Source: Nannocystis bainbridge (GTDB lineage Bacteria; Myxococcota_A; Polyangia; Nannocystales; Nannocystaceae). From it: a stretch of DNA of 64,000 nucleotides. A program made the translations under genes and the position numbers. Where the stretch lies: positions 288,001 to 352,000 of the forward strand of contig NZ_JAQNDL010000002.1 of assembly GCF_028368995.1 (NCBI RefSeq), given 5' to 3'. Position 1 is the stretch's first letter. Every line of letters begins with the position of its first letter. Under the pieces are notes generated by a model. That model searched no databases, was not told the DNA's origin, and worked only from the letters and a program-made list of their open reading frames with translations. Of the stretch, positions 1 to 64,000 are shown one piece after another.

Positions 1-333
1 CGGACGCGGGTGTGCGTCAATCCGCTGACGTGGACCACGGACGCGGCGCAGGCGAGCGGCGGGCTCGGGGCTGTCTTTTGGGACAGCAGCGGAGCGAGGC
101 CGACGCCGCGGCCCGGGTTCGCGTCGGCGCGCTGCGAGGCGGGCACGCTGTACGTGGAGCTGAGCGGGTCGGTGCCGCGCGACTTCATGAGCCGCCTGCT
201 CGACCACGCGCTCGGGGCCGGCAACTATCATGCGATCGAGTACGGGCTGTTCTGGCTGGACCTGCGCGCGAACGCGAGGGCGCGCGCGGCGGCGTTCGTG
301 GCCCAGGAAGCGGCTGTCCGAAGAGACATGTGA
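1..333 (+). CDS. DUF3089-family alpha/beta hydrolase, C-terminal part (5' truncated by window edge)
   Basis: Frame is open from base 1. CVNPLTW and GNYHxxEYGLFWLDLRANAxxR match the DUF3089 C-terminus. Confidence 0.75.
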   Translation, partial: RTRVCVNPLTWTTDAAQASGGLGAVFWDSSGARPTPRPGFASARCEAGTLYVELSGSVPRDFMSRLLDHALGAGNYHAIEYGLFWLDLRANARARAAAFVAQEAAVRRDM

Positions 334-432
334 TTCGATGCTGTTCGAAGGGACAGGCGAGCTCCGCGGGCGGATGACGCGCTGCCGGTCGCTCGGCGGT
401 AACGGGATGGCCGAAGGGACAGGTTCGTCGCG

Positions 433-969
433 TCACCCGGGCGACGCGGCTGCGGGCGGCTTGCGGGTGCGCAGGTCCCAGACCAGCAGGATCACGCCGA
501 TCACCAGCGCGGCGTCGGCAATGTTAAAGCTGGGCCAGCTGCCGCCCCAGGGGTAGTTGAGCTTGATGAAGTCGACCACGCCGTGGTGGCCGAGCGCGTC
601 GACGCGGAACAGGCGATCATAGACGTTGCCGAGCGCGCCGCCGGCGACGAGGCCGCCGGCGACGAAGCGCAGGCGCGTGCCGTGGGGGGCGCGGGTGGTG
701 AGGACGATCCAGGCGATCATCGCCACGGTGACGGCGAGCAAGACGAAGGGGTAGTCGAGCCGACGCACGAGGCCGAAGGCGCTGCCCCGGTTGTAGGCGA
801 AGGCGAGCTCGAGCCACGGATCGAGGACGACTACGACGCGGCCGGTCGGGCGCAAGCTGTCCCACACCCACTGCTTGGTGCCCAGGTCGAGGGCGAGCGC
901 GCCGGCGCCGGAGACGGCGAGCAGGGCCCACAGGCGCGGGCTGGCGGGGACTTGCTGGTTTTTTAGCAT
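433..969 (-). CDS. lspA: Lipoprotein signal peptidase II
   Basis: LDLGTK, AYNRGSAFG, GGALGNVYDR, GVVDFI and WPSFNIADAAL are the LspA motifs, including both catalytic Asp. Start ATG 969 is uncertain. Confidence 0.93.
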   Translation of the reverse strand: MLKNQQVPASPRLWALLAVSGAGALALDLGTKQWVWDSLRPTGRVVVVLDPWLELAFAYNRGSAFGLVRRLDYPFVLLAVTVAMIAWIVLTTRAPHGTRLRFVAGGLVAGGALGNVYDRLFRVDALGHHGVVDFIKLNYPWGGSWPSFNIADAALVIGVILLVWDLRTRKPPAAASPG

Positions 970-987
970 CGTGCTAGAAAAACAGCA
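953..987. promoter_or_regulatory. Imperfect 16-bp inverted repeat; candidate BlaI-family operator
   Basis: TGCTGGTTTTTTAGCA-tcg-TGCTAGAAAAACAGCA is AT-rich and lies between divergent lspA and blaI. Confidence 0.6.
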
Positions 988-993
988 CAAGGG

Positions 994-1389
994 ATGCCGC
1001 GACGCAAGCCCGACCTCGATCCGCTGAGTCGGCGTGAGCGACAGATCATGGACATCGTCTACCGGCGCGGGCAGGCGACCATCCGCGACGTGCTCGACGC
1101 GCTGCCCGACCCGCCGACGTATTCGGCAGTGCGCGCGCTGGTGAAGGTGCTCGAGGACAAGGGCCACCTGCGGCACACGCAGGACGGGCCGACGTACGTG
1201 TACGCGCCGACGCGCGCGCGCGCGCGGGTGGCCACGTCGGCGCTGGCGCACGTGGTCGACACGTTCTTCGGCGGGTCGGCGAGCGACGCGGTGGCGGCGT
1301 TGCTCGACCTCGACGGGCGCGAGCTGTCGCGGGCGGAGCTCGACGAGCTGGGGGCGATGATCGAGCAGGCGCGCAAGGAGGGCCGCTGA
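994..1389 (+). CDS. BlaI/MecI/CopY family transcriptional repressor
   Basis: LSRRERQIMDIVY, TYSAVRALVKVLEDKGHL, YVYAP and VVDTFFGGS form the winged-helix signature. Confidence 0.93.
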   Translation: MPRRKPDLDPLSRRERQIMDIVYRRGQATIRDVLDALPDPPTYSAVRALVKVLEDKGHLRHTQDGPTYVYAPTRARARVATSALAHVVDTFFGGSASDAVAALLDLDGRELSRAELDELGAMIEQARKEGR

Positions 1390-1390
1390 G

Positions 1391-2302
1391 ATGATCGCGG
1401 CGGCGGCGGCTTGGCTGGGGGCGCTGCAGCTGGTGGGGGCGCTGGTGTTCGCCTCGGCTGGCCTTTTGGACATGTGCGCCCGCGGGCGCAGCGCGGCGGT
1501 GCGCCGGCAGATCTGGGCCCTGGCGATCGCGGTGGCGCTGGTGCTGCCGCTGCCGCGGCTGGCCTTGCCGACGTCGGAGCTGCGGTTGCCCGAGGTCGCG
1601 GCGACGGCGTGGCTGGTGGCGTGGGCGATCGGGGCGGGGCTGTTGCTGGCGCGGCTGGTGCGGGGTCAGAGGCTGGCGCGCAGGCGAGCGCGGCGGGCCA
1701 GGCCGATCGCCGACGGGCCGTGGCAGGCGACGGCGCGGGAGGTCGGCGGTCCGCGGGCCGAGCTGCGCGCGTGCGAGTCGGCGCGCACGCCGATGGTGGT
1801 CGGGCTGGTGCGACCGATCGTGCTGGTGCCGGTGGTGATGCTGGGCGCGCCGGCGGCCGAGCGACGGGCGCTGCTGGCCCACGAGCTGGCCCACGTGGCC
1901 CGCGCCGACGCCATGGTGGCGCTGGCGGGCGGGCTGGCGCGGGCGGTGTACTGGCCGAATCCGCTGGCCTGGTGGGCGCTGCGGCGGCTGCGAGCCCACG
2001 CCGAGGACGCGGCCGACGACGCCGCGCTGCACACGGGGATCGCGTGCTCGAGCTACGCGGCGCAGCTGGTGGCGGTGGCGCGGGCGCAGCTCGAGCGGGC
2101 CGGGCGGGTCGCCGCCGGCGGGCTGCGGGCGCGCGTGCGCGGGGTGCTCGACGCCAGGCGGATCCGCAGCGGCGCGCCCCGTCCGCTGCGCTGGGGCGTG
2201 CCGCGGTTCATCGCGGCGGCGCTGGTGCTGGCGACGATGGTGACGGCCTGCGAGGCGCGCTCGGCCGAGGATGACGGGGCGCGGCCGGGCGTGCGGCCCT
2301 GA
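1391..2302 (+). CDS. M56 family (BlaR1-like) membrane metallopeptidase
   Basis: N-terminal TM helices, HELAH zinc motif, YWPNPLAWW and EDAADD; coupled to blaI. Confidence 0.9.
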   Translation: MIAAAAAWLGALQLVGALVFASAGLLDMCARGRSAAVRRQIWALAIAVALVLPLPRLALPTSELRLPEVAATAWLVAWAIGAGLLLARLVRGQRLARRRARRARPIADGPWQATAREVGGPRAELRACESARTPMVVGLVRPIVLVPVVMLGAPAAERRALLAHELAHVARADAMVALAGGLARAVYWPNPLAWWALRRLRAHAEDAADDAALHTGIACSSYAAQLVAVARAQLERAGRVAAGGLRARVRGVLDARRIRSGAPRPLRWGVPRFIAAALVLATMVTACEARSAEDDGARPGVRP

Positions 2303-3020
2303 GGTCGCGGCGTCAGTCGCAATATCCGGGGACCCGGGCCATGCGGCCGCCGTCGCCGACGATGACGCGGCGCTCGCCGTCGGCGAGCCTGCGCGCCCAC
2401 GGCGCGCTCCAGGCCTCGAGCTCGGGCTCGTCGAGCAGCACGAGGTCGTAGACGCGGCCGTCGGCGCCCAGCGCCGTGACCCGCGTCGGGCCGCGGCTTC
2501 GCGGGGCGAGCGCTGCCGCGCGGCATGGCTCTTCGGTATACGGTCGCTCGATGCCCGGTCACCGCCAGGAGGGGCGGATTCTTGCGCAATCTGGGGCGAC
2601 GATCGGCTTTTGACGATCGTTCGAGGGCGGTGGATGGCCTGAAGCGGCGCACTGGCGCGAGGTCATGCTGCATCGAGCGAGACTGGGCTGCCCGGACGCA
2701 TGGAATGATTCGCGCGCCTGGGGTGGCGATGCTGCGCGGATGAAATGTCATGACATGGCCTCGGGGCAGGCGGTGCGGATGAGGCGTTCCACCATTACCT
2801 CTGGCGCCCAAATTTTCGGACCGCTCGGGCGGATTGCTGCGAGCTGGCCGGAGGGACAGGCGGAGACTGCGCCGGGGCCGGGCGTTCGGATGGCGGGAGG
2901 TGCCGCGGGTCACGGCGTGCGGGCGCGAAGGGGCGCGAGAGCGGGAGCAGGGCCGGCGTTCGCAGCGCGGGCGCGGCCGTTCGGCTGCAGGGGCGGCGAG
3001 GCGGGCAATCTCTCGCGGCC

Positions 3021-3608
3021 ATGAACCGACGAACCTTCCGCCACGCTGCGAGCCCACGCGCCTCTCGATGGCTCCTGCTGCTCCTCATGTCCGCCTGCTC
3101 CCGCGGGAGCTTCGGCGGCGAGGTGACGAATCCCGACACGGCCCCGCCCGAGCCGGGTGGGGCGAGCTCGGGCGCGGAGAAGGGGGCGCCGGCGCCGGCG
3201 GCGACGCACGAGCGGGTCGCGTTCCAGTGGACCTCGGGCACCGATTCGCTGTCGGGCCGGATCAAGACCCAACTGCCCGGTGGCGAGGCGTTCGAGGGCC
3301 GCTATCACGAGATCACGAAGACGGCGACGGTCGACGAGTACGGCGATCTCTATGGGGCGTGGTACGCCGATCCGTGGATGGGCTCGAACTGGTACTGGGG
3401 CGGCACCTGGCCCTACTACGATAGCGTCGAGGAGTTCATCACCCGCAACACCGGCAAGGTGGTGGCCACGCTCGAGGGCGACCGCGGGACGAAGATGCGC
3501 TGTCGCTTCACGCTCGAGGACCCGGACCGCGGGATCAAGGGCGGCGGCACCGGTGAGTGCCAGCTCTCGAACGGCGAGCGGATCACGACGCGCTTCGAGC
3601 CGCAGTGA
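3021..3608 (+). CDS. Hypothetical lipoprotein
   Basis: Signal peptide ending LLMSAC; GC3-rich codons; C-terminal RCRF...GGGTGECQLSNG. Confidence 0.75.
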   Translation: MNRRTFRHAASPRASRWLLLLLMSACSRGSFGGEVTNPDTAPPEPGGASSGAEKGAPAPAATHERVAFQWTSGTDSLSGRIKTQLPGGEAFEGRYHEITKTATVDEYGDLYGAWYADPWMGSNWYWGGTWPYYDSVEEFITRNTGKVVATLEGDRGTKMRCRFTLEDPDRGIKGGGTGECQLSNGERITTRFEPQ

Positions 3609-3702
3609 GCATCGGACTCGACGACGGACCTCGAGCGGAGCGCGGCGGAGCGAGCCGTCGCGCGCTCCGCGACAGCAGAAATCACGGGACTCGTGCGCTC
3701 GT

Positions 3703-3754
3703 CGTGACGGCAGGATTCATGGGACTCGCGTGACGGCAGGATTCATGGGACTCG
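3703..3754. repeat. 26-bp exact tandem duplication
   Basis: CGTGACGGCAGGATTCATGGGACTCG occurs twice, with a degenerate copy at about 3670-3692. Confidence 0.8.
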
Positions 3755-3830
3755 CGAGTCGCTGCATATCGGTGCTTCGATAGGCAGCGAGCCCATGAAA
3801 ATCTGCGGCGTCAACGGACGCCCGGCCCGC

Positions 3831-4832
3831 TCACAGCGCCATGCGGAGGATCACCCACACGATTGCGAAGATCACGAACAGCGTCAGGAAGGACGGGACC
3901 TTGCTGGTCTTGGCGGGCTGGGCGACGGCGGCGGGCGGGGCCACGGCCGGCTCGGACTGCGCGGCGGTGGGCGGGTTGACGGAGACGTTGACCATCCACC
4001 GCCGGTGCTCGCGTCCCGGGTGGGTGTCGGTGCGGTTGAGGTTGCCGTTGCTCAGGTCGAACTTGTTGCCGTCGCCGCCGTCGAGGCCGACCGCGAGCCA
4101 GGGCTCGGGCCCGAACTGCACCCCGGTGACGGCGCGGTCCATGTAGCGGAGCTGGCCGATGTTGTCGCGCCCCGGCCACGACAGCACGATCACGAGGCTC
4201 TCGCCGAGGACCATGGCGATCGCGTCGCCGCCGAGCGAGCAGGCGATCGCGCGGATCGGCGTGTCGGCCGGGCCGCCGGTGAGGTGGTGGACGGCGCCGC
4301 TCTCGACGCGCAGGAGCTTGTTGGCGAGGGCGACGACCCAGAAGCCGCGCGCGTTCCAGGCGGCGGCCACCACCGGCGCGCCGACCTCGACGTCGAACAG
4401 CAGGCCGTCGGGGCCGAACACGCCGACCTTGCCTTGCTCGTCGGCGACGAGGAACTGACCGCTCACGCCCCACGCGACCACGGCGGCGCCCGGCCAGGCG
4501 TGCCGTCGTCCCGGGCCGCTCTGGGTCAGCTCGACGACGCCGTCCGCGGTTGCAACGAGCACATGCCCCGCCGGCGAGACGGCGGCGTCGCGGGCGATGT
4601 CGCCGGCCTCGGCGGTGGCCCGCTGCTCGTCGCGCTGCGGGTCGTGCCACACGGCCTGGCCGTCCTCGTCGACGCTGATGACGGCGTCGGGGGTGGCGCC
4701 GACTGCCACCAGCGGGGACTTGCAGTCTCGCCGCCAGCGCGGGCCCTCGCTCGGACCGTCGTGGACGAGGAGCTCGGCGTCGTCGGCGAGCACGAGGTTG
4801 CGACCGGCGCTATCGAAGGCGATCATGCGCAT
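3831..4832 (-). CDS. WD40/beta-propeller protein with C-terminal TM anchor
   Basis: Repeated blade-like motifs (AAVSPAGHVLVA, VAWGVSGQFLVA, AAAWNARG); hydrophobic tail FLTLFVIFAIVWVILRMAL. Confidence 0.7.
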   Translation of the reverse strand: MRMIAFDSAGRNLVLADDAELLVHDGPSEGPRWRRDCKSPLVAVGATPDAVISVDEDGQAVWHDPQRDEQRATAEAGDIARDAAVSPAGHVLVATADGVVELTQSGPGRRHAWPGAAVVAWGVSGQFLVADEQGKVGVFGPDGLLFDVEVGAPVVAAAWNARGFWVVALANKLLRVESGAVHHLTGGPADTPIRAIACSLGGDAIAMVLGESLVIVLSWPGRDNIGQLRYMDRAVTGVQFGPEPWLAVGLDGGDGNKFDLSNGNLNRTDTHPGREHRRWMVNVSVNPPTAAQSEPAVAPPAAVAQPAKTSKVPSFLTLFVIFAIVWVILRMAL

Positions 4833-5018
4833 GCCGCGTATCACGGGGCGCGACGGCGCGCAACGGGGGGGCGACGGGGCTGAGGGGCCGCAGGAGCCCG
4901 CTGGCGGCGAGATCGGGCCGCGCCCGGGATGGTCGGCACGAGTCGGCGAAGGCGGGGCGAGTGGCCCGAGCCGGGACGGTCGCGGGCACCGACGAGTCAG
5001 GACGTGGACTGTCGTTAG

Positions 5019-5150
5019 GGACATGTCCTTTGGGGCATGCTCAGCGAGACATGGCTGTGAGGACATGTCCGGAAGGGCATGTCATTACGAAAGAACAGGC
5101 CCTTCGCGGCGGTGGCCGCGAGGACCTGTCTGGAAGGGCATGTCCACAAG
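5019..5150. repeat. Intergenic cluster of GGACATGTCC-family palindromes
   Basis: Exact copies at 5019-5028 and 5061-5070, plus variants GGGCATGTC and GGACCTGTC. Confidence 0.75.
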
Positions 5151-5169
5151 GACACGCTCTCCCGCGCGC

Positions 5170-6147
5170 TCAGGGCTTGGCGACGACCAGGACCTTGCCG
5201 CCGCGCTGCTGCTTCTCGGCGTGGCGCAGGGCCTCGCCGATGCGGTCCAGCGGGTAGGTGGCCTCGATCGGGGTGGTCAGCTCGCCGGTTGCGAGCAGGC
5301 CGAGCAGCTCGCCGAAGGCCTTGGCGACGCCCTCGCGCGGGGTGTTGCGGAACCACTCGACCAGCCAGAAGCCGCGCAGGGTGACGCCGCGGAACACCAG
5401 GTCGACGCCCGAGAGCTGGCAGGCCTCGCCGGACAGCAGGCCGTAGTTGACGACGACGCCGCCGGGGCTGACGGACGAGCCGAGGCGACCGGTCGCGGCG
5501 CCGCCGATGGCGTCGACGGCGAAGCGCAGGCTGCCGTCGCCGACGACGGCCTTGACGCGCTCGGCGAGGTCGGGGCCGTCGACGAGCACGACCTCGGCGC
5601 CCCAGCTCTTCAAGGTGTCCTCGAGGCCAGGTCGACGCACGACGGCGATCCCGCGCGCGCCGGCCTTTTTGGCGAGGGTGAAGAAGGCGCGGCCGACCCC
5701 CGAGTTGGCGGCGTTCTTGAGGACCCACTGGCCGGGCTGCAGCTGGGCCTCGTGGACGAGGGCGCGGGCGGTCAGCGGGTTGACGGTGAGCATGGCCAGC
5801 TGCTCGTCGGCGATGCCGGCCGGGAGGGCGAACAGGCCGGAGGCGGCGAGCACGTGGTGCTCGCGCCAGGTGCCGCCGCCGAGCAGGACGCGGTCGCCGA
5901 CGCGGATGTTGTCGACGCCGGAGCCGACCGCGGTGACGACCCCGACGCCCTCGAGGCCGCCGATCGCCGGCAAGGTGGGGACGATGCCGTACTGTCCGCG
6001 CAGGTTGAGCAGGTCGGCCGGGTTGATCGGCGCGGCCAGCATGGCGACGGCGGCCTGCCCGGGCCCGGGCGGTGGAGGTGCGGGGAGGTCGACGACCTCG
6101 GCGACCTCGTCGGGGGCGCCAAAGCGGGAGAACTGAACGGCTCGCAT
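5170..6147 (-). CDS. MDR-family NADPH oxidoreductase, trans-2-enoyl-thioester reductase-like
   Basis: AAPINPADL, GGLEGVG, MLTVNPLTA, NAANSGVG, NYGLLSG and LRGFWL; ATG at 6147. Confidence 0.9.
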   Translation of the reverse strand: MRAVQFSRFGAPDEVAEVVDLPAPPPPGPGQAAVAMLAAPINPADLLNLRGQYGIVPTLPAIGGLEGVGVVTAVGSGVDNIRVGDRVLLGGGTWREHHVLAASGLFALPAGIADEQLAMLTVNPLTARALVHEAQLQPGQWVLKNAANSGVGRAFFTLAKKAGARGIAVVRRPGLEDTLKSWGAEVVLVDGPDLAERVKAVVGDGSLRFAVDAIGGAATGRLGSSVSPGGVVVNYGLLSGEACQLSGVDLVFRGVTLRGFWLVEWFRNTPREGVAKAFGELLGLLATGELTTPIEATYPLDRIGEALRHAEKQQRGGKVLVVAKP

Positions 6148-6406
6148 GGCCGGAAAGTAGCACCGCGGCGGGCTCGATCGCTCGAGTCGCGGCGGGGATG
6201 CGGACAGCGAGCCCGGCCGCGCGAGCGAGCGGAGGCCCGGCCGCAAAAGCGTGAATCCGGGACGTCGAGGACGGGTGAAATGAAGGTCGCGGGTGCCCGC
6301 GAGCAGCGGCCGGGCGCGACGCAGGTCGCGGGTGAACGGCGAACGGAGGTGCAGCGCGACGACTCGCGGGCGCCCGGCGAGCACCCGTGATTCGCTGCGC
6401 CGGGCC

Positions 6407-7237
6407 TCAGAAGCGGCCGGACAGCGTCAGACCGGCGTAATTGAAGCTGAGGGTCGGCTGCAGGCGGACCTGGTTGTGGGTGATGTAGCGCATCAGCTTG
6501 AGGTTGCGGCCGTAGGCGACGCCGTGGGTCAGGAGGCCGACGCCGACGACGCCCATCGCCTGGCCGATGCCGATGCCCGCGAGGTAGCCGCTCATGCGCC
6601 GGCCCATGCACTGGCGGAAGCCGGGGACGTTGCCCTCGACGACCTCGGGGCCGCCGAGGTCGCCGCCGGTCATGTCGAGGATCGGGCTGCGCTCGTTGCA
6701 GGTGGCGAAGCCGAGGACGTCGGCGAACGAGGCGATCCGGACGCCGAGGTAGGTGACGATGCCGGCGGTCATGATGCCGGCGCCGAGGCCGATCTGCAGG
6801 GCGGCGTTCTGCTTGCGCTCGCCGGAGAAGGCGGTGCGGTGGGCGTCCCAGCGGCCGCGCATCGAGCCGCCGCCGGCGGCGAAGGCGAAGGCGGCGGTGT
6901 TGGAGAGCAGGCCGATCGGGGCGAGGATGCCGAGCGCGGCGCTGCCGTTGATGCACTGGTCGAAGCCGGCGACGCTCATGGCCTCGTTGTCGTAGCTGAG
7001 GTCGCGGCACAGGCGGCTGGCCGCGACGACGCGCCCGAGGTTGGCGCCGAAGCCGATGCCGCCGAGCACGCCGGCGGTGGCGAGCAGGCCGGTGCCGCGC
7101 CAGCGCGGCTCGGGCGGGCGGGCAGAGGCAGGGGCGGGGGCGTCCACGCTGGCGGCGGGCGCGGGGCCTTCGGGCGCGGGGGCCTCGGGCTGGGCGGCGA
7201 GGACGACGGAGAGGGCGAGGGCGACGGTGGAGGCCAT
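6407..7237 (-). CDS. Hypothetical secreted/membrane protein
   Basis: Signal peptide MASTVALALSVVLAA, Pro/Ala linker, hydrophobic helices and terminal GLTLSGRF. Confidence 0.7.
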   Translation of the reverse strand: MASTVALALSVVLAAQPEAPAPEGPAPAASVDAPAPASARPPEPRWRGTGLLATAGVLGGIGFGANLGRVVAASRLCRDLSYDNEAMSVAGFDQCINGSAALGILAPIGLLSNTAAFAFAAGGGSMRGRWDAHRTAFSGERKQNAALQIGLGAGIMTAGIVTYLGVRIASFADVLGFATCNERSPILDMTGGDLGGPEVVEGNVPGFRQCMGRRMSGYLAGIGIGQAMGVVGVGLLTHGVAYGRNLKLMRYITHNQVRLQPTLSFNYAGLTLSGRF

Positions 7238-7496
7238 GGTGGTGCTTCCGATCGGGATGTCCGCGAGGACATGGGGTGCGATCACCACGCGGCGGCGCGA
7301 ACACGTCGCGCTGCGGTCGTCGGGTGACGCGGCTGCGATCACCGGCGAGCGGGCGCGAGCGCGGCGCGCCGCGCGGCCCGTGGGGTGACCACGATCGGAT
7401 AGCTGCCCGTGCGGGCGCGACGGATCAGTGCGCGCTGTTTGGCGAGCTCACGGCCTCTGCACGTCGTTCGCGTGAAACCGGGCCCCGGACGGGCCT

Positions 7497-8723
7497 TCAG
7501 GCCCGCGGGAAAGTGCTGCTTTCTGCAACGACGTCGGCCAGCAGGTCGGCGACGGTGTGCGCCTCTTCCACGGTGAGGCACAGCGGCGGGCAGATGAATA
7601 AAAGATTGTCGCGGTACGGGACGTAGGCGCCGCGCTCGAGCAGGCGAGCGGCCAGCGGGGCGGCGGGGCGGTCGAGCTCGAGGCAGCGCATCAGGCCGAG
7701 GCCGCGGCTGTCGCGGACGGCGCCGCGCAGGGATGGCTTTTGGGACATGTCCTGAAAGCGCTCCGCGAACACGCCACCGACCTGGTCGGCGTTCTCGGGC
7801 AGGCGCTGCTCGGCGTAGACCTCGAGCGCGCCGAGAGCGGCCGCGCAGCCGACCGGGTGGGCGTAGTGGGTGACGCCGCACCATAACTTGTGGTCGTCGA
7901 AGTGAGCGGCGACCTTCGCGGAGGCCATGACTGCGGACAGCGGGGCGTAGCCGCTGGTGAGGCCCTTGCCGAGCACCATGAGGTCGGGCTGCACGCCCCA
8001 GTGCTCGCGCGCGAACCACCGGCCGGTGCGGCCGAAGCCGCTGAAGATCTCGTCGTCGACGAGCAGGATGCCGTGGCGGTCGCACACCGAGCGCACCGCG
8101 GGCCAGAAGTCGGGCGGCGGGGGCTGCATGCCGTTGGTGCCGGTGAAGCCCTCGAGCACGATCGCGGCGATGGTCTCGGGGCCCTCGCGCTCGACGACCT
8201 CGTGCAGGCTCTGGGCCCACGCCGAGGGCTCGCCGGCGGGCGCGGGGTACGGGTCGTCGATGTGGATCGCGGGCGCGAGGTCGGCGGCGAACGGGGCGCG
8301 GCGCGGGTCGCCGGCGATGCCGAGCGTCGCCAGGGTGGCGCCGTGGTAGCTGCGGCGGCGCGTGACGATCTTGCTGCGGCCGGTGTAGAGGCGGGCGATC
8401 TTGATCGCGTTCTCGACCGCCTCGGCGCCGCCGGAGGCGAGGAAGGCCCGGGCGAGGCCGGTGCGCTCGGCCAGCGCGGCGGTGAGCTGCTCGCGGACCT
8501 CGAGGCGCATGTTGGGCCCGGCGACCGGGAGCTCGCGGATCTGGGCGATCATCCGCTCCTGAATGTGGCGCACGCCGTGGCCGGCGTTGACGTTGTAGGT
8601 CTGGCTCTCGAGGTCCCACAACCAGCCGTGCTCGCGGGTGCGGAAGCGGGCGCCCTCGGCGGCGTCGACGGTGAGCGGGTGGGCGTTTCGCTGGGCGGAC
8701 CAGGTGTAGAAGATATGGCTCAT
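7497..8723 (-). CDS. Class III PLP-dependent aminotransferase (omega-amino acid/taurine type)
   Basis: GGAEAVENAIK, RSYHGAT, DDEIFSGFGRTG and VLGKGLTSGY (PLP Lys); 4-bp overlap with the upstream gene. Confidence 0.9.
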   Translation of the reverse strand: MSHIFYTWSAQRNAHPLTVDAAEGARFRTREHGWLWDLESQTYNVNAGHGVRHIQERMIAQIRELPVAGPNMRLEVREQLTAALAERTGLARAFLASGGAEAVENAIKIARLYTGRSKIVTRRRSYHGATLATLGIAGDPRRAPFAADLAPAIHIDDPYPAPAGEPSAWAQSLHEVVEREGPETIAAIVLEGFTGTNGMQPPPPDFWPAVRSVCDRHGILLVDDEIFSGFGRTGRWFAREHWGVQPDLMVLGKGLTSGYAPLSAVMASAKVAAHFDDHKLWCGVTHYAHPVGCAAALGALEVYAEQRLPENADQVGGVFAERFQDMSQKPSLRGAVRDSRGLGLMRCLELDRPAAPLAARLLERGAYVPYRDNLLFICPPLCLTVEEAHTVADLLADVVAESSTFPRA

Positions 8724-9883
8724 GGGACATGTCCTCCGCGCCAGCGATCGAGCTGGACCACGGTGAACGGCTCGGTCTGGCCGCAGCCGCGGCCGACCAG
8801 GACCTGGCCGCGGGAGAGGTCGATGATCATGCGGCCGCAGGTCTTGGAGGCGGACGGATCGCCGCCGCCGTCGTCGATGTGCGAGCAGACCGAGCGGGGG
8901 AAGCCGTCGTGGCTCGACAGCATGGTCCACAGGGCGCGGGCGTCCTGCGGGCGCTGCTGGACGTAGAGGGTGGTGGCCAGCTCCATGCGGCGGAACGAGG
9001 TGCTGGCCTTCGGGACAGCTTCGTGCTGGCGCAGGATCGGGTCGAAGCAATGGTTGGTGTGGAGGTGGGCCGCGCGGGCGCCGACCTGGGTGACGACCTT
9101 GAGCTTGCCGGAGGTCTCGACGCCGAAGAACTCGCGGCCGTCGGCGATCATGTAGTGGTGACCCGAGGACAGGCGGGTGCGCAGCAGCAGGTCGCGGGCC
9201 TCGCGGGCGCTGGCGCAGGCCAGCATGGCGCGCACGAGCGCGGGCCAGACCACGCCGACCTGACCGTCGGTGCTGGACAGGTTGTTGATGGTGACGGCGA
9301 GGCCGCTGGCGCTGACGCCGGTCATGCCGAGGCAGCCGGTCAGGGTGAAGCAGACGACCTCGTCGTCGCCGCGCCTGGGCTTGATGCGGATGGCGCGCAC
9401 GTAGGGCTCGGCGGTGCCGTGCATGTCCCAGGTCTGGCCGAGCACCGGGGCGTCGTGGCCGGGCAAGTAGACGGCGGTGCAGCCGCCCGGATCGTCGTCG
9501 TCGTCGTTGGTGTTGAGGGCGTGGAAGGTGTCCGAAACGACAGGGTCTTCCGGACATGTCCCTTCGAGCACGCTCGGCGGGACGTCGCGCAGGTCGGTGT
9601 AGTGGTTGAGGATGACGACCGCCTCGGGGGTGACGGCGGCGCCGCGGGCGATGCCCCGCAGCTCGGCGGCCAGCGGCGCCGAGAAGTTGTCGAGCAGCGG
9701 GAGGTGGAGCCGGGCGACGTCGTCGAGCTGGGCGCGGCCGGAGAACGAGCCCTTCTTGAGCGCGAGCGCGGCGCGGATCTCGACGAGCTCGCGGATCTCG
9801 GCCCGCCACAGCTCGCCGTGGGCCTCGCCGCGGGCGGCCGGGTCGTCTTGATCGAACAGGAACGGTGCGAAGGAGTCGGTCAC
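8720..9883 (-). CDS. C45 family Ntn-hydrolase/acyltransferase (isopenicillin-N acyltransferase-like)
   Basis: GEAHG, ELRGIARGA, GG-CT autocleavage site, GQTWD and HTNH; GTG start overlaps the upstream stop. Confidence 0.88.
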   Translation of the reverse strand: MTDSFAPFLFDQDDPAARGEAHGELWRAEIRELVEIRAALALKKGSFSGRAQLDDVARLHLPLLDNFSAPLAAELRGIARGAAVTPEAVVILNHYTDLRDVPPSVLEGTCPEDPVVSDTFHALNTNDDDDDPGGCTAVYLPGHDAPVLGQTWDMHGTAEPYVRAIRIKPRRGDDEVVCFTLTGCLGMTGVSASGLAVTINNLSSTDGQVGVVWPALVRAMLACASAREARDLLLRTRLSSGHHYMIADGREFFGVETSGKLKVVTQVGARAAHLHTNHCFDPILRQHEAVPKASTSFRRMELATTLYVQQRPQDARALWTMLSSHDGFPRSVCSHIDDGGGDPSASKTCGRMIIDLSRGQVLVGRGCGQTEPFTVVQLDRWRGGHVP

Positions 9884-12800
9884 GCGGGGCTCCGGGCCTC
9901 GTCGATGGCGGCCAGCACGCGGCGGCGCAGGTCGCCGGTGATGGTGGCGGGCGAGATGGTGAGCGGCGGGGCGAACACGAGGGTGTCGGGCAGGCCGTTG
10001 CCGAGGTAGAGGCCGCGGTGCAGGCAGGCCTGGTCGACGGCCTCGGCGACGGCGACGCTGGGGAAGGTGATGGTGCGGTAGAGGCCGACGCCGCCGAGCC
10101 GCGCGCCGGGGCAGGCGGGCAGGACGTCGTGCTGCAGCAGCTCGTCGAGGGCGGCGATCGACTCGGCGAGGTCGAGCCGCCGGGCGGCCCGCAGGTGCTC
10201 GTGGGCGCGGATCGCCGACAGCTCGTCGCCGTCCCAGGTCGAGATCAGGACCAGCGGCTTCTTGATGAAGTAGCGGTCGCCGACGAAGATGTGGCCGATC
10301 TGGCCGCCGGGGTACCAGAGCACCATGTCGGGCACGACGTCGGTGGGCAGGGTGTCGACGCCCCAGGCGGCGCCGCCGGTGCGGTAGCAGCCGCTGGCGG
10401 CCTCGACGAGCACGAGCGGGATGTCGTGGGCGCGGCAGGCGGCCGCCAGCACGCGCGCGGGCTCGCCGGCGAGGACCCGGCCCGAGCGCTCGCCGACGAC
10501 CTCGACGAACAGGCCGAGGATCTTGTCGGCACCTTGCCTTTCGACCAGGTCCTTGAGGCCAGCTTCGAAGCCGGCGGGGTCGTCCTCGGGGTGAGGCAGG
10601 CGCGGGAACTCGAACAGGGCCAGGCCGTCGCCGAAGCCGGCCGGGTCGGACAGGCTGCGCGCGGCGGCGGTGACGTGGCCGAGGTAGCCGCCCTGCAGGC
10701 CGACCGCGAGCTGGCCCTGCGGGCGGCTGAGGCGGAGGCAGCGCAGCGCCTTGTCGACGGTCTCGTCGCGCGACGAGGTGAAGTACATGTGGCCGGTGCC
10801 GCGCGGGGCGAGCAGGCGCAGGTGCTCGCTGTAGTGGACGGTGTCGACGGTGGCGTAGTTGCTGAGGTTGATGCGGCTGGCGGTCGGGCCGACCAGCTCG
10901 TGGCCGGCCATGAACGCCGGCGTGGCCCCGAACGGCTGCTGCAGGCCGCTGGCGAGGTCGAGGATGCCCTCGTCGTTCGGCGCGCGCGGGACCGGCGGCG
11001 GGACCAGCGGGATCCGGTAGTAGTCGGCCAGCGCGTTGCCCTCGTACTGGTGCGTCAGGCGGACCACCGGGAAGGCGCCGTACGAGCGGTTGAGGCCGGC
11101 CATGGCGTCGGTGGTGCCGACGCGGTTGCGGCCCGAGACGTAGGAGAAGCCGTGGACCTTGGCCCACTGGACCTGGGCGCGCTTGAGCAGGCGACCGACG
11201 CCGCGGGCCCGCGCGGCCTCGGCGACGGTGACGTCGGCCGAGTAGAAGGTGTCGCCGAGGCCGAGGCGCTCGTCCTGGCTGGCGCCCGAGACGCCGCGGA
11301 AGCCCTCGAGCGGGCCGCCGAAGCAGAAGCCGAGGATCGAGCCGCTGGCGGTGTCGACGGCGCACAGGCCGAGGCCGGTGGCGGCGGCGCGGCGCAGGTA
11401 GGCCTCGCTGTCGCGGCGCGCGGGCTCGTAGCTGGTGTTCTCGATGACCATGATCTGCGGCCAGTCGCGCTCCTCGATCGGGCGCACGATCACGGCCGGG
11501 TCGCTGTCGGCGGTCTGACCCTCGGGGACCCAATCCTTGGCTGTCTTGTCGGACAGGCGCGCGAGCGACTCGTGGATCCGCTTGAACAGGTCGTCGACGA
11601 CGCGCTCGTCCCAGCCGGCGCTGAAGCGGAACCGGATCGTGCGCTCGCCGGCGGGGTAGGTCATGAGGCCCCGCTGGTAGCGCTGGTCGATGAAGGCGGT
11701 CTGAGCGGCGGTGTCGGGCAGGTCGAAGGCGAGGGCGGTGCCGGCGAGGCGGACGTCGCCGACGAGGCCGGGGAAGGCGGCGGCGAGCGCCTCGGCGCGC
11801 GGGCGCAGCAGGCTCTCGAGGTAGGTCTGGTCGCGCGAGGTCTCGAGCTGGATGAGGCCGCGCAGGGCCGAGGCGACGTGGACCTGGTTGCTCTCGGGGT
11901 CGGGCCAGCGCGACAGGACGACGCCGAGGCCGGCCTTCTTGGCGCAGGTCAGGATGTCGGGCGCGGTGGCCTCGTCGCCGCCGAGGCCGAGGCGGGTCCA
12001 CCAGAAGAACGGGCCGCCGGTGGCGAAGCCGGTCTGGACCTCGTCGACGACCAGCGGCAGCTTGCGCGCGCGGGCCAGCTTGCACAGGCCGAGCAAGAAC
12101 TCGCGGCGCAGGTAGACATCACCGCCCTCGGCCTGCATCGGCTCGACGACGATGGCGTAGATCTCGTGACCGCGAGCGTCGAGCAGGCGCTCGACCTCGT
12201 CGAGGTCGGCGTGGCTGAACACGGCCTCGTAGCCCTCGAACTCGAAGGGGGCGCGCTTGTCCGGGTTCCAGGTGGCGGCGAGGGTGGCGAGGGTGCGGCC
12301 GTGGAAGCCGTCGCGGAAGGCGAGCACGCGCCGGCGCGGGCCGTCGACCGGCGGCGGGGCGTGCAGGCGAGCGATGCGCAGCGCCTTCTCGTTGGCCTCG
12401 GCACCGCCGGCGCAGACGAAGCTGACGTGGTCGAGCGCGGGCGGGGCCAGCCGCTCGAGCGCCTCCTCGTAGGCGGCCAGCTCGGGCACGTGGTGCACCG
12501 TGGTGTCGGGGTTGCTCCACAGGCAGTGGTCGAAGCGGCCGGTGTAGAGCGCCTTGACGATGCCCGGGTGATAGAAGCCGTGCGTCAGGGTGGCGATCTG
12601 TGAGCAGGCGTCGAGCAAGGTGAGCGGCCGGGCGTCGACCGAGACCATGTAGGGGCCCGAGCTGCGGCGGGTGTCGACGACCATCGGCTTCTTCTCGCGG
12701 ACGGTGAAGCCGCCGCCGTAGAAGCGCTCGAGCAGGGCCGCCGACTCCGGCAGCTCGCCGCCGGGCGGGATCCGTACGCGCCTCGTCTCGCGCTCGAAGA

Positions 12801-12900
12801 TCGCCCGCGGGCGCGGCGCCTCGGACCGTTGGCTCGACTCGAGGGCGTCGAGCCGGGCGTTGAGATCGAGTTCGCGGCCTGAATCCGGTTCAATAGACAC
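9880..12900 (-). CDS. Fusion of lysine-6/GABA-type class III aminotransferase, GNAT acetyltransferase and degenerate second aminotransferase domain
   Basis: N-domain: DACSQIAT, GAEANEKA, FHGRT, VEPMQAEGGD, DEVQTG, AKK. GNAT: TVAEAARARGVGRLLK. C-domain: GYLGH, FVEVV, VEAASG, with no PLP Lys. Confidence 0.85.
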   Translation of the reverse strand: MSIEPDSGRELDLNARLDALESSQRSEAPRPRAIFERETRRVRIPPGGELPESAALLERFYGGGFTVREKKPMVVDTRRSSGPYMVSVDARPLTLLDACSQIATLTHGFYHPGIVKALYTGRFDHCLWSNPDTTVHHVPELAAYEEALERLAPPALDHVSFVCAGGAEANEKALRIARLHAPPPVDGPRRRVLAFRDGFHGRTLATLAATWNPDKRAPFEFEGYEAVFSHADLDEVERLLDARGHEIYAIVVEPMQAEGGDVYLRREFLLGLCKLARARKLPLVVDEVQTGFATGGPFFWWTRLGLGGDEATAPDILTCAKKAGLGVVLSRWPDPESNQVHVASALRGLIQLETSRDQTYLESLLRPRAEALAAAFPGLVGDVRLAGTALAFDLPDTAAQTAFIDQRYQRGLMTYPAGERTIRFRFSAGWDERVVDDLFKRIHESLARLSDKTAKDWVPEGQTADSDPAVIVRPIEERDWPQIMVIENTSYEPARRDSEAYLRRAAATGLGLCAVDTASGSILGFCFGGPLEGFRGVSGASQDERLGLGDTFYSADVTVAEAARARGVGRLLKRAQVQWAKVHGFSYVSGRNRVGTTDAMAGLNRSYGAFPVVRLTHQYEGNALADYYRIPLVPPPVPRAPNDEGILDLASGLQQPFGATPAFMAGHELVGPTASRINLSNYATVDTVHYSEHLRLLAPRGTGHMYFTSSRDETVDKALRCLRLSRPQGQLAVGLQGGYLGHVTAAARSLSDPAGFGDGLALFEFPRLPHPEDDPAGFEAGLKDLVERQGADKILGLFVEVVGERSGRVLAGEPARVLAAACRAHDIPLVLVEAASGCYRTGGAAWGVDTLPTDVVPDMVLWYPGGQIGHIFVGDRYFIKKPLVLISTWDGDELSAIRAHEHLRAARRLDLAESIAALDELLQHDVLPACPGARLGGVGLYRTITFPSVAVAEAVDQACLHRGLYLGNGLPDTLVFAPPLTISPATITGDLRRRVLAAIDEARSPA

Positions 12901-13055
12901 GGGTCGAAGTGTATCGCCGCGGCCTTGGGCTCGCTGTGCCGCCCGTGCGGCGGGCGGCGAGGCCGCCCTCACGCGTGGGCCGATTCACGCGCCTGGGCCC
13001 GTCGGCGGGGCCCGAGGTGGTGGACCGCACGTCGGCGCGGGGGTAGGCTCGCTCC

Positions 13056-13913
13056 ATGGCCCGGGCCGATCTTCACACGGCGTTTTTCGGCGGGCGGGGC
13101 TTCACGCTCTACCACGCCACAGGCGCGCACGGGAGCCGCCCGCTCACGCCGCATTTCCACGACGAGTACCTCATCTGCGCCCAGCTGGCCGGGCACGAGG
13201 AGTGTCACGTGGCCGGTCGGCTGTTCAGCTTCGAGCCCGGCGACGTGGTGCTGATGAACCCGCAGCAGGTCCACACCGGCAACACCCGCGGCAGCAGCGA
13301 CGTCGACTACATCACGCTGTACGTCGACCGTCGGCTGGCGCTCGGCCTGGTCGAGGACGCCGCCGGGCCGCGCTGCGCGCCCGAGTTCACCAGCGTGCGC
13401 GTGAGCGGCCGCGTCGAGCTGGTGGCGGCCATCACGGCGCTGCACGACCTGGTGCGCAGCGAGGACGCGCCGGGCCGCACGCTCGAGGTCGAGGCCGCGC
13501 TGCAGACGGTGGTCAGCCACGCGTTCACCGAGTTCTCCAACCTGCGCGAGCCGCTGCGGCGCTCGACCAACCGCGTCGCCCACCGCAAGATCGCCCGCGT
13601 CGTCGACTTCATCCGCAGCCTCGACCCGCGCATCGACCCGACCACGCTGTCGCTCGACGAGCTGGCGGGCGTGGCCGAGCTGTCGAAGTACCACTTCCTG
13701 CGCCAGTTCGCGCAGGTGGTCGGGATGACGCCGGGGGCCTATCTGCGCACGCTCCGGCTGTGCCAGGCGGCCCGCGAGCTGCGGACCTCGCGGCGCTCTA
13801 TCCTCGAGATCGCGCTGGGCGCCGGCTTCGCCGATCACCCGAGCTTCTCGCGGGCTTTTGCCCGCCATATGGGGATGACGCCGAGCCAGTATCAGGCTCT
13901 GGGGCCGCTCTAG
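13056..13913 (+). CDS. AraC family regulator (cupin plus HTH)
   Basis: HFHDEY...NPQQVHTG; LSKYHFLRQF, GMTP, GFADHPSFSRAF. Confidence 0.93.
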   Translation: MARADLHTAFFGGRGFTLYHATGAHGSRPLTPHFHDEYLICAQLAGHEECHVAGRLFSFEPGDVVLMNPQQVHTGNTRGSSDVDYITLYVDRRLALGLVEDAAGPRCAPEFTSVRVSGRVELVAAITALHDLVRSEDAPGRTLEVEAALQTVVSHAFTEFSNLREPLRRSTNRVAHRKIARVVDFIRSLDPRIDPTTLSLDELAGVAELSKYHFLRQFAQVVGMTPGAYLRTLRLCQAARELRTSRRSILEIALGAGFADHPSFSRAFARHMGMTPSQYQALGPL

Positions 13914-15132
13914 CGGCCACGCGCTCGGCGTCGTCCTCGCGCAGGGCCGGGTCGACGTCGGCGTCCGGGTCGTCGGCCTCGTCGTCGTCGATCTCGGCGG
14001 TCTCGGGGGCACGCGCCGCGAGCTCGGCCACGGCCGGGCGCAGGGTCAGCAGGCCGAGGTGGCCGGGCACGACCGCGAGGCCGAGGGCGAGCTGCTCGGC
14101 GGCGGCGGCCGCGTCCTCGCGCTCCAGCGCGTCGCGCACGGCGGCCTCCTGGGCGGCGGCGAACATCGGGTTGTGGGTCAGGGCGGCGGCGGCGAGGGCG
14201 GCTCGCTCGGCGTCGGCCTTGGCGTCCTGGCGCGAGAGACCTGGCTTTTCGGGCATGTCCTTCGGGGCCTGCTCCGAAGGACCGGGCGCTTCGGACATGT
14301 CCTTAGGAGCCTGTCCCGAAGGACCTGGCCTTTCGGACTTGCCCGAGAGGGCGAGGCAGGCGAGCGCCAGGCAGTGGGCGCGCAGGCCGGGCTCGGTGGC
14401 CCGCTCGGCGGCCTTGCGGAAGGCGGCGACGGCGTCGCCGAGCTTGCCCTCGCCCTGGCGGACGCGGCCGAGCTCGAGGTGGCCCCACACGAACTCGGGG
14501 GCGCGGCGCAGCAGCTGGCGCAGCTCCTGGGCCGCGCCGCGCAGCTCGCCGGCGCGGCGCAGCGACTGGGCCAGGCGGAACCGGGCCAGCGGGGCGTCGG
14601 GGTCGAGGTCGAGGTGGCGGCGCAGCAGCCGGCGCTCGGCCGCGGGGGTGAGCTCACCGTCGTCGCCGAACAGGTCGGACTGGTACTCGCCGTCCTCGTC
14701 GAACAGGACCGAGAACTCGCCGAGCAGGGCCAGGACCAAACGGTCGATCGAGGAGGCGCACGGCAGACGCTCGCCGTCCTCCTCGACGAGCACGACGTCG
14801 GCGCCCTCGGCGTGCGGGTCGGCGACGAGGACCAGGAGGTCGCGCCCGCGCTCGCCGATGACGCGGTCGCCGGGGCGCAACCGGCCGTCCTCGGCGGCGG
14901 CCTCGGTGGCGCCGGCGTGGTCGGCGAGCGGGTAGAGGCGAGCCTCGCCGCCTGCGAGATCGAGGCCGTCGTAGGTGCCCCACAGCAGGGCGAGGTCGGG
15001 ATCGATGCCGGAGGCCGCGAGGGCCTGCTCGCTGGCGGGGCCGCCGACGTCGTGGAGACCTTCGGGAGCGTCGCGCAGGCGGTCCTCGATGCGGTCGAGG
15101 TTGTTCAGGACGCGCCGGCGCTCCTCGCTCAT
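13798..15132 (-). CDS. SMI1/KNR4-like N-terminal domain plus TPR repeats
   Basis: GPASEQAL...LWGTYDGL (SUKH-like); TPRs ARFRLAQSL and GHLELGRV; acidic tail. The 3' end overlaps the AraC gene by 116 nt. Confidence 0.6.
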   Translation of the reverse strand: MSEERRRVLNNLDRIEDRLRDAPEGLHDVGGPASEQALAASGIDPDLALLWGTYDGLDLAGGEARLYPLADHAGATEAAAEDGRLRPGDRVIGERGRDLLVLVADPHAEGADVVLVEEDGERLPCASSIDRLVLALLGEFSVLFDEDGEYQSDLFGDDGELTPAAERRLLRRHLDLDPDAPLARFRLAQSLRRAGELRGAAQELRQLLRRAPEFVWGHLELGRVRQGEGKLGDAVAAFRKAAERATEPGLRAHCLALACLALSGKSERPGPSGQAPKDMSEAPGPSEQAPKDMPEKPGLSRQDAKADAERAALAAAALTHNPMFAAAQEAAVRDALEREDAAAAAEQLALGLAVVPGHLGLLTLRPAVAELAARAPETAEIDDDEADDPDADVDPALREDDAERVAARAAPEPDTGSASSPYGGQKPARSSGDRRSRRPARSRG

Positions 15133-15550
15133 GGCGGGGCCTCCTAGCACGCCGGGCGGGCGCGCGCCAGATGCGGCAGGAGCGGGCGCAGAGGCCTGTC
15201 CGCAGCGGGAGGCGCCCGGCCCGTGAGACGCCGTCGGGCGGGCGGGACGCGTCCACGGAGCGGCAGGACGCGAATTCGGCGCCGCTCGAAGGCGCCGACG
15301 CCGGCCTCGCTGCGTCCGGGCGAGCGAGGTGGGCGCCGTGTCGAGGTCGGGGCGAAGGAGGCTTCGGGAGCCGCGAGCGGCGGAGGCTCGAGCCCATGTG
15401 CCTGGGCCCGAGCTCGATGGTCCGCGGAATCGACGACGACGTGGCCCGGGCGGCCAGCGAGGGCTGGGAGCGGGTGGTGCTGTCGCAGGGCGTGGTCTGC
15501 TTCAAGCGGCCGCGCGGAGATGATGCGAGTCGGCCGCTCCCGGGCGCGGG

Positions 15551-16900
15551 TCAGCCGGCGGGCTGCGCCCTGGCGGGCGTGGCGAGGACGCTCTGGGCGC
15601 CGTTGTGGACGCCGAGGATCACGAGCTCGCTCATGTTGCCGAGCATGGCCGCGAACACGGGGCCGCTGGGCTGAAAGCCGGCCGGCAAGGCGACGCTGCG
15701 CCAGGCGCCGGCGGGGTCGCGGTGGAGCAGGCCGGTCTCGGTCTGGGCCCACATGCCGCCGTCGCTGGTGGGCCAGATGCCGGCGAATTGCGGGCCCGCG
15801 GGGAGGACCTCGAGCTTCCAGCCGCCGGTCTCGTAATGCAGCAAGTGGTTGGTGTTCGGGTGGTCGCGCAAGGTGATCGAGACGCCGTGCTTCTGGCGCG
15901 GGATGCTCTGCAGCCATTCCCAGCTGCCCGGCGGCAGCGGGGTGCTGTGGGTCTGGACGCAGGCAGCGTCGGCGCAGGCGATCTGGACCCGATATTCGTC
16001 GTGCTTCGAGAGGGCGAAGAGGTCGCCGGCCTTGCTCTCGACGAGGTCGCGCAGGTGCCCGTGCACCTCCGGCAGCGACGGGTCGGCGAGGCCGTTGCCT
16101 GCGACGCGCACGAGCTTGTCGTCGAGGACGGCGAGGAAGCCGACGTTCCAGCTCTTGCGCACGGGGCCGAGCCGGTCGGTCATGACCCATTGATCGAGGT
16201 CGAGATCTTGCGGGACCCACCGACTCCCACCGCGCCATCGATGCAGTCGCATGCGCCCGATGTCGGCGCGGTCGCCTAATTGGCTGAACTCGACGGCCCA
16301 CGCCTCGTCGGGCCAATGACCGCTCATTGGCCACGCCGCGCCCGTGATCCCGGCGGGGGTCCAGGCGCCGGTGGGGTCGAGGGTGAAGAACTTCGGCGCC
16401 TCGCCGGCGAGCACGCCGGTGGCGAAGTAGCGGAAGCCGCCGGTCACGGGTGCGGCGGGGGTGACGACGGTGCGCCAGGCGACGGTGTGCTCGGTCGCGG
16501 CGATCGGCGCGGCGACGAGGGCGGCCGGGCCGGTCGGGGCCGAGGGGTCGGCCGAGGGGACGGCAGATGGATCGGCGTCGGGCTCGGGATCGGCGAGCGA
16601 GGGCAAGGCAGGCGCGCCAGGAGGGGCGTCGCTCGCGGGCGGCGTCTCGGGCGTGGGCGCGGCAGGGGCGGGCGTGGGCGCGGCAGGAGCGGGCGTGGGC
16701 GCGGCAGGAGCGGGCGTGGGCGCGGGCGCAGGCGCGGTCGCCGGGGCGGCGGGCGCAGGAGGAGCGGCGGGGGCGGCGGGCGTGGGCGCGACGTCGGCGG
16801 TCTTGCGGGCGTCGGCAGGAGGATTCGCGGTGCAGGCGGCGACGCCGAGGACGGCGGCGAGCGACGCGGAGAGGATGGTGGCACGGTCGGTCGTCGTCAT
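15551..16900 (-). CDS. Lipoprotein with Pro/Ala linker and beta-rich domain
   Basis: Lipobox VAAC and repeated PTPAPAA; 4-bp overlap with the upstream cytochrome gene. Confidence 0.75.
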   Translation of the reverse strand: MTTTDRATILSASLAAVLGVAACTANPPADARKTADVAPTPAAPAAPPAPAAPATAPAPAPTPAPAAPTPAPAAPTPAPAAPTPETPPASDAPPGAPALPSLADPEPDADPSAVPSADPSAPTGPAALVAAPIAATEHTVAWRTVVTPAAPVTGGFRYFATGVLAGEAPKFFTLDPTGAWTPAGITGAAWPMSGHWPDEAWAVEFSQLGDRADIGRMRLHRWRGGSRWVPQDLDLDQWVMTDRLGPVRKSWNVGFLAVLDDKLVRVAGNGLADPSLPEVHGHLRDLVESKAGDLFALSKHDEYRVQIACADAACVQTHSTPLPPGSWEWLQSIPRQKHGVSITLRDHPNTNHLLHYETGGWKLEVLPAGPQFAGIWPTSDGGMWAQTETGLLHRDPAGAWRSVALPAGFQPSGPVFAAMLGNMSELVILGVHNGAQSVLATPARAQPAG

Positions 16901-17994
16901 GGCGAGCTCGCAGGCGTGATGGGTGGCAGACGCCCCTCGGCGAGGCGAATGGTATCAGCGATCGTCGAGGCTTCGGGGCGATCGGGATCGCGCGCGTCGA
17001 CGCGTTCGAGGTCGATGTGCCACACCAGCGCGGCGGGGGAAGCTTCGCCGGGATGCAGTTCCAGGCGCACGCCGGCGGCCCCGTGGATCCGGTCGTCGAC
17101 GACCGGGAGGGACGCGGCGTGGCGCAGGCGGCCGTCGAGGTGATGCCGGGGGACGAAGTGGCGCGCGAGGTAGCGGACGTCGCGGGCGAGCTCGCGGCCG
17201 TCGGGGCCGACGAGGGCGGCGTGCACGGCGAGGCGGCGGAACAGGTCGCCGGTGGGGAAGGCGTGGCCGACGTCGCGGGTGCGCAGCTCGAGCTCGAGGG
17301 CGTCGCCGTCGCGCCGCGCGACGACCTCGAGCGCGCGCTGCATGGCCGCCGGATCGCGGGTGGAGGCGAAATCGTGGGCGGCGGCCGGCATGTGACAGTC
17401 GGCGCAGCTGCGATCGGCGTGCGGCGAGCGCTGGTGCTCGCGCATGGTGGTCTGCATCATGGTGCCGCGGGCCTGGGCGCTGCCGTCGGGGAAATCGAAC
17501 TCGTGGCAGGGGGCGCAGGCGCGGGTGGGGAAGGCAGGATCGCGGCGCAGGACGTGCGGGGCGTCGCTGCCGGCGCGGATGGCCGCGGTGACGATCGTCC
17601 CGGGGCCGCCGTGACAGTCGAGGCAGCCGACGCCGAGCAGCTCGGCGTCGGCGGCGGGCATGCGGGGGCGCGCAGGGGCGTGACAGTCGCGGCAGAAGGG
17701 GGTCGGCTCGCGGGCGTAGGAGCGCTGAAATTCGTCGTTGGTGAAGGCGGCGTGGTGCCGCGAGCGGGCCCAGGCGTCGGCGACTTCGGCGTGACAGGCG
17801 GCGCACTCGTCCTCGCGCGGCAGCCAGGTGATCGCGGGCTCGCGTGCGGGCGGGGCCCGGCGACCGTCACAGGCGGTCAGCAGCGCGACGAGCAGGACGA
17901 GGTGCGCGCGAGCGGCCAAGGCGGCGACGATAGCGGGCCGACGGGCGCTGCTCAAGGCGCTCGCACGAAGATTGACATAGGTCTCTTGGGACAT
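16897..17994 (-). CDS. Multiheme (5x CxxCH) c-type cytochrome lipoprotein, c554-like
   Basis: CAACH, CRDCH, CLDCH, CAPCH and CADCH; WARSRH; GHAFPTGD; lipobox LTAC. True start may be near 17900. Confidence 0.85.
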   Translation of the reverse strand: MSQETYVNLRASALSSARRPAIVAALAARAHLVLLVALLTACDGRRAPPAREPAITWLPREDECAACHAEVADAWARSRHHAAFTNDEFQRSYAREPTPFCRDCHAPARPRMPAADAELLGVGCLDCHGGPGTIVTAAIRAGSDAPHVLRRDPAFPTRACAPCHEFDFPDGSAQARGTMMQTTMREHQRSPHADRSCADCHMPAAAHDFASTRDPAAMQRALEVVARRDGDALELELRTRDVGHAFPTGDLFRRLAVHAALVGPDGRELARDVRYLARHFVPRHHLDGRLRHAASLPVVDDRIHGAAGVRLELHPGEASPAALVWHIDLERVDARDPDRPEASTIADTIRLAEGRLPPITPASSP

Positions 17995-18078
17995 GTCCCG
18001 AGAGTCCTATGTCGATTGTCGCTCGACCCCGGTGAATGGCCGGGGCGAGTGCGGACTCTTGGGGATGTCAGGCGCCGA

Positions 18079-19065
18079 TCAAAGCGCGGCGAAGAAGTCC
18101 CAGATCGCGGGGCCGGCCCAGTCGGGCCAGCCGTGGCCGCCGAGGTCGGGCTCGTCGTGCTGGCACCAATGCACGGGGAAGCCGGACGCACAATCGTCGT
18201 AGGCGACGCACGGGGCGGGATCGACGGGGGCGGTGGCTTCGCCGCAGGTGTTGGCGGCCAGCCAGTGGTCGCGCGCGCCCTCGCCTTGCGAGAGCGGGAC
18301 GGTGGTGTCGCCGGTGCCGTGGGCCAGCCAGGCGGCGACCTGGCCGCTGCAGGCGCCGAAGGGGCCGCCGCCGGCGACGGGGGCGATGGCGCGGACGATG
18401 CCGGCGCGGGCGCAGCCGAGGGTGTTGGACATGTAGCCGCCGAAGCTGTGGCCGGTGCTGAAGACGCGGGCCGGATCGATGCAGAGGCGGGCGCTGACGT
18501 CGGCGAGGATGGCGTCGAAGAGGGCGACGTCTTCGTTGGCGGGATCGAGGTCCCAGCCGGTCTGATTGTTCATGTCGGCGAGCGGGAGGCCGTCAGGGTA
18601 GACGAAGACGGCCTGGCCGGCGCTGGCCTCCTCGACTTTGAAATAGAGGCGCGCGAGCTCGCCGTTGCCGCCGCGGCCGTGCCAGGCGAACACCAGCGGA
18701 TAGGCGACGTCGGGGTCGTAGCCCTCGGGGACGACGAGGTCGTAGTCGCGCTGCATGCCGGCGGCGTCGATGGTCTGGGCCATGAGGCCGGTGAACGGCG
18801 GGGGCTGACCGCACGGGCCCGCGGGCGGGGCTTCGGTGGTGGTGCCTGGATCGGTGCCGGTAGTGGGGCCCGGATCGGTGCCGGTGGTGGTGCCCGGGGC
18901 GTCGGTGGTGGTCGGCGCGGGACCTGTGGTCTGGCCTTCGGGACCTGTGCTCGAGGACATGTTCCCGGAGGCATCCGTGACGCCGGCCGAGCTCATGGCG
19001 CCGCTGTCGGCGGCGGTGGAGCAGGCGAGGACAGGCAGGAGGAGGAGCGCGAGGCGGCGGCCCAT
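18079..19065 (-). CDS. PHB-depolymerase/feruloyl-esterase-like alpha/beta hydrolase lipoprotein
   Basis: Lipobox VLAC, Thr-rich linker, WHGRGG, GHSFGG, HGTGD and GGHGWP. Confidence 0.85.
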   Translation of the reverse strand: MGRRLALLLLPVLACSTAADSGAMSSAGVTDASGNMSSSTGPEGQTTGPAPTTTDAPGTTTGTDPGPTTGTDPGTTTEAPPAGPCGQPPPFTGLMAQTIDAAGMQRDYDLVVPEGYDPDVAYPLVFAWHGRGGNGELARLYFKVEEASAGQAVFVYPDGLPLADMNNQTGWDLDPANEDVALFDAILADVSARLCIDPARVFSTGHSFGGYMSNTLGCARAGIVRAIAPVAGGGPFGACSGQVAAWLAHGTGDTTVPLSQGEGARDHWLAANTCGEATAPVDPAPCVAYDDCASGFPVHWCQHDEPDLGGHGWPDWAGPAIWDFFAAL

Positions 19066-19343
19066 GGCGGCCACGGTAACGCGAGCGGGGGCGCGGACGC
19101 CATCGGGTCGCGGAGGCCCGCCGAGGGGCGCGTGGGAGCGCAGAGGCACGGGTCGGGGGCTGCAGCCGCCCTGCGGCGGGTTTGCCGAGGAGCGCGGCGG
19201 GCGGGCTTGCGCACGGCGAGGGAGACCGGGTGGCGCCGGTGCGAGGGGCAGGCGGAGATCGGCGCGCGAAGAGGGATGAAGAGCGATGCGACGTCCCGCG
19301 AGTGATGGCCTGCGCGGAGCTCGAGCGGCGAGGCGAAGGTGCA

Positions 19344-19476
19344 GCGTGCGGCGCTGCTCGTGTCTTGCACGTGGGCCCGGGGGCGGCGTGCGGAGCAGCT
19401 CGTGTCTCGCACGTGGGCCCGGGGCGGCGTGCGGAGCTGCTCGTGTCTCGCACATGGGCCCGGGGGCGGCGTGCGG
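19344..19476. repeat. 41-42-bp tandem repeat, about 3.2 copies
   Basis: Unit GCGTGCGGAGCTGCTCGTGTCTCGCACGTGGGCCCGGGGGCG starts at 19344, 19386 and 19427, with a partial copy at 19469. No spacers. Confidence 0.8.
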
Positions 19477-19799
19477 GTCTCGTGAATCGTACGCGCGCTG
19501 CCGGGAGGCGGATGGGTTGTCGCTTGAAATTGCGTGCGAGCGGCGTGAACCTTTCGCGTGCAGCGGGCGTGGGTGAAGATCGGGTGGTTTTGGACCTGGT
19601 CGAAGGGTCAGGTCGTCGGTCGGGCGTGTGGAAAGTTCGATTGCGCCGGGCGGCGCGGTCTTTCATGCTCGAGGCTCGCAGCTGCGATTCGTCGTGATGT
19701 CGCTCTTTGCCAACCTCTCGCGGTCAAGGTCGAAGCCGATCGGGTCACGGCGTGGCGGGACAGGGCGTGGCGTCGCGGCGGCTGCGGAGGAGGTGAATC

Positions 19800-20513
19800 A
19801 TGGCATCGGTGACGGCAATGCTGAGCGAGGCGGTCGCGAAGTTGTTCTGCGACGAATGGACGATCGCCGGGGTGCGCCAGGTGTCGCAGCATTTCCGCCG
19901 GCTCGACCTGTCGGGCGAGGCGCTGCGCAAGCCCCACGGCGCCGGCGACAAGGTGCAGGTGATGATCTCCGGCACGGGGCCGCGCACGTACACGCCGTTT
20001 TCGCATCGCCCGGAGCAGGGGGCGGTGTCGCTGCTGGTGTATCTGCACGGCGAGGAGCCAGGGGCGCGGTGGGGCCGCGAGGCGGCCGTGGGCGCGCGGG
20101 TGCGGGTGTTCGGGCCGCGCGGGTCGCTGCCGTTCGCGTCGCTGGGGTCGTCGGTGGTGCTGTTCGGCGACGAGACTTCGTTCGCGGCCGCGCGCGCGCT
20201 CCGGGAGCTGCGCGGGGCCGCGGCGCCGCTGGCGTTCGTGTTCGAGGTGACGGACCCGGCGGAGTCGGAGGCGGTGCTGGCCGAGCTCGACGTGGGGCCG
20301 CACGCGCTGGTCCGACGCGGGGCCGATCACCTGGCGGAGGTCGAGCGGCAGGTTCGCGCGGCGCTGGCCCGCCACGCAGGCGCCGACCTGGTGCTCTGCG
20401 GGAACGCGCGATCGATCCAGTCGCTGCGGGCCGCGCTCAAGGCCGACCCGCCGCCGCACGGGCGGCAAAAAGTGAAGGCGTACTGGTCACCGGGCAAGCG
20501 CGGGCTCGATTGA
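19800..20513 (+). CDS. Siderophore-interacting FAD-binding reductase (SIP)
   Basis: RTYT, LHGEEPGARW, GPRGS, FGDETS and KAYW; RBS GGAGGTG. Confidence 0.88.
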   Translation: MASVTAMLSEAVAKLFCDEWTIAGVRQVSQHFRRLDLSGEALRKPHGAGDKVQVMISGTGPRTYTPFSHRPEQGAVSLLVYLHGEEPGARWGREAAVGARVRVFGPRGSLPFASLGSSVVLFGDETSFAAARALRELRGAAAPLAFVFEVTDPAESEAVLAELDVGPHALVRRGADHLAEVERQVRAALARHAGADLVLCGNARSIQSLRAALKADPPPHGRQKVKAYWSPGKRGLD

Positions 20514-20585
20514 GGCGAGGGGCCGCGCTTGCTCGCCCCGTGGATGCGGCGCCTGCGGGGCGCGCGATGGTCTATCGTGGCGGCG

Positions 20586-20798
20586 ATGGCCGACCGCGAC
20601 GTCGAACGCAACTGCAGCCCCGAGACCTTCGTCGAGACCCTGCGCCGCCTTGCCGACGCGATCGAGCGCGGAGAGGCGTTCCGGATCCAGGTGGCAGGGG
20701 CCCGCTTCAACGTGCCGCGCGACGCGGCGCTGTCGATCGAGCACGAGGTGTCCGGCGACGAGGAAGAGCTCGAGCTGCAGCTGCGCTGGCGGCGGTGA
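20586..20798 (+). CDS. Amphi-Trp domain protein
   Basis: LRRLADAIE...SIEHE...EELELQLRW. Confidence 0.88.
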   Translation: MADRDVERNCSPETFVETLRRLADAIERGEAFRIQVAGARFNVPRDAALSIEHEVSGDEEELELQLRWRR

Positions 20799-20989
20799 GC
20801 CGGGCCTGCATGCGGGCCTGAGCGCGCCTGCGGGGATGTCCTTGCGGACATGCTCGGTAGAGCGTGTCCGGAAAGGGCGGCGATGCGGGGCGACGAAGGC
20901 GGCCCCATGCGGCATGGTCCAAGGGACATGCTCGCGGGGACAGGGCCTTTGCGGCATGTCGCACAGGACATGCCGCAAAGGTCAGGCCG

Positions 20990-21721
20990 TCACGGCTTGA
21001 CGGCGATCCGGCCGGTGTAGTCGATGCGGTGGAGCAGCGGGGCCCCGCCGTGCGCGGCGAAGTAGCCGTCGACGGCCTCGCGAGCGCCGCGCCAGTGGCC
21101 GTAGTCGTCGACGATGAGGACGCCGCCGCGGGCGAGGCGGGGGTAGAGGTGCTCGAGCTCGTGGCGGGTCGACTCGAACCAGTCGGTGTCGAGGCGGAGG
21201 ATGGCGATGGCGTCGGGGATGGTGGCGGGGATGGTGTCCTCGACCTTGCCCTTGACGAAATGCACGTGCGCCTGCGGGTAGCCGGTGGTGGCGAGGCTGG
21301 CGGTGGCGTCGGCGAGGCTGTTGGCGCAGAAGACCTTGTGGTCGGTGCCCTTGATCTTGTCCCAGTCGCCGAGCGGGCTCTGATCCTTGAACGAGACGTC
21401 GCGGGCGGTCGGCTCGCTCATGCCCTCGTAGGTGTCGTAGAGGTAGAGGTGACGCTCGCGCTCGCCGAGCTCCTGGAAGCCGAGAGCGGCGACCATGGCG
21501 CTGCCGCCCTTCCACACGCCGCACTCGACGAAATCGCCGGCGATGCCGGCGCGGTGGACGTGACGCACGGCCTGGTAGAGCGCGTACATGCGCTCGGTCG
21601 AGGTCATGGTGTACGGCCGGGCGCGGTCGTGGATGGCGCGAAAGCCAGGTTCGAAGTCGGGGTACTGCTGGCGCCAGCGGCGGTCGTCGCGGAGGCGGCG
21701 GAGGCGATCGAGGAGCGTCAC
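20990..21721 (-). CDS. TylF/MycF/NovP family O-methyltransferase
   Basis: YTMTSTER, GDFVECGVWKGGS, YDTYEGM, LRLDTDWFEST and DDYGHW. Confidence 0.92.
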   Translation of the reverse strand: MTLLDRLRRLRDDRRWRQQYPDFEPGFRAIHDRARPYTMTSTERMYALYQAVRHVHRAGIAGDFVECGVWKGGSAMVAALGFQELGERERHLYLYDTYEGMSEPTARDVSFKDQSPLGDWDKIKGTDHKVFCANSLADATASLATTGYPQAHVHFVKGKVEDTIPATIPDAIAILRLDTDWFESTRHELEHLYPRLARGGVLIVDDYGHWRGAREAVDGYFAAHGGAPLLHRIDYTGRIAVKP

Positions 21722-21765
21722 GGGTGGCGCGGAGGGTAGCAGGACGAGGCGTGGGCGCGGATGCG

Positions 21766-22179
21766 TTAGGTCTCTTCGACCAGGCGCAGCCGCGGGCCGC
21801 GGTCCATCAGCTCGCAGAAGCGGCGGACCGCGCCCTGGAGGGCGGCGACGCAGCGCTCGAACACGAGGCGGAAGTCGCCCTCGGCGGCGAGGAACAGCTC
21901 GGCGGCGGCCTGCATGTCGTCGTGCTGCGGGTAGAGCTTGACGACCTTGAACTCGGCGGTCACCTCGGCAGCGGCGATCCGCGCCCAGTGGCGCTCGGCC
22001 TCGCTCTCGAGGCCCCAGAAGTTGGGGAACACCAGGCGGAAGTACAGCGGGTCGTCGTCGTCGACGGTGAGGCAGTAGAAGCGGCCCTCGCACTTGAACA
22101 CGAGGTCGCCGGCGTCGTCGGCGACGGGCCGGAAGCCCTCGGCGCGCAGGAACTCGGCGTAAACCTCCGCCTGGCTCAT
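21766..22179 (-). CDS. YbjN/type III chaperone-fold protein
   Basis: FLRAEGFRP..DDAGDLVFK.EG...YFRLVFPNFW pattern; 137 aa. Confidence 0.6.
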   Translation of the reverse strand: MSQAEVYAEFLRAEGFRPVADDAGDLVFKCEGRFYCLTVDDDDPLYFRLVFPNFWGLESEAERHWARIAAAEVTAEFKVVKLYPQHDDMQAAAELFLAAEGDFRLVFERCVAALQGAVRRFCELMDRGPRLRLVEET

Positions 22180-22268
22180 GCGCGCAGGATACCCCGCGCG
22201 GCGGAGGGGCGGCAACGCTGGCGCGAGCGCGGCGAATTGCGGGCGCTCATACGCGGGACGGCTTGCTT

Positions 22269-23108
22269 TCAGCGCGGCGCGTGGTGCAAGACCGTCGGCT
22301 CGGGCAAGATCTGGCGCAGGTACGCGTCGGCGAGCATGCCGGACCGTTGCTCGCGCGGGTAGCCGAGCGAGCACTCCTCGAAGCGCACGCCGTCGATCCA
22401 GTCGGTGCGCCGGGTGTGAAGGTGGCCGCTGACGACCACGCGCGCGCCGTAGCGGCGGTGCCAGTCGTGCGTGGCGAGCGTGCCGCACCACGGGCGGTAC
22501 CGCGGCACGCGCGGGATGAAGATGAGGTCGTCGCGCAGCGGCCAGTGATTGACGAGGACGGTCGGGTGCGCCTGCGATCGCTCGAGCCGCGCGGCGGCCG
22601 TGCTCACGCGCGCGGCGGACCAGGCGGCGATGTCGGGGAACGGGGCGGGATCGAGGCGCGATTCGTCGGCGGCGACGACGCCGTCCTCGGCGGCCCAGGC
22701 GATCGCGCCGGCGCGGTCGAGGCCGGGCGGGGCGAAGCCGTAGTCGTAGAGCAGCGCGAGCAAGGCGATGGTGTGCGGGCCGCCGTCGCCGGGCCACACG
22801 GGCCACTCGTCGTCGACGCCGACGACGCCGCGCGCGCGGCACAGCTCGCCGAGCGCGGCCAGCTTGTCGGCGCCGCCGAGGCGGACGCCCCGCTCCTCGG
22901 AGGTCCACAGCTCGTGGTTGCCGGGCACCCACAACAGCCGGGCGAACCGCGGCTGCAGCAGGTCGAAGGCCCACTGCATGTGATCGCCGGTCTCGCCGAT
23001 GTCGCCGCCGACGATGAGCCAGTCATCTGGCTTTGGGGACAGGTGGACGAGCAGCTCGCGGTTGCGGCGGTGACCGACGTGGAGATCGCTGAGGGCCCAG
23101 AGCTTCAT
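22269..23108 (-). CDS. Calcineurin-like metallophosphoesterase (Rv2795c/PptH-like)
   Basis: SDLH, GGD, PGNHELW, NHWPL, WCGT, GHLH and DGVRFEECSLGYPRE. Confidence 0.88.
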   Translation of the reverse strand: MKLWALSDLHVGHRRNRELLVHLSPKPDDWLIVGGDIGETGDHMQWAFDLLQPRFARLLWVPGNHELWTSEERGVRLGGADKLAALGELCRARGVVGVDDEWPVWPGDGGPHTIALLALLYDYGFAPPGLDRAGAIAWAAEDGVVAADESRLDPAPFPDIAAWSAARVSTAAARLERSQAHPTVLVNHWPLRDDLIFIPRVPRYRPWCGTLATHDWHRRYGARVVVSGHLHTRRTDWIDGVRFEECSLGYPREQRSGMLADAYLRQILPEPTVLHHAPR

Positions 23109-23276
23109 GCGGGCGCCGGCAGGCTAAGGCGGCGAGCGCGAGCTTTCAAGCGCGCGCGGGAGGGCGGAAGGGCCGCAGGGCGGCGGCGAACCCCGACCAA
23201 GGTCGGGTCCGCCGGCGCGTGCGTCGAGCGCCGCGGCCCGGGCGAGGCCGCGCGTTCGCGGTATGCTGCGCGGCGC

Positions 23277-24944
23277 ATGACGACCCTCCCCAACGATCCG
23301 TCGGCCCAGCGGCGCGAGGCGACCTTCCCGCGGCTCACCGAGGCGCAACAGCACCGGCTGTGTCGCTACGGCCGCCGCCGCCCGATGCGGGCCGGCGAGA
23401 TCGTGTTCGAGCACGGCGAGACGGGCACCAATTTCTTCGTGATCCTGTCGGGCACGCTCGAGGTGGTGCAGCCGGGCTACGACGGGGTCGAGCACCCGGT
23501 GGTGATCCACGAGGCGGGCCAGTTCACCGGCGAGATCAACATGCTGACCGGGCGCCCGAGCCTGGTGCGCGCGCGGGTCGGGGCGCCGGGCGAGGTGCTG
23601 GAGATCGATCGGGAGGGGCTGCGCCACATCGTCCAGGTCGAGGCGGAGGTCGGCGAGCTGTTGATGCGCGCGTTCATCCTCCGCCGCGTCAGCCTGATCG
23701 CCCACAACGCCAGCGACGCGGTGCTGGTCGGGTCGGTGCACTCGCCGGCGACGCTGCGGTTGAAGGAGTTCCTGACGCGCAACGGCCACCCGTTCTCGTA
23801 CATCGACGTCGAGCGCGACGCGGACGTCGCGGGGCTGCTCGAGCAGTTCCAGGTGGCGGTCGACGAGGTGCCGGTGATCATCTGCCGCGGCAATCAGGTG
23901 CTGCGGAACCCGACGACGGAGGAGGTGGCGCGCTGCCTCGGCTTCAACGCGGACGTCGATCGCAGCGTGCTGCGCGACGTGGTGGTGATCGGGGCCGGGC
24001 CGGCGGGGCTGGCGGCGGCGGTGTACGCGGCGTCGGAGGGGCTCGACGTGCTGGTGATCGAGCGCAACGCGCCGGGCGGGCAGGCGGGCTCGTCGTCGAA
24101 GATCGAGAACTACCTGGGCTTTCCGACAGGTATTTCGGGACAGGCGCTGGCCGGGCGGGCGCTGACGCAGGCGCAGAAGTTCGGGGCCCACGTGGCGGTG
24201 GCGATGTCGGCGGTGCGGCTCGACTGCTCGCGCACGCCGTACGTGGTGGAGCTGGAGGGGCAGGGCTCGGTGCAGGCGCGGGCGATCATCCTGGCGACCG
24301 GGGCGCAGTACCGCCGGCTCGGGGTGCCGGACCTGAGCCGCTTCGAGGGCGACGGGGTCTACTACGGGGCGACGCAGATGGAGGCGCAGCTGTGCTCGGG
24401 CGAGGAGGTGATCGTGGTCGGCGGCGGCAACTCGGCCGGGCAGGCGGCGGTGTTCCTGGCCGAGACGGTGCGCCACGTGCACGTGCTGGTGCGCTCGAGC
24501 GGGCTGGCCGACAGCATGTCGCGCTACCTGATCCGCCGGATCGAGGAGCACCCGAAGATCACGCTGCGGCCGTTCACGGAGATCGTCGAGATGACCGGCG
24601 AGACGAGCCTGCAGCAGGTGCGGTGGGTCAACCGCAAGGACGGGACGAGCGAGACGCGCCCGATCCGCCACGTGTTCTCGATGGCGGGCGCGCGCCCGAA
24701 CACGGGCTGGCTCGAGGGCTGCGTGGCGCTGGACCCGGCGGGGTTCGTCAAGACCGGGCCGGACGTGACGGCGGAGGAGCTGGCCCCGCGGCCGTGGCGA
24801 CGCGCTCCGTACCTGCTCGAGACGAGCCTGCCCAACGTGTTCGCGGTCGGCGATGTGCGCTCGGGCAACGTCAAGCGCGTGGCGTCGGCGGTCGGCGAGG
24901 GCTCGATCTGCGTGCAGATGGTCCACCGCGCGCTGGCAGAGTGA
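23277..24944 (+). CDS. cNMP-binding domain plus thioredoxin-reductase-like FAD oxidoreductase
   Basis: GQFTGE (cNMP), GAGPAGL, IENYLGFP, GGGNSAGQAA and GDVRSG. The CxxC is replaced by YYGAT. Confidence 0.92.
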   Translation: MTTLPNDPSAQRREATFPRLTEAQQHRLCRYGRRRPMRAGEIVFEHGETGTNFFVILSGTLEVVQPGYDGVEHPVVIHEAGQFTGEINMLTGRPSLVRARVGAPGEVLEIDREGLRHIVQVEAEVGELLMRAFILRRVSLIAHNASDAVLVGSVHSPATLRLKEFLTRNGHPFSYIDVERDADVAGLLEQFQVAVDEVPVIICRGNQVLRNPTTEEVARCLGFNADVDRSVLRDVVVIGAGPAGLAAAVYAASEGLDVLVIERNAPGGQAGSSSKIENYLGFPTGISGQALAGRALTQAQKFGAHVAVAMSAVRLDCSRTPYVVELEGQGSVQARAIILATGAQYRRLGVPDLSRFEGDGVYYGATQMEAQLCSGEEVIVVGGGNSAGQAAVFLAETVRHVHVLVRSSGLADSMSRYLIRRIEEHPKITLRPFTEIVEMTGETSLQQVRWVNRKDGTSETRPIRHVFSMAGARPNTGWLEGCVALDPAGFVKTGPDVTAEELAPRPWRRAPYLLETSLPNVFAVGDVRSGNVKRVASAVGEGSICVQMVHRALAE

Positions 24945-24973
24945 GACAGGCAGGGCAAAAACGGAGATCGATC

Positions 24974-25243
24974 ATGGCGAACGAGACTTGTGACCACCTC
25001 GACCAAATCCACGATGTCCGCCCGCACACCCGCGGCTGCGAGGAGTGCCTGAAGCTCGGCGACGAATGGGTGCACCTGCGCCTTTGCATGTCCTGCGGGA
25101 AGGTCGGCTGCTGCGATTCGTCGAAGAACAAGCACGCGACGGCGCATTTTCAGCAGACGCAGCACGCGATCGTGCGCTCGCTCGAGCCGGGTGAGCGGTG
25201 GTTCTGGTGCTACGTGGACGAGGTCGGGTTCGAGGCGGAGTGA
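24974..25243 (+). CDS. UBP-type zinc finger protein
   Basis: CDH...GCEECL..WVHLRLCMSCGKVGCCDSSKNKHATAH...WFWCYVD. Confidence 0.93.
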   Translation: MANETCDHLDQIHDVRPHTRGCEECLKLGDEWVHLRLCMSCGKVGCCDSSKNKHATAHFQQTQHAIVRSLEPGERWFWCYVDEVGFEAE

Positions 25244-25276
25244 GGCGAGGCGCGGCGGAGGCCCAGCCGCGCGGCG

Positions 25277-25906
25277 TCACAGGGCGAAGACTTCGAGGTT
25301 GTCGAAGAACACCCGGGCCTCCCAGCCGCCGAAGGCGAAGTGGCGCTGGGCGGGGCCGCTGAGCGGCTCGGGGTCGTCGTAGCGGAGGGCCTCCTGGCCG
25401 TCGAGCTCCCAGGTGATGCCGCCGTCGCGGCGGGTGACGGCGAAGTGGTAGCGCTTGCCGGCCTCGACCTTGAGCGCCTGGGTGGTCTTGCGATCGCCGC
25501 CGTGCTCGTCGCGGCGGACGATGGCGCTGGTGGTGTTGTTCCAGCCGCCGAAGATGACGACGTAACCAGTGGCGGTGTAGCTGGCGCTGCGGGCGAAGCT
25601 CTTGCCGTCGCCGGCGAGCTCGATCTTGATGTCACCCTCGTCGGTGGCGGCGCGGGCGTCGAACTCGATGCGCACGTTGTCGGGCAGCGGGAGGGTCAGC
25701 CAGAGCGGGTGGTTGCGCAGGCCCTCGATGACGAGCTCGCCAGCCTCGATGCGAGCGCCGGGGCCGGTCGATTTCCAGGAGTCGCCGAGCTCGGGGCCGT
25801 CGAAGCGGTCGGCGAACAGGAGCTGGGCGGGGCCGGCGCTGCTGTAGGTGCGGGGCAGCTCCTCGCAGGCGAGCAAGAGCAGGGCGAGGGGGGCGAGGCG
25901 GCGCAT
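25277..25906 (-). CDS. Lipoprotein with ConA/LamG-like beta-sandwich
   Basis: Lipobox LLAC; FADRFDG, RIEFDA, FGGWNN and FFDNLEV. Confidence 0.7.
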   Translation of the reverse strand: MRRLAPLALLLLACEELPRTYSSAGPAQLLFADRFDGPELGDSWKSTGPGARIEAGELVIEGLRNHPLWLTLPLPDNVRIEFDARAATDEGDIKIELAGDGKSFARSASYTATGYVVIFGGWNNTTSAIVRRDEHGGDRKTTQALKVEAGKRYHFAVTRRDGGITWELDGQEALRYDDPEPLSGPAQRHFAFGGWEARVFFDNLEVFAL

Positions 25907-25963
25907 GGCGAGAGGGACAGGTCCGATAGGCAAGGTCGAAAGGGACATGTGCGAAGCGCCAGG

Positions 25964-27310
25964 TCAGGCGCGGGCCGCGGGGTCGGGGCCGAGCATGCGG
26001 ATCAGGCGGTCGGACCAGCCGTCGGGCAGGCCGTGCGGGACGTGCTGTTCCGGGTCGAGGGCGGCGGCGCCGATCTGGTCGAACACGGCGGGCAGCGGCT
26101 GCGGGTGGAGGGCCAGCTCGAGCAGGACGACGCCGGCGCTGAACAGGTCGGTGGCCGGGGTGGCGCGGGCGGCGGGGCCGGGGCTGCGCAGCTCGGGGGC
26201 GAGGTAGCGCAGGGTGCCGGCGTGGCCGCTGCCCGAGCGTGGGTCGGCGAGGGCGAGGCCGAAGTCGGCGAGGGCGACGGGCGAGCCCTCGCGGGCCTCG
26301 CGGACGAGGATGTTGGCGGGCTTGATGTCGCGGTGGACGGCGCCGGCGGCGTGCACGGCCCTGAGCGCGCTGACGATCTGGGCGCCGACCCGCGGCAGGT
26401 CAGCGGGGCCGAGCAGGCGCTTGCGCACGGCGACGCGCAGGTTGCCGCCGCGGCACAGGCCGAGGGCGACGAAGCGGTGGGCGGGCTGGACGTCGAGGAG
26501 GGCGACGACGTGGGGGCTGCGCACGCGGGCGAGGGTGCGGGCCTCGGCGAAGAAGCGGGCGCCGACGAGGCGGCCGTCGCTGCCCTCGGCGACCAGGCGC
26601 TTGATGGCGACGTCGCGGCCGACGCGGCGGTCGAAGGCCTGGTAGACGACGGCGTGGCGGCCGCGGCCGAGCGGGCGGCCGAGCTCGTAGCGGTCGACGC
26701 CGAGGCCGGCGACAAGCTCGGTGGCGTCGAGGCCCTCGAGCAAGGCGAGGCCGCGGCTGGCGTGGGCACCGCCGCGGCCGAGACGGCGCTGGGCGGTGCT
26801 CCAGCCGCGCAGGGCGCGGGCGTGGTCGATGTCGACGGCGAGCAGGGCCTCGAAGTGGCGCAGGGCGCCGAGCGGGTCGCCGCGGTCGAGCAGGGTGTCG
26901 CCGAGCAGCAGGTTGGCGGCCACGTAGGCGCCGGTGGGCTGCCAGCGGCTGTCCTCGACCTCGGGCAAGGCGAGGGCGGCGCGGGCGAGCTCGACGCCGA
27001 GGTCAGGCGCGAGGGCGTCGCACAGCTCGCGCGCGAGCACGAGGACGAGCTCGGGCCGCGGGCGCAGGCGCAGGTGGGCGGCGAGGCTGACGAGGGCGCC
27101 GCGGACGTAGCCGGCGTGGCTGAGGTCGCGGAGCTGGCGATCGATCTCGGGGGCCGGGGCGCCCTCGACGAGGCGGCGCGAGAGGGCGGCGATGCCCGGC
27201 AGCTCGCGCGGCAGCTCGGCGCCCTCGGAGAGGCGCGCGAGCACGGCCCGCAGCTGATGGTCGAGGGCTGGATCGACGCGGATGTCACCGCGGAGGGGCT
27301 CGATCGGCAT
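25964..27310 (-). CDS. Hanks-type Ser/Thr kinase with N-terminal helical/TPR region
   Basis: LGRGRHAVVY, VAIK, HRDIKPANIL, DFGLA, GTLRYLAPE and DLFSAG. Confidence 0.92.
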   Translation of the reverse strand: MPIEPLRGDIRVDPALDHQLRAVLARLSEGAELPRELPGIAALSRRLVEGAPAPEIDRQLRDLSHAGYVRGALVSLAAHLRLRPRPELVLVLARELCDALAPDLGVELARAALALPEVEDSRWQPTGAYVAANLLLGDTLLDRGDPLGALRHFEALLAVDIDHARALRGWSTAQRRLGRGGAHASRGLALLEGLDATELVAGLGVDRYELGRPLGRGRHAVVYQAFDRRVGRDVAIKRLVAEGSDGRLVGARFFAEARTLARVRSPHVVALLDVQPAHRFVALGLCRGGNLRVAVRKRLLGPADLPRVGAQIVSALRAVHAAGAVHRDIKPANILVREAREGSPVALADFGLALADPRSGSGHAGTLRYLAPELRSPGPAARATPATDLFSAGVVLLELALHPQPLPAVFDQIGAAALDPEQHVPHGLPDGWSDRLIRMLGPDPAARA

Positions 27311-27474
27311 GGGGACGGGGGAGGGGGCCGGAGGGACAGGTCGCGGGGGCTGATGACAGGGTCGAAGAGATGGGTTCTTTGGGGAATGTACTCGGGGACA
27401 GGTTCTTCGGGGCATGTCCTTATGGATATGGCCGTTGGGAAATGTCCTCGGGGACATGTCCTCGGGGACACCGG

Positions 27475-28815
27475 TCAGGTCATGGCGATCTCGAGGGTAA
27501 GGCGGCCGTCGGGGAGGTCGAGGTGGAGGCGGTCGCCGTGGAGGAGCTCGACGGTGGCGCCGGTGCCGAGGGGCTCCTGGCCGAGCTGGGCGCGCACGCC
27601 GGGGGCGATCCGCACGGCGATGAAGGGCGGGCGCAGCTCGAGCACGGCGGGGATCGGGCGGTCGGGGGCGAGCCACAGCGGGCCGCCGCCGGGCAGGTAG
27701 AGGGTCCAGGGGGCGACGAGGCCGGGGGCGAGCGGGCGCAGGAGCGCGCCGAGCTCGGCGCGCTCGCGCGGGAGCGGGTGGACCTCGAGGCGGGCGGCGG
27801 CCAGGCCGAGGGCGAGCTCGCCGGGGCCCTCGAGGGCGAGCGGCTCGCCAGGGGCGAGGGCCTCGCCGCGCCAGAAGGTGCCGGAGCGTGAGCCGAGGTC
27901 GACGAGGGCGACCGCGAGCTCGACCTCGTCGAGGCCGGCCTCGCTGGCAGCGGCGGCGGCGATGGCCTCGAGGCGGAGGGCGGCGTGCTCGCGCGAGAGG
28001 CTGACGCCGCCGAGGCTGAGCTCGACGTCGGGCGAGCGACCGAGCCGCAGGTCGGTGCGCAGGACGACGCGGGTGGCCTGGCCGGAGCCCCAGCGCAGGT
28101 CGAGCCGCTGGCCGCGCGGGAGGGCGACGGCGAGGTCGGCGTGGACGCGGGCGAGGGCGGCCCGCAGCAACGGGGTGCCGCTGTGGGCGAGCGGGCCGCG
28201 GGCGGTGCGGGCGTCGTGAAGGTGCTCCTGCAGCAGGCCGTGGGCGAAGAACCGCCGACCCTCGCGCAGGGCGGCGTCGATCTCGTCGCTGGCGCGCTGG
28301 AGTTCGGCCTCGGCGTGCTCGATGCGGTCGATGAGGCCGAGCACGTACTCGAGCTGGGTGACGGCGCCGGCCCGCTCGTAGGCGACGGCGGCCCGCCGCA
28401 ACATGTGGAGGCGCTCGTAGATCTCGCCGGCGATGGCGCCCTGGTCGGCCTCCTCGAGCGCGCGGGCGGCCTCCATGAGGATGGCGCGCCGGGGGGCGCC
28501 GTCTTCCATGAACTCGGCGTGGCGCAGGAGGGTCTCGGCCAGCGCCTGGTGGAGGCTGCGGCCCTCTTCGGTGGCGCCGGAGTGGCGGGCGGCGCCTTCG
28601 CGCAGGAGGGCGATCCGCTGGGCCGTGCCGCACAAAGTATGGGCGTACTCGAGGCGCAGGGCGGCGGCGCGGGCGTGGTCGCCGGTGTGCTCGAGGGCCC
28701 GCGCGCGGGTGAGGCCGTCGCCAGGGCGGGCCGGCGTGTCGAGCGCGGCGGAGGGCGGACGCAGGGCAGGCGGCGGGGGTGGGGGCGGCGGACGCGGCTT
28801 GCTCGGGCGGGACAA
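27475..28815 (-). CDS. FHA-domain protein with TPR-like N-terminus
   Basis: LGRSPD...SLSREHA...VDLGSRSGTF. TTG start is uncertain. Confidence 0.8.
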   Translation of the reverse strand: MSRPSKPRPPPPPPPPALRPPSAALDTPARPGDGLTRARALEHTGDHARAAALRLEYAHTLCGTAQRIALLREGAARHSGATEEGRSLHQALAETLLRHAEFMEDGAPRRAILMEAARALEEADQGAIAGEIYERLHMLRRAAVAYERAGAVTQLEYVLGLIDRIEHAEAELQRASDEIDAALREGRRFFAHGLLQEHLHDARTARGPLAHSGTPLLRAALARVHADLAVALPRGQRLDLRWGSGQATRVVLRTDLRLGRSPDVELSLGGVSLSREHAALRLEAIAAAAASEAGLDEVELAVALVDLGSRSGTFWRGEALAPGEPLALEGPGELALGLAAARLEVHPLPRERAELGALLRPLAPGLVAPWTLYLPGGGPLWLAPDRPIPAVLELRPPFIAVRIAPGVRAQLGQEPLGTGATVELLHGDRLHLDLPDGRLTLEIAMT

Positions 28816-28969
28816 GCAGCGCCCATGCTAACACGCCGGGACCCGGACGCCGCAGGGCGCCGTCTGCGGGCCCGCGGCGCCCGGCAGCGAGGCTTTCGCG
28901 CGCGCCAGGCCAGGCCGGGAGTCGAGGCCGTAGATGGCCCGCAGGGGAGCGGCTACACTGCCGGTCCCG

Positions 28970-30580
28970 ATGCCCGCCCTGCTCGAGCCGATCGCCGCCG
29001 GCCAGACGCGCTTTCATCTCCAGGGTCTGGCGCCGGACGCTCGCGGGGTGGCGTGCGGGCGCGAGACGCTGGTGGCGTTCCCGTCGCTCGACCGCCTGGT
29101 GGCGTTCCTCGGCGCGTACAGCGAGGAGTGCAGCCTCGACGAGCTGATCCCGACGATGACGATCGAGCGGGCCCGCCGCGAGGGCGGCGGTCATGCGCTG
29201 CTGATGCGCTGCGCCGGCACCGACAGCTACGCGCTCGATCGCCTGGGCCGGCTGTCGCTGGCGGTCCACGGCCAGCTGTTCACCGGCAGCGGCACCGTGT
29301 TCGTCCGCTACCGCGACCGCATGGCCCCGTTCGGCTACGACCTCGCGGGCAGTACGACCACGGCCGCGAGCCCTGAAGAGGTGCTGGTGGTCGATTTCGA
29401 CGTCGCGGCGCGCTACCGCGCCCTCGATCGGCTCGACCCGGTCGAGCTGATCCAGCGCCTGTCGCTGCGCCAGATCCCGCTGCCGCTGGCCGGCATCGCC
29501 TCCGACCCGCAGCTGTGCGGGCTGCACGAGATCGCCCTGGTGCTGGTGGCACCTGGCCTTTCGGACAGGGTCCTGAGCTACCTGTGGAGCAACCAGGTGC
29601 CGCTCGCGGGGGTCCGCGTGGCCCTCGCCGGCGAGCGCCGGGCCAGCCTGCTGGTGCGGCTGCGCCAGCCGAGCGGGCAGGTGCTCGACGTGCTGCACGG
29701 GATCCCGGGGGTCGAGCTGCTGGCGCCGGTGTCGCAGCGGGCGGCGGTCGAGATCGGGTACCGCCACCCGATCCACCTGGCGTCGGCGTCTTCGTGCCTG
29801 CCGGGCGACGAGATGTACCTGTTCCGCGGGCGCGTCGGCCGGGTCGAGCGGCTCGACGGGGCGCCGCAATTCATCGACGGGGCCCACCTGGTGCGCAGCG
29901 AGACGGCGGCGCGGGTCCACGAGCCGGGCGACGCCCGCGGGACCGCGGTGCAGGCCCTCAAGGTCGAGCTGCGGCTGCGGCCGACGGCGTCGATCCGCGA
30001 GCCGCGGGGGGCGCTGATCCGCTGGGAGCAGGCGGGCCTGCTGCGGCGCCTCATCTACCTGATCCCGCCGATGGCGCTGGCGGCGGCCCGGCTGGCGGTG
30101 CTGCCTCAAGGGATGCTGGTGCTGACCGGGTCGTCGCTCGGCGGCGCGGCCGGGCTGGCGGCAGGGGTCGGGGCGGCGGCGATCATCCCGCTGGGGATGC
30201 GCATCGTCGAGGTCGCGCCGGGGGTGCTGGTGCCCGACGGGTTCGAGCTGTGGCCGCACGTGCGCCCGCAGCTGGTGCGCGAGCTGCTGGGGCTCGAGGC
30301 GGCCGACCACGCGCTGTTCCTCGGCACCGAACAGAGCCCGCTGCGCCTGCGGCCCGATCACCTGGCGCCGCTCGACGCGGCGATGATGAGCCGGCTCGAG
30401 CTGGCGGTGATCGAGGCGAGCCCGTCGGAGACGCCGACTTCGGGCCCGGCGACGCTGCAGAACGAGCGGCTCGGGCGCTTCGCGCTGTGGGGCTTCGGCG
30501 AGGCGGGCCGCGGCGGGCGAGCCGTCGCGGTCGAGGAGCCGAGCGAGACGCCGGAGCTGCCGCCGGGGCGAGAGTCGTGA
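28970..30580 (+). CDS. Hypothetical protein, first gene of the MoxR-vWA operon
   Basis: Long GC3-rich ORF with a GTGA overlap into the next gene; no recognisable catalytic motif. Confidence 0.75.
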   Translation: MPALLEPIAAGQTRFHLQGLAPDARGVACGRETLVAFPSLDRLVAFLGAYSEECSLDELIPTMTIERARREGGGHALLMRCAGTDSYALDRLGRLSLAVHGQLFTGSGTVFVRYRDRMAPFGYDLAGSTTTAASPEEVLVVDFDVAARYRALDRLDPVELIQRLSLRQIPLPLAGIASDPQLCGLHEIALVLVAPGLSDRVLSYLWSNQVPLAGVRVALAGERRASLLVRLRQPSGQVLDVLHGIPGVELLAPVSQRAAVEIGYRHPIHLASASSCLPGDEMYLFRGRVGRVERLDGAPQFIDGAHLVRSETAARVHEPGDARGTAVQALKVELRLRPTASIREPRGALIRWEQAGLLRRLIYLIPPMALAAARLAVLPQGMLVLTGSSLGGAAGLAAGVGAAAIIPLGMRIVEVAPGVLVPDGFELWPHVRPQLVRELLGLEAADHALFLGTEQSPLRLRPDHLAPLDAAMMSRLELAVIEASPSETPTSGPATLQNERLGRFALWGFGEAGRGGRAVAVEEPSETPELPPGRES

Positions 30581-31779
30581 CCCGGGACCTCGGCGAGTTC
30601 TGTGCCCGCTTCGTGGCGCCGCTGCTCGGCGGCGGGACGGTGCACGTGGCCGCGCCGGTGCGGCCGGCCGACTTCCGGGCGATGACCGGCGGGCTGGCGA
30701 CGCTGCGCAGCGGCGAGGTCGCGGCGCTCCGGCTGCAGCGCGCGCAGCAGCTGGTGGCCGAGCCCGACCTGCAGGAGCCCGGGGCCGAGGAGCTGGCGCT
30801 GTGGGTGGCGCTCTACAACCTGCTCGTGCTCGACCACCCCGACCGCAGCCGCGTGTGGGCGCGCCAGGCGACGTGGCGCCGGGTCGAGTCGGCCGCCCGC
30901 TACTGGCTGCTGTTCAGCCGGCCCGAGGGCTTCTCGGCGGCGCTGGCCAACCACGCGGCGGTGGGGGCCTTCTTGGAGCTGGCGCGCCGCGATCAGATCC
31001 TGAGCGGGGCCGAGGGCGAGCTGCGCTTCGTCGGTCAGGAGATCCCGCGTCGGCGCCTGCGCTGGACGGTCCCCGGCGCGCTGTCGGTGCGCGAGGAGAC
31101 GGTGACCTGGTGGTCGACCGCGCACGTGGCCGAGGTGTCGGCGCTGCAACAAGATGTCCTTTGGGCCAGCCCCGTGACGTGCCTGCTGCGGCCGCTCATG
31201 GCCCCGCCCGGCTACAGCCCGCTCGAAGGCGCGAGCTTCCTGCGCCACCGCGCGTTCGCCCGCGCGGTCTGCCACGCGTGGGCGTCGTCGCGGCACTGGA
31301 TCGAGATCGGCGGGACCGTGCTCGGCTCGCTGCTGTTCTCGCTGACCGGCCGCCCGCTGTCGGGGCCGACGCCGAGCTCGGGGGCCACGGGCGCGGCGTC
31401 CGCGGGCCGGCCGATGCTGGCCCTGCCGGCGCCCGTCGACACCGCCGGGCCCGAGGACGTCGCGGCCCTGGTCGCCGCCCTCATCCACGTCCATTTCCTC
31501 CGCGTGCTCGAGCTGGGCGCCCGGCTCGGCGTCGCGCCCACCAGCCGCGACCGCCCGGTGCAGATGTTCCTGGCCCTGCCGCTGCTGCTGCCCGCGCTGG
31601 GCGAGGTCCTCGGCTCTCCGCTCGGCGGCGCGGCCGAAGGCCTCGGCTTCGACGCGCAAGTGGAGCGGCGCTGGATCGAGTATATCGATCATCTCGGCGA
31701 GCTCATCCCGCGCTCGGTCGTCGAAAATCTCCTGGCGACGCTCGTCCCGCGCGTCGTAAAAGCCGAAACAGAGCCATGA
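30577..31779 (+). CDS. Hypothetical helical protein, second gene of the MoxR-vWA operon
   Basis: GTG start at 30577 overlaps the previous stop; ATGA overlap with the MoxR gene. Confidence 0.75.
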   Translation: MTRDLGEFCARFVAPLLGGGTVHVAAPVRPADFRAMTGGLATLRSGEVAALRLQRAQQLVAEPDLQEPGAEELALWVALYNLLVLDHPDRSRVWARQATWRRVESAARYWLLFSRPEGFSAALANHAAVGAFLELARRDQILSGAEGELRFVGQEIPRRRLRWTVPGALSVREETVTWWSTAHVAEVSALQQDVLWASPVTCLLRPLMAPPGYSPLEGASFLRHRAFARAVCHAWASSRHWIEIGGTVLGSLLFSLTGRPLSGPTPSSGATGAASAGRPMLALPAPVDTAGPEDVAALVAALIHVHFLRVLELGARLGVAPTSRDRPVQMFLALPLLLPALGEVLGSPLGGAAEGLGFDAQVERRWIEYIDHLGELIPRSVVENLLATLVPRVVKAETEP

Positions 31780-32963
31780 GCACCACCCCGGCCCCTCCCT
31801 CGATCAGCGACCTCGCCCGCCGCCTGCAGGACGGGGCGCGCCAGCTCGAGCAGCAGTTCCTCGGCAAGGAGGAGATCATCCGTCTCCTCTTCATCTCGGC
31901 CCTGGCCGGCGAACACATGGTGATGGTCGGGCCGCCCGGCACCGCCAAGAGCGCGATCGTCCGCGCGTTCGCGCAGGTGATCGACGCCCGCTTCTTCGAC
32001 TACCTGCTGACCCGCTTCACCGAGCCCAACGAGATCTTCGGCCCGGTCGACATCCAGGCGTTCCGCCAGGGCACGTACCGCCGGCGCATCGAGAACATGC
32101 TGCCCGAGGCCGAGGTCGTGTTCCTCGACGAGATCTTCAAGGCCAACAGCGCGATCCTCAACAGCCTGCTCACGCTGGTCAACGCGCGCCGCTTCACCCA
32201 CGGCACCAGCACGGTGCGGGTGCCGCTCATCTCGCTGTTCGCGGCCAGCAACGAGGTCCCGACCGACGAGGCGCTGTCGGCGATCTTCGACCGCTTCCTG
32301 CTGCGCGTGCGCTGCGACTACCTCGACAGCTATCACTTCCGCGGCCTGCTGCAGAAGGGCATCCAGCTCGAGGTGCAGCAGATGGCCGACGTGCAGGTCG
32401 GGCGCAAGGTGGCGACCGCGGCCGAGCTGCTGTCGATCCAGCGCGACTTCAGCCAGCACGTGAAGATGAGCGAGGAGTTCCTCACCACCTTCAAGGGCAT
32501 GGTGTTCCAGATCCGCTCGGAGGGCATCGGCCTGTCCGACCGCCGCGTGGTCAAGCTGCTCAAGGTGTTCGCCAGCTCGGCGCTGTTCGACGGCCGCGAC
32601 CACGTCACCGACGCCGACCTGTTCATCCTCCGCCACGTGTGGAACACGCCGGAGCAGGAGGAGATTCTCCAGGAGATCGTCGGCCCGGTGCTCGACCGCT
32701 GGTACGAGTCGCACCCGGACCACGGCCGGATCGGCGCCACGCCGACCAGCCTGCAAGACCTGCTCGAGGAGCTGCGGGTCATCCGCGAGACGCTCACCGG
32801 CAGCCAGGTGCTGTCGGACATGCAGCTGTTCAGCCAGCTGCGCAACCTCGGCGACATCAAGGCGGCGCTGCTGCGCATGCAGGACAGCCCGACGGCCCAG
32901 CGCATGGTCGGCGAGGTCGACAAGCTGCTCGAGACGATGTTCGCGTCGAGCCGGTTCGCCTGA
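31776..32963 (+). CDS. MoxR-family AAA+ ATPase (RavA-type)
   Basis: GPPGTAKS, YLLTRFTEPNEIFGP, FLDEIFKANSAILNSLL, ASNE, FDRFLLR and SDRR. Confidence 0.93.
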   Translation: MSTTPAPPSISDLARRLQDGARQLEQQFLGKEEIIRLLFISALAGEHMVMVGPPGTAKSAIVRAFAQVIDARFFDYLLTRFTEPNEIFGPVDIQAFRQGTYRRRIENMLPEAEVVFLDEIFKANSAILNSLLTLVNARRFTHGTSTVRVPLISLFAASNEVPTDEALSAIFDRFLLRVRCDYLDSYHFRGLLQKGIQLEVQQMADVQVGRKVATAAELLSIQRDFSQHVKMSEEFLTTFKGMVFQIRSEGIGLSDRRVVKLLKVFASSALFDGRDHVTDADLFILRHVWNTPEQEEILQEIVGPVLDRWYESHPDHGRIGATPTSLQDLLEELRVIRETLTGSQVLSDMQLFSQLRNLGDIKAALLRMQDSPTAQRMVGEVDKLLETMFASSRFA

Positions 32964-32973
32964 GCGAGTGCCC

Positions 32974-34578
32974 ATGGCCGACGTCCGCAAGCCCCCGGTC
33001 CCGCCGCGCGCGTCGCCGCCTCAGCCGGCGCCGCCGCGGACGTCGCGGTCCTCGGCGGGCGCGCCGGCCCAGGCGCCGCGGGTGGCCCCGAACGTGGCCG
33101 AGCTCGAGCGCCAGGTCGGCAGCCTGGCGCTGTCGCAGATCGATGGCGCCGGGGCGCTGGCGATGATGCGGGCGCTGGTGTGGCAGGGCATCCTGGCGCG
33201 CCTCGGCGTGGCGGCGCCGCTGGTGGTGCTGCACGACCTGGGGTGCCTGATCACGGGCCTGGGCGGCCCGGGGCCGGTGGTCAAGGGCATCGCCGAGTCG
33301 GAGCTGTGCGAGGCCTGGCGCGGGCTGTTGGTCGAGCTCAGCGAGAGCGACCTGGTGCGCGCGCAGGCCGGCTGGAAGCACCGCGACCAGATGATCGGCG
33401 TGGTCCTGGCGCGGGTGTTCGCGCCGGTGGTCCCGCAGCTGCCCGACGACGTGCGGGTGCTGCGGCCGATCGAGCTGCCGGTCGACGCGGTCCACTACGC
33501 CAAGGTCGAGCCGAGCTCGGCGTACACCCGCTACGACCAGCGGCAGACGATCGCGTGGCTGCAGACGCTGACGACGCACCGGCTGTTGCCGCTGCTGGCG
33601 GTCGAGCAGATCGACGTCGACGCGCTGCGGCTGTTCGGGCTGTTCCGCGGCGGGCCCGGCGAGGCGGCCGCGGGCGTCGACCTGGCCGACCTCTACAACG
33701 TGATGGTCAGCCCGGCGCTGGCCGACGTGATCGACTTCTCGATGGAGCTCTTGCCGTCGATCCTCGAGGTCAAGCGCGAGGCCGGGCAGCAGGCGTTCTC
33801 GATCGACGGCTACGCGTCGATCGAGCGCTTCGGCGGGGTCGACGACCTCGAGCTGTCGCAGCTGGCGTACGACGAGGACATCTTCGAGCAGAAGTTCATC
33901 GACGACGAGCTGTTCTACTTCACCCACGAGAAGCAGGTGGAGACCGAGCACCGCACCCACTACGTGCTGGTCGACGGCTCGGCGTCGATGCGCGGGGTGC
34001 GGGAGGTGTTCGCCCGCGGGCTGGCGCTGGCGCTGTGCAAGCGGCTGGCGCTGCTCGGCGAGCACGTGATCCTGCGGTTCTTCGACAGCCGCCTGTACGA
34101 GGGCGTCAAGGTCGGCGCGCAGGGCCACGCCGAGGTGCCGTACGTGCTGCAGTTCCGCGCCGAGCACGGCCGCAACTACGCCCGCGTGATCCGCCAGATC
34201 AACGCCGAGCTGTCGGCCCCGCGCCGCTCGGGCGGCGGCGGCGGCGGCAAGGCGCTGGTCTACCTGCTGACGCACGGCGAGTGCCAGCTGCCGCCCGACG
34301 ACGTGGCCGCCCTGGCCGCGCGCGCGCCGATCTACGGGGTGTTCATCCTCCCGAGCTCGGGCGTGCTCGACCTCGGCTACCTCGACCTGTTCTACCGCGT
34401 GCACGTGATCGACGACCAGGCGATCAGCCACGGCCGCCGGGCCCAGCGCGCCCGCCAGATCATCAGCGACGTCGAGGCCGGCCAGCGCCAGGCCCAGCCG
34501 GTGCGCCGCAACACGGGTGGCGCAAAGACCATGTCCGTGGGGACAGGTCCGAAGGGACAGGGGCGGAGGCGGCGGTGA
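32974..34578 (+). CDS. vWA-domain partner of MoxR (ViaA/CoxE-like)
   Basis: MIDAS-like LVDGSASM, LRFFDS and YLLTHG; upstream DGYASIERFG...SQLA segment. Confidence 0.85.
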   Translation: MADVRKPPVPPRASPPQPAPPRTSRSSAGAPAQAPRVAPNVAELERQVGSLALSQIDGAGALAMMRALVWQGILARLGVAAPLVVLHDLGCLITGLGGPGPVVKGIAESELCEAWRGLLVELSESDLVRAQAGWKHRDQMIGVVLARVFAPVVPQLPDDVRVLRPIELPVDAVHYAKVEPSSAYTRYDQRQTIAWLQTLTTHRLLPLLAVEQIDVDALRLFGLFRGGPGEAAAGVDLADLYNVMVSPALADVIDFSMELLPSILEVKREAGQQAFSIDGYASIERFGGVDDLELSQLAYDEDIFEQKFIDDELFYFTHEKQVETEHRTHYVLVDGSASMRGVREVFARGLALALCKRLALLGEHVILRFFDSRLYEGVKVGAQGHAEVPYVLQFRAEHGRNYARVIRQINAELSAPRRSGGGGGGKALVYLLTHGECQLPPDDVAALAARAPIYGVFILPSSGVLDLGYLDLFYRVHVIDDQAISHGRRAQRARQIISDVEAGQRQAQPVRRNTGGAKTMSVGTGPKGQGRRRR

Positions 34579-36407
34579 TCGACACCAACGTGCTGTGGAT
34601 CCGCGCCGAGGGGGCGCTGCGGGCCGGGCGTCACGCCGACGCCCAGATCTACCTGCGCCAGCTGGTCCAGGTCGTCGACCGCATCGACTTCGAGTACGAG
34701 GAGTGGCTGCGGGCCTACGTCGACTCGCTGCGGGCCACCGGCAACTGGGGCGAGGGCATGGCCTGCCTGTCGTACCTCGGCGCGCGCGAGATGCCGGGGC
34801 CCGACATCATGCGGCTGTACGCGCAGCGGGCCCAGGCCGGCGACGCCGACGCGATCCGCACGGTGCGGCTGTACGCGATCTATCTGTCGCGCGCCGGTCA
34901 GCACCGGCCGGCGGCCTCGTGGTTCGAGCTCGGCGGGATGCCGGTGCACCGCGCGATCGCCCTCGAGCGCGCCGGCGACGACGCGGCGGCCTCGCAGCTG
35001 TGGGCCCGCATGCTGGCCGGCGACGCGCTGGTCGACCGCGACTACGAGCGCGCGCTGATGAAGATCAACTACGCGCTGTGCCTGCGCCGCCTCGGCCACG
35101 AGCGGGCCCGCCAGGCCATCGCCGACGCGACCACCAGCGTCGAGGAGGTCGCCGACGCGTTCGAGAGCGAGGGCCTGCGCGAGCGCGCGTTCGACTGCTA
35201 CCAGCTGATCGCGCGCCTCGGCTCGGAGACGCGGGCGTTCGAGAACGTCGCCGAGGGCTACCTCAACAGCGTCCGGATCCTCCGCGACGACGGGCTCAAG
35301 CTCGACGCGCTGCGCCTCTACGAGACGTTCATCGCCATGGCCCGCGAGGCCGGCGAGTTCCACGCGGTGGCGTCGATCCTGCGCGAGGCCGCCGACTACT
35401 GCACGCGCTCGGGGCTGCCGTACGCCGACGACCTGCGCTGGCGCAGCGCCGAGGCGTGGATCAAGGCGGCGACCGAGGCGCTGGCCGCCGGGCACCCGCC
35501 GCAGATCATCGAGAACGCGTGCCTGGCCGCGGCCGAGGCGTTCGCGTCGGTGCGGGCGTTCCGTCAGGTCGCCGAGGCCTACCGCAAGGTCACGACGCTC
35601 GACCTGCCGGCCAAGAACCGCGAGCGAGCGCTGCGCCTGATCCGTCGCCTCGGCGACCAGCCCCAGGACGCGCCGCGGCCGATGCCGGTGCCCGAGTTCC
35701 TGCGCCAGCTGCCCGACTACGAGGAGGTCTGGTACGTCGACCTGGCCGAGTGGGAGCTCGGCGGCGACCCGGCGCTGGTGGCCGCGGGCGTGATGGCCGA
35801 CCGCCGCTTCCCCGACTACGTGCGCCGCCACGCGCTGCTGCTGGTGCTCGAGCTCGAGCGCCGCGGGCAGGCGGTGCCGCCGCTCGAGATCGTCAAGAGC
35901 CTGGCGGTGGTCCGCGCCTATCCGGTGATCGCCGGGCTCGAGGCGATGTACCGCCAGGGCGACGCGTCGCTGCGCGAGTCGGTGGCGGCGGCGATGGGGG
36001 CGCTCCGGTTCAAGCGCAGCTTCGGCCTGGTGTCGCAGGCGCTGCGCGACCCGAGCGCGCCGGTCCGCAAGGCGGCGGCGGCGTCGGTCGAGCGGCTGGT
36101 GTTCCCGCACGCGTTCGAGCCGCTGCGCCGGATCTTCGAGGCCCGCGACCTGCCCGACCCCGAGGCCGCTCGCAAGGCCGCGCTGGCCGCGATCGGCAAG
36201 ATCGGCAGCGTCGAGGCCCTGGACTTCCTGTGCGACCGCCTCCGCGAGGGCGAGCAGCCGTTCGTCAAGGTCGCCAGCACCGCCATCAGCGAGCTGCCCA
36301 ACTCGGAGCTGCTGCCGTACCTGCGGCGCCAGATCGAGTTCGTGCCGGCCGAGCACCGGGCTGTCCTCGAGGACACGGCGCAGCGGCTCGAGCACCGGCT
36401 GCGCTGA
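34575..36407 (+). CDS. TPR/SNAP-like plus HEAT-repeat protein
   Basis: All-helical, with LRDPSAPVRKAAA and ARKAALAAIGKIGS repeats; GTGA overlap with the vWA gene. Confidence 0.8.
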   Translation: MIDTNVLWIRAEGALRAGRHADAQIYLRQLVQVVDRIDFEYEEWLRAYVDSLRATGNWGEGMACLSYLGAREMPGPDIMRLYAQRAQAGDADAIRTVRLYAIYLSRAGQHRPAASWFELGGMPVHRAIALERAGDDAAASQLWARMLAGDALVDRDYERALMKINYALCLRRLGHERARQAIADATTSVEEVADAFESEGLRERAFDCYQLIARLGSETRAFENVAEGYLNSVRILRDDGLKLDALRLYETFIAMAREAGEFHAVASILREAADYCTRSGLPYADDLRWRSAEAWIKAATEALAAGHPPQIIENACLAAAEAFASVRAFRQVAEAYRKVTTLDLPAKNRERALRLIRRLGDQPQDAPRPMPVPEFLRQLPDYEEVWYVDLAEWELGGDPALVAAGVMADRRFPDYVRRHALLLVLELERRGQAVPPLEIVKSLAVVRAYPVIAGLEAMYRQGDASLRESVAAAMGALRFKRSFGLVSQALRDPSAPVRKAAAASVERLVFPHAFEPLRRIFEARDLPDPEAARKAALAAIGKIGSVEALDFLCDRLREGEQPFVKVASTAISELPNSELLPYLRRQIEFVPAEHRAVLEDTAQRLEHRLR

Positions 36408-36463
36408 GGCTCGCGCGCGCTGCCCGTTCGCGCCGCGCGTGGTAGCTTCGCGGGCGGCGCAGC

Positions 36464-36838
36464 ATGCACGACACGGTCCACTGCCACGGCCTCCAGCTGA
36501 CTGTCGGGATCGGCTTCCACACGGCCGAGCTCGACATCACCCAGACCGTGAGCGTCGACCTGGCGATCGCGTGCGACTTCGGCCGCGGCCCGGCGCGCGA
36601 CGAGTTCACCGGCCTCGTCGACTACTTCGAGCTCGTGCAGCAGCTCGAGCGCCACGTGGCCGGCCGGCGCTACGCGCTGATCGAGGCGCTCGCCGTCGAC
36701 CTCGCGCGCGAGGTGGTGCGTTTGTACCCGCCCGTGCAGGTGCGCGTGAAGGTGACGAAGCGGCCGCTGGCGATGCCGCAGGTCGCGGCGGTCGCGGTCG
36801 AGTGCGTGCGCTCGGCGGCCGATTTCGCCGGCGAGTGA
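36464..36838 (+). CDS. folB: Dihydroneopterin aldolase
   Basis: IG...E....Q.V.VDL, VDY, LIEALA and VKVTK. Confidence 0.85.
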   Translation: MHDTVHCHGLQLTVGIGFHTAELDITQTVSVDLAIACDFGRGPARDEFTGLVDYFELVQQLERHVAGRRYALIEALAVDLAREVVRLYPPVQVRVKVTKRPLAMPQVAAVAVECVRSAADFAGE

Positions 36839-36941
36839 CGGCGCGGCCCGCCCCGCGCGGCTGTGCGCCGCAGCGAGCGGCGACGCGCGCCGCTTCGAGG
36901 TCGCGCTGGACCGCGAGGGCGTTCGGCGGTACGACGGCCGC

Positions 36942-37484
36942 ATGCCCGTCTGGTTGACGCTCATTTGGTTGCTCTTCGCCGCCGGAGGAGTCTGGTTCTT
37001 CTTGAACCTGCACTACCAGCGGACGACCGCGATCGACGCGTGGGACCGGTCGCCCGCGGGCAAGCTCCACCGCGAGGCGCTGGCGTCGTGGCTGCTCTGC
37101 AAGGCGCGCGTCGAGGAGGCCGTGCCGACCGGAGAGCCGCCGGTGATCCGGGCGGCGACGGAGAGCAAGCGGATGACGTCCGGGCGGCTGATCCACGTGT
37201 ACGTCCGCGAGGAGCGGCGACCGATGCGGATCCGGGCCCGCTTGCTGCCGATCGGCGGCGGTGAGGTCGAGGCCGAGGCGTTCGTCCCGATCATCACCGA
37301 GGAGCTGGCCGAGCTGACGCCCGGAAAGATCCTCAGCGTGCTCTACGACCCGAAGGACCCCAGCCGGTTCTGGATCGACACGGCGCGGCGCGACGAGACG
37401 CTGATCGACGCGGTCACGATGCGCACGCGCGCGGCAGAGGAAAACCTCCGCGCGGCCCAGGCGTTCTCGTCGGGCCAGGGCTGA
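36942..37484 (+). CDS. Hypothetical membrane-anchored protein
   Basis: N-terminal TM helix; DUF3592-like tail PGKILSVLYDPKDP. Confidence 0.7.
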   Translation: MPVWLTLIWLLFAAGGVWFFLNLHYQRTTAIDAWDRSPAGKLHREALASWLLCKARVEEAVPTGEPPVIRAATESKRMTSGRLIHVYVREERRPMRIRARLLPIGGGEVEAEAFVPIITEELAELTPGKILSVLYDPKDPSRFWIDTARRDETLIDAVTMRTRAAEENLRAAQAFSSGQG

Positions 37485-37887
37485 CGGACCTGCGCGAGCC
37501 GGAGAGTGGCTGCTCGAGAGGACATGTCCTGATAGACATGTCCTCTGGGGCATGTACGAGGCCTGGCGGGCGCCTCGCCCGGGTCGTGCGCGCCGCGACG
37601 CGCGGGGGTAAATCCGAGGTCGGCCGGCAGCAGCGCGGCGGCAGCCGAGCACGTCGCGGCCGCACGCACGGCCTGCGGACGGCGGAGGCGAGCGCAGGGC
37701 CGAGGCGCGGGCGGCCGCGCAGGTGGCCGCGATCACGGCGCGCCGCCGCCCAGGGGCGCGGCCCGCTTTTCCAGAAATCACGCGCAGATGGCCGTTTGGC
37801 GGGACCCGGCCGACGAACGCGGTTCGTGTGACATCAACGGAAATTGAGGTGCCGGTCGTCCGACCGCCGCCATCTTGGTGATCGATC

Positions 37888-38460
37888 ATGCGTCCCAACG
37901 TCGTCCTGTACCTCGCCGTGGCGCTCGCGGCGTCCTGTGGTGAAAAGGAGAAACAAGGCGTGGCCGCCACCGACGGCGACGCCGGGCCAGGGCCGATGGT
38001 GCCGATCGTGGACCCGACCGGCACGACCGTCGCTTCGACCACGACCGAGGCGGAGACCACGACGACCACGAGCACGACCACGACCGGCGATACGAGCACG
38101 ACCACCACGACGGGCGAGACGACCGGCCCGCCGCCAGCCGAGACCGAGGGCCAGCCGTGCATGTTCAACGCCAACTGCCCGGCGACGGCGCAGTTCTGCG
38201 TGTTCGGCGAGTGCCACGACGGCAGCGAGGGCGACCCGTGCGAGTTCCACGGCGAGTGCAGCGCCGCGGCGCCGCGCTGCATCATGGGCGTGTGCTACGA
38301 CGGCAGCGAGGGCGACGCGTGCAAGACGGACACCGATTGCTCCGAGAGCGCGACGCACTGCGTGTACGGGGCCTGCTACGACGGCAGCGAGTTCGACCCG
38401 TGCGAGTTCACCAAGGACTGCATGGACCTCTCGAGCTGCGAGAACAACCAGTGCGTGTGA
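37888..38460 (+). CDS. Cys-rich repeat lipoprotein with Thr-rich linker
   Basis: Lipobox LAASC; three C-x2-G-x-C-(H/Y)DGSE-x-D-x-C repeats of about 26 aa. Confidence 0.8.
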   Translation: MRPNVVLYLAVALAASCGEKEKQGVAATDGDAGPGPMVPIVDPTGTTVASTTTEAETTTTTSTTTTGDTSTTTTTGETTGPPPAETEGQPCMFNANCPATAQFCVFGECHDGSEGDPCEFHGECSAAAPRCIMGVCYDGSEGDACKTDTDCSESATHCVYGACYDGSEFDPCEFTKDCMDLSSCENNQCV

Positions 38461-38590
38461 CGGCGGTCAAGCTGTCCTGAAGGACAGATCGGAGAGCGGG
38501 GCCAGGGCGCAATGATAGGACATGACCTTCGGGTCATGTCCCATCAATTCCGGGATTGTGTCCGGACGCGCCCGGCGAGGGCGGCGCTGT

Positions 38591-40696
38591 TCACTCGGCC
38601 ATGCCGTCGAGCAGGTAGTTCTTCATGAACAGGATCGTCGCGTACATCTGGTAGTCCTGGTTGCGCTTCTTCTGGAAGCCGTGGCCCTCGTCCTTGCCCT
38701 CGAGGTACCACACCGGCGTGCCGCCCCGCTTGAGCGTGGCGACGATCTGGTGGGCCTCGCTGGCCGGCACGCGCGGGTCGTTCTTGCCCTGGATGACGAA
38801 CAGCGGCTTCTTGATCTCGGCGGCGCGGGTGAGCGGCGAGATCTCGAGCAGCTTCTTGCGCAGCTCGGGGTCGCGCTCGTCGCCGTACTCGACGCGGCGG
38901 AGGTCGCGGCGGTAGGCCTCGGTGTTCTCGAGGAAGGTGACGAAGTTGCTGATGCCGACGATGTCGACGGCGCAGCGGATCCGGTCGGCGAAGTGGACCG
39001 AGGCGGCGAGGGTCATGTAACCGCCGTAGGAGCCGCCCATGATCATGACGCGCTCGGCGTCGAGCTCGGCCCGGCCGGCGATCCAGTCGAGCGCGGCGCC
39101 GAGGTCCTTGACCGAGTCCTCGCGCTGGGCGCCGTTGTCGAGCCGCACGTAGGTCTTGCCGTAGCCGGTCGAGCCGCGCACGTTGGGGTAGAGCAGGGCG
39201 ACGCCGAGCTCGTTGAGGTAGTAGTTGTTGCGGGCGATGAAGCCGCTCTGCGACTGACCCTCGGGGCCGCCGTGGACGATGACGACGACGGGGCGCGGGC
39301 CGGTGAACCGCGCCGCCGGCTTGTAGTAGAAGCCGGGGATGTCGCGCCCGTCGAAGCTCTTCCAGGTGACGAGCTCGGGCTCGCTGAAAGTGGTGGGATT
39401 GAGGGTGCCGACCTCGCTCTCGGTCCAGCGCTCGATCTCGCCGGAGCGCACGTCGAGCACGTAGGTGTCGGCCGGCGAGCGCGCGGACGACAGGGTGAAG
39501 GCCAGCAGCTTGCCGTCGGCGTGGAAGGTGAGGCTGCCGATCGCGCCGGCCGGCAGGCGGGTCTTGATCGGTCGCTCGCGCCCGCTCGGCAGGTCGTGCA
39601 GGCGCAGGCGATCGACGCCGCCCTCGTTGACGACCGAGGCGAGCTGCTTGCGGTCCTTGCTGATGGCGAAGAAATCGACGTCCCACGGCACGGGCGGGCC
39701 GAGCGGGGTGGTCTGCTTGCTGGCGAGGTCGAGGGTGACGAGCTCGCGGAACTCGCCCTTGCCGTCGGTGGTGGTGATGACGCCCTTGCCGTCGGCGGTG
39801 AAGGCGGCGCCCGACCAGGCGACGGGGATGTCACCTGTCTTTTCGGTCAGCTTGGTGCGCTGGCCGGTGGCGAGGTCGAACAGCCACAGATAGGTCTCGT
39901 TGACCGAGAGGTTCTCGCTCGCCAACAGCAGGTTGCCGTCGACGGAGAAGTCTTCGGGATCCCAGCCGCCGCCCTCGACCTCGGCGACCAGCTTGTCGGT
40001 GCTCGGGTCGCGCGGGTCGACGACGTAGAAGTCGGTGTCCTTCTTGTTGCGCCGGGTCGAGGTGTAGGCGAACTTCTCGCCGTCGCGGGTCCACGGGCCG
40101 AGGCTGTTCTTCGAGGCGCCGTCGGTGAGCAGGGTGAGCTTGCCGTCGGCGCGATCGAAGCGCCAGTTCTGCGCGAACTCGTTGCCGCCGATGTCCTTCG
40201 AGAGCACGAAGAAGCTGCCGTCGCCGACCGGCGGATAGGTGGCCGCGCCGACGCGGTCGGGGAAGAAGGTCAGCTGGCGCCGATCGCCGCCGGCCAGCTT
40301 GACCTCGTGGATCTGGTCGGTGTCGGCGAAGCGAGTCCGGATCAGCAGCGAGTGATCCTTCGGGTGCCACTTCAAGGCGACGGCCGAGCGCGCCTCGGAG
40401 TAGGTGCCGACGCCGTCGGCGATCGCCCGCGGGATCGGCGGGATGTTCTCGGCGAGCAAGCTGTCAGGCATGCTGACGATGTCGTCGTCGGGCGACGGGT
40501 CGCCAGGGACGAGGACCGGCGGGGCGTCGGATTTGCCTTCGCGCGGCTTGCCGTCAGTGGGCGGAGCATCGGCCTTGTCGGCCGGCTGGGCGTGCTTGGC
40601 CGCGATGGGGGCGACCTTGGGGGCGTCCTTCGGCGGCGGTGCGTCGCAAGCAGCAGCGGCGAGGAGGAAGAGGCAGACGCGAGGCGAGGTCGGCAT
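38591..40696 (-). CDS. S9 prolyl oligopeptidase/acylaminoacyl peptidase lipoprotein
   Basis: HGGPE, PNVRGSTGYG, GGSYGG, GKNDPRVP and DEGHGF; lipobox AAAC. Confidence 0.93.
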   Translation of the reverse strand: MPTSPRVCLFLLAAAACDAPPPKDAPKVAPIAAKHAQPADKADAPPTDGKPREGKSDAPPVLVPGDPSPDDDIVSMPDSLLAENIPPIPRAIADGVGTYSEARSAVALKWHPKDHSLLIRTRFADTDQIHEVKLAGGDRRQLTFFPDRVGAATYPPVGDGSFFVLSKDIGGNEFAQNWRFDRADGKLTLLTDGASKNSLGPWTRDGEKFAYTSTRRNKKDTDFYVVDPRDPSTDKLVAEVEGGGWDPEDFSVDGNLLLASENLSVNETYLWLFDLATGQRTKLTEKTGDIPVAWSGAAFTADGKGVITTTDGKGEFRELVTLDLASKQTTPLGPPVPWDVDFFAISKDRKQLASVVNEGGVDRLRLHDLPSGRERPIKTRLPAGAIGSLTFHADGKLLAFTLSSARSPADTYVLDVRSGEIERWTESEVGTLNPTTFSEPELVTWKSFDGRDIPGFYYKPAARFTGPRPVVVIVHGGPEGQSQSGFIARNNYYLNELGVALLYPNVRGSTGYGKTYVRLDNGAQREDSVKDLGAALDWIAGRAELDAERVMIMGGSYGGYMTLAASVHFADRIRCAVDIVGISNFVTFLENTEAYRRDLRRVEYGDERDPELRKKLLEISPLTRAAEIKKPLFVIQGKNDPRVPASEAHQIVATLKRGGTPVWYLEGKDEGHGFQKKRNQDYQMYATILFMKNYLLDGMAE

Positions 40697-40973
40697 GCGG
40701 GCGCGACTATAACCGAGGGGCCGGCCGCCCGTGAGCGCGGGGCAGCGGATGGTGAAGATGCCGTGGGAGGAGGCGCGGGGCGAGAATTCGCGGGATGGCG
40801 GGGCGGACGCTGCGCCGCGAATGTGACAGCGTGGGCGTCGTGCGGCCGATGATGCTCGACGGCGAAAGCCCAGACGAGAGGCTGGCCTTCGGGACAGCCT
40901 CGACACGATGCTGGGTGCCGTCCGAGCGCGACGTGCCTGACGGCCACCGACGTGACATGCTGGCGTGCGAACG

Positions 40974-41525
40974 ATGGTCGACAAGACGACGCATTTCGGG
41001 CGAGCCGGGGAGTTTTACGCGATGTCGGAGCTGCTGCTCCGCGGCTGGAACGTGGCGGTGCCGGTCATCGACCTGGGCGACGACGTGTTCGTGATCGACG
41101 ACCGGGACAAGACGATCCGGCGGGTCCAGGTGAAGTCGACGGAGGCGAAGCCACTCTCCGCGGAGGCAAACACGTGGGAGGCCACATTCAACCTGTCGCG
41201 CGCGCAGCTGCGGACGGCCCAGCCGATCGAGCTCTATTACATGTTTCTCGTGCGATACCCGCGGTCTTGGCGATTCTTGCTGATACCGCGCCCGGAGCTG
41301 CTGGCGATTCGCAACGGGAGGACCGTCTCGCCGCGAGCGGGTGCGGGCCGTCCCGCGCTCACGGACGGGCAGGCGAGGACTGACGCGCTCGGGCTCACTG
41401 TCACGATCCAGGGCAGCTCCGCGTCCGGCTGGGAGGCGGTGCTGGACCGCTACCTGGACGCCTGGCCGGCCGATTTGCCGGTCGTCGTCGACGGTCCGGG
41501 GACCGCGAGGACCGGGGGGACGTGA
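40974..41525 (+). CDS. PD-(D/E)xK restriction-endonuclease-fold protein
   Basis: GRAGE...LLLRGWNV..P..DLGDD...RVQVKS. Confidence 0.7.
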   Translation: MVDKTTHFGRAGEFYAMSELLLRGWNVAVPVIDLGDDVFVIDDRDKTIRRVQVKSTEAKPLSAEANTWEATFNLSRAQLRTAQPIELYYMFLVRYPRSWRFLLIPRPELLAIRNGRTVSPRAGAGRPALTDGQARTDALGLTVTIQGSSASGWEAVLDRYLDAWPADLPVVVDGPGTARTGGT

Positions 41526-41526
41526 G

Positions 41527-41826
41527 CTACGCGGCCGACCGCGGCAGGTCCCGGTCGCTGACCGGATCGCGGAAGACGACGCGCCCCAGCTTCTCCAGGC
41601 GGCTCTCCGACAGGCCGGTCAAGAGCATGACGATCTGCTCGGCGATCGAGGCCTGGACCCGCTCGTGATCGTCGCGAGTCTCGTGAGCGATGAACACACG
41701 GCTCCGCGGATGGAGCGCCTCGCCGAACTCGGAACGCAGGCGGGTCAACGAGCCGGGTTCGAGGGCGAAGGTCGCTCCGTCGCGATTGGAGCTCCGGTAG
41801 ATGACGATCGGCTCGGAAGCATCCAT
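41527..41826 (-). CDS. Hypothetical protein (99 aa)
   Basis: ORF MDASEPIVIY... has protein-like composition and fills the gap between two + strand genes. Confidence 0.6.
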   Translation of the reverse strand: MDASEPIVIYRSSNRDGATFALEPGSLTRLRSEFGEALHPRSRVFIAHETRDDHERVQASIAEQIVMLLTGLSESRLEKLGRVVFRDPVSDRDLPRSAA

Positions 41827-41955
41827 GGACCGAGTATGGAGCGAAGCGCGCACCGCTGCAACCGAGCGAGGCGAGGGTGGTTTTGTCGTAGCGCCCGGCG
41901 CGCTGTCGTTTTGCTATCCTCGCGGTCTCGGCCGTCGCTCGGCGGCGCCGCACGC

Positions 41956-42765
41956 ATGGCCTCATTCTCTTCGACCCACCCGTTCGCCTATCACGTCTTC
42001 CCGCTGACGGCTGCGCGCTCGATCTGGCGGCTCGGGGCGCTGCACGGCAAGGACGACCTCGGCGCGCTCGGAGCGATTCGTCGCACCACCGGCGACCTCG
42101 ATCGCCTGCTCGGCTTCTCGCGGTTCGTCCACTTCTATCTGCCGCGGCAGGGCACGACACCGGCCGAATTGCCGATCCTCGGGGCGCAGCTGCAGCCGTC
42201 GCGCGTGCCGCCATGTCCGCACGCGATGCTCGTCGTGCCGACCGCGCCGCTCACCGACGAGGATGCGACGATCTGCAACTGGAACATCGCCGTCAGTCGA
42301 CCGACCGTCGAAGGGGTGTGCAAGGGCGGCAACTGGACGCGTGGGACCAATCCAGAGTGGATCCTCGATCGCTGGCGGCGCTTTCGAGCGACGAATCCGG
42401 AGCCCGAGAGGGCGCGTGGATTTTGGGGCGAGCCGCACGTGCCGATCGTGGCGGGGCCGCAGATCGCGGCGAACCTCCGCCTGCTCGGCCGGGCGCCGCG
42501 CAAGACGCCCGAGCTGCTGCTGCGATCGCCCGCGCGGGTGTTCGCGGGGGCGAAGGTGATCGCGTTCTCTCGCGCCGATCTGGCGTCGCTGCAGCGGCTC
42601 GGAGCGGCGCCGGACGGGGCGGCGCTGGAGCTGGGGACGTTCCCGGGCTACGACCCGGACGGCGATCCGCTGGGGCCGCGGCGCGGGCTGCTCGACGATT
42701 TCCTCGCGGGTCTCCGCGACGCGCCGCCGCCGATCGACTTCGACGCGATTCGTCCGAGCGTGTGA
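41956..42765 (+). CDS. Possible divergent DarT (DUF4433)-like ADP-ribosyltransferase
   Basis: AYHVFPLTAARSIWRLGAL, DR...RFVHFYL, CNWNIA and PELLL follow the DarT motif order YHxT..NL.SI..GL / YVPFYF / TDGNAA / AEFLV. The CDS is likely; the function is tentative. Confidence 0.5.
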   Translation: MASFSSTHPFAYHVFPLTAARSIWRLGALHGKDDLGALGAIRRTTGDLDRLLGFSRFVHFYLPRQGTTPAELPILGAQLQPSRVPPCPHAMLVVPTAPLTDEDATICNWNIAVSRPTVEGVCKGGNWTRGTNPEWILDRWRRFRATNPEPERARGFWGEPHVPIVAGPQIAANLRLLGRAPRKTPELLLRSPARVFAGAKVIAFSRADLASLQRLGAAPDGAALELGTFPGYDPDGDPLGPRRGLLDDFLAGLRDAPPPIDFDAIRPSV

Positions 42766-42771
42766 TCGCCG

Positions 42772-44829
42772 TCAGCGCGCGCCGAGGGAGCGCAGGAGCA
42801 TGGCGCGCACGGCCGTGAGGTCGGCGTCGACGCGGGCGCGCGGGTGCGCGGCCGCGGGGCCGTGCGGGACGGTGCGGAGCTGGTCCTGGCGGGTGACGTA
42901 GGTGACGCAGGTCGAGGAGCGGTTGCCGCGGAGCATGGCCAGGGCTTCGGCGAGGATGGTCGTCTGGTCCTCGGGACATGGTGTGAAGGACATGTCTCCC
43001 CAGGCAGGTAATGCGACGGCGGCGGCGGCGTCGGACACGAGGCCGGGGGCGTGGGCGCGCAGGTGGTCGAAGGCGCGGGCGAGGCCGGCCGAGTCGCCGG
43101 CGGCGGCGTGTACCAGGCCGAGCTCGACCCACGCGCCGGTGCGGGCCGGGTGGCTGGTGACGGCGTGCTGGAGGTCCACGAGGGCGCCTGCGAGGTCGCC
43201 GGTGGCCGCGCGGGCGCCGGCGCGGTGGGCGTAGACGGCCGGGCCGACGGTGCCGCGCATCTGGGCGATGCCGGCGGCGGAGACGGCGAGGGCGCCAGCG
43301 GGGTCGCCTGTCCGCTGGGACAGGAGGGTGAGGCCGACGTAGGCCCAGCGGGTGCGCGGGTTGAGGGCGATCGAAGCCTCGAGGTCGGCGCGGGCGCCGG
43401 CGTCGTCGCCGAGCCACATCCGCAGCTCGCCGCGGTGGGCCAGCGGCAGGGAGGAGCGCGGCCAGCGGGCGCAGGCGGCGTCGAGCAGGGCGAGCGCGCG
43501 GGCCGGGTGGGCGCTGCGGATCGTCTGCAAGGCGTGGCGCGAGGCGTGGCGCACACCTGTCCGTGTGGACAGGCGCTTGAGGACATGTCCGTCGTGCCAG
43601 GTAGCGAACGGCGAGCGGTTGCAGCCCATGCGCGCGAGGGCGTCGCGGGTGGCGTCGACCAGCGGGCCCTGGCGGTCGGCGGCGAGGGCGGCGGGGGCGA
43701 GCGGGGAGACCTCGGCGAGGGCCTCGGCGAACTCCTCGATCTGCCGCAGGTTGACGGGGGCGTCGGGGGCGGGGCGCTCGCCGGCAGCGGCGAGGAAGCG
43801 CAGCATCCAGGCGACGAACAGGTAACCATCGCCGATCGCGGTGGCGCGGGTCAGCGCGGCGTGGGCAGGGTCCCAGGCGCCGCGGCAGATCAGCGCCTCG
43901 GCGCGCGACAGCTCGGCGGCCGGATCGGGGACCTGGCAGGCGAGCTCGAGCTCGCGGAGGGCGGGGTCGTGGTGGCCGTCCGCGAGCAGGAGCTGGCCGC
44001 GGATCCTGCACGCGCCAGCGCGACCGCGAGCGCCAGGGATGGCTTCGGCGCGGGCCAGGGCGGCCTGGCGATCGCCTGTCCACAGGGACATGTCGGCGAG
44101 CGCGAGGGCGACGGGCGGGTCGTCGGGCTGCAGCGCCAGAGCGGCCTCGCCGTGACGGGCGGCGCCTCTGAAGTCGCCGGTCTCGAGCAGGGCGAACATT
44201 GCGGCGCGGCGGTAGAAGGCAGCGTCGCCCGCCGGGGCGAGGCGCAGGGCGGCGGCCAGCTCGACGCCGCAGGCGTGATCGTGCCCGGCGCGGGCCAGGG
44301 CGGTCGCCAGCTCCATGCGCAGCTTGGCCGAGTCGGGGGCGCGCTGCAGGCCGCGGCGGGCGGCGACGATGGCGAGCTCGAGGTCGCCGCCGCGCAGGTG
44401 CATCTGCGCCTCGAAGGCGTCCCAGGTCGGGTCGGTCGGATCGGCGGCGCGGCCGACCGCGATCGCGGCCGCGACCTCGCGCTCCCAGCCGAGCGCGCTG
44501 GCGTAGCCGACAGCGCGGGTGGCCGCGGCGCGGGTGGCCGCGGGTGCGGCTCGGGCGGCGGCGGCGAGGGCGTCGAGGCTGCGCTGATAGTCGTGCGTGG
44601 CCCGCAAGATCGCGGCGGCGGCGAGGGCGACGGCGGCGTCGTCGGGCCTGTCCCCCAGGGCAGCTTCGGCGGCCGCGCGGGCGCGGGCGAGCTGGCCGTG
44701 ACGAGCCAGGGCGACGGCCCGCAGCAGGGCACCGCGGGCGCCGAGGCGCGGCTCGTCGGCTTCGAGGTCGCCGGCGTCGAGCGCGGCCTGAAGGCGCAGC
44801 GCCAGCTGCGGGCTCGCCGTGCGGTTCAC
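42772..44829 (-). CDS. Large TPR-repeat protein
   Basis: Ala/Leu-rich helical repeats (LAHRGEL...ARADLEASIALNP; AWVELGLV). GTG start at 44829 is uncertain. Confidence 0.75.
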   Translation of the reverse strand: MNRTASPQLALRLQAALDAGDLEADEPRLGARGALLRAVALARHGQLARARAAAEAALGDRPDDAAVALAAAAILRATHDYQRSLDALAAAARAAPAATRAAATRAVGYASALGWEREVAAAIAVGRAADPTDPTWDAFEAQMHLRGGDLELAIVAARRGLQRAPDSAKLRMELATALARAGHDHACGVELAAALRLAPAGDAAFYRRAAMFALLETGDFRGAARHGEAALALQPDDPPVALALADMSLWTGDRQAALARAEAIPGARGRAGACRIRGQLLLADGHHDPALRELELACQVPDPAAELSRAEALICRGAWDPAHAALTRATAIGDGYLFVAWMLRFLAAAGERPAPDAPVNLRQIEEFAEALAEVSPLAPAALAADRQGPLVDATRDALARMGCNRSPFATWHDGHVLKRLSTRTGVRHASRHALQTIRSAHPARALALLDAACARWPRSSLPLAHRGELRMWLGDDAGARADLEASIALNPRTRWAYVGLTLLSQRTGDPAGALAVSAAGIAQMRGTVGPAVYAHRAGARAATGDLAGALVDLQHAVTSHPARTGAWVELGLVHAAAGDSAGLARAFDHLRAHAPGLVSDAAAAVALPAWGDMSFTPCPEDQTTILAEALAMLRGNRSSTCVTYVTRQDQLRTVPHGPAAAHPRARVDADLTAVRAMLLRSLGAR

Positions 44830-45059
44830 CGGCTGCCGCTCCTGCGAGTCCCCGGCGCAGGAGATGACGTCAAGGCGGAGGGCCGCGGCCGATCGAACTG
44901 CGTCGAGCGCGGGCGAGCGACAGGGGGCCGCGGGAGCGATGGTTCGCATCGAATCCCGGGCGAACGGACCGCTCTGGCGATCACGCGAGGCGAGTGTGGG
45001 CTCGGCGTCGCCCCGGTCGTCGTCGCGGGCGCGAGGTGGGCGGCCGGCGAGCGCATGGC

Positions 45060-47303
45060 TCAAGGGACAGGTTGCATGGCCGCGAACCCGTGGGCGCGCA
45101 CGTAGTTGATGTGCATGCCCTTACAGACATGTTCATGAGAGCATGTCTTGCAGCGCAGGCTCTTGACGTGGAAGCCGTCGTCGATGAAGCGGCGGGCGTA
45201 GCGGAAGATCTCGAGGCCGCCGTCGGGGCCGAGCTGGGCGGCGTCGAACACCGGCGGGCGCTCGCGCGGCGGCCGGCCGGCGATGCACGCGGGGACGGCC
45301 TCGACGGGCACCGGGGGCCGGAGGGCGGCGAAGAAGGCCGGGAGGTCGAGGTCGAGCTCGGCCGACTCGGTGAGGCGCTCGCGCGCGGGCTGGCGCAGGA
45401 CCAGGCGCGGCGGGGCAGCCTCCAGGGCGAGCAGCCAGGCCTCGGCGGCGCGCGACAGCAGGAGCACGACTTCGAGGTCGAGGGGGAGGTCGAGCAGCGC
45501 GGCGGCGGCGGCAGGGTCGGCGACGACGACGCGGACCAGGCGCTTGCCGGCGATCGATGGCTGGCCTTCGGGACCTGTCGTGGAGGACATGTGCGAGAGC
45601 CGGGCGATCAGGGCCGCGGGGTCGGCGAGCTCGAGCTCGAGCTCGGGGACTTCGGGGTAGTCGGCGGCGAGGGCCTCGGCGGCCGCGAGGTCGGGCGCGA
45701 CCAGCCACAGCGCGCGGGGCCGGGCCGCCGCCGCGAGGGCGCGGGCGTCGAGGCGCGGGCGCGCGGGTGGCTGCGACGCGCCGGCGCCGAGCAGCGGGAG
45801 GCGGAAGCGGCGGGGCGGCGGGTTCGCGGTGACGCCCGGCCGGGTGGCGGGAAGGACATGTCCCGAGAGACTGGTGGTGACGGGGGCCGGCGACGAGATG
45901 GCGGGAGGGACATGTCCCGCGGGACCGGTGGTGACGGGGGCCGGCGACGAGATGGCGGGAGGGACATGTCCCGAGGGACTGGTGGTGTCCAGGACCGGCG
46001 ACGAGATGGCGGGAGGGACATGTCCCGAAGGACTTGTCGACGTCGTATCGTGGTCCATGACGGCGAGGGCGCCTGGGCCGCGGTCGGTCGCGCGCGGGTC
46101 CGGGAGCTCGACGCGCCGCGCGTCGCGGGCCTCGGCCATGCCGGCGGCGGCCTCGTCGGCGGTGCCGGCCCACGCGTCGAGGCTGTCCTCGGGGACATGT
46201 CCTGAAAACCCGTCTTCAAAGCTGTCCTCGGGGACATGTCCCGAGAGGCCGGCGGCCAGGGCCCGCTCGGCGAGCACGCGGTGCAGGCGGGCGGCGGCGT
46301 GCTGGCGGCTGGCCGGGTCGCCGCCGTAGGCGACGGGGGCGTGATGCTCGGCGCCGGCGTCGATCCGCAGGACCTCGAAGCGCTGGCCGGCGAGGGCGGC
46401 GCGGACCTCGTCGAGGTGGTCGCACAGCGGCTCGAGGTAGCAGTGCTTGCAGCGCTCGGGGGCTCGGCAGTCGAGCGGGATGTCGTGCTCGAGCAGCAGC
46501 GCGTACTCCTCCTTGCGCCCGCGGACCTCTTCGATCAGCTTGTGCGGGTCCTGGATCAGGTCCTCGAAGCCCTCGAGGTGCTGCGGCGGAAATCGGTTGA
46601 GCCAGACGTGGACGCCGGGCCGGCGTGCGTAAGCGAAGGCCTCGAGCAGGTAGGGGCGCATGGCCTCGAGGTCGTAGAAGAGGACCTCGCGGCCCTCGCT
46701 GTAGGCGCGGCCGAACGGGATGACGTGCAGCAAGTCGAACTCGCGCACGCCCATGGCGGTGAAGGTGGCCATGAGCTCGGGCAGCTGCTTGACGTTGCCG
46801 CGGTTGACGCAGACGTCGATGTTGACGACGGGGCGACCGTCGGCGAGCGCGCCCTGGAGCCCCTTGACCTCCTCGTCGAAGGCGCCCTTGGTGCCGACGA
46901 GGGCGTCGTGGATCCGGGCGTTGGGGCCGTGGATCGAGAACGTGATCTCGCTGAGGCCGGCGTCGAGGGCGGCCCGCAAGAAGGCCGGATAGGCGAACAT
47001 GCGGCCGTTGGTGACGGTCTGGATCTTGCGATAGCCGGCGCGCCGGCCGAGGCGCACGAAATCGACGAAGTTGGGGTGGATGGTGGGCTCGCCGCCGGAG
47101 AGGATCAGGCGAGTGGCGCCGCGCCGGCGTCCGTCGAGGATCTGGGCCTTGATCTCGTCGCGGTCGCGGTTGGTGCCGTCGTGCGTGTGGGCGTCGAGGC
47201 AGAACACGCAGCGGTCGTTGCAGTCGAACGTCAGCCGCACCCAGTTGCGCCGCTCGTGCGCGGCCTCTTCGTGCTGCACGGCGGTGGCGGGGAGAGCGTC
47301 CAT
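45060..47303 (-). CDS. Radical SAM protein with C-terminal Cys cluster and internal repeat insertion
   Basis: CNDRCVFC, SGGEPT, TNG and FSIHG; CKHCYLEPLC; C-terminal CKTCSHEHVCKG. Confidence 0.9.
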   Translation of the reverse strand: MDALPATAVQHEEAAHERRNWVRLTFDCNDRCVFCLDAHTHDGTNRDRDEIKAQILDGRRRGATRLILSGGEPTIHPNFVDFVRLGRRAGYRKIQTVTNGRMFAYPAFLRAALDAGLSEITFSIHGPNARIHDALVGTKGAFDEEVKGLQGALADGRPVVNIDVCVNRGNVKQLPELMATFTAMGVREFDLLHVIPFGRAYSEGREVLFYDLEAMRPYLLEAFAYARRPGVHVWLNRFPPQHLEGFEDLIQDPHKLIEEVRGRKEEYALLLEHDIPLDCRAPERCKHCYLEPLCDHLDEVRAALAGQRFEVLRIDAGAEHHAPVAYGGDPASRQHAAARLHRVLAERALAAGLSGHVPEDSFEDGFSGHVPEDSLDAWAGTADEAAAGMAEARDARRVELPDPRATDRGPGALAVMDHDTTSTSPSGHVPPAISSPVLDTTSPSGHVPPAISSPAPVTTGPAGHVPPAISSPAPVTTSLSGHVLPATRPGVTANPPPRRFRLPLLGAGASQPPARPRLDARALAAAARPRALWLVAPDLAAAEALAADYPEVPELELELADPAALIARLSHMSSTTGPEGQPSIAGKRLVRVVVADPAAAAALLDLPLDLEVVLLLSRAAEAWLLALEAAPPRLVLRQPARERLTESAELDLDLPAFFAALRPPVPVEAVPACIAGRPPRERPPVFDAAQLGPDGGLEIFRYARRFIDDGFHVKSLRCKTCSHEHVCKGMHINYVRAHGFAAMQPVP
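45854..46241. repeat. In-frame 54-bp (about x3.5) and 39-bp (x2) tandem repeats built on GGACATGTCC
   Basis: Exact palindromes at 45854, 45908, 45962, 46016, 46193 and 46232. Encodes GHVPPAISSP and SGHVPEDS repeats. Confidence 0.88.
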
Positions 47304-47344
47304 TCCGGGCCAATCGTACCCGGCGCCCCGCGCAGGCCGCAAGC

Positions 47345-49858
47345 GTGCTAACGTCGCCAGCCGTGCGCCCCGGCCGCGTCCTCGTCGTCCATCCGCCCGT
47401 GTCGGTGGCGCGGGACTTCATCGATTACCCGTACTTCGTCGACCTCGGGGCGGTGCAGCTGGCGGCGGTGCTCGAGGCCCGTGGGATCGCGTGCGACCTG
47501 GTGGATGCGTACGCGCTGCCGGAGCAGCGCGAGGGGCTGCGCGGCGCGGAGGACGTGGGGGCGAGCGAGCCGCGAGGGCCGGAGACCGTGAGGTCCGCGG
47601 CGGGCGAGTCGCAAGCGACGGAGAGCGAGCGAGCGGGCGAGGTGCGGCACGCGGCGTCGTCGATGCACTGGCGCAGCGACGGGCGGGCGCACCTGGGGGC
47701 GACGGTGGCGGCGACGCTGGCTGCCTGTGCACGGGACGTCGCGGCGGTCGTGGTCGCGGTCACGCCGTTTCACCGGCCGCCGGCGCGCGACGATCTGCTC
47801 GGCGAGCTGCTCGCGGGCCTGCGCGCGCGCCACGGGGCGGCGGTGCCGATCGTGCTGGCCGACTGCTACCAGTCGGGGCAGCACTACGTGGCGGCGCCGC
47901 AGCTGCTCGCCAGCTACCCGGAGGCGGACGCGTACGTGCAGTTCGAGGCCGAGGTGACGGTGCCGGCGCTGCTGCAGGCGTTCTTGGCCGGCGGGCCGGG
48001 GCCGCGCGGCGTGCACCGGGGCGAGCAACCTGTCCTCGAGGACATGCCCGTTCCGGCATGGTCCAAAGTCAACCTCGAGGCGTACCACGAGTTCCGCGCG
48101 GCGGTGGTCCGCGGGCTCGGGCGCGGCGGCTGGGCGTTCCCCATCGGCGGGCGCACGCTGCCGGCGGTGACGAGCCGCGGCTGTCCGTTCCAGTGCGCGC
48201 ACTGCAGCTCGAACCCCGACGTGGAACCGGGCCGGCCGAAGACGCAGCGGCGCCACGACCCGGCCGGGCTGCGGCGGATGCTGACGGCGCTGGCGCAGGA
48301 GCACGCGGCCGAGCGGGTGTTCATCCTCGACGAGCTGATCAACGTGCACCCGGCCCACTTCGATCATGTCCTGGAGGCCATCGGGGCGCTCGGGCTGGGC
48401 TTCGAGCTGCCGAACGGGCTGCGCGCCGATTACCTCGAGCCGCGCCACTTGCAGGCGATGCGCGGGCGGATCACGACGCTGAGCGTGAGCGCCGAGAGCG
48501 GGGTGCAGCGGGTGGTCGACGAGGTGGTCGGCAAGCGGCTCGACCTGGCGGCGATCGTGCGCGCGGCCGAGTCGGCGGCGGCCGCCGGAGTGCCGCTGAT
48601 GATCCACTACATCATCGGCCAGCCGGGCGAGTCGGCGGCGGAGATCAACGCGACGCTGAGCTTCGCGCTGGATCTCTGGGACAGGTTCAAGGCGTGGCCG
48701 GCGGTGCAGTTCGCGACCCCGCTGCCGGGCACGCGGCTGGCCCGCGCGCTGCCGCTGGCGCCGCCGCCGGCCGATCACGACTGGGGGCCGCGGTTCCAGC
48801 GGGCGCCGACCGGGGCGACGGTGCCGGCGGCGCTGCTCGAGAAGTTCCGCTGGACGTTCGAGCAGCGGCTGCGGGCGTCGCAGGGGCCGCAGAAGCTGGT
48901 GATGAACGCGACCTACGCGTGCAACAACCATTGCAGCTTCTGCGCGGTCGGGACGCGGTCGCAGCTGCACGGCGACGGCGAGCGCCTGCGCGAGCAGCTG
49001 AGCCACTACCGCAAGCAGGGGGTCGAGCTGCTCGACATCGACGGCGGCGAGCCGACGCTGCACCCCGATCTGCTGGGCCTCATCCGTCACGCGCGCGCGC
49101 TCGGCTACCGGGCCATCAACGTGACGACGAACGGGCGGCTGTGCGCGTACGAGGCGTTCGCGGCCCGCCTCGTCAACTCGGGGCTGTCGTCGCTGCTGTT
49201 CAGCGTGCACGGGGCCGACGCCCGCACGCACGCGCAGAACGTCGGGGTCGCGGAGGCCTTCGAGCAGACGCTGGCGGGGGTGCGCCACGCGGTCCGCCTG
49301 GCGCCGCGCGGGGTCGAGCTCGGCCTCAACGTGACGATCACGAAGCACAACGAGGGGCAGCTCGATGCCATCACGGCGCTGGCGTGGTCGCTCGGGCTGC
49401 GCTGGGTGAACTACCAGTTCCTGACGCCGTTCGGGCGGGCGACGGCGATGCTGGCGCCCGACACGGCGCGCGCGGCGGACAGCCTGCGGGCGGTGATCGA
49501 GGCGTGGCAGGACCGGATGAAGCTGCAGGTGATCAACCTGCCGTTCTGCTTCCTGCCCGGGCACGAGGCGCTGCTGCAGGGCGACCTCGGCAAGCTCGAG
49601 CGCCACATGGCGTTCGTCAACAACGAGACGGTCAACCTGGCGCAGTACCTGGCCGAGCGCCGGGTCCGCAAGCCGGTGTGCGCGTCGTGCCCGCACGCGT
49701 GCTTCTGCGGCGGGTTCTACGAGCTCGACGAGGTGCCCGAGCCGCCGTGGCTGATCGCGCCGGAGGACCTGGTGCGGCCGCTGACCGATCCGCGGCGCCA
49801 CGAGTCGGTGCCGGCCGAGCTGCGCGAGCGCCTGCGCAAGCGCGCGGGGCCGGCGTGA
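47345..49858 (+). CDS. Cobalamin-binding-type radical SAM fused to a second radical SAM domain
   Basis: N-terminal HPP...LGAVQLAAVLE; TSRGCPFQCAHC; second CNNHCSFC, GGEPT, TTNG; C-terminal CASCPHACFCGG. Confidence 0.9.
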   Translation: MLTSPAVRPGRVLVVHPPVSVARDFIDYPYFVDLGAVQLAAVLEARGIACDLVDAYALPEQREGLRGAEDVGASEPRGPETVRSAAGESQATESERAGEVRHAASSMHWRSDGRAHLGATVAATLAACARDVAAVVVAVTPFHRPPARDDLLGELLAGLRARHGAAVPIVLADCYQSGQHYVAAPQLLASYPEADAYVQFEAEVTVPALLQAFLAGGPGPRGVHRGEQPVLEDMPVPAWSKVNLEAYHEFRAAVVRGLGRGGWAFPIGGRTLPAVTSRGCPFQCAHCSSNPDVEPGRPKTQRRHDPAGLRRMLTALAQEHAAERVFILDELINVHPAHFDHVLEAIGALGLGFELPNGLRADYLEPRHLQAMRGRITTLSVSAESGVQRVVDEVVGKRLDLAAIVRAAESAAAAGVPLMIHYIIGQPGESAAEINATLSFALDLWDRFKAWPAVQFATPLPGTRLARALPLAPPPADHDWGPRFQRAPTGATVPAALLEKFRWTFEQRLRASQGPQKLVMNATYACNNHCSFCAVGTRSQLHGDGERLREQLSHYRKQGVELLDIDGGEPTLHPDLLGLIRHARALGYRAINVTTNGRLCAYEAFAARLVNSGLSSLLFSVHGADARTHAQNVGVAEAFEQTLAGVRHAVRLAPRGVELGLNVTITKHNEGQLDAITALAWSLGLRWVNYQFLTPFGRATAMLAPDTARAADSLRAVIEAWQDRMKLQVINLPFCFLPGHEALLQGDLGKLERHMAFVNNETVNLAQYLAERRVRKPVCASCPHACFCGGFYELDEVPEPPWLIAPEDLVRPLTDPRRHESVPAELRERLRKRAGPA

Positions 49859-50061
49859 GCGCGGGGCTGGCGTGCCCGCGCTGCGGCTGTCCTGAAGTGC
49901 AGGTGACGGGCGGGCGGGCGAGCGCGTGCGCGCCGCTGCCGACGCCGGAGCTGCTCCGCTGCCCGCAGTGCGAGAACACGGGGACGCGGCTGCCGCTGCG
50001 CGGGCGGCCGCTGGTGCGCTGGGAGCACGAGGCCGGCGAGGGCGGTGAAGGACATGTCTGA
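49855..50061 (+). CDS. Small Cys-rich zinc-ribbon-like protein (68 aa)
   Basis: GTG start overlaps the rSAM stop (GTGA); CPRCGC...CPQC. Confidence 0.6.
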   Translation: MSAGLACPRCGCPEVQVTGGRASACAPLPTPELLRCPQCENTGTRLPLRGRPLVRWEHEAGEGGEGHV

Positions 50062-50157
50062 GGAGACATGTCGAATCGGCAATGTCCTGCGGGACATGCT
50101 TATGAGGGCATGTCCCAGGGGACAGCGTCGGCGCGGCCCGGCGCGCGGAGCCGGCGT

Positions 50158-52407
50158 TCAGCGCGGTCGCTGCAGCTCGGCGAGGGCGCGCCCCAGGACC
50201 TCGTCACGGCCGGCGCGCACGCCGGCGATGGTGGAAGAGACGGCCACGTCGGGCGTGAGCGGGGTGTAGGGATCGCCGCCGCTGGCGCGCGCCTGGGCAG
50301 CGCGGGTGAAGCTGACGACCAGGCCGCCCGGCAGGCGGAACGGCTGCCCGTCGAAGCTGCCGCCGGCCGTGTCGCTGCCGACGAGCAGGGCGCCGTGGCG
50401 CGCGCGCAGGGCGTCGGCCACCGGCTCGACGTTCCGCGTCGCGCCGGCGTCGACGAGGATGGCGAGGCGGGCAGGCCAGGCCGGCGGGTCGGCGTGGGAC
50501 AGCTGGCGCAGCTCGTCCCACGCGTGCTGGCCCCCGGGCCAGGTGGTGTGGCGGTCGACGACGGTCTGCGGCGCGAGCAGGTGACGGGCGAGCGGATCGC
50601 CGACCCCACCGCGGAGATCGAGGACCGCGGCGTCGGCACGGGCGAGGCGCGCGGCGGGGAGGTCGGCGAGTTCGAGCCCGGACAGGTCGAGGTAAAGCAC
50701 GCCGGGGGCGAGCTCGCGGACCCCGGGGCCGACGTGGAGCTGCGGCGCGAGGGCGACCGGGACGGTGGCGACGGCGACCTCGCGCGCCGTGCCGTCGACG
50801 CCGCGGACCACGAGCTGACGCGGCACGCCGGTCTGGCCGCGAGCCAGCCGCGACAGCGCCCACAGCGTGCGCCGCTGCTCGCTGGCGCCGGGGGCGGTGG
50901 CGCGGGCGTCCGCCAGGGTCTCGGCGATGGCGACGCCGTCGAGGGCGAGGACGACGTCGCCGACGCGCAGATCGGGGGCGCGCGCGGGATCGACGGCGGT
51001 GATGACGACCTGTCCTTCGAGCCAGGTCCAGCGCAGGGCCAGGCGGTGGCCGAGCTCGACGTCGTTGTCGACGTGGACCTGGCCGGCGGTGTCGCCGACG
51101 GCGGCGAGGAGCTGCCAGACGACCTCGCGCAGCCCGAAGCGATCGCGGGCGACGGCGGCGCGGGAGAAGCTGTCCCGTAGGACATGTTCCCAGGCGGCGC
51201 TGCTTCGGGCCACGTGGGGCGAGAACTGGGTCATGTGCGCGCCGAGCAGGGCGATCGCGGTCAGGCGGGTCAGGCGGTCGGCGAGGTCGGGGCTGAACTC
51301 GGGCGGCCGGGCCAGCGGCAGGTCGGGGCGCGACGGCGGGGGCAAGCTGGCGGCGGCGGCCCACACGGCGAACGGCATGGTCGCGACGAGGCCGCGGCCG
51401 AGCGCGATCGGGTGGCGGACGGCGGGGTCGGGGACGGGGGTGTCCTCGGGGACATGTTCGAGGAGCCAGCTGCGATCGACGCGCTCGCTGGTGGGCCCGT
51501 GACGCCACACGAGCGCGCGCTCGGCCGCGTCGGGGCGGGCGATGGGCGTGAGGTCGGGGGCGCCGAGGCCGACGCGCAGCAGCGGGGCCCGCGGCTGGAA
51601 GGCCCGCTCGAGCGCGGCGGCCAGGGCGGCCGGACTCTCGGCGCGCAGCGCCGCCTGGACGCCGGCGAGCGCGAGCCGGTTCCAGCGGGCGCCCCCGGCC
51701 TCGTCGCCGGGATAAAACGATCGGACATGTCGCAAGAGCCAGGTGTAAGCGAGCAGGTTGTCGAGCTCGCGGGCGGTGAGCGGAGCCGGCGGTTCGCAGC
51801 CGGGGCAGGCCGGGCCCACGCGCTCGAGGGTGACGCCGTCGAGCTCGACGCGCGTTGCGCCGCCGAGGCGGACGGTGAGATCGAGGTGGTCGGCGTCGAC
51901 GGGGACGTCGAACACGAGGTCGCGCAGGGCCCAGCGGTGGTCGTCGAGGCGGATCGCGGCGCCGTCGACGACGCGCTGGTGCTCGCCGACGCGGGCGCGC
52001 AGCTCGAGAACAGGCGAGGCGCCGGTCTGCCGCTCGACGCGGGCATAGGCGAACAGGCGCACGCGCTGGCCGCGGAGGTCGTCGGTGGGGACGAGCCGGG
52101 TGAGCCGAGCGTCGCGCGGGAAGCCGTCCGGCGGGGCAGAGAGGGCGATCGCAGCGCAGCCGTCGAGGCCGGGCAGGAGCTCGCGGGCGGTGCCGTCGGC
52201 GTCGAGCAGGCTCCATCCGGCCAGCGGATCGGGGCGGGCCTCGAAGCTGCCGTTGGCGAGCGGGACGCCGCCGATCGCGGTCGGTCCGCAGGCGTAGGAG
52301 AGGGTGGCCGATGGGACATGTTCTTCGGGGCAGGTGTCGTCGCAGGCGAGCACGCCGAGCGCAGCGAGGAGCATGAGGAGGCGGGACGGAAGCAGGGACG
52401 GCATCAT
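50158..52407 (-). CDS. S41-family peptidase-like lipoprotein with N-terminal beta-sandwich and PDZ
   Basis: Lipobox VLAC; NGSFE..GW; LRVGDVVLALDG; VLDLRG; LVGSDTAG; PDV. Confidence 0.8.
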   Translation of the reverse strand: MMPSLLPSRLLMLLAALGVLACDDTCPEEHVPSATLSYACGPTAIGGVPLANGSFEARPDPLAGWSLLDADGTARELLPGLDGCAAIALSAPPDGFPRDARLTRLVPTDDLRGQRVRLFAYARVERQTGASPVLELRARVGEHQRVVDGAAIRLDDHRWALRDLVFDVPVDADHLDLTVRLGGATRVELDGVTLERVGPACPGCEPPAPLTARELDNLLAYTWLLRHVRSFYPGDEAGGARWNRLALAGVQAALRAESPAALAAALERAFQPRAPLLRVGLGAPDLTPIARPDAAERALVWRHGPTSERVDRSWLLEHVPEDTPVPDPAVRHPIALGRGLVATMPFAVWAAAASLPPPSRPDLPLARPPEFSPDLADRLTRLTAIALLGAHMTQFSPHVARSSAAWEHVLRDSFSRAAVARDRFGLREVVWQLLAAVGDTAGQVHVDNDVELGHRLALRWTWLEGQVVITAVDPARAPDLRVGDVVLALDGVAIAETLADARATAPGASEQRRTLWALSRLARGQTGVPRQLVVRGVDGTAREVAVATVPVALAPQLHVGPGVRELAPGVLYLDLSGLELADLPAARLARADAAVLDLRGGVGDPLARHLLAPQTVVDRHTTWPGGQHAWDELRQLSHADPPAWPARLAILVDAGATRNVEPVADALRARHGALLVGSDTAGGSFDGQPFRLPGGLVVSFTRAAQARASGGDPYTPLTPDVAVSSTIAGVRAGRDEVLGRALAELQRPR

Positions 52408-52805
52408 TATTAAAACTAAGTCCGGCGAAGGGCGAGGTGAGCACGGTACCACGACCGCGGGCCGTGGAGCGCCCCATGCGGGCCAACCGTGGCTCCATCG
52501 GCAGGCATCTTATGGGTCGCGTGGGCTGCGCCGCTGAACGGTGATATCGACGAGCGATTGTTGCGGCTGTCTGGCCGCGCGCGCGAGCGATGGTGGGCGC
52601 GACGCCTGCATGGGCCCCGAGGCCGCAGGGCGACAGCACACGGGCGGGGCAACTGGCGGCGAGATCCGGGCGCAAGGGCTGCCGCTGCGCCGATGCGGGC
52701 GGGGCGAGTTGGTGGCCCTGCGTGGACGTGAGGGCGAAGCTCGCGTCGCGGCGCTGGCGGGCGCTGAGCCGCGGGCGCAGCGGTGCGCGCCTGGGCGATC
52801 CAGGC

Positions 52806-53003
52806 GCGCGCCGCTGCTTCGTCGCGCGTGGTCCCAAATGCATGTCTTTGGGGACATGCCCTCGGGGTCATATGGACGGCGCGTTCAATGTCGTTATTTC
52901 AGGGGCGCGCCGCTGCTTCGTCGCACGTGGTCCCAGAGTCATGTCTTTGGGGACATGACCTCGGGTGCATGTGGGTGGATCGGTCGATGTCGTGTCATTT
53001 CGG
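52806..53003. repeat. 99-bp direct repeat x2 containing CATGTCTTTGGGGACATG
   Basis: Units start at 52806 and 52905. Confidence 0.75.
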
Positions 53004-53423
53004 GATTGGTGGGTGGCCGAATGTTCTCAGGGTCGACTGGCAGATCCGTTTCGGCTATGAACGACTGTCTCATTCGCAGGGCGACGCGGGATTCGGCGCT
53101 GACGGCTCCGGCGCGGGCGACGATCGCGGGCTGGCGAACGGCATTGATGGCAGTCGGCGAGGCGGTCGCAGCGGCCGAATCAATGCTCGTTCGGGCGGTT
53201 CTCCGCGCGCCCCGCCGGGGCCGCGGGGTCCAGGCAATTCCCGCGAATTCGTGGCTGGGAGGGGGGCAGGAGGGCGTCCTTGCGGCAATGGTCGGTATCA
53301 TCCTTTGCGCTTCGCCACACCGCAGCTTTGCCTACCCGGGACTACCAACCAATAGTTCGACCGGAAGAGCTCAGGCGGGATTGCCCCGCCGGCTGCTTTC
53401 GAGTCAGAGAAAGGAACCCTCCC

Positions 53424-54608
53424 ATGTTGCGTACCATTCTTGTATTGTTCCCCGCGCTCGCGTTTTCGCTGCCCGTCACGGCGACGGCCGCGGACGAAGC
53501 CCGGTGGGGCGGTAGTCATCAGGGCTACGGTCAGAACGAATTGCTCGAGCTCGAGACCTGCTTGGCCGACGTGGAGCAGCTGACCCAGAACCGTTCGTGC
53601 ACGATCCTCGACGAGGAGGAGTGCCTCGCCGCGTGCGACGTGGCGGCGGACTCCGAAGACGCCAATCGGTCCTGCCGCAGCTCGTGCGTCGACGCGGGCG
53701 TGGCGGTGTGTGAGCGCTGGGGCGGCAGCCAGGGCTTCGACCAGCACCAGGGCGTGATGCCGGGCAAACCCACCGGGCCGGGCGTTGACCTGACGCCGGA
53801 CCAGAACGTCGGCCAAGGCTTCGGCAAGGACATGGGCCAGGGCTTCGGCAAGGACGTCGGCAAGATCGAGCAGGAGCTGCTGCAGGAGCTCGAGCAGGAC
53901 CTCGACCAGAACATCGGCAAGATGGTCGAGCAGGACATCATCCAGGAGCTCGAGCAGGACATCGTCCAGGACCTGGACCAGAACATCGGCAAGAACGTCG
54001 GCAAGCTCGAGCAGGAGCTCGAGCAGGACATCCTGCAGGATCTGGAGCAGGACCTCGACCAGACGATCGGCAAGGACGTCGGCAAGAACGTCGGCAAGCT
54101 CGAGCACGAGCTCGAGCAGGACATCCTGCAGGAGCTCGAGCAGGACCTGGGTCAGACGATCGGCAAGGACATGGGTCAGACGATCGGCAAGCCGGGCTTC
54201 GGCAAGCGCTGGGGTAACCAGGGCTACGGCCAGCAGGGCTACGACCAGGGCTTCGGCAAGGATGTCGACCAGGGCTTCGGCAAGGACGTCGACCAGGGCT
54301 TCGGCAAGGACGTCGACCAGGGCTTCGGCAAGGACGTCGACCAGGGCTTCGGCAAGGACGTCGGGCAGGGCTTCGGCAAGGACGTCGGCCAGGGCTTCGG
54401 CAAGGACCAGACCATCGGCAAGCCGGGCTACGGCAAGCGCTGGGGCAAGCCCGGCTACAACCAGGGCTTCGGCAAGGAGCCGACGCCGGTCACCCCGGGC
54501 CAGTACGATCAGGAGCTGATCTACGTGCTCGGCTCGGAGTGCGCGATGCTGGTGCTCGACCAGACGCAGGGCGTCGGTAAGGGCGTCGGCAAGCACGTCG
54601 GCAAGTGA
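53424..54608 (+). CDS. Secreted low-complexity repeat protein (QGFGKDV and LEQD repeats)
   Basis: RBS AAGGA; signal peptide ending ATAA; Cys-rich N-domain; 24-bp tandem repeats at about 54243-54410. Confidence 0.85.
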   Translation: MLRTILVLFPALAFSLPVTATAADEARWGGSHQGYGQNELLELETCLADVEQLTQNRSCTILDEEECLAACDVAADSEDANRSCRSSCVDAGVAVCERWGGSQGFDQHQGVMPGKPTGPGVDLTPDQNVGQGFGKDMGQGFGKDVGKIEQELLQELEQDLDQNIGKMVEQDIIQELEQDIVQDLDQNIGKNVGKLEQELEQDILQDLEQDLDQTIGKDVGKNVGKLEHELEQDILQELEQDLGQTIGKDMGQTIGKPGFGKRWGNQGYGQQGYDQGFGKDVDQGFGKDVDQGFGKDVDQGFGKDVDQGFGKDVGQGFGKDVGQGFGKDQTIGKPGYGKRWGKPGYNQGFGKEPTPVTPGQYDQELIYVLGSECAMLVLDQTQGVGKGVGKHVGK

Positions 54609-54615
54609 GCCGACC

Positions 54616-54727
54616 TCGGCGGGTCGCCCGGACGATCGCTCGACGATCGCCGGGGACCCGCCGCGAGCGGAGCGCTCGAGGGTCTCTCGAGCGCTCCGCT
54701 GCGGGCGGCGAAGCGTTCGCCGCCCGT
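54616..54727 (+). terminator. Three consecutive GC-rich hairpins after the repeat-protein gene
   Basis: AGCGGAGCGCTCGAG-ggtct-CTCGAGCGCTCCGCT (54666-54700) and GCGGGCGGCGAA-gcg-TTCGCCGCCCGT (54701-54727), plus a long imperfect stem at 54616-54667. No U-tract. Confidence 0.5.
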
Positions 54728-55199
54728 GATCCGCTGAAACCCGCGAGTCCCCGCGCCACAGCCGGCGCAGCGCCCGAGCGGCAGATCGAGCGCCCCTTCG
54801 GACTCGCACGACCCCCGCGGCAGACATCTCCCGCGGCCTCGATTCCACAACCGGCGACCCGTCACGCTGACCTCGACTCGATGGATCGCCCGCCGGTCTC
54901 CTCCGTGCGGCTCTTGCTGCGTCGCGCTCGCCTGTCGTCTCGGCGAGTCGATTCCGCCACCGTCGCACTGCCGTCATTGTCCGGACCGATGGATCGGTCC
55001 TGTGAATCGCGCTCACGCAGGGGACCGCTCCGGCGGCCCTCTCCGCGCCACGAGACGAGAGGAGAATCATGCGAGGCAGGCGCTTGACGCCGCGTGACGA
55101 CCACGCCGCCTCGATGTCGCTCCCGAGGACCCAGCGGCGATCCTGCCGCTGACGACGACGGAGAACGTGCGAATCGGTCAGACCATTTCGAGGTGTCTC

Positions 55200-56456
55200 A
55201 TGTCATTCACGATTCTATCCTCTTTCTCCGCGAGCCGTCTCGCGGGCCGCCTCACTCTCCGCGCCGCGTTGATGCTCGCCGCGCCGTTTTCGCCGCTGAT
55301 CGCCTGCGACGAGCCGGTCGACGAGCTCGACGAGGTCACCGCCGACGAGGACGAGCCGGCGCTCACCGAGGAGCAGGAGGAGGCGCTGCTGTACCGCGAG
55401 GGTTGGTCCAAGGCGGATGACCCGCGCCTCCTCAGCAAGGACTTCAACTATGGGTTCCACGAGCTGCCGACCACGGGCTGGGCGCAGCGCGTGCCGTGGC
55501 CGGGCTATTACTGGCCGACCTACAACGACAGCATCAACTACCGCTGGGCCGGCGCGAAGGTCCGCTCGCCAGCGGAGAAGTACGGGGCCGCGTTCGGCCG
55601 CGCGGGGGTCGGGACGGTCATCTCCAACCGCTTCGGCGTCGGCAGCATCGGCGGCACCCGGGCGTGCAGGTACGACTCCGACTGCGGCAACGTGAACGGC
55701 CGCATGTGCGGGCGCCGGCGCGGCGAGTCGCGCGGCCGCTGCATCGAGACGTGGATGGGCATCTGTCACGCGTGGGCGCCGGCGGCGATCATGGAGCGCG
55801 AGCCCAAGCAGGGCATCTCGTTCAACGGGGTGCGCTTCGAGATCTCGGACCTCAAGGCGCTCATCAGCCTGGTCTACACCGAGGGGCTGTCGGTCCGCTT
55901 CATGTCGCTGCGCTGCAACTCCAAGGGCAGCCTCAAGAGCCAGGCGTGCCGCGACACCAACGCGGGCAGCTTCCACGTCGCGCTGGCCAACCTGCTCGGG
56001 GTCCGCGGCGAGTCGTTCGTGTTTGACCGGACCTACGACCGCGAGGTGTGGAACCACCCGGTGATCGGCTACAAGGTGACGCGCGATCAGGAGGTCTCGG
56101 CGGCGACGGCGAACGACATGATCAGCGGCGGCGGCTCGAAGTACCGCTTCAACCCGCACGCGGTCGAGCTGCGGCGCGTCCGCACCGAGGTCTACTGGAT
56201 CAACGAGGCGGGCCCCGGCTTCAACCAGCAGCTGGTCGACAACGTGGCGACGTTCACGTTCACCGAGGTCTACGACTACATCATCGAGCTCGACGGCGGC
56301 GGCGACATCATCGGCGGCGAGTGGGTCGGGGCGTCGAAGCGCCGCCACCCCGACTTCGTGTGGCGGCCGATGGCGAAGAAGGACACGACGGTGGCGGGCG
56401 CGGTCCGCTACAGCGAGGTCGAGCAGCTGATGCAGCTGGCCGGCGGCGGGATCTGA
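55200..56456 (+). CDS. GP42-type transglutaminase (TGase elicitor family) lipoprotein
   Basis: PWPGYYWPTYNDSINYRW, SPAEKY, TWMGICHAWAPAAI, NAGSFH, VWNHPV, GGEW and HPDF; lipobox LIAC. Confidence 0.88.
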   Translation: MSFTILSSFSASRLAGRLTLRAALMLAAPFSPLIACDEPVDELDEVTADEDEPALTEEQEEALLYREGWSKADDPRLLSKDFNYGFHELPTTGWAQRVPWPGYYWPTYNDSINYRWAGAKVRSPAEKYGAAFGRAGVGTVISNRFGVGSIGGTRACRYDSDCGNVNGRMCGRRRGESRGRCIETWMGICHAWAPAAIMEREPKQGISFNGVRFEISDLKALISLVYTEGLSVRFMSLRCNSKGSLKSQACRDTNAGSFHVALANLLGVRGESFVFDRTYDREVWNHPVIGYKVTRDQEVSAATANDMISGGGSKYRFNPHAVELRRVRTEVYWINEAGPGFNQQLVDNVATFTFTEVYDYIIELDGGGDIIGGEWVGASKRRHPDFVWRPMAKKDTTVAGAVRYSEVEQLMQLAGGGI

Positions 56457-56514
56457 CGCGGGCGGCTCGCCGGACCGCGCGTCACTCGCGGTCCGGGCCG
56501 CGCCCGTGACCAGG

Positions 56515-56560
56515 ATGACGGCAGCCCGATTCGCATGATTGCGGATCGGGCTGCCGTCAT
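56515..56560 (+). terminator. Hairpin after the transglutaminase gene
   Basis: ATGACGGCAGCCCGAT ... ATCGGGCTGCCGTCAT forms a perfect 16-bp stem. Confidence 0.55.
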
Positions 56561-56795
56561 TCGTGCGTCCGACATGGAGGCCCTCGCGCCGTCGTCTGCG
56601 CGGGAGACCCGTGGATGTCCCCGCGGCGAGCGCGGCGCGGCGCGGCCGGAGGGACGGCCGGGCGGCCGAATCGGGGCGGCTCGGAGGCGTTCGGCCCGGG
56701 CGCCGGTCGGCGCGATCGTGCCCGCGCGAGCGCGGCTCGGCGGCGCCGCGGCGATCCATCACCGCCGTGTTGGTGCGGTGCGGTAAGGTGACGCC

Positions 56796-57914
56796 ATGTT
56801 GAGAATCTGCTCCTTGAAAATTGTTCAATCGTATTTGCCCGTGGCCGTGATGTCGCTGCTCGCCGGCGGATGTCCGGATTCGGGCAACCCCGGCAGCGCG
56901 TCGGCGACCGAGACCTCGACCGGGACCGGGACCGCGACCGATCCGACCACCGGCAACGTGGGGCCGACGACGACGACGCAGTCGACCGACGATCCGACCG
57001 GCGGCACCAGCACGGTCGGGACCGAGGGCACCGGGGTGACGACGACCGAGGGGACCTCGACGACGACGCAGGGGGTCGACACCACGACCTCGGACACGAC
57101 GACGAGCACCAGCGAGCCGGGGACCACGACCTCGACGACCGACGACACCTCGACCGCCGCGTCCGAGACCACGAGCTCGACGACGACCACCGGCGGCGAG
57201 ACGACCGAGACGACCGGCGAGCCGGCCAGCGACATCGAGATCGTGATCACGGCCGACAACGCCTACGGGTTCGCGTACGGCACCGACGACAACATCTCGA
57301 TGTACTGGGGCGGGATCGAGAACACCACCGCCGGGCAGATCTTCAACTGCGGCGAGGGGCCCGAGAAGTACGTGGTGCCGGCCGCGGAGGCCGACAGCGC
57401 CAGCTTCCTCTACATCATCGCCTGGGCCGACTCGTCGGTGACGCAGGGCGTGCTGGCCCGGTTCCGCCGCAAGGACGGCGGCGGGGTGTTCGGCGAGGAC
57501 GTGTTCACCGGCACGAAGGGCTGGGAGGTGTGCGCGACCGGGGTCGACTACCAGCCGGGCAGCGGCGGGCCGAGCCTGCAGGTCATCAACGATCACATCG
57601 TCAAGTGTAACCAGGGCGTGCTCGATCCCAACACGACCAGCGTCGGCTGGGTCGACGAGGTCGGGACCCAGTACGGCGCGGTGGCGTTCGGCGAGGACAA
57701 CACGACGCCGTACAACGGCGGGCCGATGGTGGGCAACGAGTTCCCGCTGGTGTGTCCGATGGACATGCCGGCCGAGGCGAAATGGATGTGGTTCGACTGG
57801 GGCAACGTGCAGCCGCCGCAGAGCCCGTTCATGTGGCCGGGCGGCAACGGCAACCCCGATCACCAGTACTTGATCTTCCGCTTCGCGGCGGAGCTGGTGC
57901 CGATCCCGATGTGA
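56796..57914 (+). CDS. Lipoprotein with long Thr/Ser linker and beta-sandwich/lectin-like domain
   Basis: Lipobox AGGC; ITADNAY; AKWMW. Confidence 0.8.
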   Translation: MLRICSLKIVQSYLPVAVMSLLAGGCPDSGNPGSASATETSTGTGTATDPTTGNVGPTTTTQSTDDPTGGTSTVGTEGTGVTTTEGTSTTTQGVDTTTSDTTTSTSEPGTTTSTTDDTSTAASETTSSTTTTGGETTETTGEPASDIEIVITADNAYGFAYGTDDNISMYWGGIENTTAGQIFNCGEGPEKYVVPAAEADSASFLYIIAWADSSVTQGVLARFRRKDGGGVFGEDVFTGTKGWEVCATGVDYQPGSGGPSLQVINDHIVKCNQGVLDPNTTSVGWVDEVGTQYGAVAFGEDNTTPYNGGPMVGNEFPLVCPMDMPAEAKWMWFDWGNVQPPQSPFMWPGGNGNPDHQYLIFRFAAELVPIPM

Positions 57915-58224
57915 GCCGGTCGTCGGATGTCCGCAAGGACAGGTCTGTGGGGCCCGGAATGCGGGGCGACCCGGAGCTGTCCGAAAGGACATAGAGGCGA
58001 TTGGCAGGAGCTGGGGACATGTCCTGCGGGACATGTCCTTCGAAGCCGAGGATTCACCGCGCGGGTCCGGCACGCGTGACAGGGCGCACGGGCTCCGGCG
58101 TCGGGCCGCGCCGCCGGCGGACGTTGCGAGGGCGGGTCGGATTGACTATACCGTGAGCACGTCTGGCGGACGCAAAGTGCCCCCAATCGCCGCTGCGCGA
58201 CCGGGTAACCCCGAGGGAGGACAC

Positions 58225-58869
58225 ATGAAGACCACCGACGTCGTTCGAGGCTATGATTTGTGGGCGTCCACGTACGACCGCATCGACAACCCGCTGGTTG
58301 CGATGACGGCAGTGGCGATGCGGCGCTGGCACCCGACGGGGCGCCGCGTGCTGGAGCTCGGATGCGGGACGGGGCGCAACGCGCCGTTCCTGCTCGAGCG
58401 CGGGTTCGAGGCGTACGTCGGCGTCGACGTGTCGCCGGGGATGCTGGCCGAGGCGGCGCGGCGCGTGCCCGACCCGCGGGCGCGCTTCGTCGAGCGCGAC
58501 GCGGCCGAGGCGCTGGAGCTGGGCGATTTCGACGGGGCGCTGCTGAGCCTCGTGCTCGAGCACGCCGAGGACGTGGCGCCGCTGCTGGCCTCGGCGGCGC
58601 GGGCGGTGCGATCGGGCGGCTGGCTGCACATCTTCGAGATCCACCCGCGCTGGCGGGCCGACGGCGGGCGCGCGCACTTTCAGCACGAGGGCGAGGACCT
58701 GTTCCTGCCGAGCTACCTGCACGACGTCGCGGCGATCCAGGCGGCGATGGGCGACGACTGGACGCTGGTGTCGGCGACCGACTGGTACGCCGATCCGGCC
58801 GCCAGCGCGAAGCTGGCCCGCCGCCGCGGCCAGCCAGTGCTGCTCGAGGTGACGGCGGTGCGCGCGTAG
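58225..58869 (+). CDS. Class I SAM-dependent methyltransferase
   Basis: RBS GGAGG; GYDLWASTYD, VLELGCGTGR, GVDVSPGML and SLVLEH. Confidence 0.9.
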   Translation: MKTTDVVRGYDLWASTYDRIDNPLVAMTAVAMRRWHPTGRRVLELGCGTGRNAPFLLERGFEAYVGVDVSPGMLAEAARRVPDPRARFVERDAAEALELGDFDGALLSLVLEHAEDVAPLLASAARAVRSGGWLHIFEIHPRWRADGGRAHFQHEGEDLFLPSYLHDVAAIQAAMGDDWTLVSATDWYADPAASAKLARRRGQPVLLEVTAVRA

Positions 58870-58939
58870 GCGCGCCCGGGAGATGTCCCGAGAGACATGT
58901 GGGTCGATCGCCGGCCCGCGCGCGGGTATCGTCGCCGTC

Positions 58940-59929
58940 GTGACGGGACGAGGCGCGCGGGCGGCGATCGTGGCGATGGGCGTGGCGCTGCTGGGCACGA
59001 GCCCGGAGGCGGCCGCGGACGCGGTGATCTACGACGACGAGAGCCTCGTGGAGGTGCCGACCGAGATCGTGGTGCGCGGGGTCGATGCGCTCGGTGACGT
59101 GATGCTCGTGGTGTATCCGTACCCGTGCGTGCTGGGCGGCGCGATCACGCGGTTGGAGAAGGCGCTGGCGAGCGACCCGGACGCGAAGATCGAGGGATCG
59201 CCGGAGGAGGAAGAGGGTCGCGGTTACCACGTGGTCCGCGAGGGCGCGGCGTTCGCGAGCCTCAGCAATTACGAGGGGCCGTACAACCTCTGCTATTTCT
59301 TCGGCCTGCCGCGCGCGGCCTTCCCCGAGCAGGACGGGGCGATCGCACGGCTCGAGGAGCTGTCCGACGGGGGCCGCTGGCGGCTGTTCTCGCGCGACCC
59401 CGCGGTGCTGCGGACCGGGGTGCCGCTGGCGATGGCGGGGCTGAAGAAATCGCCGGGGGCTCCGCGCTCGCGGGTGGTGTCGTACGCGGCGCGACTGGTC
59501 GACGGGGTGCTGAAGATCGAGGCGACCGAGTGGGCGTGGACGACGAAGAAGAACGGCCGTGTGCGGCGCGAGGACCCGCGCAAGCTGTCGCGCGAGGCGC
59601 TGCTCGCGGTCGAGCCGCACGACGAGCTCGATCTGGTCGAGGAGCAGCCGTGGTTCGCGGGGTCGCTGGCCCAGGTGGCGGATACGACAGGTCCTGAAGG
59701 ACATGTTGAAAAGGACAGCCTCGATACGAAGGCCGCGGCGGGACCGGCGGTCGCGAGTGGGCCCGCCGTGAAGGCGAGCGCGAGCCCGGGGCCGGTCGCG
59801 GGACCCGGGCAGATCGAGCCGGCGCGGGCGCAGCCGTCGCCTGGCTGGTGGGACAGCCGGCTGTGGTACGGCGGGGCGTGCTTGCTGGTGGCGCTGGGCG
59901 CGGGGCTGGTGCTGCGGCGAGGGCGTTGA
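58940..59929 (+). CDS. Hypothetical exported protein with C-terminal TM anchor
   Basis: Signal ending AAAD; Pro/Ala linker; LLVALGAGLVLRRGR tail. Confidence 0.7.
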   Translation: MTGRGARAAIVAMGVALLGTSPEAAADAVIYDDESLVEVPTEIVVRGVDALGDVMLVVYPYPCVLGGAITRLEKALASDPDAKIEGSPEEEEGRGYHVVREGAAFASLSNYEGPYNLCYFFGLPRAAFPEQDGAIARLEELSDGGRWRLFSRDPAVLRTGVPLAMAGLKKSPGAPRSRVVSYAARLVDGVLKIEATEWAWTTKKNGRVRREDPRKLSREALLAVEPHDELDLVEEQPWFAGSLAQVADTTGPEGHVEKDSLDTKAAAGPAVASGPAVKASASPGPVAGPGQIEPARAQPSPGWWDSRLWYGGACLLVALGAGLVLRRGR

Positions 59930-59937
59930 GGGCGGCG

Positions 59938-60612
59938 TCAGGCCTGCGAGCGATCGGGGACGCGCACGCCGTCGACGACGATGTCGGCGAGCACATCGGC
60001 GAACTGCTCGACGCTCAGGCCCTGGCGCAGCGGGTCGTCGCGCACGAGCGGGGCGAAGCGGGTGAGCGCCTGCAGGACGACGAAGCGAGCGTGGCGCTCC
60101 TCGGCGGTCCAGGTCGCCGGGGCGACGGCGGCGTCGAGGAGGTGACCGATGAAGCCGCCGGCGTCGGCCATCGCCGCCGCGAAGCGCTCGGGCATGGCCT
60201 CGATCAGGGCGGCGAGCATGTCGGGATCGCTGGCAGAGGCGCGGGTCAGCAGCGGCGAGGCGGCGACCATGAGGATCGAGGCGCGCACCCACTGCCGCAG
60301 GCGATCACGCGGGGCCAGGTCCGGCGCGTCGAAGCCGTCGAGCACGGCGAACAACCGCAGCTTCTCGAGCGCGCAGGCGACGTAGAGGACGTCGAGCTTG
60401 GTGGCGAAGGAGAGGTAGACGGTGCCCTTGGCGATGCCGGCGGCGCGCGCGATGTCGTCGATGCTGGTCTTGCGATAGCCGTGGGTGACGAACAGCGCGA
60501 TCGCGGCCTCGAGGATCTTGAGGCGCTTCTTGCCCCTGCTGCTCTCGGGGTCGACGTCACCCACCGCTTCCGCGAGGGCGGCGCGCATCTCGGCGAGGGT
60601 CTCGAAATTCAT
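59938..60612 (-). CDS. TetR family regulator
   Basis: ILEAAIALF..HGY..TSIDDIARAAGIAKGTVYLSF.TK. Confidence 0.92.
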   Translation of the reverse strand: MNFETLAEMRAALAEAVGDVDPESSRGKKRLKILEAAIALFVTHGYRKTSIDDIARAAGIAKGTVYLSFATKLDVLYVACALEKLRLFAVLDGFDAPDLAPRDRLRQWVRASILMVAASPLLTRASASDPDMLAALIEAMPERFAAAMADAGGFIGHLLDAAVAPATWTAEERHARFVVLQALTRFAPLVRDDPLRQGLSVEQFADVLADIVVDGVRVPDRSQA

Positions 60613-60614
60613 GT

Positions 60615-60648
60615 ATGACCAGTTTGACAAATCAGGTCATTTAGTCAA
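60615..60648. promoter_or_regulatory. Candidate TetR operator overlapping a TTGACA -35 element
   Basis: ATGACCAGTTTG-a-CAAATCAGGTCAT is an imperfect palindrome in an AT-rich divergent region; TTGACA at 60624-60629. Confidence 0.55.
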
Positions 60649-60741
60649 TATTGGTCTCAAGCCCGCCGGGGAGTCGTTTGGAGCCGATGTCGGCGCGAAT
60701 CCGCGCGCCTGCTCCGCGCACCGCGCAGGGCCCCAGGAGTC

Positions 60742-61425
60742 ATGGCCATGAAGTGGAGTCAGATCCGCGAGCTCAGCCGCATGCAGCGCGAGGGCCGATC
60801 GATCGGCGACATCGCGGCGCTCAAGTTCTCGTACCTGGCGGGGTCGAAGCACGCCGGCAATCACCGCCTTCACACGCTGCCGACGCCCAGCCTCGAGGTC
60901 GACCTGGCCAGGCTGCGGGCGCTGCCCGAGGGCACGGTCGGCCGCGCGCTCGCCCACCAGCTCGACCGCAACAAGCTCGAGCCGCTGGTGATCAGCGACG
61001 AGATGAAGGCGCGCCTGGCCGACAACCCGCTGGCGCTGCGCTACACGACCACGCACGACCTGGTCCACGTGCTGACCGGGTTCCCGACCACGCCGGCCGG
61101 CGAGATCGGGGTGTTCGCGTTCATGATCGGGCAGGGCTTCGGCTCGTCGCGCGCGCTGCTGTGGACCAGCGCGGCGGTGTATGGGCTGCTGATGCCGCTG
61201 CACGTGGCGGGGATCGTTCACAACGTCCGCGTCGGCCTGCGCATGGCCCGGGAGACGCCGCCGATGCTCGAGGCGCGGCTCGAAGACCTGATGGCGGTGC
61301 CGCTGGCAGAGGCGCGCGAGCAGCTCGGCCTGCGCCCGGAGACGATCGCCGCGATCGCGCCGGGGCACGACAGCTGGCTGGCCAAACGGATCCTCGCCCA
61401 GTCGCCGAGCAAGGCGATGGCGTGA
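60742..61425 (+). CDS. Coq4-family protein
   Basis: LPEGTVGR and RY...HDLVHVLTGF....GE (HDxxH-x11-E). Confidence 0.88.
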   Translation: MAMKWSQIRELSRMQREGRSIGDIAALKFSYLAGSKHAGNHRLHTLPTPSLEVDLARLRALPEGTVGRALAHQLDRNKLEPLVISDEMKARLADNPLALRYTTTHDLVHVLTGFPTTPAGEIGVFAFMIGQGFGSSRALLWTSAAVYGLLMPLHVAGIVHNVRVGLRMARETPPMLEARLEDLMAVPLAEAREQLGLRPETIAAIAPGHDSWLAKRILAQSPSKAMA

Positions 61426-61637
61426 GCTGCTTCTGTGACATGTCCTAAGGGACATGTGTGTGTTTGCGAAGCGTGAGGTTGGGCGGCGACATGTCCCGAT
61501 GGACATGTTAAGGTCGAGGTCCGATCTGACCCGGAGGACAGGGGATAGATTCGGGCGCCGGTGGGGTGGCCCGGAGGACAGGTGTCATCGCCGCGACGGC
61601 GGGTGAGTGTCGCAGCATGTCCCGGAGGCCAGGTTCG

Positions 61638-62321
61638 TCAAGCGCCCCGATCGAGGGCGACGTCGAGGAAGGCGTGGCCGTCGCGCTCGAACACGGCGCC
61701 GCTGCGCAGCGCGAGCGGGCGGGCGAAGCCGGGCAGGTCGGTGACGAGGGTGTGGAACTCGCCGTGCTCGCCGCAGGGATCGACGGCGGCCGGCAGACCG
61801 GACAGCAGGGTGCTGTCGAAGCTGCGACCGAGCCATTCGGCCCCCATGCGCGCGAGGTCGACGGCGACGAGGGTCGCTCGCAGGCCACCGGCGATCATCG
61901 CCCGCGCGAGTTCACCGGTGTCCTGGCCCCACAGCGGGAAGACGGCGCGCAAACCTGTCCCTCGGAGCATGTCCTCTCGGTAAGCCCGGATGTCGGCCAG
62001 GAACAGGTCGCCGAACGCGATCGCGTCGATCTGCTCGGCGCGGGCGCGCTCGATCACCGCGCTCATCCGGGCCTGGTAGACGGCGTTGGGGCACGGGTCG
62101 GGCAGCGCGACCTGCCACAGCGGCAGGCCGAGCGCGTCGGCCTGGGCCAGCAAGACTTCGCGCGGAGTGCGGTGCATGACGACCCGGGCGTCGTCCTCGC
62201 GCGTGGTGGTGAGCAGACCGACGAGCTCGACCGCAGGGTCGCGCGCGAGCACGACGCTGGCCCACGCGGAGTCTTTGCCGCCGCTCCAGGCGAGGATCGT
62301 TCGGGCGCGCTTTCGCGGCAT
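61638..62321 (-). CDS. PP-loop ATP pyrophosphatase (diphthine-ammonia ligase/MJ0570-like)
   Basis: WSGGKDS, FGDLFL, FPLW and DPCGEHGEFHT. Confidence 0.9.
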   Translation of the reverse strand: MPRKRARTILAWSGGKDSAWASVVLARDPAVELVGLLTTTREDDARVVMHRTPREVLLAQADALGLPLWQVALPDPCPNAVYQARMSAVIERARAEQIDAIAFGDLFLADIRAYREDMLRGTGLRAVFPLWGQDTGELARAMIAGGLRATLVAVDLARMGAEWLGRSFDSTLLSGLPAAVDPCGEHGEFHTLVTDLPGFARPLALRSGAVFERDGHAFLDVALDRGA

Positions 62322-62380
62322 CACGTCGTTGGTAGCAAAGGATCGCGCGACGCGGGAGGCGGGGCGAGCGGCCGCGCGGC

Positions 62381-62410
62381 TTGACGCCGACGCGCGGGCG
62401 GGCCTACGCT
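62381..62410 (+). promoter_or_regulatory. Putative sigma70-type promoter
   Basis: TTGACG-N18-TACGCT, ending 6 nt before the leader hairpin. Confidence 0.45.
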
Positions 62411-62415
62411 GGCGA

Positions 62416-62478
62416 TGGAGGCTTAGTCCGGGCTTCCTTCTCACTCATTCTAGAAACCAGCTCGGGCGCTTACCTCCA
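62416..62478 (+). ncRNA. Structured leader or Y-RNA-like element upstream of the RING/TROVE-like gene
   Basis: TGGAGG/CCTCCA outer stem, internal loop, GTCCGGGCT/AGCTCGGGC inner stem, and 24-nt pyrimidine-rich loop TCCTTCTCACTCATTCTAGAAACC. Confidence 0.55.
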
Positions 62479-62495
62479 CCTTTTCTCCGCCGCCC

Positions 62496-64000
62496 ATGGG
62501 AGTCACGCACACCGCCACGCGCGAGGCGCTCCTGCGCCGCCAGGGGCTGGTGTTCGTGGCGCCGGGCGCGGCGACCGCGAGCGAGCGGCACCTGCAGGCG
62601 ATCGAGCTCGAGCTGGCGCAGCTCGGGTACGTGATCTCGGTGCGGCTGCGGCAGCGGCTGGCGACGCTGACGCCCGAGGAGCTCGCGCCGCACCCGCGCC
62701 TGGTCGCCGGCGCGCTGGCGGCCCAGTTCGGCGGCAATGTCCCCTACACGCCGCTGTTCCGCCGCTTCCCCGAGGATGTCCCGAAGGACACGCGCGACGT
62801 CTACCTGCACAAGGTGCTGTGTCACTTCCTGCAGACCGAGGGCCAGCCGTGCGTGTTCTGCCGCCGCGTCGGCACGACCCACGTGCTGAGCCCGTGCCTG
62901 CACGTGGTGTGCGACCACTGCTTCGACGGCGCCAACTACAGCGCGTGCCCGGTGTGCGAGCACCACGTCGACCGCAGCTCGCCGTTCTTCAAGCCGGGGC
63001 TGTTCCTGGCGCGCAGCCTGCCGAAGGAGAAGGTCCGCTTCAAGCTGCTCGACCTCGGCGAGGACCTGCCGGCCGCGGCGCGAGAGCTGTTCGAGTCGTT
63101 CTGCGCGCGCACGCAGGTGATGTCGCCGGTCGACGCGACGGACCTCGGAGCGATTGTCGACGATTTCGCCGAGCAGGTGCTGGCGTGGCTGCCGGACAAG
63201 ATCGCGGTGCGTGAGAACGTGGCGCGGATCTTCGGGGCGCTGCTGCGCAAGTGCAACGCGCCGGCCACGTTCGCGATGGCACAGGCGCACCTGGCGACGG
63301 CGACCGACGTGCTGCGCACGCTGGCGGTTTATTCGGGCGCCGATCCGTCGTTGCAGGGCGCGACCGTGAAGCGGCTGGTGGCGCGGCCGAAGGAGGGCGC
63401 GGCCGAACCCAGCGGGCTGGCCGCCCGGATCGAGAAGATCTTCGCCGGCGGCCGGCGACTGCCCAAGGCGGAGACGGTGTCGGTGCCGATCCACGCGTAC
63501 CGCTTCAAGGTGGGGCCGCTGCGCCGGCCGCTGCGGCGGGCGCTGCTGGCCCACCTCGAGGCGATGCACCCCGACGGGCTGGTCGAGGACATGCTGCGCC
63601 ACCGCTCGTACTGGCAGTGGGTCGGCAAGTTCCTGCATCCGCACGAGTTCGCCGAGCAGTTCCCGCAGGTGGCGCGCGCGTTCGCGGTGGTGCGCAAGAA
63701 GGCGCCCGACGGCACGCCGGCGCCGCGGTTCATCGGCTTCCACGCGGCGATCGAGGCGGCGGCGCGGGCCGGCGACGCGCCGGCGATGATCGAGAAGCTG
63801 CGGCAGCGACCGGGCGAGCTCGGGCGCCGCTTCGACCACGCGCTGCGGATCGCGGGCGCCGACGCGGCGGCGCAGGACGTGGTGATCTCGGCGTTCGTCG
63901 CGGCGGCGCCGCGGCTGGCGAACCCGCTGCTGCTGACGTTGCACGGCCACCTGCCGACGCGCGGGCGGCCGGCGGCGGTGCGGCTGTTCTGGCCCAAGGG
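62496..64000 (+). CDS. MXAN_6230/SCO0854-type Prok-RING_4 protein with TROVE-like repeats (3' truncated; absent from ORF track)
   Basis: Translated by hand from ATG 62496: LLRRQG, ELAQLGY, TPLFRRFPEDVP, CVFC...PCLHVVCDHCFDGANYSACPVC, TATDVLR, LHPHE and RPGELGRRFD. I saw no stop before the window edge. Confidence 0.88.
   Translation, partial: MGVTHTATREALLRRQGLVFVAPGAATASERHLQAIELELAQLGYVISVRLRQRLATLTPEELAPHPRLVAGALAAQFGGNVPYTPLFRRFPEDVPKDTRDVYLHKVLCHFLQTEGQPCVFCRRVGTTHVLSPCLHVVCDHCFDGANYSACPVCEHHVDRSSPFFKPGLFLARSLPKEKVRFKLLDLGEDLPAAARELFESFCARTQVMSPVDATDLGAIVDDFAEQVLAWLPDKIAVRENVARIFGALLRKCNAPATFAMAQAHLATATDVLRTLAVYSGADPSLQGATVKRLVARPKEGAAEPSGLAARIEKIFAGGRRLPKAETVSVPIHAYRFKVGPLRRPLRRALLAHLEAMHPDGLVEDMLRHRSYWQWVGKFLHPHEFAEQFPQVARAFAVVRKKAPDGTPAPRFIGFHAAIEAAARAGDAPAMIEKLRQRPGELGRRFDHALRIAGADAAAQDVVISAFVAAAPRLANPLLLTLHGHLPTRGRPAAVRLFWPK

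Follow-up and report, generated by a model that had tools for sequence, protein, structure and literature searches.

What is the palindromic decamer GGACATGTCC that recurs within and between genes throughout the 64,000-nt stretch of Nannocystis DNA analyzed here (the window), and why is it there? The initial annotation had counted at least 18 exact copies by eye; all 18 coordinates were matched, with none extra, where 100 dinucleotide-preserving shuffles of the window averaged 0.04 copies and never exceeded 1. The 11.05-Mb genome (G+C 71.5%) holds 956 exact copies versus approximately 9.5 expected under a zero-order model, ranking the decamer 56th among 1,048,576 10-mers, and the runner-up palindrome of the same composition reaches 139 copies. 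The maximal-order Markov expectation of 960 is uninformative, because the 9-mers embedded in GGACATGTCC are equally inflated. The many variants noticed in the window extend genome-wide to 3160 one-mismatch copies, led by GGACATGCCC (410), GGGCATGTCC (330), and CGACATGTCC (314), and the intergenic clusters noticed there are present in the sequence, that at 20835-20975 comprising only degenerate units with 2-3 mismatches. An assembly artefact is contradicted by the phased motif's occurrence in 8 of 10 other Nannocystis genomes and in many independently assembled public records. GGACATGTCC is a real, hugely over-represented repeat in one group of soil myxobacteria, restricted to Nannocystis and two sister genera, and a literature search found no published description of it.

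The repeat unit is comprised of the 10-bp palindrome, with CATG as its most invariant core, and a 4-nt spacer of free sequence, and units keep strictly to a 14-bp phase. The pattern CATGNCC-N4-GGNCATG occurs 1014 times, compared with 6 for a 3-nt spacer and at most 9 for each other length from 0 to 10; the chaining first described as N3/4 is thus practically always N4. Distances between copies (one mismatch or fewer) are 14 (602), 28 (214), 42 (146), and 56 (43), with at most 13 at any other value up to 120, and at loci of other species, with the ascertained dimers masked, 26 lie at distance 14 and at most 4 at any other. Genome-wide there are 3121 arrays of 1-11 units each, amounting to 0.83% of the genome. 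Adjoining spacers are similar in direct orientation (306 versus 183±13), and arrays expand and contract locally in steps of 14, 28, or 42 nt. The spacer has a symmetric Y-N-N-R tendency without strand bias (loop tetranucleotides CGAA 21, TTCG 20), and stable tetraloops are not dominant, as 662 of 848 spacers fall outside both the GNRA and the UNCG class.

Neighboring units pair to form a hairpin whose stem is 10 bp long and whose loop is 4 nt. Between adjacent units there are 946 compensated changes versus 673±20 in shuffles; symmetric compensation inside one unit lies below shuffles (279 versus 401±15, position 2/7). Most deviations from consensus are uncompensated, for example 283/1641 at position 2. 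Predicted array folds are stable (-20 to -48 kcal/mol, z -3 to -7.6). Compensation could alternatively stem from template-switch mutation in quasi-palindromes instead of selection.

Placement relative to genes was assessed with a custom codon-bias caller (7919 genes, 83.5% coding), not standard annotation. Of the 956 exact copies, 617+19 lie between genes or across a gene end, with intergenic DNA making up only 16.5% of the genome. Arrays occur in 642 of 1418 convergent, 729 of 4189 tandem, and 138 of 1440 divergent intergenic regions (densities of 2.5, 0.95, and 0.33 per kb, respectively), mostly directly 3' of stop codons; in tandem regions the median array lies 52 nt past the upstream stop and 171 nt before the next start. 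In arrays lying <60 nt from the stop, the sense strand has more G·U than A·C (544 versus 367, p=5e-9), while arrays farther away are unbiased (131/122 and 113/116), the bias is reversed in coding sequence (329 versus 387), and array flanks are compositionally unskewed. The stop-proximal, sense-strand G·U excess is suggestive of RNA 3'-end hairpins. No U-tract was found, downstream flanks being T-rich in 3.2% of cases versus 2.8% on the opposite side. One orthologous gap between genes has, in the window genome, a GC hairpin with a T-rich tail in place of the motif dimer of two other species. For another bacterium of >70% G+C, the available text of PMC8780764 reports a U-rich motif at only ~25% of mapped 3' ends, with the U-lacking ends being genuine. 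The 3'-end bias could also be partly tolerance, convergent regions having no promoters to disrupt. Phase, adjacent-unit pairing, and 3'-end bias are the features most telling on mechanism. The 14-bp phase, the hairpin pairing, and the 3'-end bias with its RNA-strand signature are all absent from the initial annotation.

The sites in the window are as follows.

5019..5084, five phased units in an array, two of them exact, intergenic, downstream of gene 5170-6147(-); arrays also lie in the orthologous regions of 4/4 relatives.
5122..5159, array of 3 units, 10 nt past the stop of 5170-6147(-).
7743..7752, one exact unit within the class-III aminotransferase gene 7497-8723(-), where it is read Q-D-M-S-Q; kept in 4/4 close relatives.
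8725..8734, one exact unit where two genes meet; it encodes G-H-V-P at the C-terminus of 8720-9883(-) and closely precedes the start of 7497-8723(-); exact in 2/4 relatives, a variant in the remaining 2.
9552..9561, single exact unit in coding sequence 8720-9883(-), read T-C-P; exact in 2/4 relatives, one mismatch in 2/4.
14248..14344, phased array within coding sequence 13798-15150(-) (Tandem Repeats Finder: period 42, 2.2 copies); three 14-nt units make 42 nt and hence a 14-residue protein repeat (…APKDMSEAPGPS…).
17989..17998, single exact unit, intergenic, downstream of 18079-19074(-).
20830..20985, degenerate phased units read from the sequence between convergent genes (region 20799-20989), such as CGGCATGTCG-caca-GGACATGCCG, whose outer pairs are compensated.
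25915..25952, 3-unit array filling the 57-nt intergenic region past the stop of 25964-27310(-); nearly identical in 2/4 relatives, with a 3.2-3.3-kb insertion there in the other 2.
27382..27461, 6-unit array past the stop of 27475-28815(-) (Tandem Repeats Finder: period 14, 6.5 copies); in the relatives, the corresponding site has arrays built from the non-palindromic variant GGACAGGTCC.
34527..34564, 3-unit array in the 3'-terminal part of 32968-34578(+) that overlaps the boundary to the following gene.
37520..37557, 3-unit array 36 nt past the stop of 36942-37484(+), predicted fold -30.8 kcal/mol.
38518..38541, hairpin dimer GGACATGACC-ttcg-GGTCATGTCC, convergent intergenic, after 37888-38460(+), predicted fold -23 to -28 kcal/mol (z -3.5 and -6.6); the orthologous hairpin has five different outer stems in five species, each compensated.
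42974..44095, three sites (42974-42997, 43553-43590, 44086-44095) in the TPR-protein gene 42772-44829(-), kept in relatives where alignable.
45571..46241, one dimer and six exact units, all of the latter read G-H-V, in the inter-domain linker of radical-SAM protein 45060-47303(-); the linker contains a 54-nt repeat (3.5 copies), and its length and unit number vary by species, from one exact unit in genome G007 (52 residues shown) to six in the window (about 160 residues shown).
48026..48049, degenerate dimer in coding sequence 47363-49858(+).
50050..50115, 5-unit array, convergent intergenic between 47363-49858(+) and 50158-52407(-), with two predicted hairpins (-48.3 kcal/mol, z -7.6).
52801..52993, 99-nt tandem repeat (1.9 copies), one degenerate dimer per copy (units 52852 and 52937-52960).
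57925..58038, degenerate units and a perfect dimer GGACATGTCC-tgcg-GGACATGTCC (58015-58038) past the stop of 56835-57914(+); G007 lacks the perfect dimer at the corresponding position.
58879..58902, degenerate dimer 10 nt past the stop of 58225-58869(+).
61436..61510, two dimers, convergent intergenic, past the stop of 60742-61425(+); the matching region of G007 has two different dimers.

Copies inside genes bear on whether the constraint acts on DNA. The codon-aware genome-wide count that the initial annotation had called for shows strong enrichment, with 320 coding copies against 40.6 after synonymous-codon shuffling (protein kept) and 7.3 after codon-order shuffling. These copies are read as DMS (187), GHV (111), and TCP (22), upholding genome-wide the three-frame reading made in the window and, with the 320 versus 7-41 excess, a constraint on DNA rather than protein; the tripeptide DMS itself occurs 429 times versus 156 expected. 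The aminotransferase copy (7743..7752) lies in a variable segment of the same length as in the orthologues of the nearest other genomes, and therefore arose by substitution. Given the coding excess and the substitution origin in this one tested case, a sequence-specific, DNA-level driver probably also exists.

Our preferred reading, offered tentatively and with slightly less than even confidence, is that the element forms a clade-specific family of short hairpin repeats dispersed over the genome, with an mRNA 3'-end role plus a DNA-level drive. Array hairpins in the transcript would be mRNA 3'-end structures without a U-tract that may halt transcription or make it pause, or prevent 3'-to-5' decay, and between convergent genes may serve both directions. 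A function in RNA leaves the 320 copies in coding sequence, the exactness of the 4-nt spacing, and the constancy of the stem sequence unaccounted for. Because the sequence is uniform, the spacing fixed, and the decamer in excess inside genes, a second ingredient, presumably a sequence-specific factor or drive on DNA, would be needed. None of the four alternatives offered by the initial annotation (an organizing protein, a HIP1-like palindrome, an uptake-like signal, and a selfish repeat) is shown; its DNA-level constraint stands, while the HIP1-like and RPE-like proposals are weakened.

The exact 14-bp register with free spacer sequence is best accounted for by a nucleoid-associated, roadblock, or topoisomerase-recruiting protein that would bind the decamer as a dimer and oligomerize over 14-bp-spaced units, chiefly at gene ends, for which BIME-2 with gyrase in E. 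coli is a parallel. The invariant CATG core, the single sites inside genes, and the symmetric, strand-unbiased spacer are consistent with such a protein, as is one locus (L018/L020/L066 versus G000) at which four species keep perfect units while spacers and flanks have changed. However, we consider this account unlikely, as a symmetric binder does not predict the adjacent-unit compensation (946 versus 673±20), the fewer-than-chance symmetric changes within a unit, or a strand-specific G·U excess limited to stop-proximal arrays, and no candidate protein was found. The resemblance to a p53 half-site, judged probably coincidental at the outset, appears so as far as testable, with no P53-domain match and control genomes silent too.

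Doubtful to a similar degree is that DNA uptake or recombination uses the decamer as a self-recognition signal, spread by molecular drive wherever tolerated, with post-gene pairs as secondary terminators. The GGACATGTCC pattern is that of neisserial DUS, described in the available text of PMC2397512 as a 10-nt, mostly intergenic signal, often right past the stop codon, whose close inverted pairs are common, act as terminators, and lie in permissive regions. The codon-aware excess in genes (320 versus 7-41), the surplus of DMS (429 versus 156 expected), the substitution origin of one copy in a variable protein segment, the unique flanks without a transposase found, and the confinement to one clade all fit, and ComEC and DprA homologues are present. 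Such homologues are found in most bacteria. An uptake signal does not predict phased arrays of up to 11 units, and whereas Neisseria pairs up to 21 nt apart are counted as one terminator pair (same available text), the spacing here is exactly 4 nt. The density of ~0.09 exact copies/kb is also low against a mean DUS spacing of ~1,150 nt in meningococci (PMC2397512, available text). A 400-kb sample of a motif-poor sister genus contained no decamer or hairpin family of its own, and therefore no uptake 'dialects' were seen. We know of no evidence for sequence-biased uptake in Nannocystis.

A miniature mobile element, be it a transposase-mobilized REP/REPIN or an RPE- or MITE-like insertion, would fit the single-lineage expansion to 0.83% of the genome, the extragenic, palindromic clusters as in REP/BIME, the variable presence between species at some places (L042; 58015-58038 versus G007), and the gain or loss of motif-bearing segments in the radical-SAM linker. 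This origin is nonetheless very unlikely: a search of 11 Nannocystis genomes, one of them single-contig, turned up no Y1 transposase, and conserved flanks, terminal repeats, and a larger unit are all lacking, perfect dimers having unrelated flanks and no larger surrounding element. Moreover, the aminotransferase copy arose without length change, and, by our reading, the window genome retains a unit at 19 of the 22 places identified from other species, which fits old, maintained copies better than rapid turnover. The initial annotation's tiny selfish repeat loses ground on the transposase, flank, and length evidence, and its suggested check for co-occurrence with RAYT or a methyltransferase yielded no RAYT and a D12 methylase uncorrelated with the motif. 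Least probable of all is that a cognate DNA methyltransferase methylates the site or its CATG/ACATGT core and biased repair restores it, since, for all that the palindrome is hyper-abundant in coding and non-coding DNA under DNA-level constraint, a D12-class methylase (the one class tested) is present in 39/41 genomes of the family irrespective of motif count, Vsr was not found in motif-rich genomes (0/4 in the genus), and CATG overall is merely 1.24 times over-represented in the genome. HIP1 is not known to form phased arrays or hairpins or to have a 3'-end bias.

The proposed family of 3'-end hairpin repeats shares features with several known systems. Like REP/BIME of Enterobacteria and Pseudomonas, which occur with RAYT, it comprises short, imperfect hairpin palindromes that number in the hundreds to thousands, take up slightly less than 1% of the genome, and are extragenic, biased to gene 3' ends and convergent pairs, lineage-specific in sequence, and arranged in regular clusters growing by local duplication; unlike them, it has no RAYT or Y1 transposase (11 genomes of the genus) and no conserved flanking tetranucleotide, its unit is itself a 10-bp palindrome in exact 14-nt register, and the decamer is substantially enriched in genes independently of codons. 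Intrinsic (Rho-independent) terminators likewise form stable, short-loop hairpins tens of nucleotides or less past the stop codon, but the Nannocystis arrays have no U-tract, share a single stem sequence, are multi-unit, and have copies inside genes. HIP1 (GCGATCGC, cyanobacteria) is, in the available text of PMC4390886 and PMC13756078, also a highly iterated palindrome in and between genes, far above expectation and under DNA-level selection; there it is quasi-periodic, recognized by two methylases, linked to orphan methylases, and not described as phased hairpin arrays at gene ends, whereas no methylase (D12 being the class tested) tracks the Nannocystis motif. DUS of Neisseria and USS of Pasteurellaceae are, according to the available text of PMC2397512, clade-specific 9-12-nt signals, mostly intergenic and often past the stop codon, with close inverted pairs as terminators and genic copies in permissive segments; the Nannocystis motif differs in being palindromic, roughly ten times less dense, and without a U-tract, with a loop fixed at 4 nt and arrays reaching 11 units. 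We rate the GGACATGTCC family as of the REP/DUS/HIP kind, and it is accounted for by none of the known repeat systems; by analogy, its overall picture resembles that of neisserial uptake sequences, in which a signal acting on DNA doubles, in pairs, as terminators.

The decamer GGACATGTCC, a 10-bp palindrome with a CATG core, occurs in the window in all 18 exact copies that the initial annotation had picked out by eye, at identical coordinates, whereas 100 dinucleotide-preserving shuffles average 0.04 copies and never exceed 1. Across the genome (11.05 Mb, 71.5% G+C, five contigs), 956 exact copies are found against a zero-order expectation of 9.5, and the decamer ranks 56 among the 1,048,576 10-mers, despite its 40% A+T, and fourth among palindromic 10-mers; the best other palindrome of the same composition reaches 139 copies. 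Variants with one and two mismatches number 3160 and 8718, respectively, and the 8-mer core, ACATGTCC, is the top 8-mer of intergenic DNA (2676 counts). The nulls used were zero-order, shuffled, same-composition and codon-aware; a maximal-order Markov null (960 expected versus 956 observed) was discarded as a test because the same repeat inflates the embedded 9-mers. Elsewhere in its composition, this genome strongly avoids CTAG (1509 versus 7649 expected, ratio 0.20) and over-represents AATT 3.1 times, and the G-C skew of the window is positive in all 4-kb bins (0.02-0.21), a high value for the arm of a bacterial chromosome.

The copies obey a strict register. With up to one mismatch allowed, copies follow one another at 14 (602), 28 (214), 42 (146) or 56 (43) nt, with no more than 13 at each of the remaining distances up to 120, and CATGNCC-N(k)-GGNCATG is matched 1014 times at k=4 and at most nine times at each other k from 0 to 10. 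The 4-nt spacer is free in sequence and relatively A+T-rich, with a weak symmetric Y-N-N-R tendency. Arrays, here runs of units in the 14-nt register, were built by seeding on units with at most one mismatch, extending in steps of 14 and merging overlaps, which gave 3121 arrays of 1 to 11 units genome-wide (7468 units, 92 kb, 0.83% of the genome). Their flank profiles hold only further units, decaying with distance, and no other conservation, and the flanks of 20 perfect dimers (two units and a 4-nt spacer) are mutually unrelated; the repeat is thus nothing more than its units. Neighboring spacers in direct orientation are alike 306 times against 183±13 by chance, as are spacers two apart 174 times against 103±9, and arrays therefore grow by local duplication in 14- and 28-nt steps.

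Several tandem structures were observed alongside these arrays. In a convergent intergenic region of the same genome (C3:1085839-1085950), eight near-identical 14-nt units (GGTCATGYCC-ctga) form a true, motif-derived 14-nt minisatellite. The intergenic region orthologous to window 4845-5169 is 1.5-1.6 kb long in two relatives, G005 and G007 (L102 and L106 regions), and ends in three tandem copies of a ~95-nt module, in which a motif dimer (…GGACATGTCG-aatg-GGGCATGTCC…) is followed by a second G+C-rich inverted repeat. Unrelated to the palindrome, the gene at 53445-54608(+) consists, over 53806-54610, mostly of 12-, 24-, 69- and 93-nt tandem repeats rich in GGCAAG/GAGCAGGAC.

As the unit is itself palindromic, two units and their spacer make an inverted repeat whose stem is 10 bp and whose loop is 4 nt. 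Intergenic DNA contains 3190 pairs of adjacent units, and in these, deviating positions are compensated in Watson-Crick fashion by the partner unit 946 times, against 673±20 with shuffled partners, while symmetric compensation inside one unit stays under chance level (e.g., 279 versus 401±15); direct tandem duplication would be expected to give the opposite pattern. Compensation between adjacent units is a statistical tendency, not an absolute one, and uncompensated deviations are the majority (at position 2, for example, 283 of 1641 are compensated). The orthologous hairpin directly 3' of the stop codon of gene 37888-38460 was compared across five species.

Unit pairs of the hairpin 3' of 37888-38460 in the window and four relatives
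Window: GGACATGACC/GGTCATGTCC
G010: GCACATGTCC/GGACATGTGC
G001: GGACATGTCC/GGACATGTCT
G005: ATACATGTCC/GGACATGTAT
G007: AGACATGTCC/GGACATGTCT

In this hairpin the inner ACATGTCC/GGACATGT is conserved, with one compensated change in the window (A/T at the 7:2 pair), and the remaining outer pairs covary across the five species. Folds predicted for examples from the window range from -20 to -48 kcal/mol, with z from -3.0 to -7.6. Loop tetranucleotides have no strand bias, and GNRA or UNCG tetraloops were rejected as the spacer identity on the RNA strand, 662 of 848 spacers being neither. In relatives, orthologues of window 27311-27474 carry arrays of a non-palindromic variant, GGACAGGTCC/GGACAGGCGC, in one orientation and with a 14-nt period; such same-orientation units are unable to pair as palindromic units do, and a hairpin reading leaves them unexplained.

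Placement was assessed with approximate gene calls (7919 genes, 83.5% coding), for which long high-GC3 frames served to train a codon log-odds model. Intergenic copies (617) and copies across a gene end (19) make up 66.5% of the 956 exact copies, against an intergenic share of the genome of 16.5%. Of the 1418 convergent intergenic regions 642 contain arrays, as do 729 of the 4189 tandem and 138 of the 1440 divergent ones, at densities of 2.5, 0.95 and 0.33 per kb, respectively, so that 45% of convergent gene junctions carry them and the decamer dominates the intergenic space of the genome. Within tandem regions they lie near the upstream gene, at a median of 52 nt from its stop codon and 171 nt from the next start (n=939), with 0-20 nt as the modal distance bin (252 of 950 arrays). 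The window itself has about twelve gene ends with arrays directly 3'.

Such G+C-rich hairpins soon after a stop codon liken the arrays to intrinsic terminators, from which they differ in lacking a U-tract directly after the hairpin. A count of T-rich tails over 710 arrays found no U-tract 3' of them (at least five T in the following 10 nt in 3.2%, compared with 2.8% on the opposite side), and canonical terminator-like sites in a 20-kb part of the window (36000-55999) number 7 against 4.1±2.6 in shuffles, which is no enrichment; on both grounds we rejected the arrays as canonical terminators. Rfam RNA families gave no match within the window at gathering score. In the excerpted text of a study of Streptomyces avermitilis (>70% G+C), U-rich motifs are described for only about a quarter of the mapped 3' ends, and the ends that lack one as genuine (PMC8780764).

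One strand-specific signal is nonetheless found near stop codons. With hairpins oriented by the upstream gene, the non-Watson-Crick pairs of stop-proximal arrays (<60 nt) comprise 544 G·U against 367 A·C (p=5e-9), and the counts are 131 versus 122 at 60-150 nt and 113 versus 116 beyond 150 nt. No G+T skew exists in sense-strand composition around the arrays. Among single-mismatch variants on the sense strand of tandem regions, GGGCATGTCC occurs 117 times and its complement, GGACATGCCC, 65 times. Both excesses are what selection on the transcript would be expected to leave in the sequence. Two more counts agree less well with a transcript reading: in coding sequence the G·U to A·C balance is slightly reversed (329 versus 387), and the divergent regions, a small set of arbitrary orientation, give 51 versus 98. 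At one place where two species have a motif dimer (L025/L036, loci ascertained in those species), the window's own genome has a GC hairpin with a T-rich tail, which looks like a conventional terminator (GGCACCTGGC…GCCAGGTGCC; C1:3039664-3039771).

Called genes also contain the decamer, in 320 exact copies against 40.6 after synonymous-codon shuffling within each gene, which keeps the protein, and 7.3 after codon-order shuffling. The enrichment thus stands in k-mer counts against codon-aware nulls, a check that the initial annotation had proposed, and its view that the constraint acts on DNA rather than protein is confirmed. The rare-codon frame GGA-CAT-GTC alone holds 111 copies against 1.5 expected, and the tripeptide DMS is over-represented 2.75 times (429 versus 156 expected); together with the codon-null excess, these figures show that the constraint is on nucleic acid and has shifted protein sequence as well. 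About half of the coding arrays (596 of 1215) have at least two phased units. Three genes of the window illustrate the coding copies.

Genes of the window with coding units
7743: exact unit in a class-III aminotransferase gene, kept in four of four close relatives
45060-47303: radical-SAM protein with six exact units in its inter-domain linker, all read G-H-V
13798-15150: gene in which three units (42 nt) make a 14-residue protein repeat

The unit at 7743 lies in a variable helix, and one relative has a phased dimer at the same place. The segment is of the same length in a more distant, motif-free orthologue from the same genus; of two orthologues from the sister genus g4, both motif-free, one is equal in length and the other two residues shorter. 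In the absence of a length change relative to motif-free orthologues, this unit therefore arose by substitution. The radical-SAM linker behaves differently: the window has 3.5 copies of a 54-nt repeat and G007 one exact unit within the 52 residues compared, whole motif-bearing segments having been gained or lost between species, and this length variation points to local duplication or insertion at no fewer than one place. Alignment of orthologues, suggested earlier as a way to tell insertion from substitution, thus favors substitution in the one gene tested, with the linker varying in length. The radical-SAM protein adjoins a second, divergently transcribed one (window 45060-49858; 747 and 831 residues), and the variable motif-bearing linker is present only in the first.

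Outside this genome, the element is nearly confined to its clade. A scan of one genome per species (185,579 species) matched the perfect dimer pattern in 78 stretches, 75 of them inside clade records (64 in Nannocystis, nine in one Nannocystaceae MAG and two in one Myxococcales MAG); the other three are singletons elsewhere, near chance level. The dimer is present in eight of 10 other genomes of the genus and in none of 14 genomes from other genera in the family or 16 from other families in the class.

Pattern counts per genome
Decamer, two large genomes of the genus: 956, 763
Decamer, two divergent, incomplete genomes of the genus: 164, 60
Decamer, sister genus g2: 25-76
Decamer, sister genus g4: 19-77
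Decamer, 13 other genera: 1-17
Reversed control pattern: 0-7

Matches to the hairpin core pattern number 66 in one g4 genome and 22 in one g2 genome, against 0-1 in three further genera, and the 14-nt phase is also present in other species. Sister-genus 'dialects' of the motif were ruled against by two 400-kb samples: in that from a motif-poor sister genus (G019), neither a palindrome nor a hairpin family peculiar to it is dominant, and in that from a g4 genome (G060) the present motif recurs, about a quarter as densely. Of the 78 loci ascertained elsewhere, 28 have syntenic flanks in the window's genome, corresponding to 22 distinct places; by inspection, 19 of these hold at least one unit and 16 a phased pair, two are without and one was left uncalled. 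Perfect units are often retained amid randomized spacers and flanks (e.g., L018, L020 and L066), which, with units still at 19 of 22 places, indicates that the copies are mostly old and maintained. Larger insertions distinguish the relatives at three places that are short in the window, and sometimes in G007 too: 3.2-3.3 kb at 25907-25963; ~6.6-7.4 kb in G001, G005 and G007 and 1.2 kb in G010 at 17956-18078; and ~0.9 kb with an extra gene-like stretch at 38461-38590.

Our search of the literature on the decamer, on Nannocystis repeats or palindromes and on myxobacterial REPs found no prior description of the element; among the matches listed for the decamer, the contexts are p53 or eukaryotic, and in the portion consulted of the genome note on N. 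exedens, large repeats left unresolved are the only ones mentioned. A P53-domain search gave no matches and is uninformative, as the control genomes were silent too. For HIP1-type palindromes a cognate orphan DNA methyltransferase is expected to track the palindrome, and the co-occurrence proposed by the initial annotation was followed for the D12 class, which is present in 39 of 41 family genomes whatever their decamer count; Vsr was not found in the motif-rich genomes searched. RPE- or MITE-like elements would bring copies as insertions with a length change and a shared larger element or terminal repeats. The aminotransferase gene shows no length change, a larger mobile element was rejected on the unrelated flanks of the 20 perfect dimers, and long identical flank pairs proved to be self-overlaps or to lie near contig ends; the RPE-like origin offered earlier is thus disfavored, the variable radical-SAM linker notwithstanding. 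REP/REPIN-RAYT systems share with the element imperfect palindromes that are short, extragenic and present by the hundred (here 3121 arrays), and their genomes carry a RAYT gene (Y1 transposase, PF01797), typically REP-flanked. No such gene was found in 11 genomes of the genus (completeness 64-91%) by a search that, as a control, matched six of 14 known genomes, so the suggested RAYT co-occurrence is not observed. REP palindromes also have a conserved adjoining motif, a GTAG-type tetranucleotide; the flank profiles held no such motif, only phased units. For the fixed spacing and long arrays, REP/BIME clusters or a cooperative DNA-binding array are a closer likeness than the DNA uptake sequences (DUS/USS).

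DUS/USS resemble the element in being short, specific, strongly over-represented and clade-limited motifs, with inverted pairs after genes and, in the one gene tested here, genic copies in a permissive segment. Systems of this kind also take up DNA with a sequence bias, through a competence machine that has a specific receptor; on this side, only homologues of ComEC and DprA were seen, which say little on uptake because both are near-universal. In the portion of the work on neisserial DUS drawn on here, these are mostly intergenic, often just past a stop codon, and also found in permissive regions, and close inverted pairs act as terminators (PMC2397512).

The element is real and very strong and belongs with the short dispersed palindromic repeats, among which its combination of properties is unusual. 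Its best-supported reading, on sequence evidence, has two layers. In the first, pairs of units would fold in the transcript into hairpins that function at the 3' ends of genes, in termination or in protection from decay, as suggested by the placement, the compensation, the stop-proximal G·U signature and the one replacement by a conventional-looking terminator. In the second, a sequence-specific agent would act on DNA, since an RNA hairpin alone leaves unexplained why one stem sequence is common to all, why the spacer is exactly 4 nt, why arrays reach 11 units and why coding copies arose by substitution. Among described systems, neisserial DUS come nearest to this combination.

A bolder joint claim, which we consider unlikely, is that Nannocystis has a dedicated sequence-specific 3'-end system whose factor both defines ends and drives the decamer into coding sequence. 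Such a factor would recognize the 24-nt structure, either as two phased DNA decamers or as a hairpin with a 10-bp stem and 4-nt loop, in RNA or single-stranded DNA. This recognition would set a large part of all transcript ends with no need for a U-tract and, by pushing the decamer into genes through substitution, reshape proteins, giving the excess of DMS, GHV and TCP tripeptides and the 14-residue repeats from 42-nt arrays. As a bacterial system, it would parallel factor-dependent terminators, or the histone stem-loop and its binding protein.

Nannocystis is a natural-product source that is difficult to engineer. If the hairpins do mark transcript ends, they would give this genus operon boundaries that are annotated in advance, and a small terminator part that works in both directions. 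The protein-level mark of the element is its tripeptide excess and its array-derived linker and repeat segments. By joining features that are usually separate, namely REP-like hairpin clusters without a transposase and DUS/HIP-like genic enrichment by substitution, the element offers a useful test case for the spread of short palindromes in bacterial genomes, as well as for a factor enforcing an exact 14-nt register.

What the first reader, a model, noticed from the sequence alone, without database searches (positions are those of the whole stretch)
62381..64000. Y-RNA-like hairpin leader directly ahead of a RING/TROVE-like gene: candidate Ro-like RNP or autoregulatory RNA
Seen: a putative promoter is followed at once by a 63-nt element whose 5' and 3' ends pair through two stems and an internal loop, closing a pyrimidine-rich loop that is unusual in this GC-rich DNA. 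ATG follows 17 nt later with no obvious SD. Known: Prok-RING_4 proteins were described with ROT/TROVE-like repeats and often a C-terminal TerD domain, and Ro60/TROVE proteins bind Y RNAs that have an end-paired stem and a pyrimidine-rich loop. Inference: the protein binds this cognate RNA, either to regulate itself or as a sensor linking RNA damage or phage to a prokaryotic RING ligase-like output. I know of no characterised RNA for this family.
Basis: partly seen in the sequence, partly recalled or inferred. Interest (0 to 1): 0.8.

Follow-up and report, generated by a model that had tools for sequence, protein, structure and literature searches.

The report
Mini Y-like RNA beside RING-Ro60-like gene
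A small, strongly conserved hairpin RNA sits next to a gene for a RING-finger protein whose body folds like the RNA-binding Ro60 ring, so the pair looks like a new bacterial relative of the Ro60/Y-RNA particle.

Summary
At 62417-62477 (+) a 61-nt two-helix hairpin follows a sigma-70-like promoter and precedes, by 18 nt without a Shine-Dalgarno, the start (62496) of an 870-aa protein of NCBIfam NF041916 (MXAN_6230/SCO0854 RING family). On its own the fold is not significant (z -1.49). Comparison settles it. A covariance model finds the element on the gene's strand beside 73 of 79 homologous loci from at least five phyla, and beside Streptomyces, Bacillus, Vibrio and Variovorax homologues. Pairing is 93-100% with compensatory changes in 8 of 15 pairs, and the loop word CUUCCUUCU is invariant in 77 of 77 RING-linked copies. 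It matches no Rfam 15 family. The protein model (pLDDT 86.5) has a Ro60/TROVE-like ring: the three best of 48,161 PDB chains are all Ro60, Z 12.0, 10.7 and 8.4. It also has a TerD domain (Z 16). RING-less paralogues carry the same stem module, mostly downstream of the gene, with its own promoter-like hexamers in two loci and an intrinsic terminator in three. In three loci that module encloses tRNA-like arms that match Rfam YrlA below threshold. Best reading: a minimal Y-like partner RNA that here also forms the mRNA leader. Binding and expression remain untested.

The parts
62381..62386 (+). -35-like hexamer TTGACG of the RNA's promoter
   Evidence: Sequence. In 39 of 74 RNA copies with 60 nt or more upstream, a TTGACA/TAnnnT pair with 16-18 nt spacing ends 5-9 nt before the stem. 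Among 1540 random anchors, 49 had such a pair, spread over 0-24 nt.
62405..62410 (+). -10-like hexamer TACGCT, 18 nt after the -35 and 6 nt before the stem, so the predicted start of transcription falls at or next to the first G of the hairpin
   Evidence: not detected by the stricter generic scan.
62417..62477 (+). Minimal Y-like RNA hairpin. Outer stem 62417-21/62473-77, conserved internal loop 62422-25/62468-72, covarying inner stem 62426-34/62459-67, apical loop 62435-58. The conserved word CUUCCUUCU at 62433-41 overlaps the last two bases of the inner stem.
   Evidence: Fold; model R1 87.7 bits, E 4.6e-20; covariation; 77 matches on 73 of 79 homologous loci; no Rfam family.
62478..62495 (+). 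CU/U-rich spacer ACCUUUUCUCCGCCGCCC between hairpin and start codon. It has no SD and no separate terminator hairpin, so a possible weak U-tract lets transcripts read through into the gene.
   Evidence: The same short-spacer architecture occurs in 32 of 77 copies (45 nt or less to the protein match). At least 21 of 77 copies instead have a hairpin of -9 kcal/mol or stronger plus a U-rich tract in the spacer.
62496..64000 (+). First 501 codons of the 870-aa RING / Ro60(TROVE)-like / TerD protein gene, which continues to G000:C3:353108, 1108 nt beyond the window. The RING is residues 116-165 (62841-62990). The Ro60-like ring starts near residue 188 (63057).
   Evidence: NF041916 E 9.5e-296; PF14447 E 4.3e-18; AF2 pLDDT 86.5, pTM 0.85; Ro60 and TerD fold matches. 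All eight RING Zn ligands are invariant or nearly so in 53 sequences.

Best explanation
The hairpin is a minimal member of an undescribed class of Y-like non-coding RNAs. Each is genomically coupled to a Ro60-fold protein family: RING + TROVE-like ring + TerD (NF041916), and RING-less paralogues. Shown: the RNA is a conserved, covarying two-helix structure with invariant single-stranded nucleotides. It travels with the protein gene across phyla and is the only conserved neighbour. The protein's core has the Ro60 fold. Inferred: the RNA is transcribed from its own promoter with its 5' end at the base of the stem. Its stem and internal loop dock on the TROVE-like ring as Y RNAs dock on Ro60. The invariant CUUCCUUCU loop is either a second contact with the protein or a tether for another factor or RNA. 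In this Nannocystis window no terminator separates RNA and gene. The same structure is therefore also the 5' leader of the RING mRNA, 18 nt from an SD-less start codon, where binding by the protein would hinder the ribosome and give negative autoregulation. A second, free-standing copy (G000:C2:2029606-2029687) would supply RNA in trans. The RNP probably acts in RNA surveillance or damage response, with TerD as a ligand or Ca2+ sensor and the RING as output. That last step is the least supported.
For: RNA reality: 100% pairing with 3 compensatory pairs in 14 MAFFT-aligned copies. In 75 distinct copies 99.3% of cells pair and 127 cells changed on both sides, against 27.9 in shuffles (that alignment is model-fitted). 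An independent RNAalifold run gives the same structure. CUUCCUUCU is invariant in 77 of 77 model matches and 20 of 20 diverse copies, including AT-rich Bacillus.

Coupling: R1 hits 73 of 79 loci of protein homologues, always on the gene's strand. Four of the six misses have under 10 nt upstream. In 73 Nannocystaceae genomes the RNA is in 17 and the protein in 19, and all 17 RNA-positive genomes are protein-positive. In 151 Myxococcota genomes the RNA is in 4, all with the protein or a paralogue. No flanking protein family is shared beyond one genus (at most 5 of 79 loci). The neighbours here are divergent or convergent.

Independent gene rather than only a leader: it lies downstream of RING-less paralogues, with promoter-like hexamers ahead of it in two loci and an intrinsic terminator after it in three. 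It also lies downstream in Variovorax and Vibrio. There are tandem units (L154 x3, L156 x2, L138 x2). A solo copy in this genome is followed by a hairpin and a convergent gene. Promoter-like sites are phased 5-9 nt before the stem in 39 of 74 copies. Terminators follow at least 21 of 77 copies.

Link to Y RNA: paralogue-linked RNAs start with the same module (GGxGG-CUAU-8 bp-UUCCUUCU) and enclose T and D arms that match YrlA RF02553 at 37.8, 32.5 and 31.1 bits.

Protein: Ro60 ranks 1-3 of 48,161 chains (Z 12.0 with 268 aligned residues, 10.7, 8.4). For the full model Z is 11.8-13.6 over 362-376 residues. Twelve of the 30 invariant columns of the ring domain are arginines.
Against: There are no expression data: no RNA run is on record. 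There are no binding data, and the tools cannot model protein-RNA complexes. The Ro60 likeness is fold-level only: Pfam TROVE gives no match at E of 1 or less, and a sequence profile against PDB finds only RING fingers. Z of 12-13.6 lies in the range the tool warns can arise among helical repeats. No RNA of this class reaches the YrlA gathering score, and the window copy gives no YrlA or Y_RNA match even at E of 10 or less. The reported Ro-binding motif GNCGAAN0-1G (passages of PMC4201824) is absent. In this window there is no terminator and the start codon is 18 nt away, so this particular copy could act only as a leader. Whole-genome counts rest on a filtered first look, which missed weak copies later found with filters off.
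Confidence: 0.68

Rival explanations
1. It is purely a cis-acting 5' leader. It would be a protein- or ligand-responsive attenuator or translational operator of the RING gene, working like a ribosomal-protein leader or a riboswitch, with no role in trans.
For: In RING-bearing loci it is upstream and on the same strand in 73 of 73 loci with a hit, and 72 of these lie within about 310 nt. The conserved 'aptamer-like' hairpin is followed either by an intrinsic terminator plus SD (at least 21 of 77) or directly by an SD-less start codon 8-25 nt away. That is the variety of expression platforms typical of cis-regulators. In the window itself it must be part of the mRNA.
Against: The same module lies downstream of the gene in RING-less paralogues, in Variovorax and in Vibrio. 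A solo copy is unlinked to any such gene. Tandem units have promoter-like signals of their own. There is continuity with tRNA-like YrlA-type RNAs. None of these is expected for a leader only.
Confidence: 0.15
2. It is an RNA antidote in a type III toxin-antitoxin-like or defence module. The RNA, made in excess thanks to the terminator, holds the RING-TerD protein inactive. Loss of transcription, for example on phage infection, frees the protein.
For: The architecture promoter - RNA (1-3 copies) - terminator - protein gene resembles toxIN (recalled). The module is two-part and self-contained, with patchy distribution (19 of 73 genomes and 8 of 151). It is carried on large plasmids, including a conjugative one. 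TerD domains are discussed as signal sensors in conflict systems (passages of PMC7159879 and PMC7824862).
Against: The protein shows no nuclease or other toxin domain. The RNA copies are not short processed repeats. 0 of 42 pattern matches in viral contigs are real copies. PADLOC was not searched.
Confidence: 0.08
3. It is a trans-acting base-pairing sRNA. Its invariant CU-rich loop is a seed that pairs with purine-rich (SD-like, AGAAGGAAG) sites in mRNAs, and its linkage to the RING gene is regulatory only.
For: The 9-nt single-stranded stretch is invariant in all lineages, whatever their GC content. It resembles an anti-SD. Some terminator-type loci have SDs such as GGAGAAGG before the RING start.
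Against: Short-spacer loci, including this window, have no SD to pair with. Strict co-inheritance with one protein family across phyla fits a protein partner better. The one specific target tested, SRP RNA domain IV, has a mismatch in this genome.
Confidence: 0.07

Closest known systems
Ro60 (Rsr) / Y RNA ribonucleoproteins of bacteria (YrlA, YrlB, Yrn1)
   Same: A small RNA whose 5' and 3' ends pair in a stem with a conserved internal loop is encoded next to a Ro60-fold protein gene, on either side and often in several copies (PMC4201824: abstract and passages). Relatives of this RNA next to RING-less paralogues carry tRNA-like T and D arms like YrlA. One lineage sits beside rtcR with a sigma-54 promoter. 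The Salmonella RNA-repair operon is regulated by RtcR (abstracts of PMC7790460 and PMC9879122); that this operon also carries rsr and the yrl RNAs is recalled.
   Different: The protein has an N-terminal domain plus a RING finger and a TerD domain, and gives no Pfam TROVE or vWA_Ro60 match. The RNA is shorter (61-63 nt core) and lacks the tRNA-like domain and the GNCGAAN0-1G motif. Instead it has invariant GGCU-N-AG and CUUCCUUCU. The same genome also has a canonical Rsr with five YrlA copies, and neither RNA model cross-detects the other class.
Rfam YrlA (RF02553) and Y_RNA families
   Same: General hairpin plan; sub-threshold YrlA matches for the paralogue-linked forms (31-38 bits).
   Different: The window RNA has no match at E of 10 or less. 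None reaches the gathering score of 69 bits. It would need a family of its own.
Type III toxin-antitoxin loci such as toxIN (recalled)
   Same: A promoter, structured RNA copies, a terminator that sets the RNA:protein ratio, then the protein gene.
   Different: There is no endoribonuclease toxin and no short tandem repeats. The RNA may also lie downstream of the gene.
Autoregulatory leaders of ribosomal-protein operons (recalled)
   Same: In this window the structure sits in the 5' UTR, 18 nt from the start codon, where a bound protein could block initiation.
   Different: Here the element also exists with its own promoter-like and terminator signals, as a solo copy, and downstream of the gene.
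Eukaryotic Ro52 (TRIM21, RING E3) with Ro60 in the SSA/Ro antigen (recalled)
   Same: A RING finger and a Ro60 ring linked to Y RNA.
   Different: Here they are fused in one bacterial polypeptide. No homology between the RING parts beyond the RING fold was tested.

Membership tests
Y RNA (functional class) | Encoded adjacent to a Ro60/TROVE protein gene | tested here: met
   It lies next to a Ro60-fold protein gene in 73 of 79 loci and in further phyla.
Y RNA (functional class) | 5' and 3' ends pair in a long stem with a conserved internal loop or bulge that holds the Ro binding site | tested here: inconclusive
   An end-paired stem with a conserved internal loop is present. Whether it is a binding site is untested.
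Y RNA (functional class) | Length 80-130 nt (PMC4201824, passage) | tested here: inconclusive
   The core is 61-63 nt. With the downstream terminator seen in other taxa it would be about 100 nt. The true ends are unknown.
Y RNA (functional class) | Bound by the Ro60-type protein in cells | not testable with these tools
   No RNA-protein modelling is available, and no RNA-seq or CLIP data exist.
Rfam YrlA RF02553 | Score at or above the gathering threshold (69 bits) | tested here: not met
   The window copy has no match at E of 10 or less. Paralogue-linked forms score 31.1-37.8 bits. Canonical copies elsewhere in the genome score 50.9-74.5 bits.
Rfam YrlA RF02553 | tRNA-like domain (T and D arms) | tested here: not met
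   The window loop is only 24 nt. The domain is present in L167, L168 and L169 RNAs that share the stem module.
Rfam YrlA RF02553 | GNCGAAN0-1G motif near the 5' end (PMC4201824, passage) | tested here: not met
   The 5' strand reads GGAGGCUUAGUCCGGG. The consensus is G-R-AGGCU-N-AG.
Ro60 / TROVE proteins | Pfam TROVE (PF05731) or vWA_Ro60 match | tested here: not met
   No match at E of 1 or less. The canonical Rsr of the same genome matches both families.
Ro60 / TROVE proteins | Ro60-type helical-repeat ring fold | tested here: met
   Domain model (pLDDT 90): 2nvo Z 12.0 (268 aligned, rmsd 5.0), 9l5y Z 10.7, 1yvp Z 8.4. These are ranks 1-3 of 48,161 chains and the next is Z 7.6 over 98 residues. 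Full model: Z 11.8-13.6.
Ro60 / TROVE proteins | C-terminal vWA domain | tested here: inconclusive
   The full-model alignment runs to residue 870 against Ro60 residue 528, but a TerD domain occupies 580-758. The C-terminal part was not folded alone.
NCBIfam NF041916 RING_SCO0854 | Score above the 600-bit cut-off over the full length | tested here: met
   983.4 bits, residues 9-869.
Pfam Prok-RING_4 (PF14447) | Domain match and complete C3HC4 ligand set | tested here: met
   65.4 bits against a cut-off of 27. C119, C122, C134, C139, C151 and C154 are invariant, and H136 and C142 are conserved in 90% or more of 53 sequences.
TerD domain | TerD beta-sandwich fold | tested here: met
   3ibz Z 16.0, 160 aligned, rmsd 2.9, model residues 580-758; Foldseek probability 1.00. 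There is no Pfam TerD match.
Type III toxin-antitoxin | Endoribonuclease toxin that processes a tandem-repeat RNA | tested here: not met
   No nuclease domain by Pfam or by fold. The RNA units are 60-130 nt structured genes, mostly single.

The most novel reading that the evidence does not exclude
The RING-Ro60-TerD protein and its mini Y RNA form a self-contained bacterial RNA-damage or infection sensor. The RNA gates the Ro-like ring, and TerD reads a Ca2+ or nucleotide-derived signal. The RING finger then couples recognition of aberrant RNA to a ubiquitin-like or other protein-marking output. This would be a one-polypeptide bacterial counterpart of the eukaryotic Ro52(TRIM21)/Ro60/Y RNA trio. 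The universally invariant CUUCCUUCU loop would act as the adaptor for the target or an effector.
Probability: 0.15. Interest if true: 0.92.

Novelty: new variant of a known kind. Interest (0 to 1): 0.8.

Why it matters
Ro60/Y RNA particles are a long-studied but still poorly understood RNA-surveillance system, and in people an autoantigen. Two things are suggested here. First, the Ro60 fold in bacteria extends to a large, widely distributed family that Pfam does not recognise as TROVE; it was found in Myxococcota, Pseudomonadota, Planctomycetota, Verrucomicrobiota, Acidobacteriota, Actinomycetota and Bacillota. Second, this family has its own compact RNA partner, defined by covariation and absent from Rfam. 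That gives a simple two-gene system, often plasmid-borne and in culturable Streptomyces, Massilia, Variovorax and Bacillus, in which three questions become directly testable: what a bacterial RING finger does, how a Y-like RNA controls a Ro-like ring, and what TerD senses. The 9-nt loop, invariant from Bacillus to Nannocystis, is a sharp handle for experiments. No paper in the held library mentions SCO0854 or MXAN_6230 or links YrlA with TerD or a prokaryotic RING.

Tried and rejected
1. Single-sequence folding statistics: z -1.49, not significant.
2. Generic promoter/terminator scan of 62000-62800: 0 sites.
3. Rfam E-value scan of 62200-62700: only three chance-level hits at E 6.8-9.6.
4. RNA-seq: no RNA holder listed for the stretch. 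Read laying was not run, because only contigs with small shares were on offer.
5. Sequence searches for TROVE: phmmer and a 53-sequence profile against PDB find only RING fingers.
6. Conserved neighbouring protein genes: none beyond genus-level synteny. Downstream ORFs here are on the other strand. The solo copy's neighbours have no Pfam match apart from a distant histidine kinase.
7. Phage carriage: 42 exact pattern matches in viral contigs, 0 confirmed by R1. About that many are expected by chance for 16 fixed bases (my rough estimate).
8. SRP RNA as a pairing target of the loop: this genome's SRP RNA reads GGAAGGUAGC, which gives a central mismatch. Dropped.
9. Burroughs et al. 2011 (PMC5938088; PMID 21547297) and PMC5062991 could not be read.
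10. Earlier findings of this scan: nothing.
11. My first label of 'solo' for the G028, G030 and G048 copies was wrong. They lie 82-146 nt upstream of the RING gene, with a GC hairpin between.
12. The first terminator script was too crude, with misses and hits inside coding sequence. It was replaced by the RNAfold-based count, which is a lower bound.
Full report
**What is in the window.** The window is G000:C3:288001-352000 of an 11-Mb genome. Its RING protein is 83% identical to one from Nannocystis exedens. The sequence reads as follows:

- TTGACG at 62381-86, then 18 nt, then TACGCT at 62405-10, then 6 nt.
- A hairpin at 62417-62477. GGAGG pairs with CCTCC. An internal loop CUUA/GCUUA follows. 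A 9-bp stem pairs GUCCGGGCU with AGCUCGGGC. The apical loop is 24 nt and pyrimidine-rich.
- A spacer, ACCUUUUCUCCGCCGCCC.
- ATG at 62496.

An in-frame TAG at 62451 excludes an earlier start. RNAfold reproduces the structure, but it is not better than shuffles (z -1.49). The generic promoter scan sees nothing. Rfam 15 has no family that matches. On this one sequence alone, the finding would be unproven.

**The gene.** The ORF runs off the window. The full gene (L004 997-3609) encodes 870 aa. It is an NF041916 'MXAN_6230/SCO0854 family RING domain-containing protein' (983 bits). The only Pfam domain is Prok-RING_4 at residues 119-164. The upstream gene is divergent (Diphthami_syn_2). The downstream genes, an epimerase and a molybdopterin oxidoreductase, lie on the opposite strand. 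RNA plus gene therefore form an isolated unit.

**The RNA is real.**

- A DNA search of the genome found a second copy of the leader, and only of the leader, at G000:C2:2029558-2029684. This copy has a TTGACG box and the hairpin, followed by a further stem-loop and a convergent gene. No RING gene is nearby.
- Fourteen copies from six genera of the family, aligned with MAFFT, pair in 196 of 196 cells, with three compensatory pairs.
- A covariance model R1 was run on 79 loci fetched with the protein alone. It gave 77 matches on 73 loci, all on the gene's strand, at E 1.6e-9 or lower.
- Of the six loci without a match, four have fewer than 10 nt upstream. One has 166 nt upstream, and one holds only a partial gene.
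- By record titles, the loci come from Myxococcota, Oxalobacteraceae and other Pseudomonadota, Planctomycetota, Verrucomicrobiota and Acidobacteriota.
- In the model-fitted alignment, 99.3% of cells pair and 127 cells changed on both sides, against 27.9 in shuffles.
- An independent MAFFT/RNAalifold run on 20 diverse copies predicts the same two helices. Eight of 15 pairs show both-side changes, and 93.3% of cells pair, against 42-52% when the partner is slid.
- The consensus is G-R-AGGCU-N-AG, a variable stem, GCUUCCUUCU, a loop, AG, the stem's partner strand, then CG-N-UU-N-CCU-Y-C. CUUCCUUCU is invariant in all 77 copies.

**Co-occurrence with the protein.**

- In 73 genomes of the family, the RNA is in 17 and the protein in 19. 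All 17 RNA-positive genomes have the protein.
- In a sample of 151 genomes of the phylum, the RNA is in 4, and each has the protein or a paralogue.
- No other protein family recurs in the flanks beyond one genus.
- Homologues on replicons in the plasmid collection carry the motif too. It lies upstream in two Streptomyces linear plasmids and upstream of a RING-less 'TerD family protein' on a conjugative Bacillus mycoides plasmid. It lies downstream in Variovorax and in Vibrio vulnificus.

**More than a leader.** The spacers fall into two designs.

- In 32 of 77 copies the protein match begins 45 nt or less after the stem. The spacer is U/CU-rich and has no SD. This is the Nannocystis type, including the window.
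- In at least 21 of 77 copies a hairpin of -9 kcal/mol or stronger plus a U-rich tract follows the element, then an SD and the start codon.

Further observations point to an independent RNA gene:

- Some loci have tandem units, each with its own TTGACA/TGTACAAG box or its own terminator (L154 x3, L156 x2, L138 x2).
- Promoter-like hexamer pairs end 5-9 nt before the stem in 39 of 74 copies. Only 49 of 1540 random anchors have such a pair, and there it falls at no preferred distance. This places the predicted 5' end at the base of the stem.
- RING-less paralogues tell the same story. They are about 700-820 aa and 28% identical; the Zn ligands are lost and they have no Pfam match. In most such loci examined (five of eight) the RNA lies downstream of the gene. 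In L162 and L161 promoter-like hexamers precede it. In L163 it begins 8 nt after the stop codon, with no room for a separate promoter. A clear intrinsic terminator follows in L163, L161 and L168.

**The link to Y RNA.** An Rfam E-value scan of five paralogue loci gave YrlA (RF02553) matches of 37.8, 32.5 and 31.1 bits, against a gathering score of 69. The sequences show RNAs that begin GG(C/U)GG-CUAU, then an 8-bp stem, then UUCCUUCU. They then hold a T arm (GGUUCGA.UCC) and a D arm (GGUAGCUCA..GGUAGAGC), and close with the complementary strands. One locus (L167) has three RNAs in a row upstream of the paralogue: a full tRNA-like form, an intermediate form, and a minimal form like that of the window. 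The window's hairpin is thus the stem module of a YrlA-type RNA without the tRNA-like domain.

The same genome also has a canonical Rsr (vWA_Ro60 E 2.4e-22, TROVE E 1.2e-8). Directly downstream lie five tandem YrlA matches of 50.9-74.5 bits, one of them above the gathering score of 69. R1 does not detect those, and the YrlA model does not detect the window RNA. The genome therefore seems to hold two separate Ro/Y pairs.

**The protein.** The AF2 model of the full protein, built from 53 sequences, has pLDDT 86.5 and pTM 0.85.

- Foldseek finds TerD (probability 1.00) and D. radiodurans Rsr (probability 0.99, E 0.033).
- VIA-align gives TerD Z 16.0 for residues 580-758. Six Ro60 entries score Z 11.8-13.6 with 362-376 aligned residues over 187-870. 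The next helical repeat scores Z 7.7 over 95 residues.
- The helical domain alone (residues 175-545, 57 sequences, pLDDT 90.0) was compared with 48,161 representative chains. The only three with Z of 8 or more are all Ro60. They are Rsr 2nvo (Z 12.0, 268 aligned), phage phiLo Ro60 (10.7) and Xenopus Ro (8.4).
- Twelve of the 30 invariant columns of this domain are arginines.
- Sequence methods do not see the relationship. A pairwise BLAST with the genome's own Rsr gives only E 0.039.

**Mechanism.**

*Shown:* a conserved structured RNA; its strict genomic coupling to a Ro60-fold protein family; and promoter-like and terminator signals of its own in many taxa.

*Inferred by analogy with Ro60/Y RNA* (PMC4201824: abstract and passages): the stem and internal loop bind the ring, and the invariant loop is a second contact or a tether.

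*In this window:* the element is also the mRNA leader, so autoregulation is plausible, and the solo copy could act in trans.

*A hint at function:* in Variovorax, a TGGCAC-N5-TTGCA sigma-54 promoter precedes the gene, and rtcR lies in the divergent cluster. The Salmonella RNA-repair operon is likewise regulated by RtcR (abstracts of PMC7790460 and PMC9879122); that it also carries rsr is recalled. The Variovorax records are four closely related plasmids, so they count as one observation.

*Unknown:* the role of the RING finger and of TerD.

**Novelty.** The system is a new variant of a known kind, the Ro60/Y RNA RNP. The new elements are a new RNA class and a RING- and TerD-bearing Ro60-fold family. 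Searches of the held library found no paper with SCO0854 or MXAN_6230, and none joining YrlA with TerD, 'prokaryotic RING' or 'Ro60 paralog'. The 2011 paper that defined the prokaryotic RING families could not be read, so it may already note the TROVE-like repeats.

**Limits.** No expression or binding evidence exists. Whole-genome RNA counts use a filtered first look. MAG taxonomy is taken from record titles. The chromosomal SCO0854 and MXAN_6230 loci themselves were not examined.

Noticed in passing
G000:C1:3854060-3856595 (outside the window; L171-L174): A canonical Ro60 locus. An Rsr-like ORF of 541 aa (vWA_Ro60, TROVE) is followed by five tandem YrlA matches (74.5, 65.5, 59.6, 58.2 and 50.9 bits). 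Short hairpin Y-like RNAs with the CGAAUGC motif lie between them.
   Followed up: partly
G000:C2:2029606-2029687 (L005 about 3575-3725): A free-standing second copy of the RNA. It has a TTGACG box and is followed by a stem-loop (CUUCGGACAUGCC...GGCAUGUCCGAAG) shared with a convergent 1717-aa ORF that has no Pfam match. Only one other Nannocystis genome (G036) shows a weak second copy (42.6 bits).
   Followed up: partly
L219 (Variovorax sp. WDL1 plasmid 2) 1412-1428 and 4119-4300: A sigma-54 promoter TGGCAC-N5-TTGCA lies ahead of the RING family-4 gene, with rtcR in the divergent cluster. Downstream lie a small ORF, a TATAAT box, two CUUCCUUCU RNAs and a terminator.
   Followed up: partly
L167 (G153:C35) 170-590: Three different Y-like RNAs stand in tandem upstream of a RING-less paralogue: one with T and D arms, one with a T arm only, and one minimal. 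The Rfam tRNA model bridges two of them at 36.8 bits, but ARAGORN finds no tRNA.
   Followed up: partly
L084 (MAG Nannocystaceae) spacer 2865-3000: About eight copies of a 9-nt tandem repeat (GACCCGTAG-like) lie between the RNA, a GC hairpin and the RING start codon.
   Followed up: no
L115 (Massilia rubra) 279-354: The RNA with its own terminator lies 2.6 kb upstream of the RING gene instead of next to it. The intervening DNA was not examined.
   Followed up: no
G037:C2:3789179-3791757: The RING gene matches the family model in two pieces (positions 2-289 and 272-842). This may be a frameshift or only a split HMM match.
   Followed up: no
window 61638-62321 (-): A divergent neighbour encodes a Diphthami_syn_2 (PF01902) protein, E 5.4e-28. 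It is conserved only within the genus.
   Followed up: no
L161 4474-5532 (-), L162 5431-6522 (+): In two genomes of genus g12, a metallo-beta-lactamase-fold gene (Lactamase_B_2) follows the paralogue-linked RNA on the same strand. It is absent in G048.
   Followed up: no
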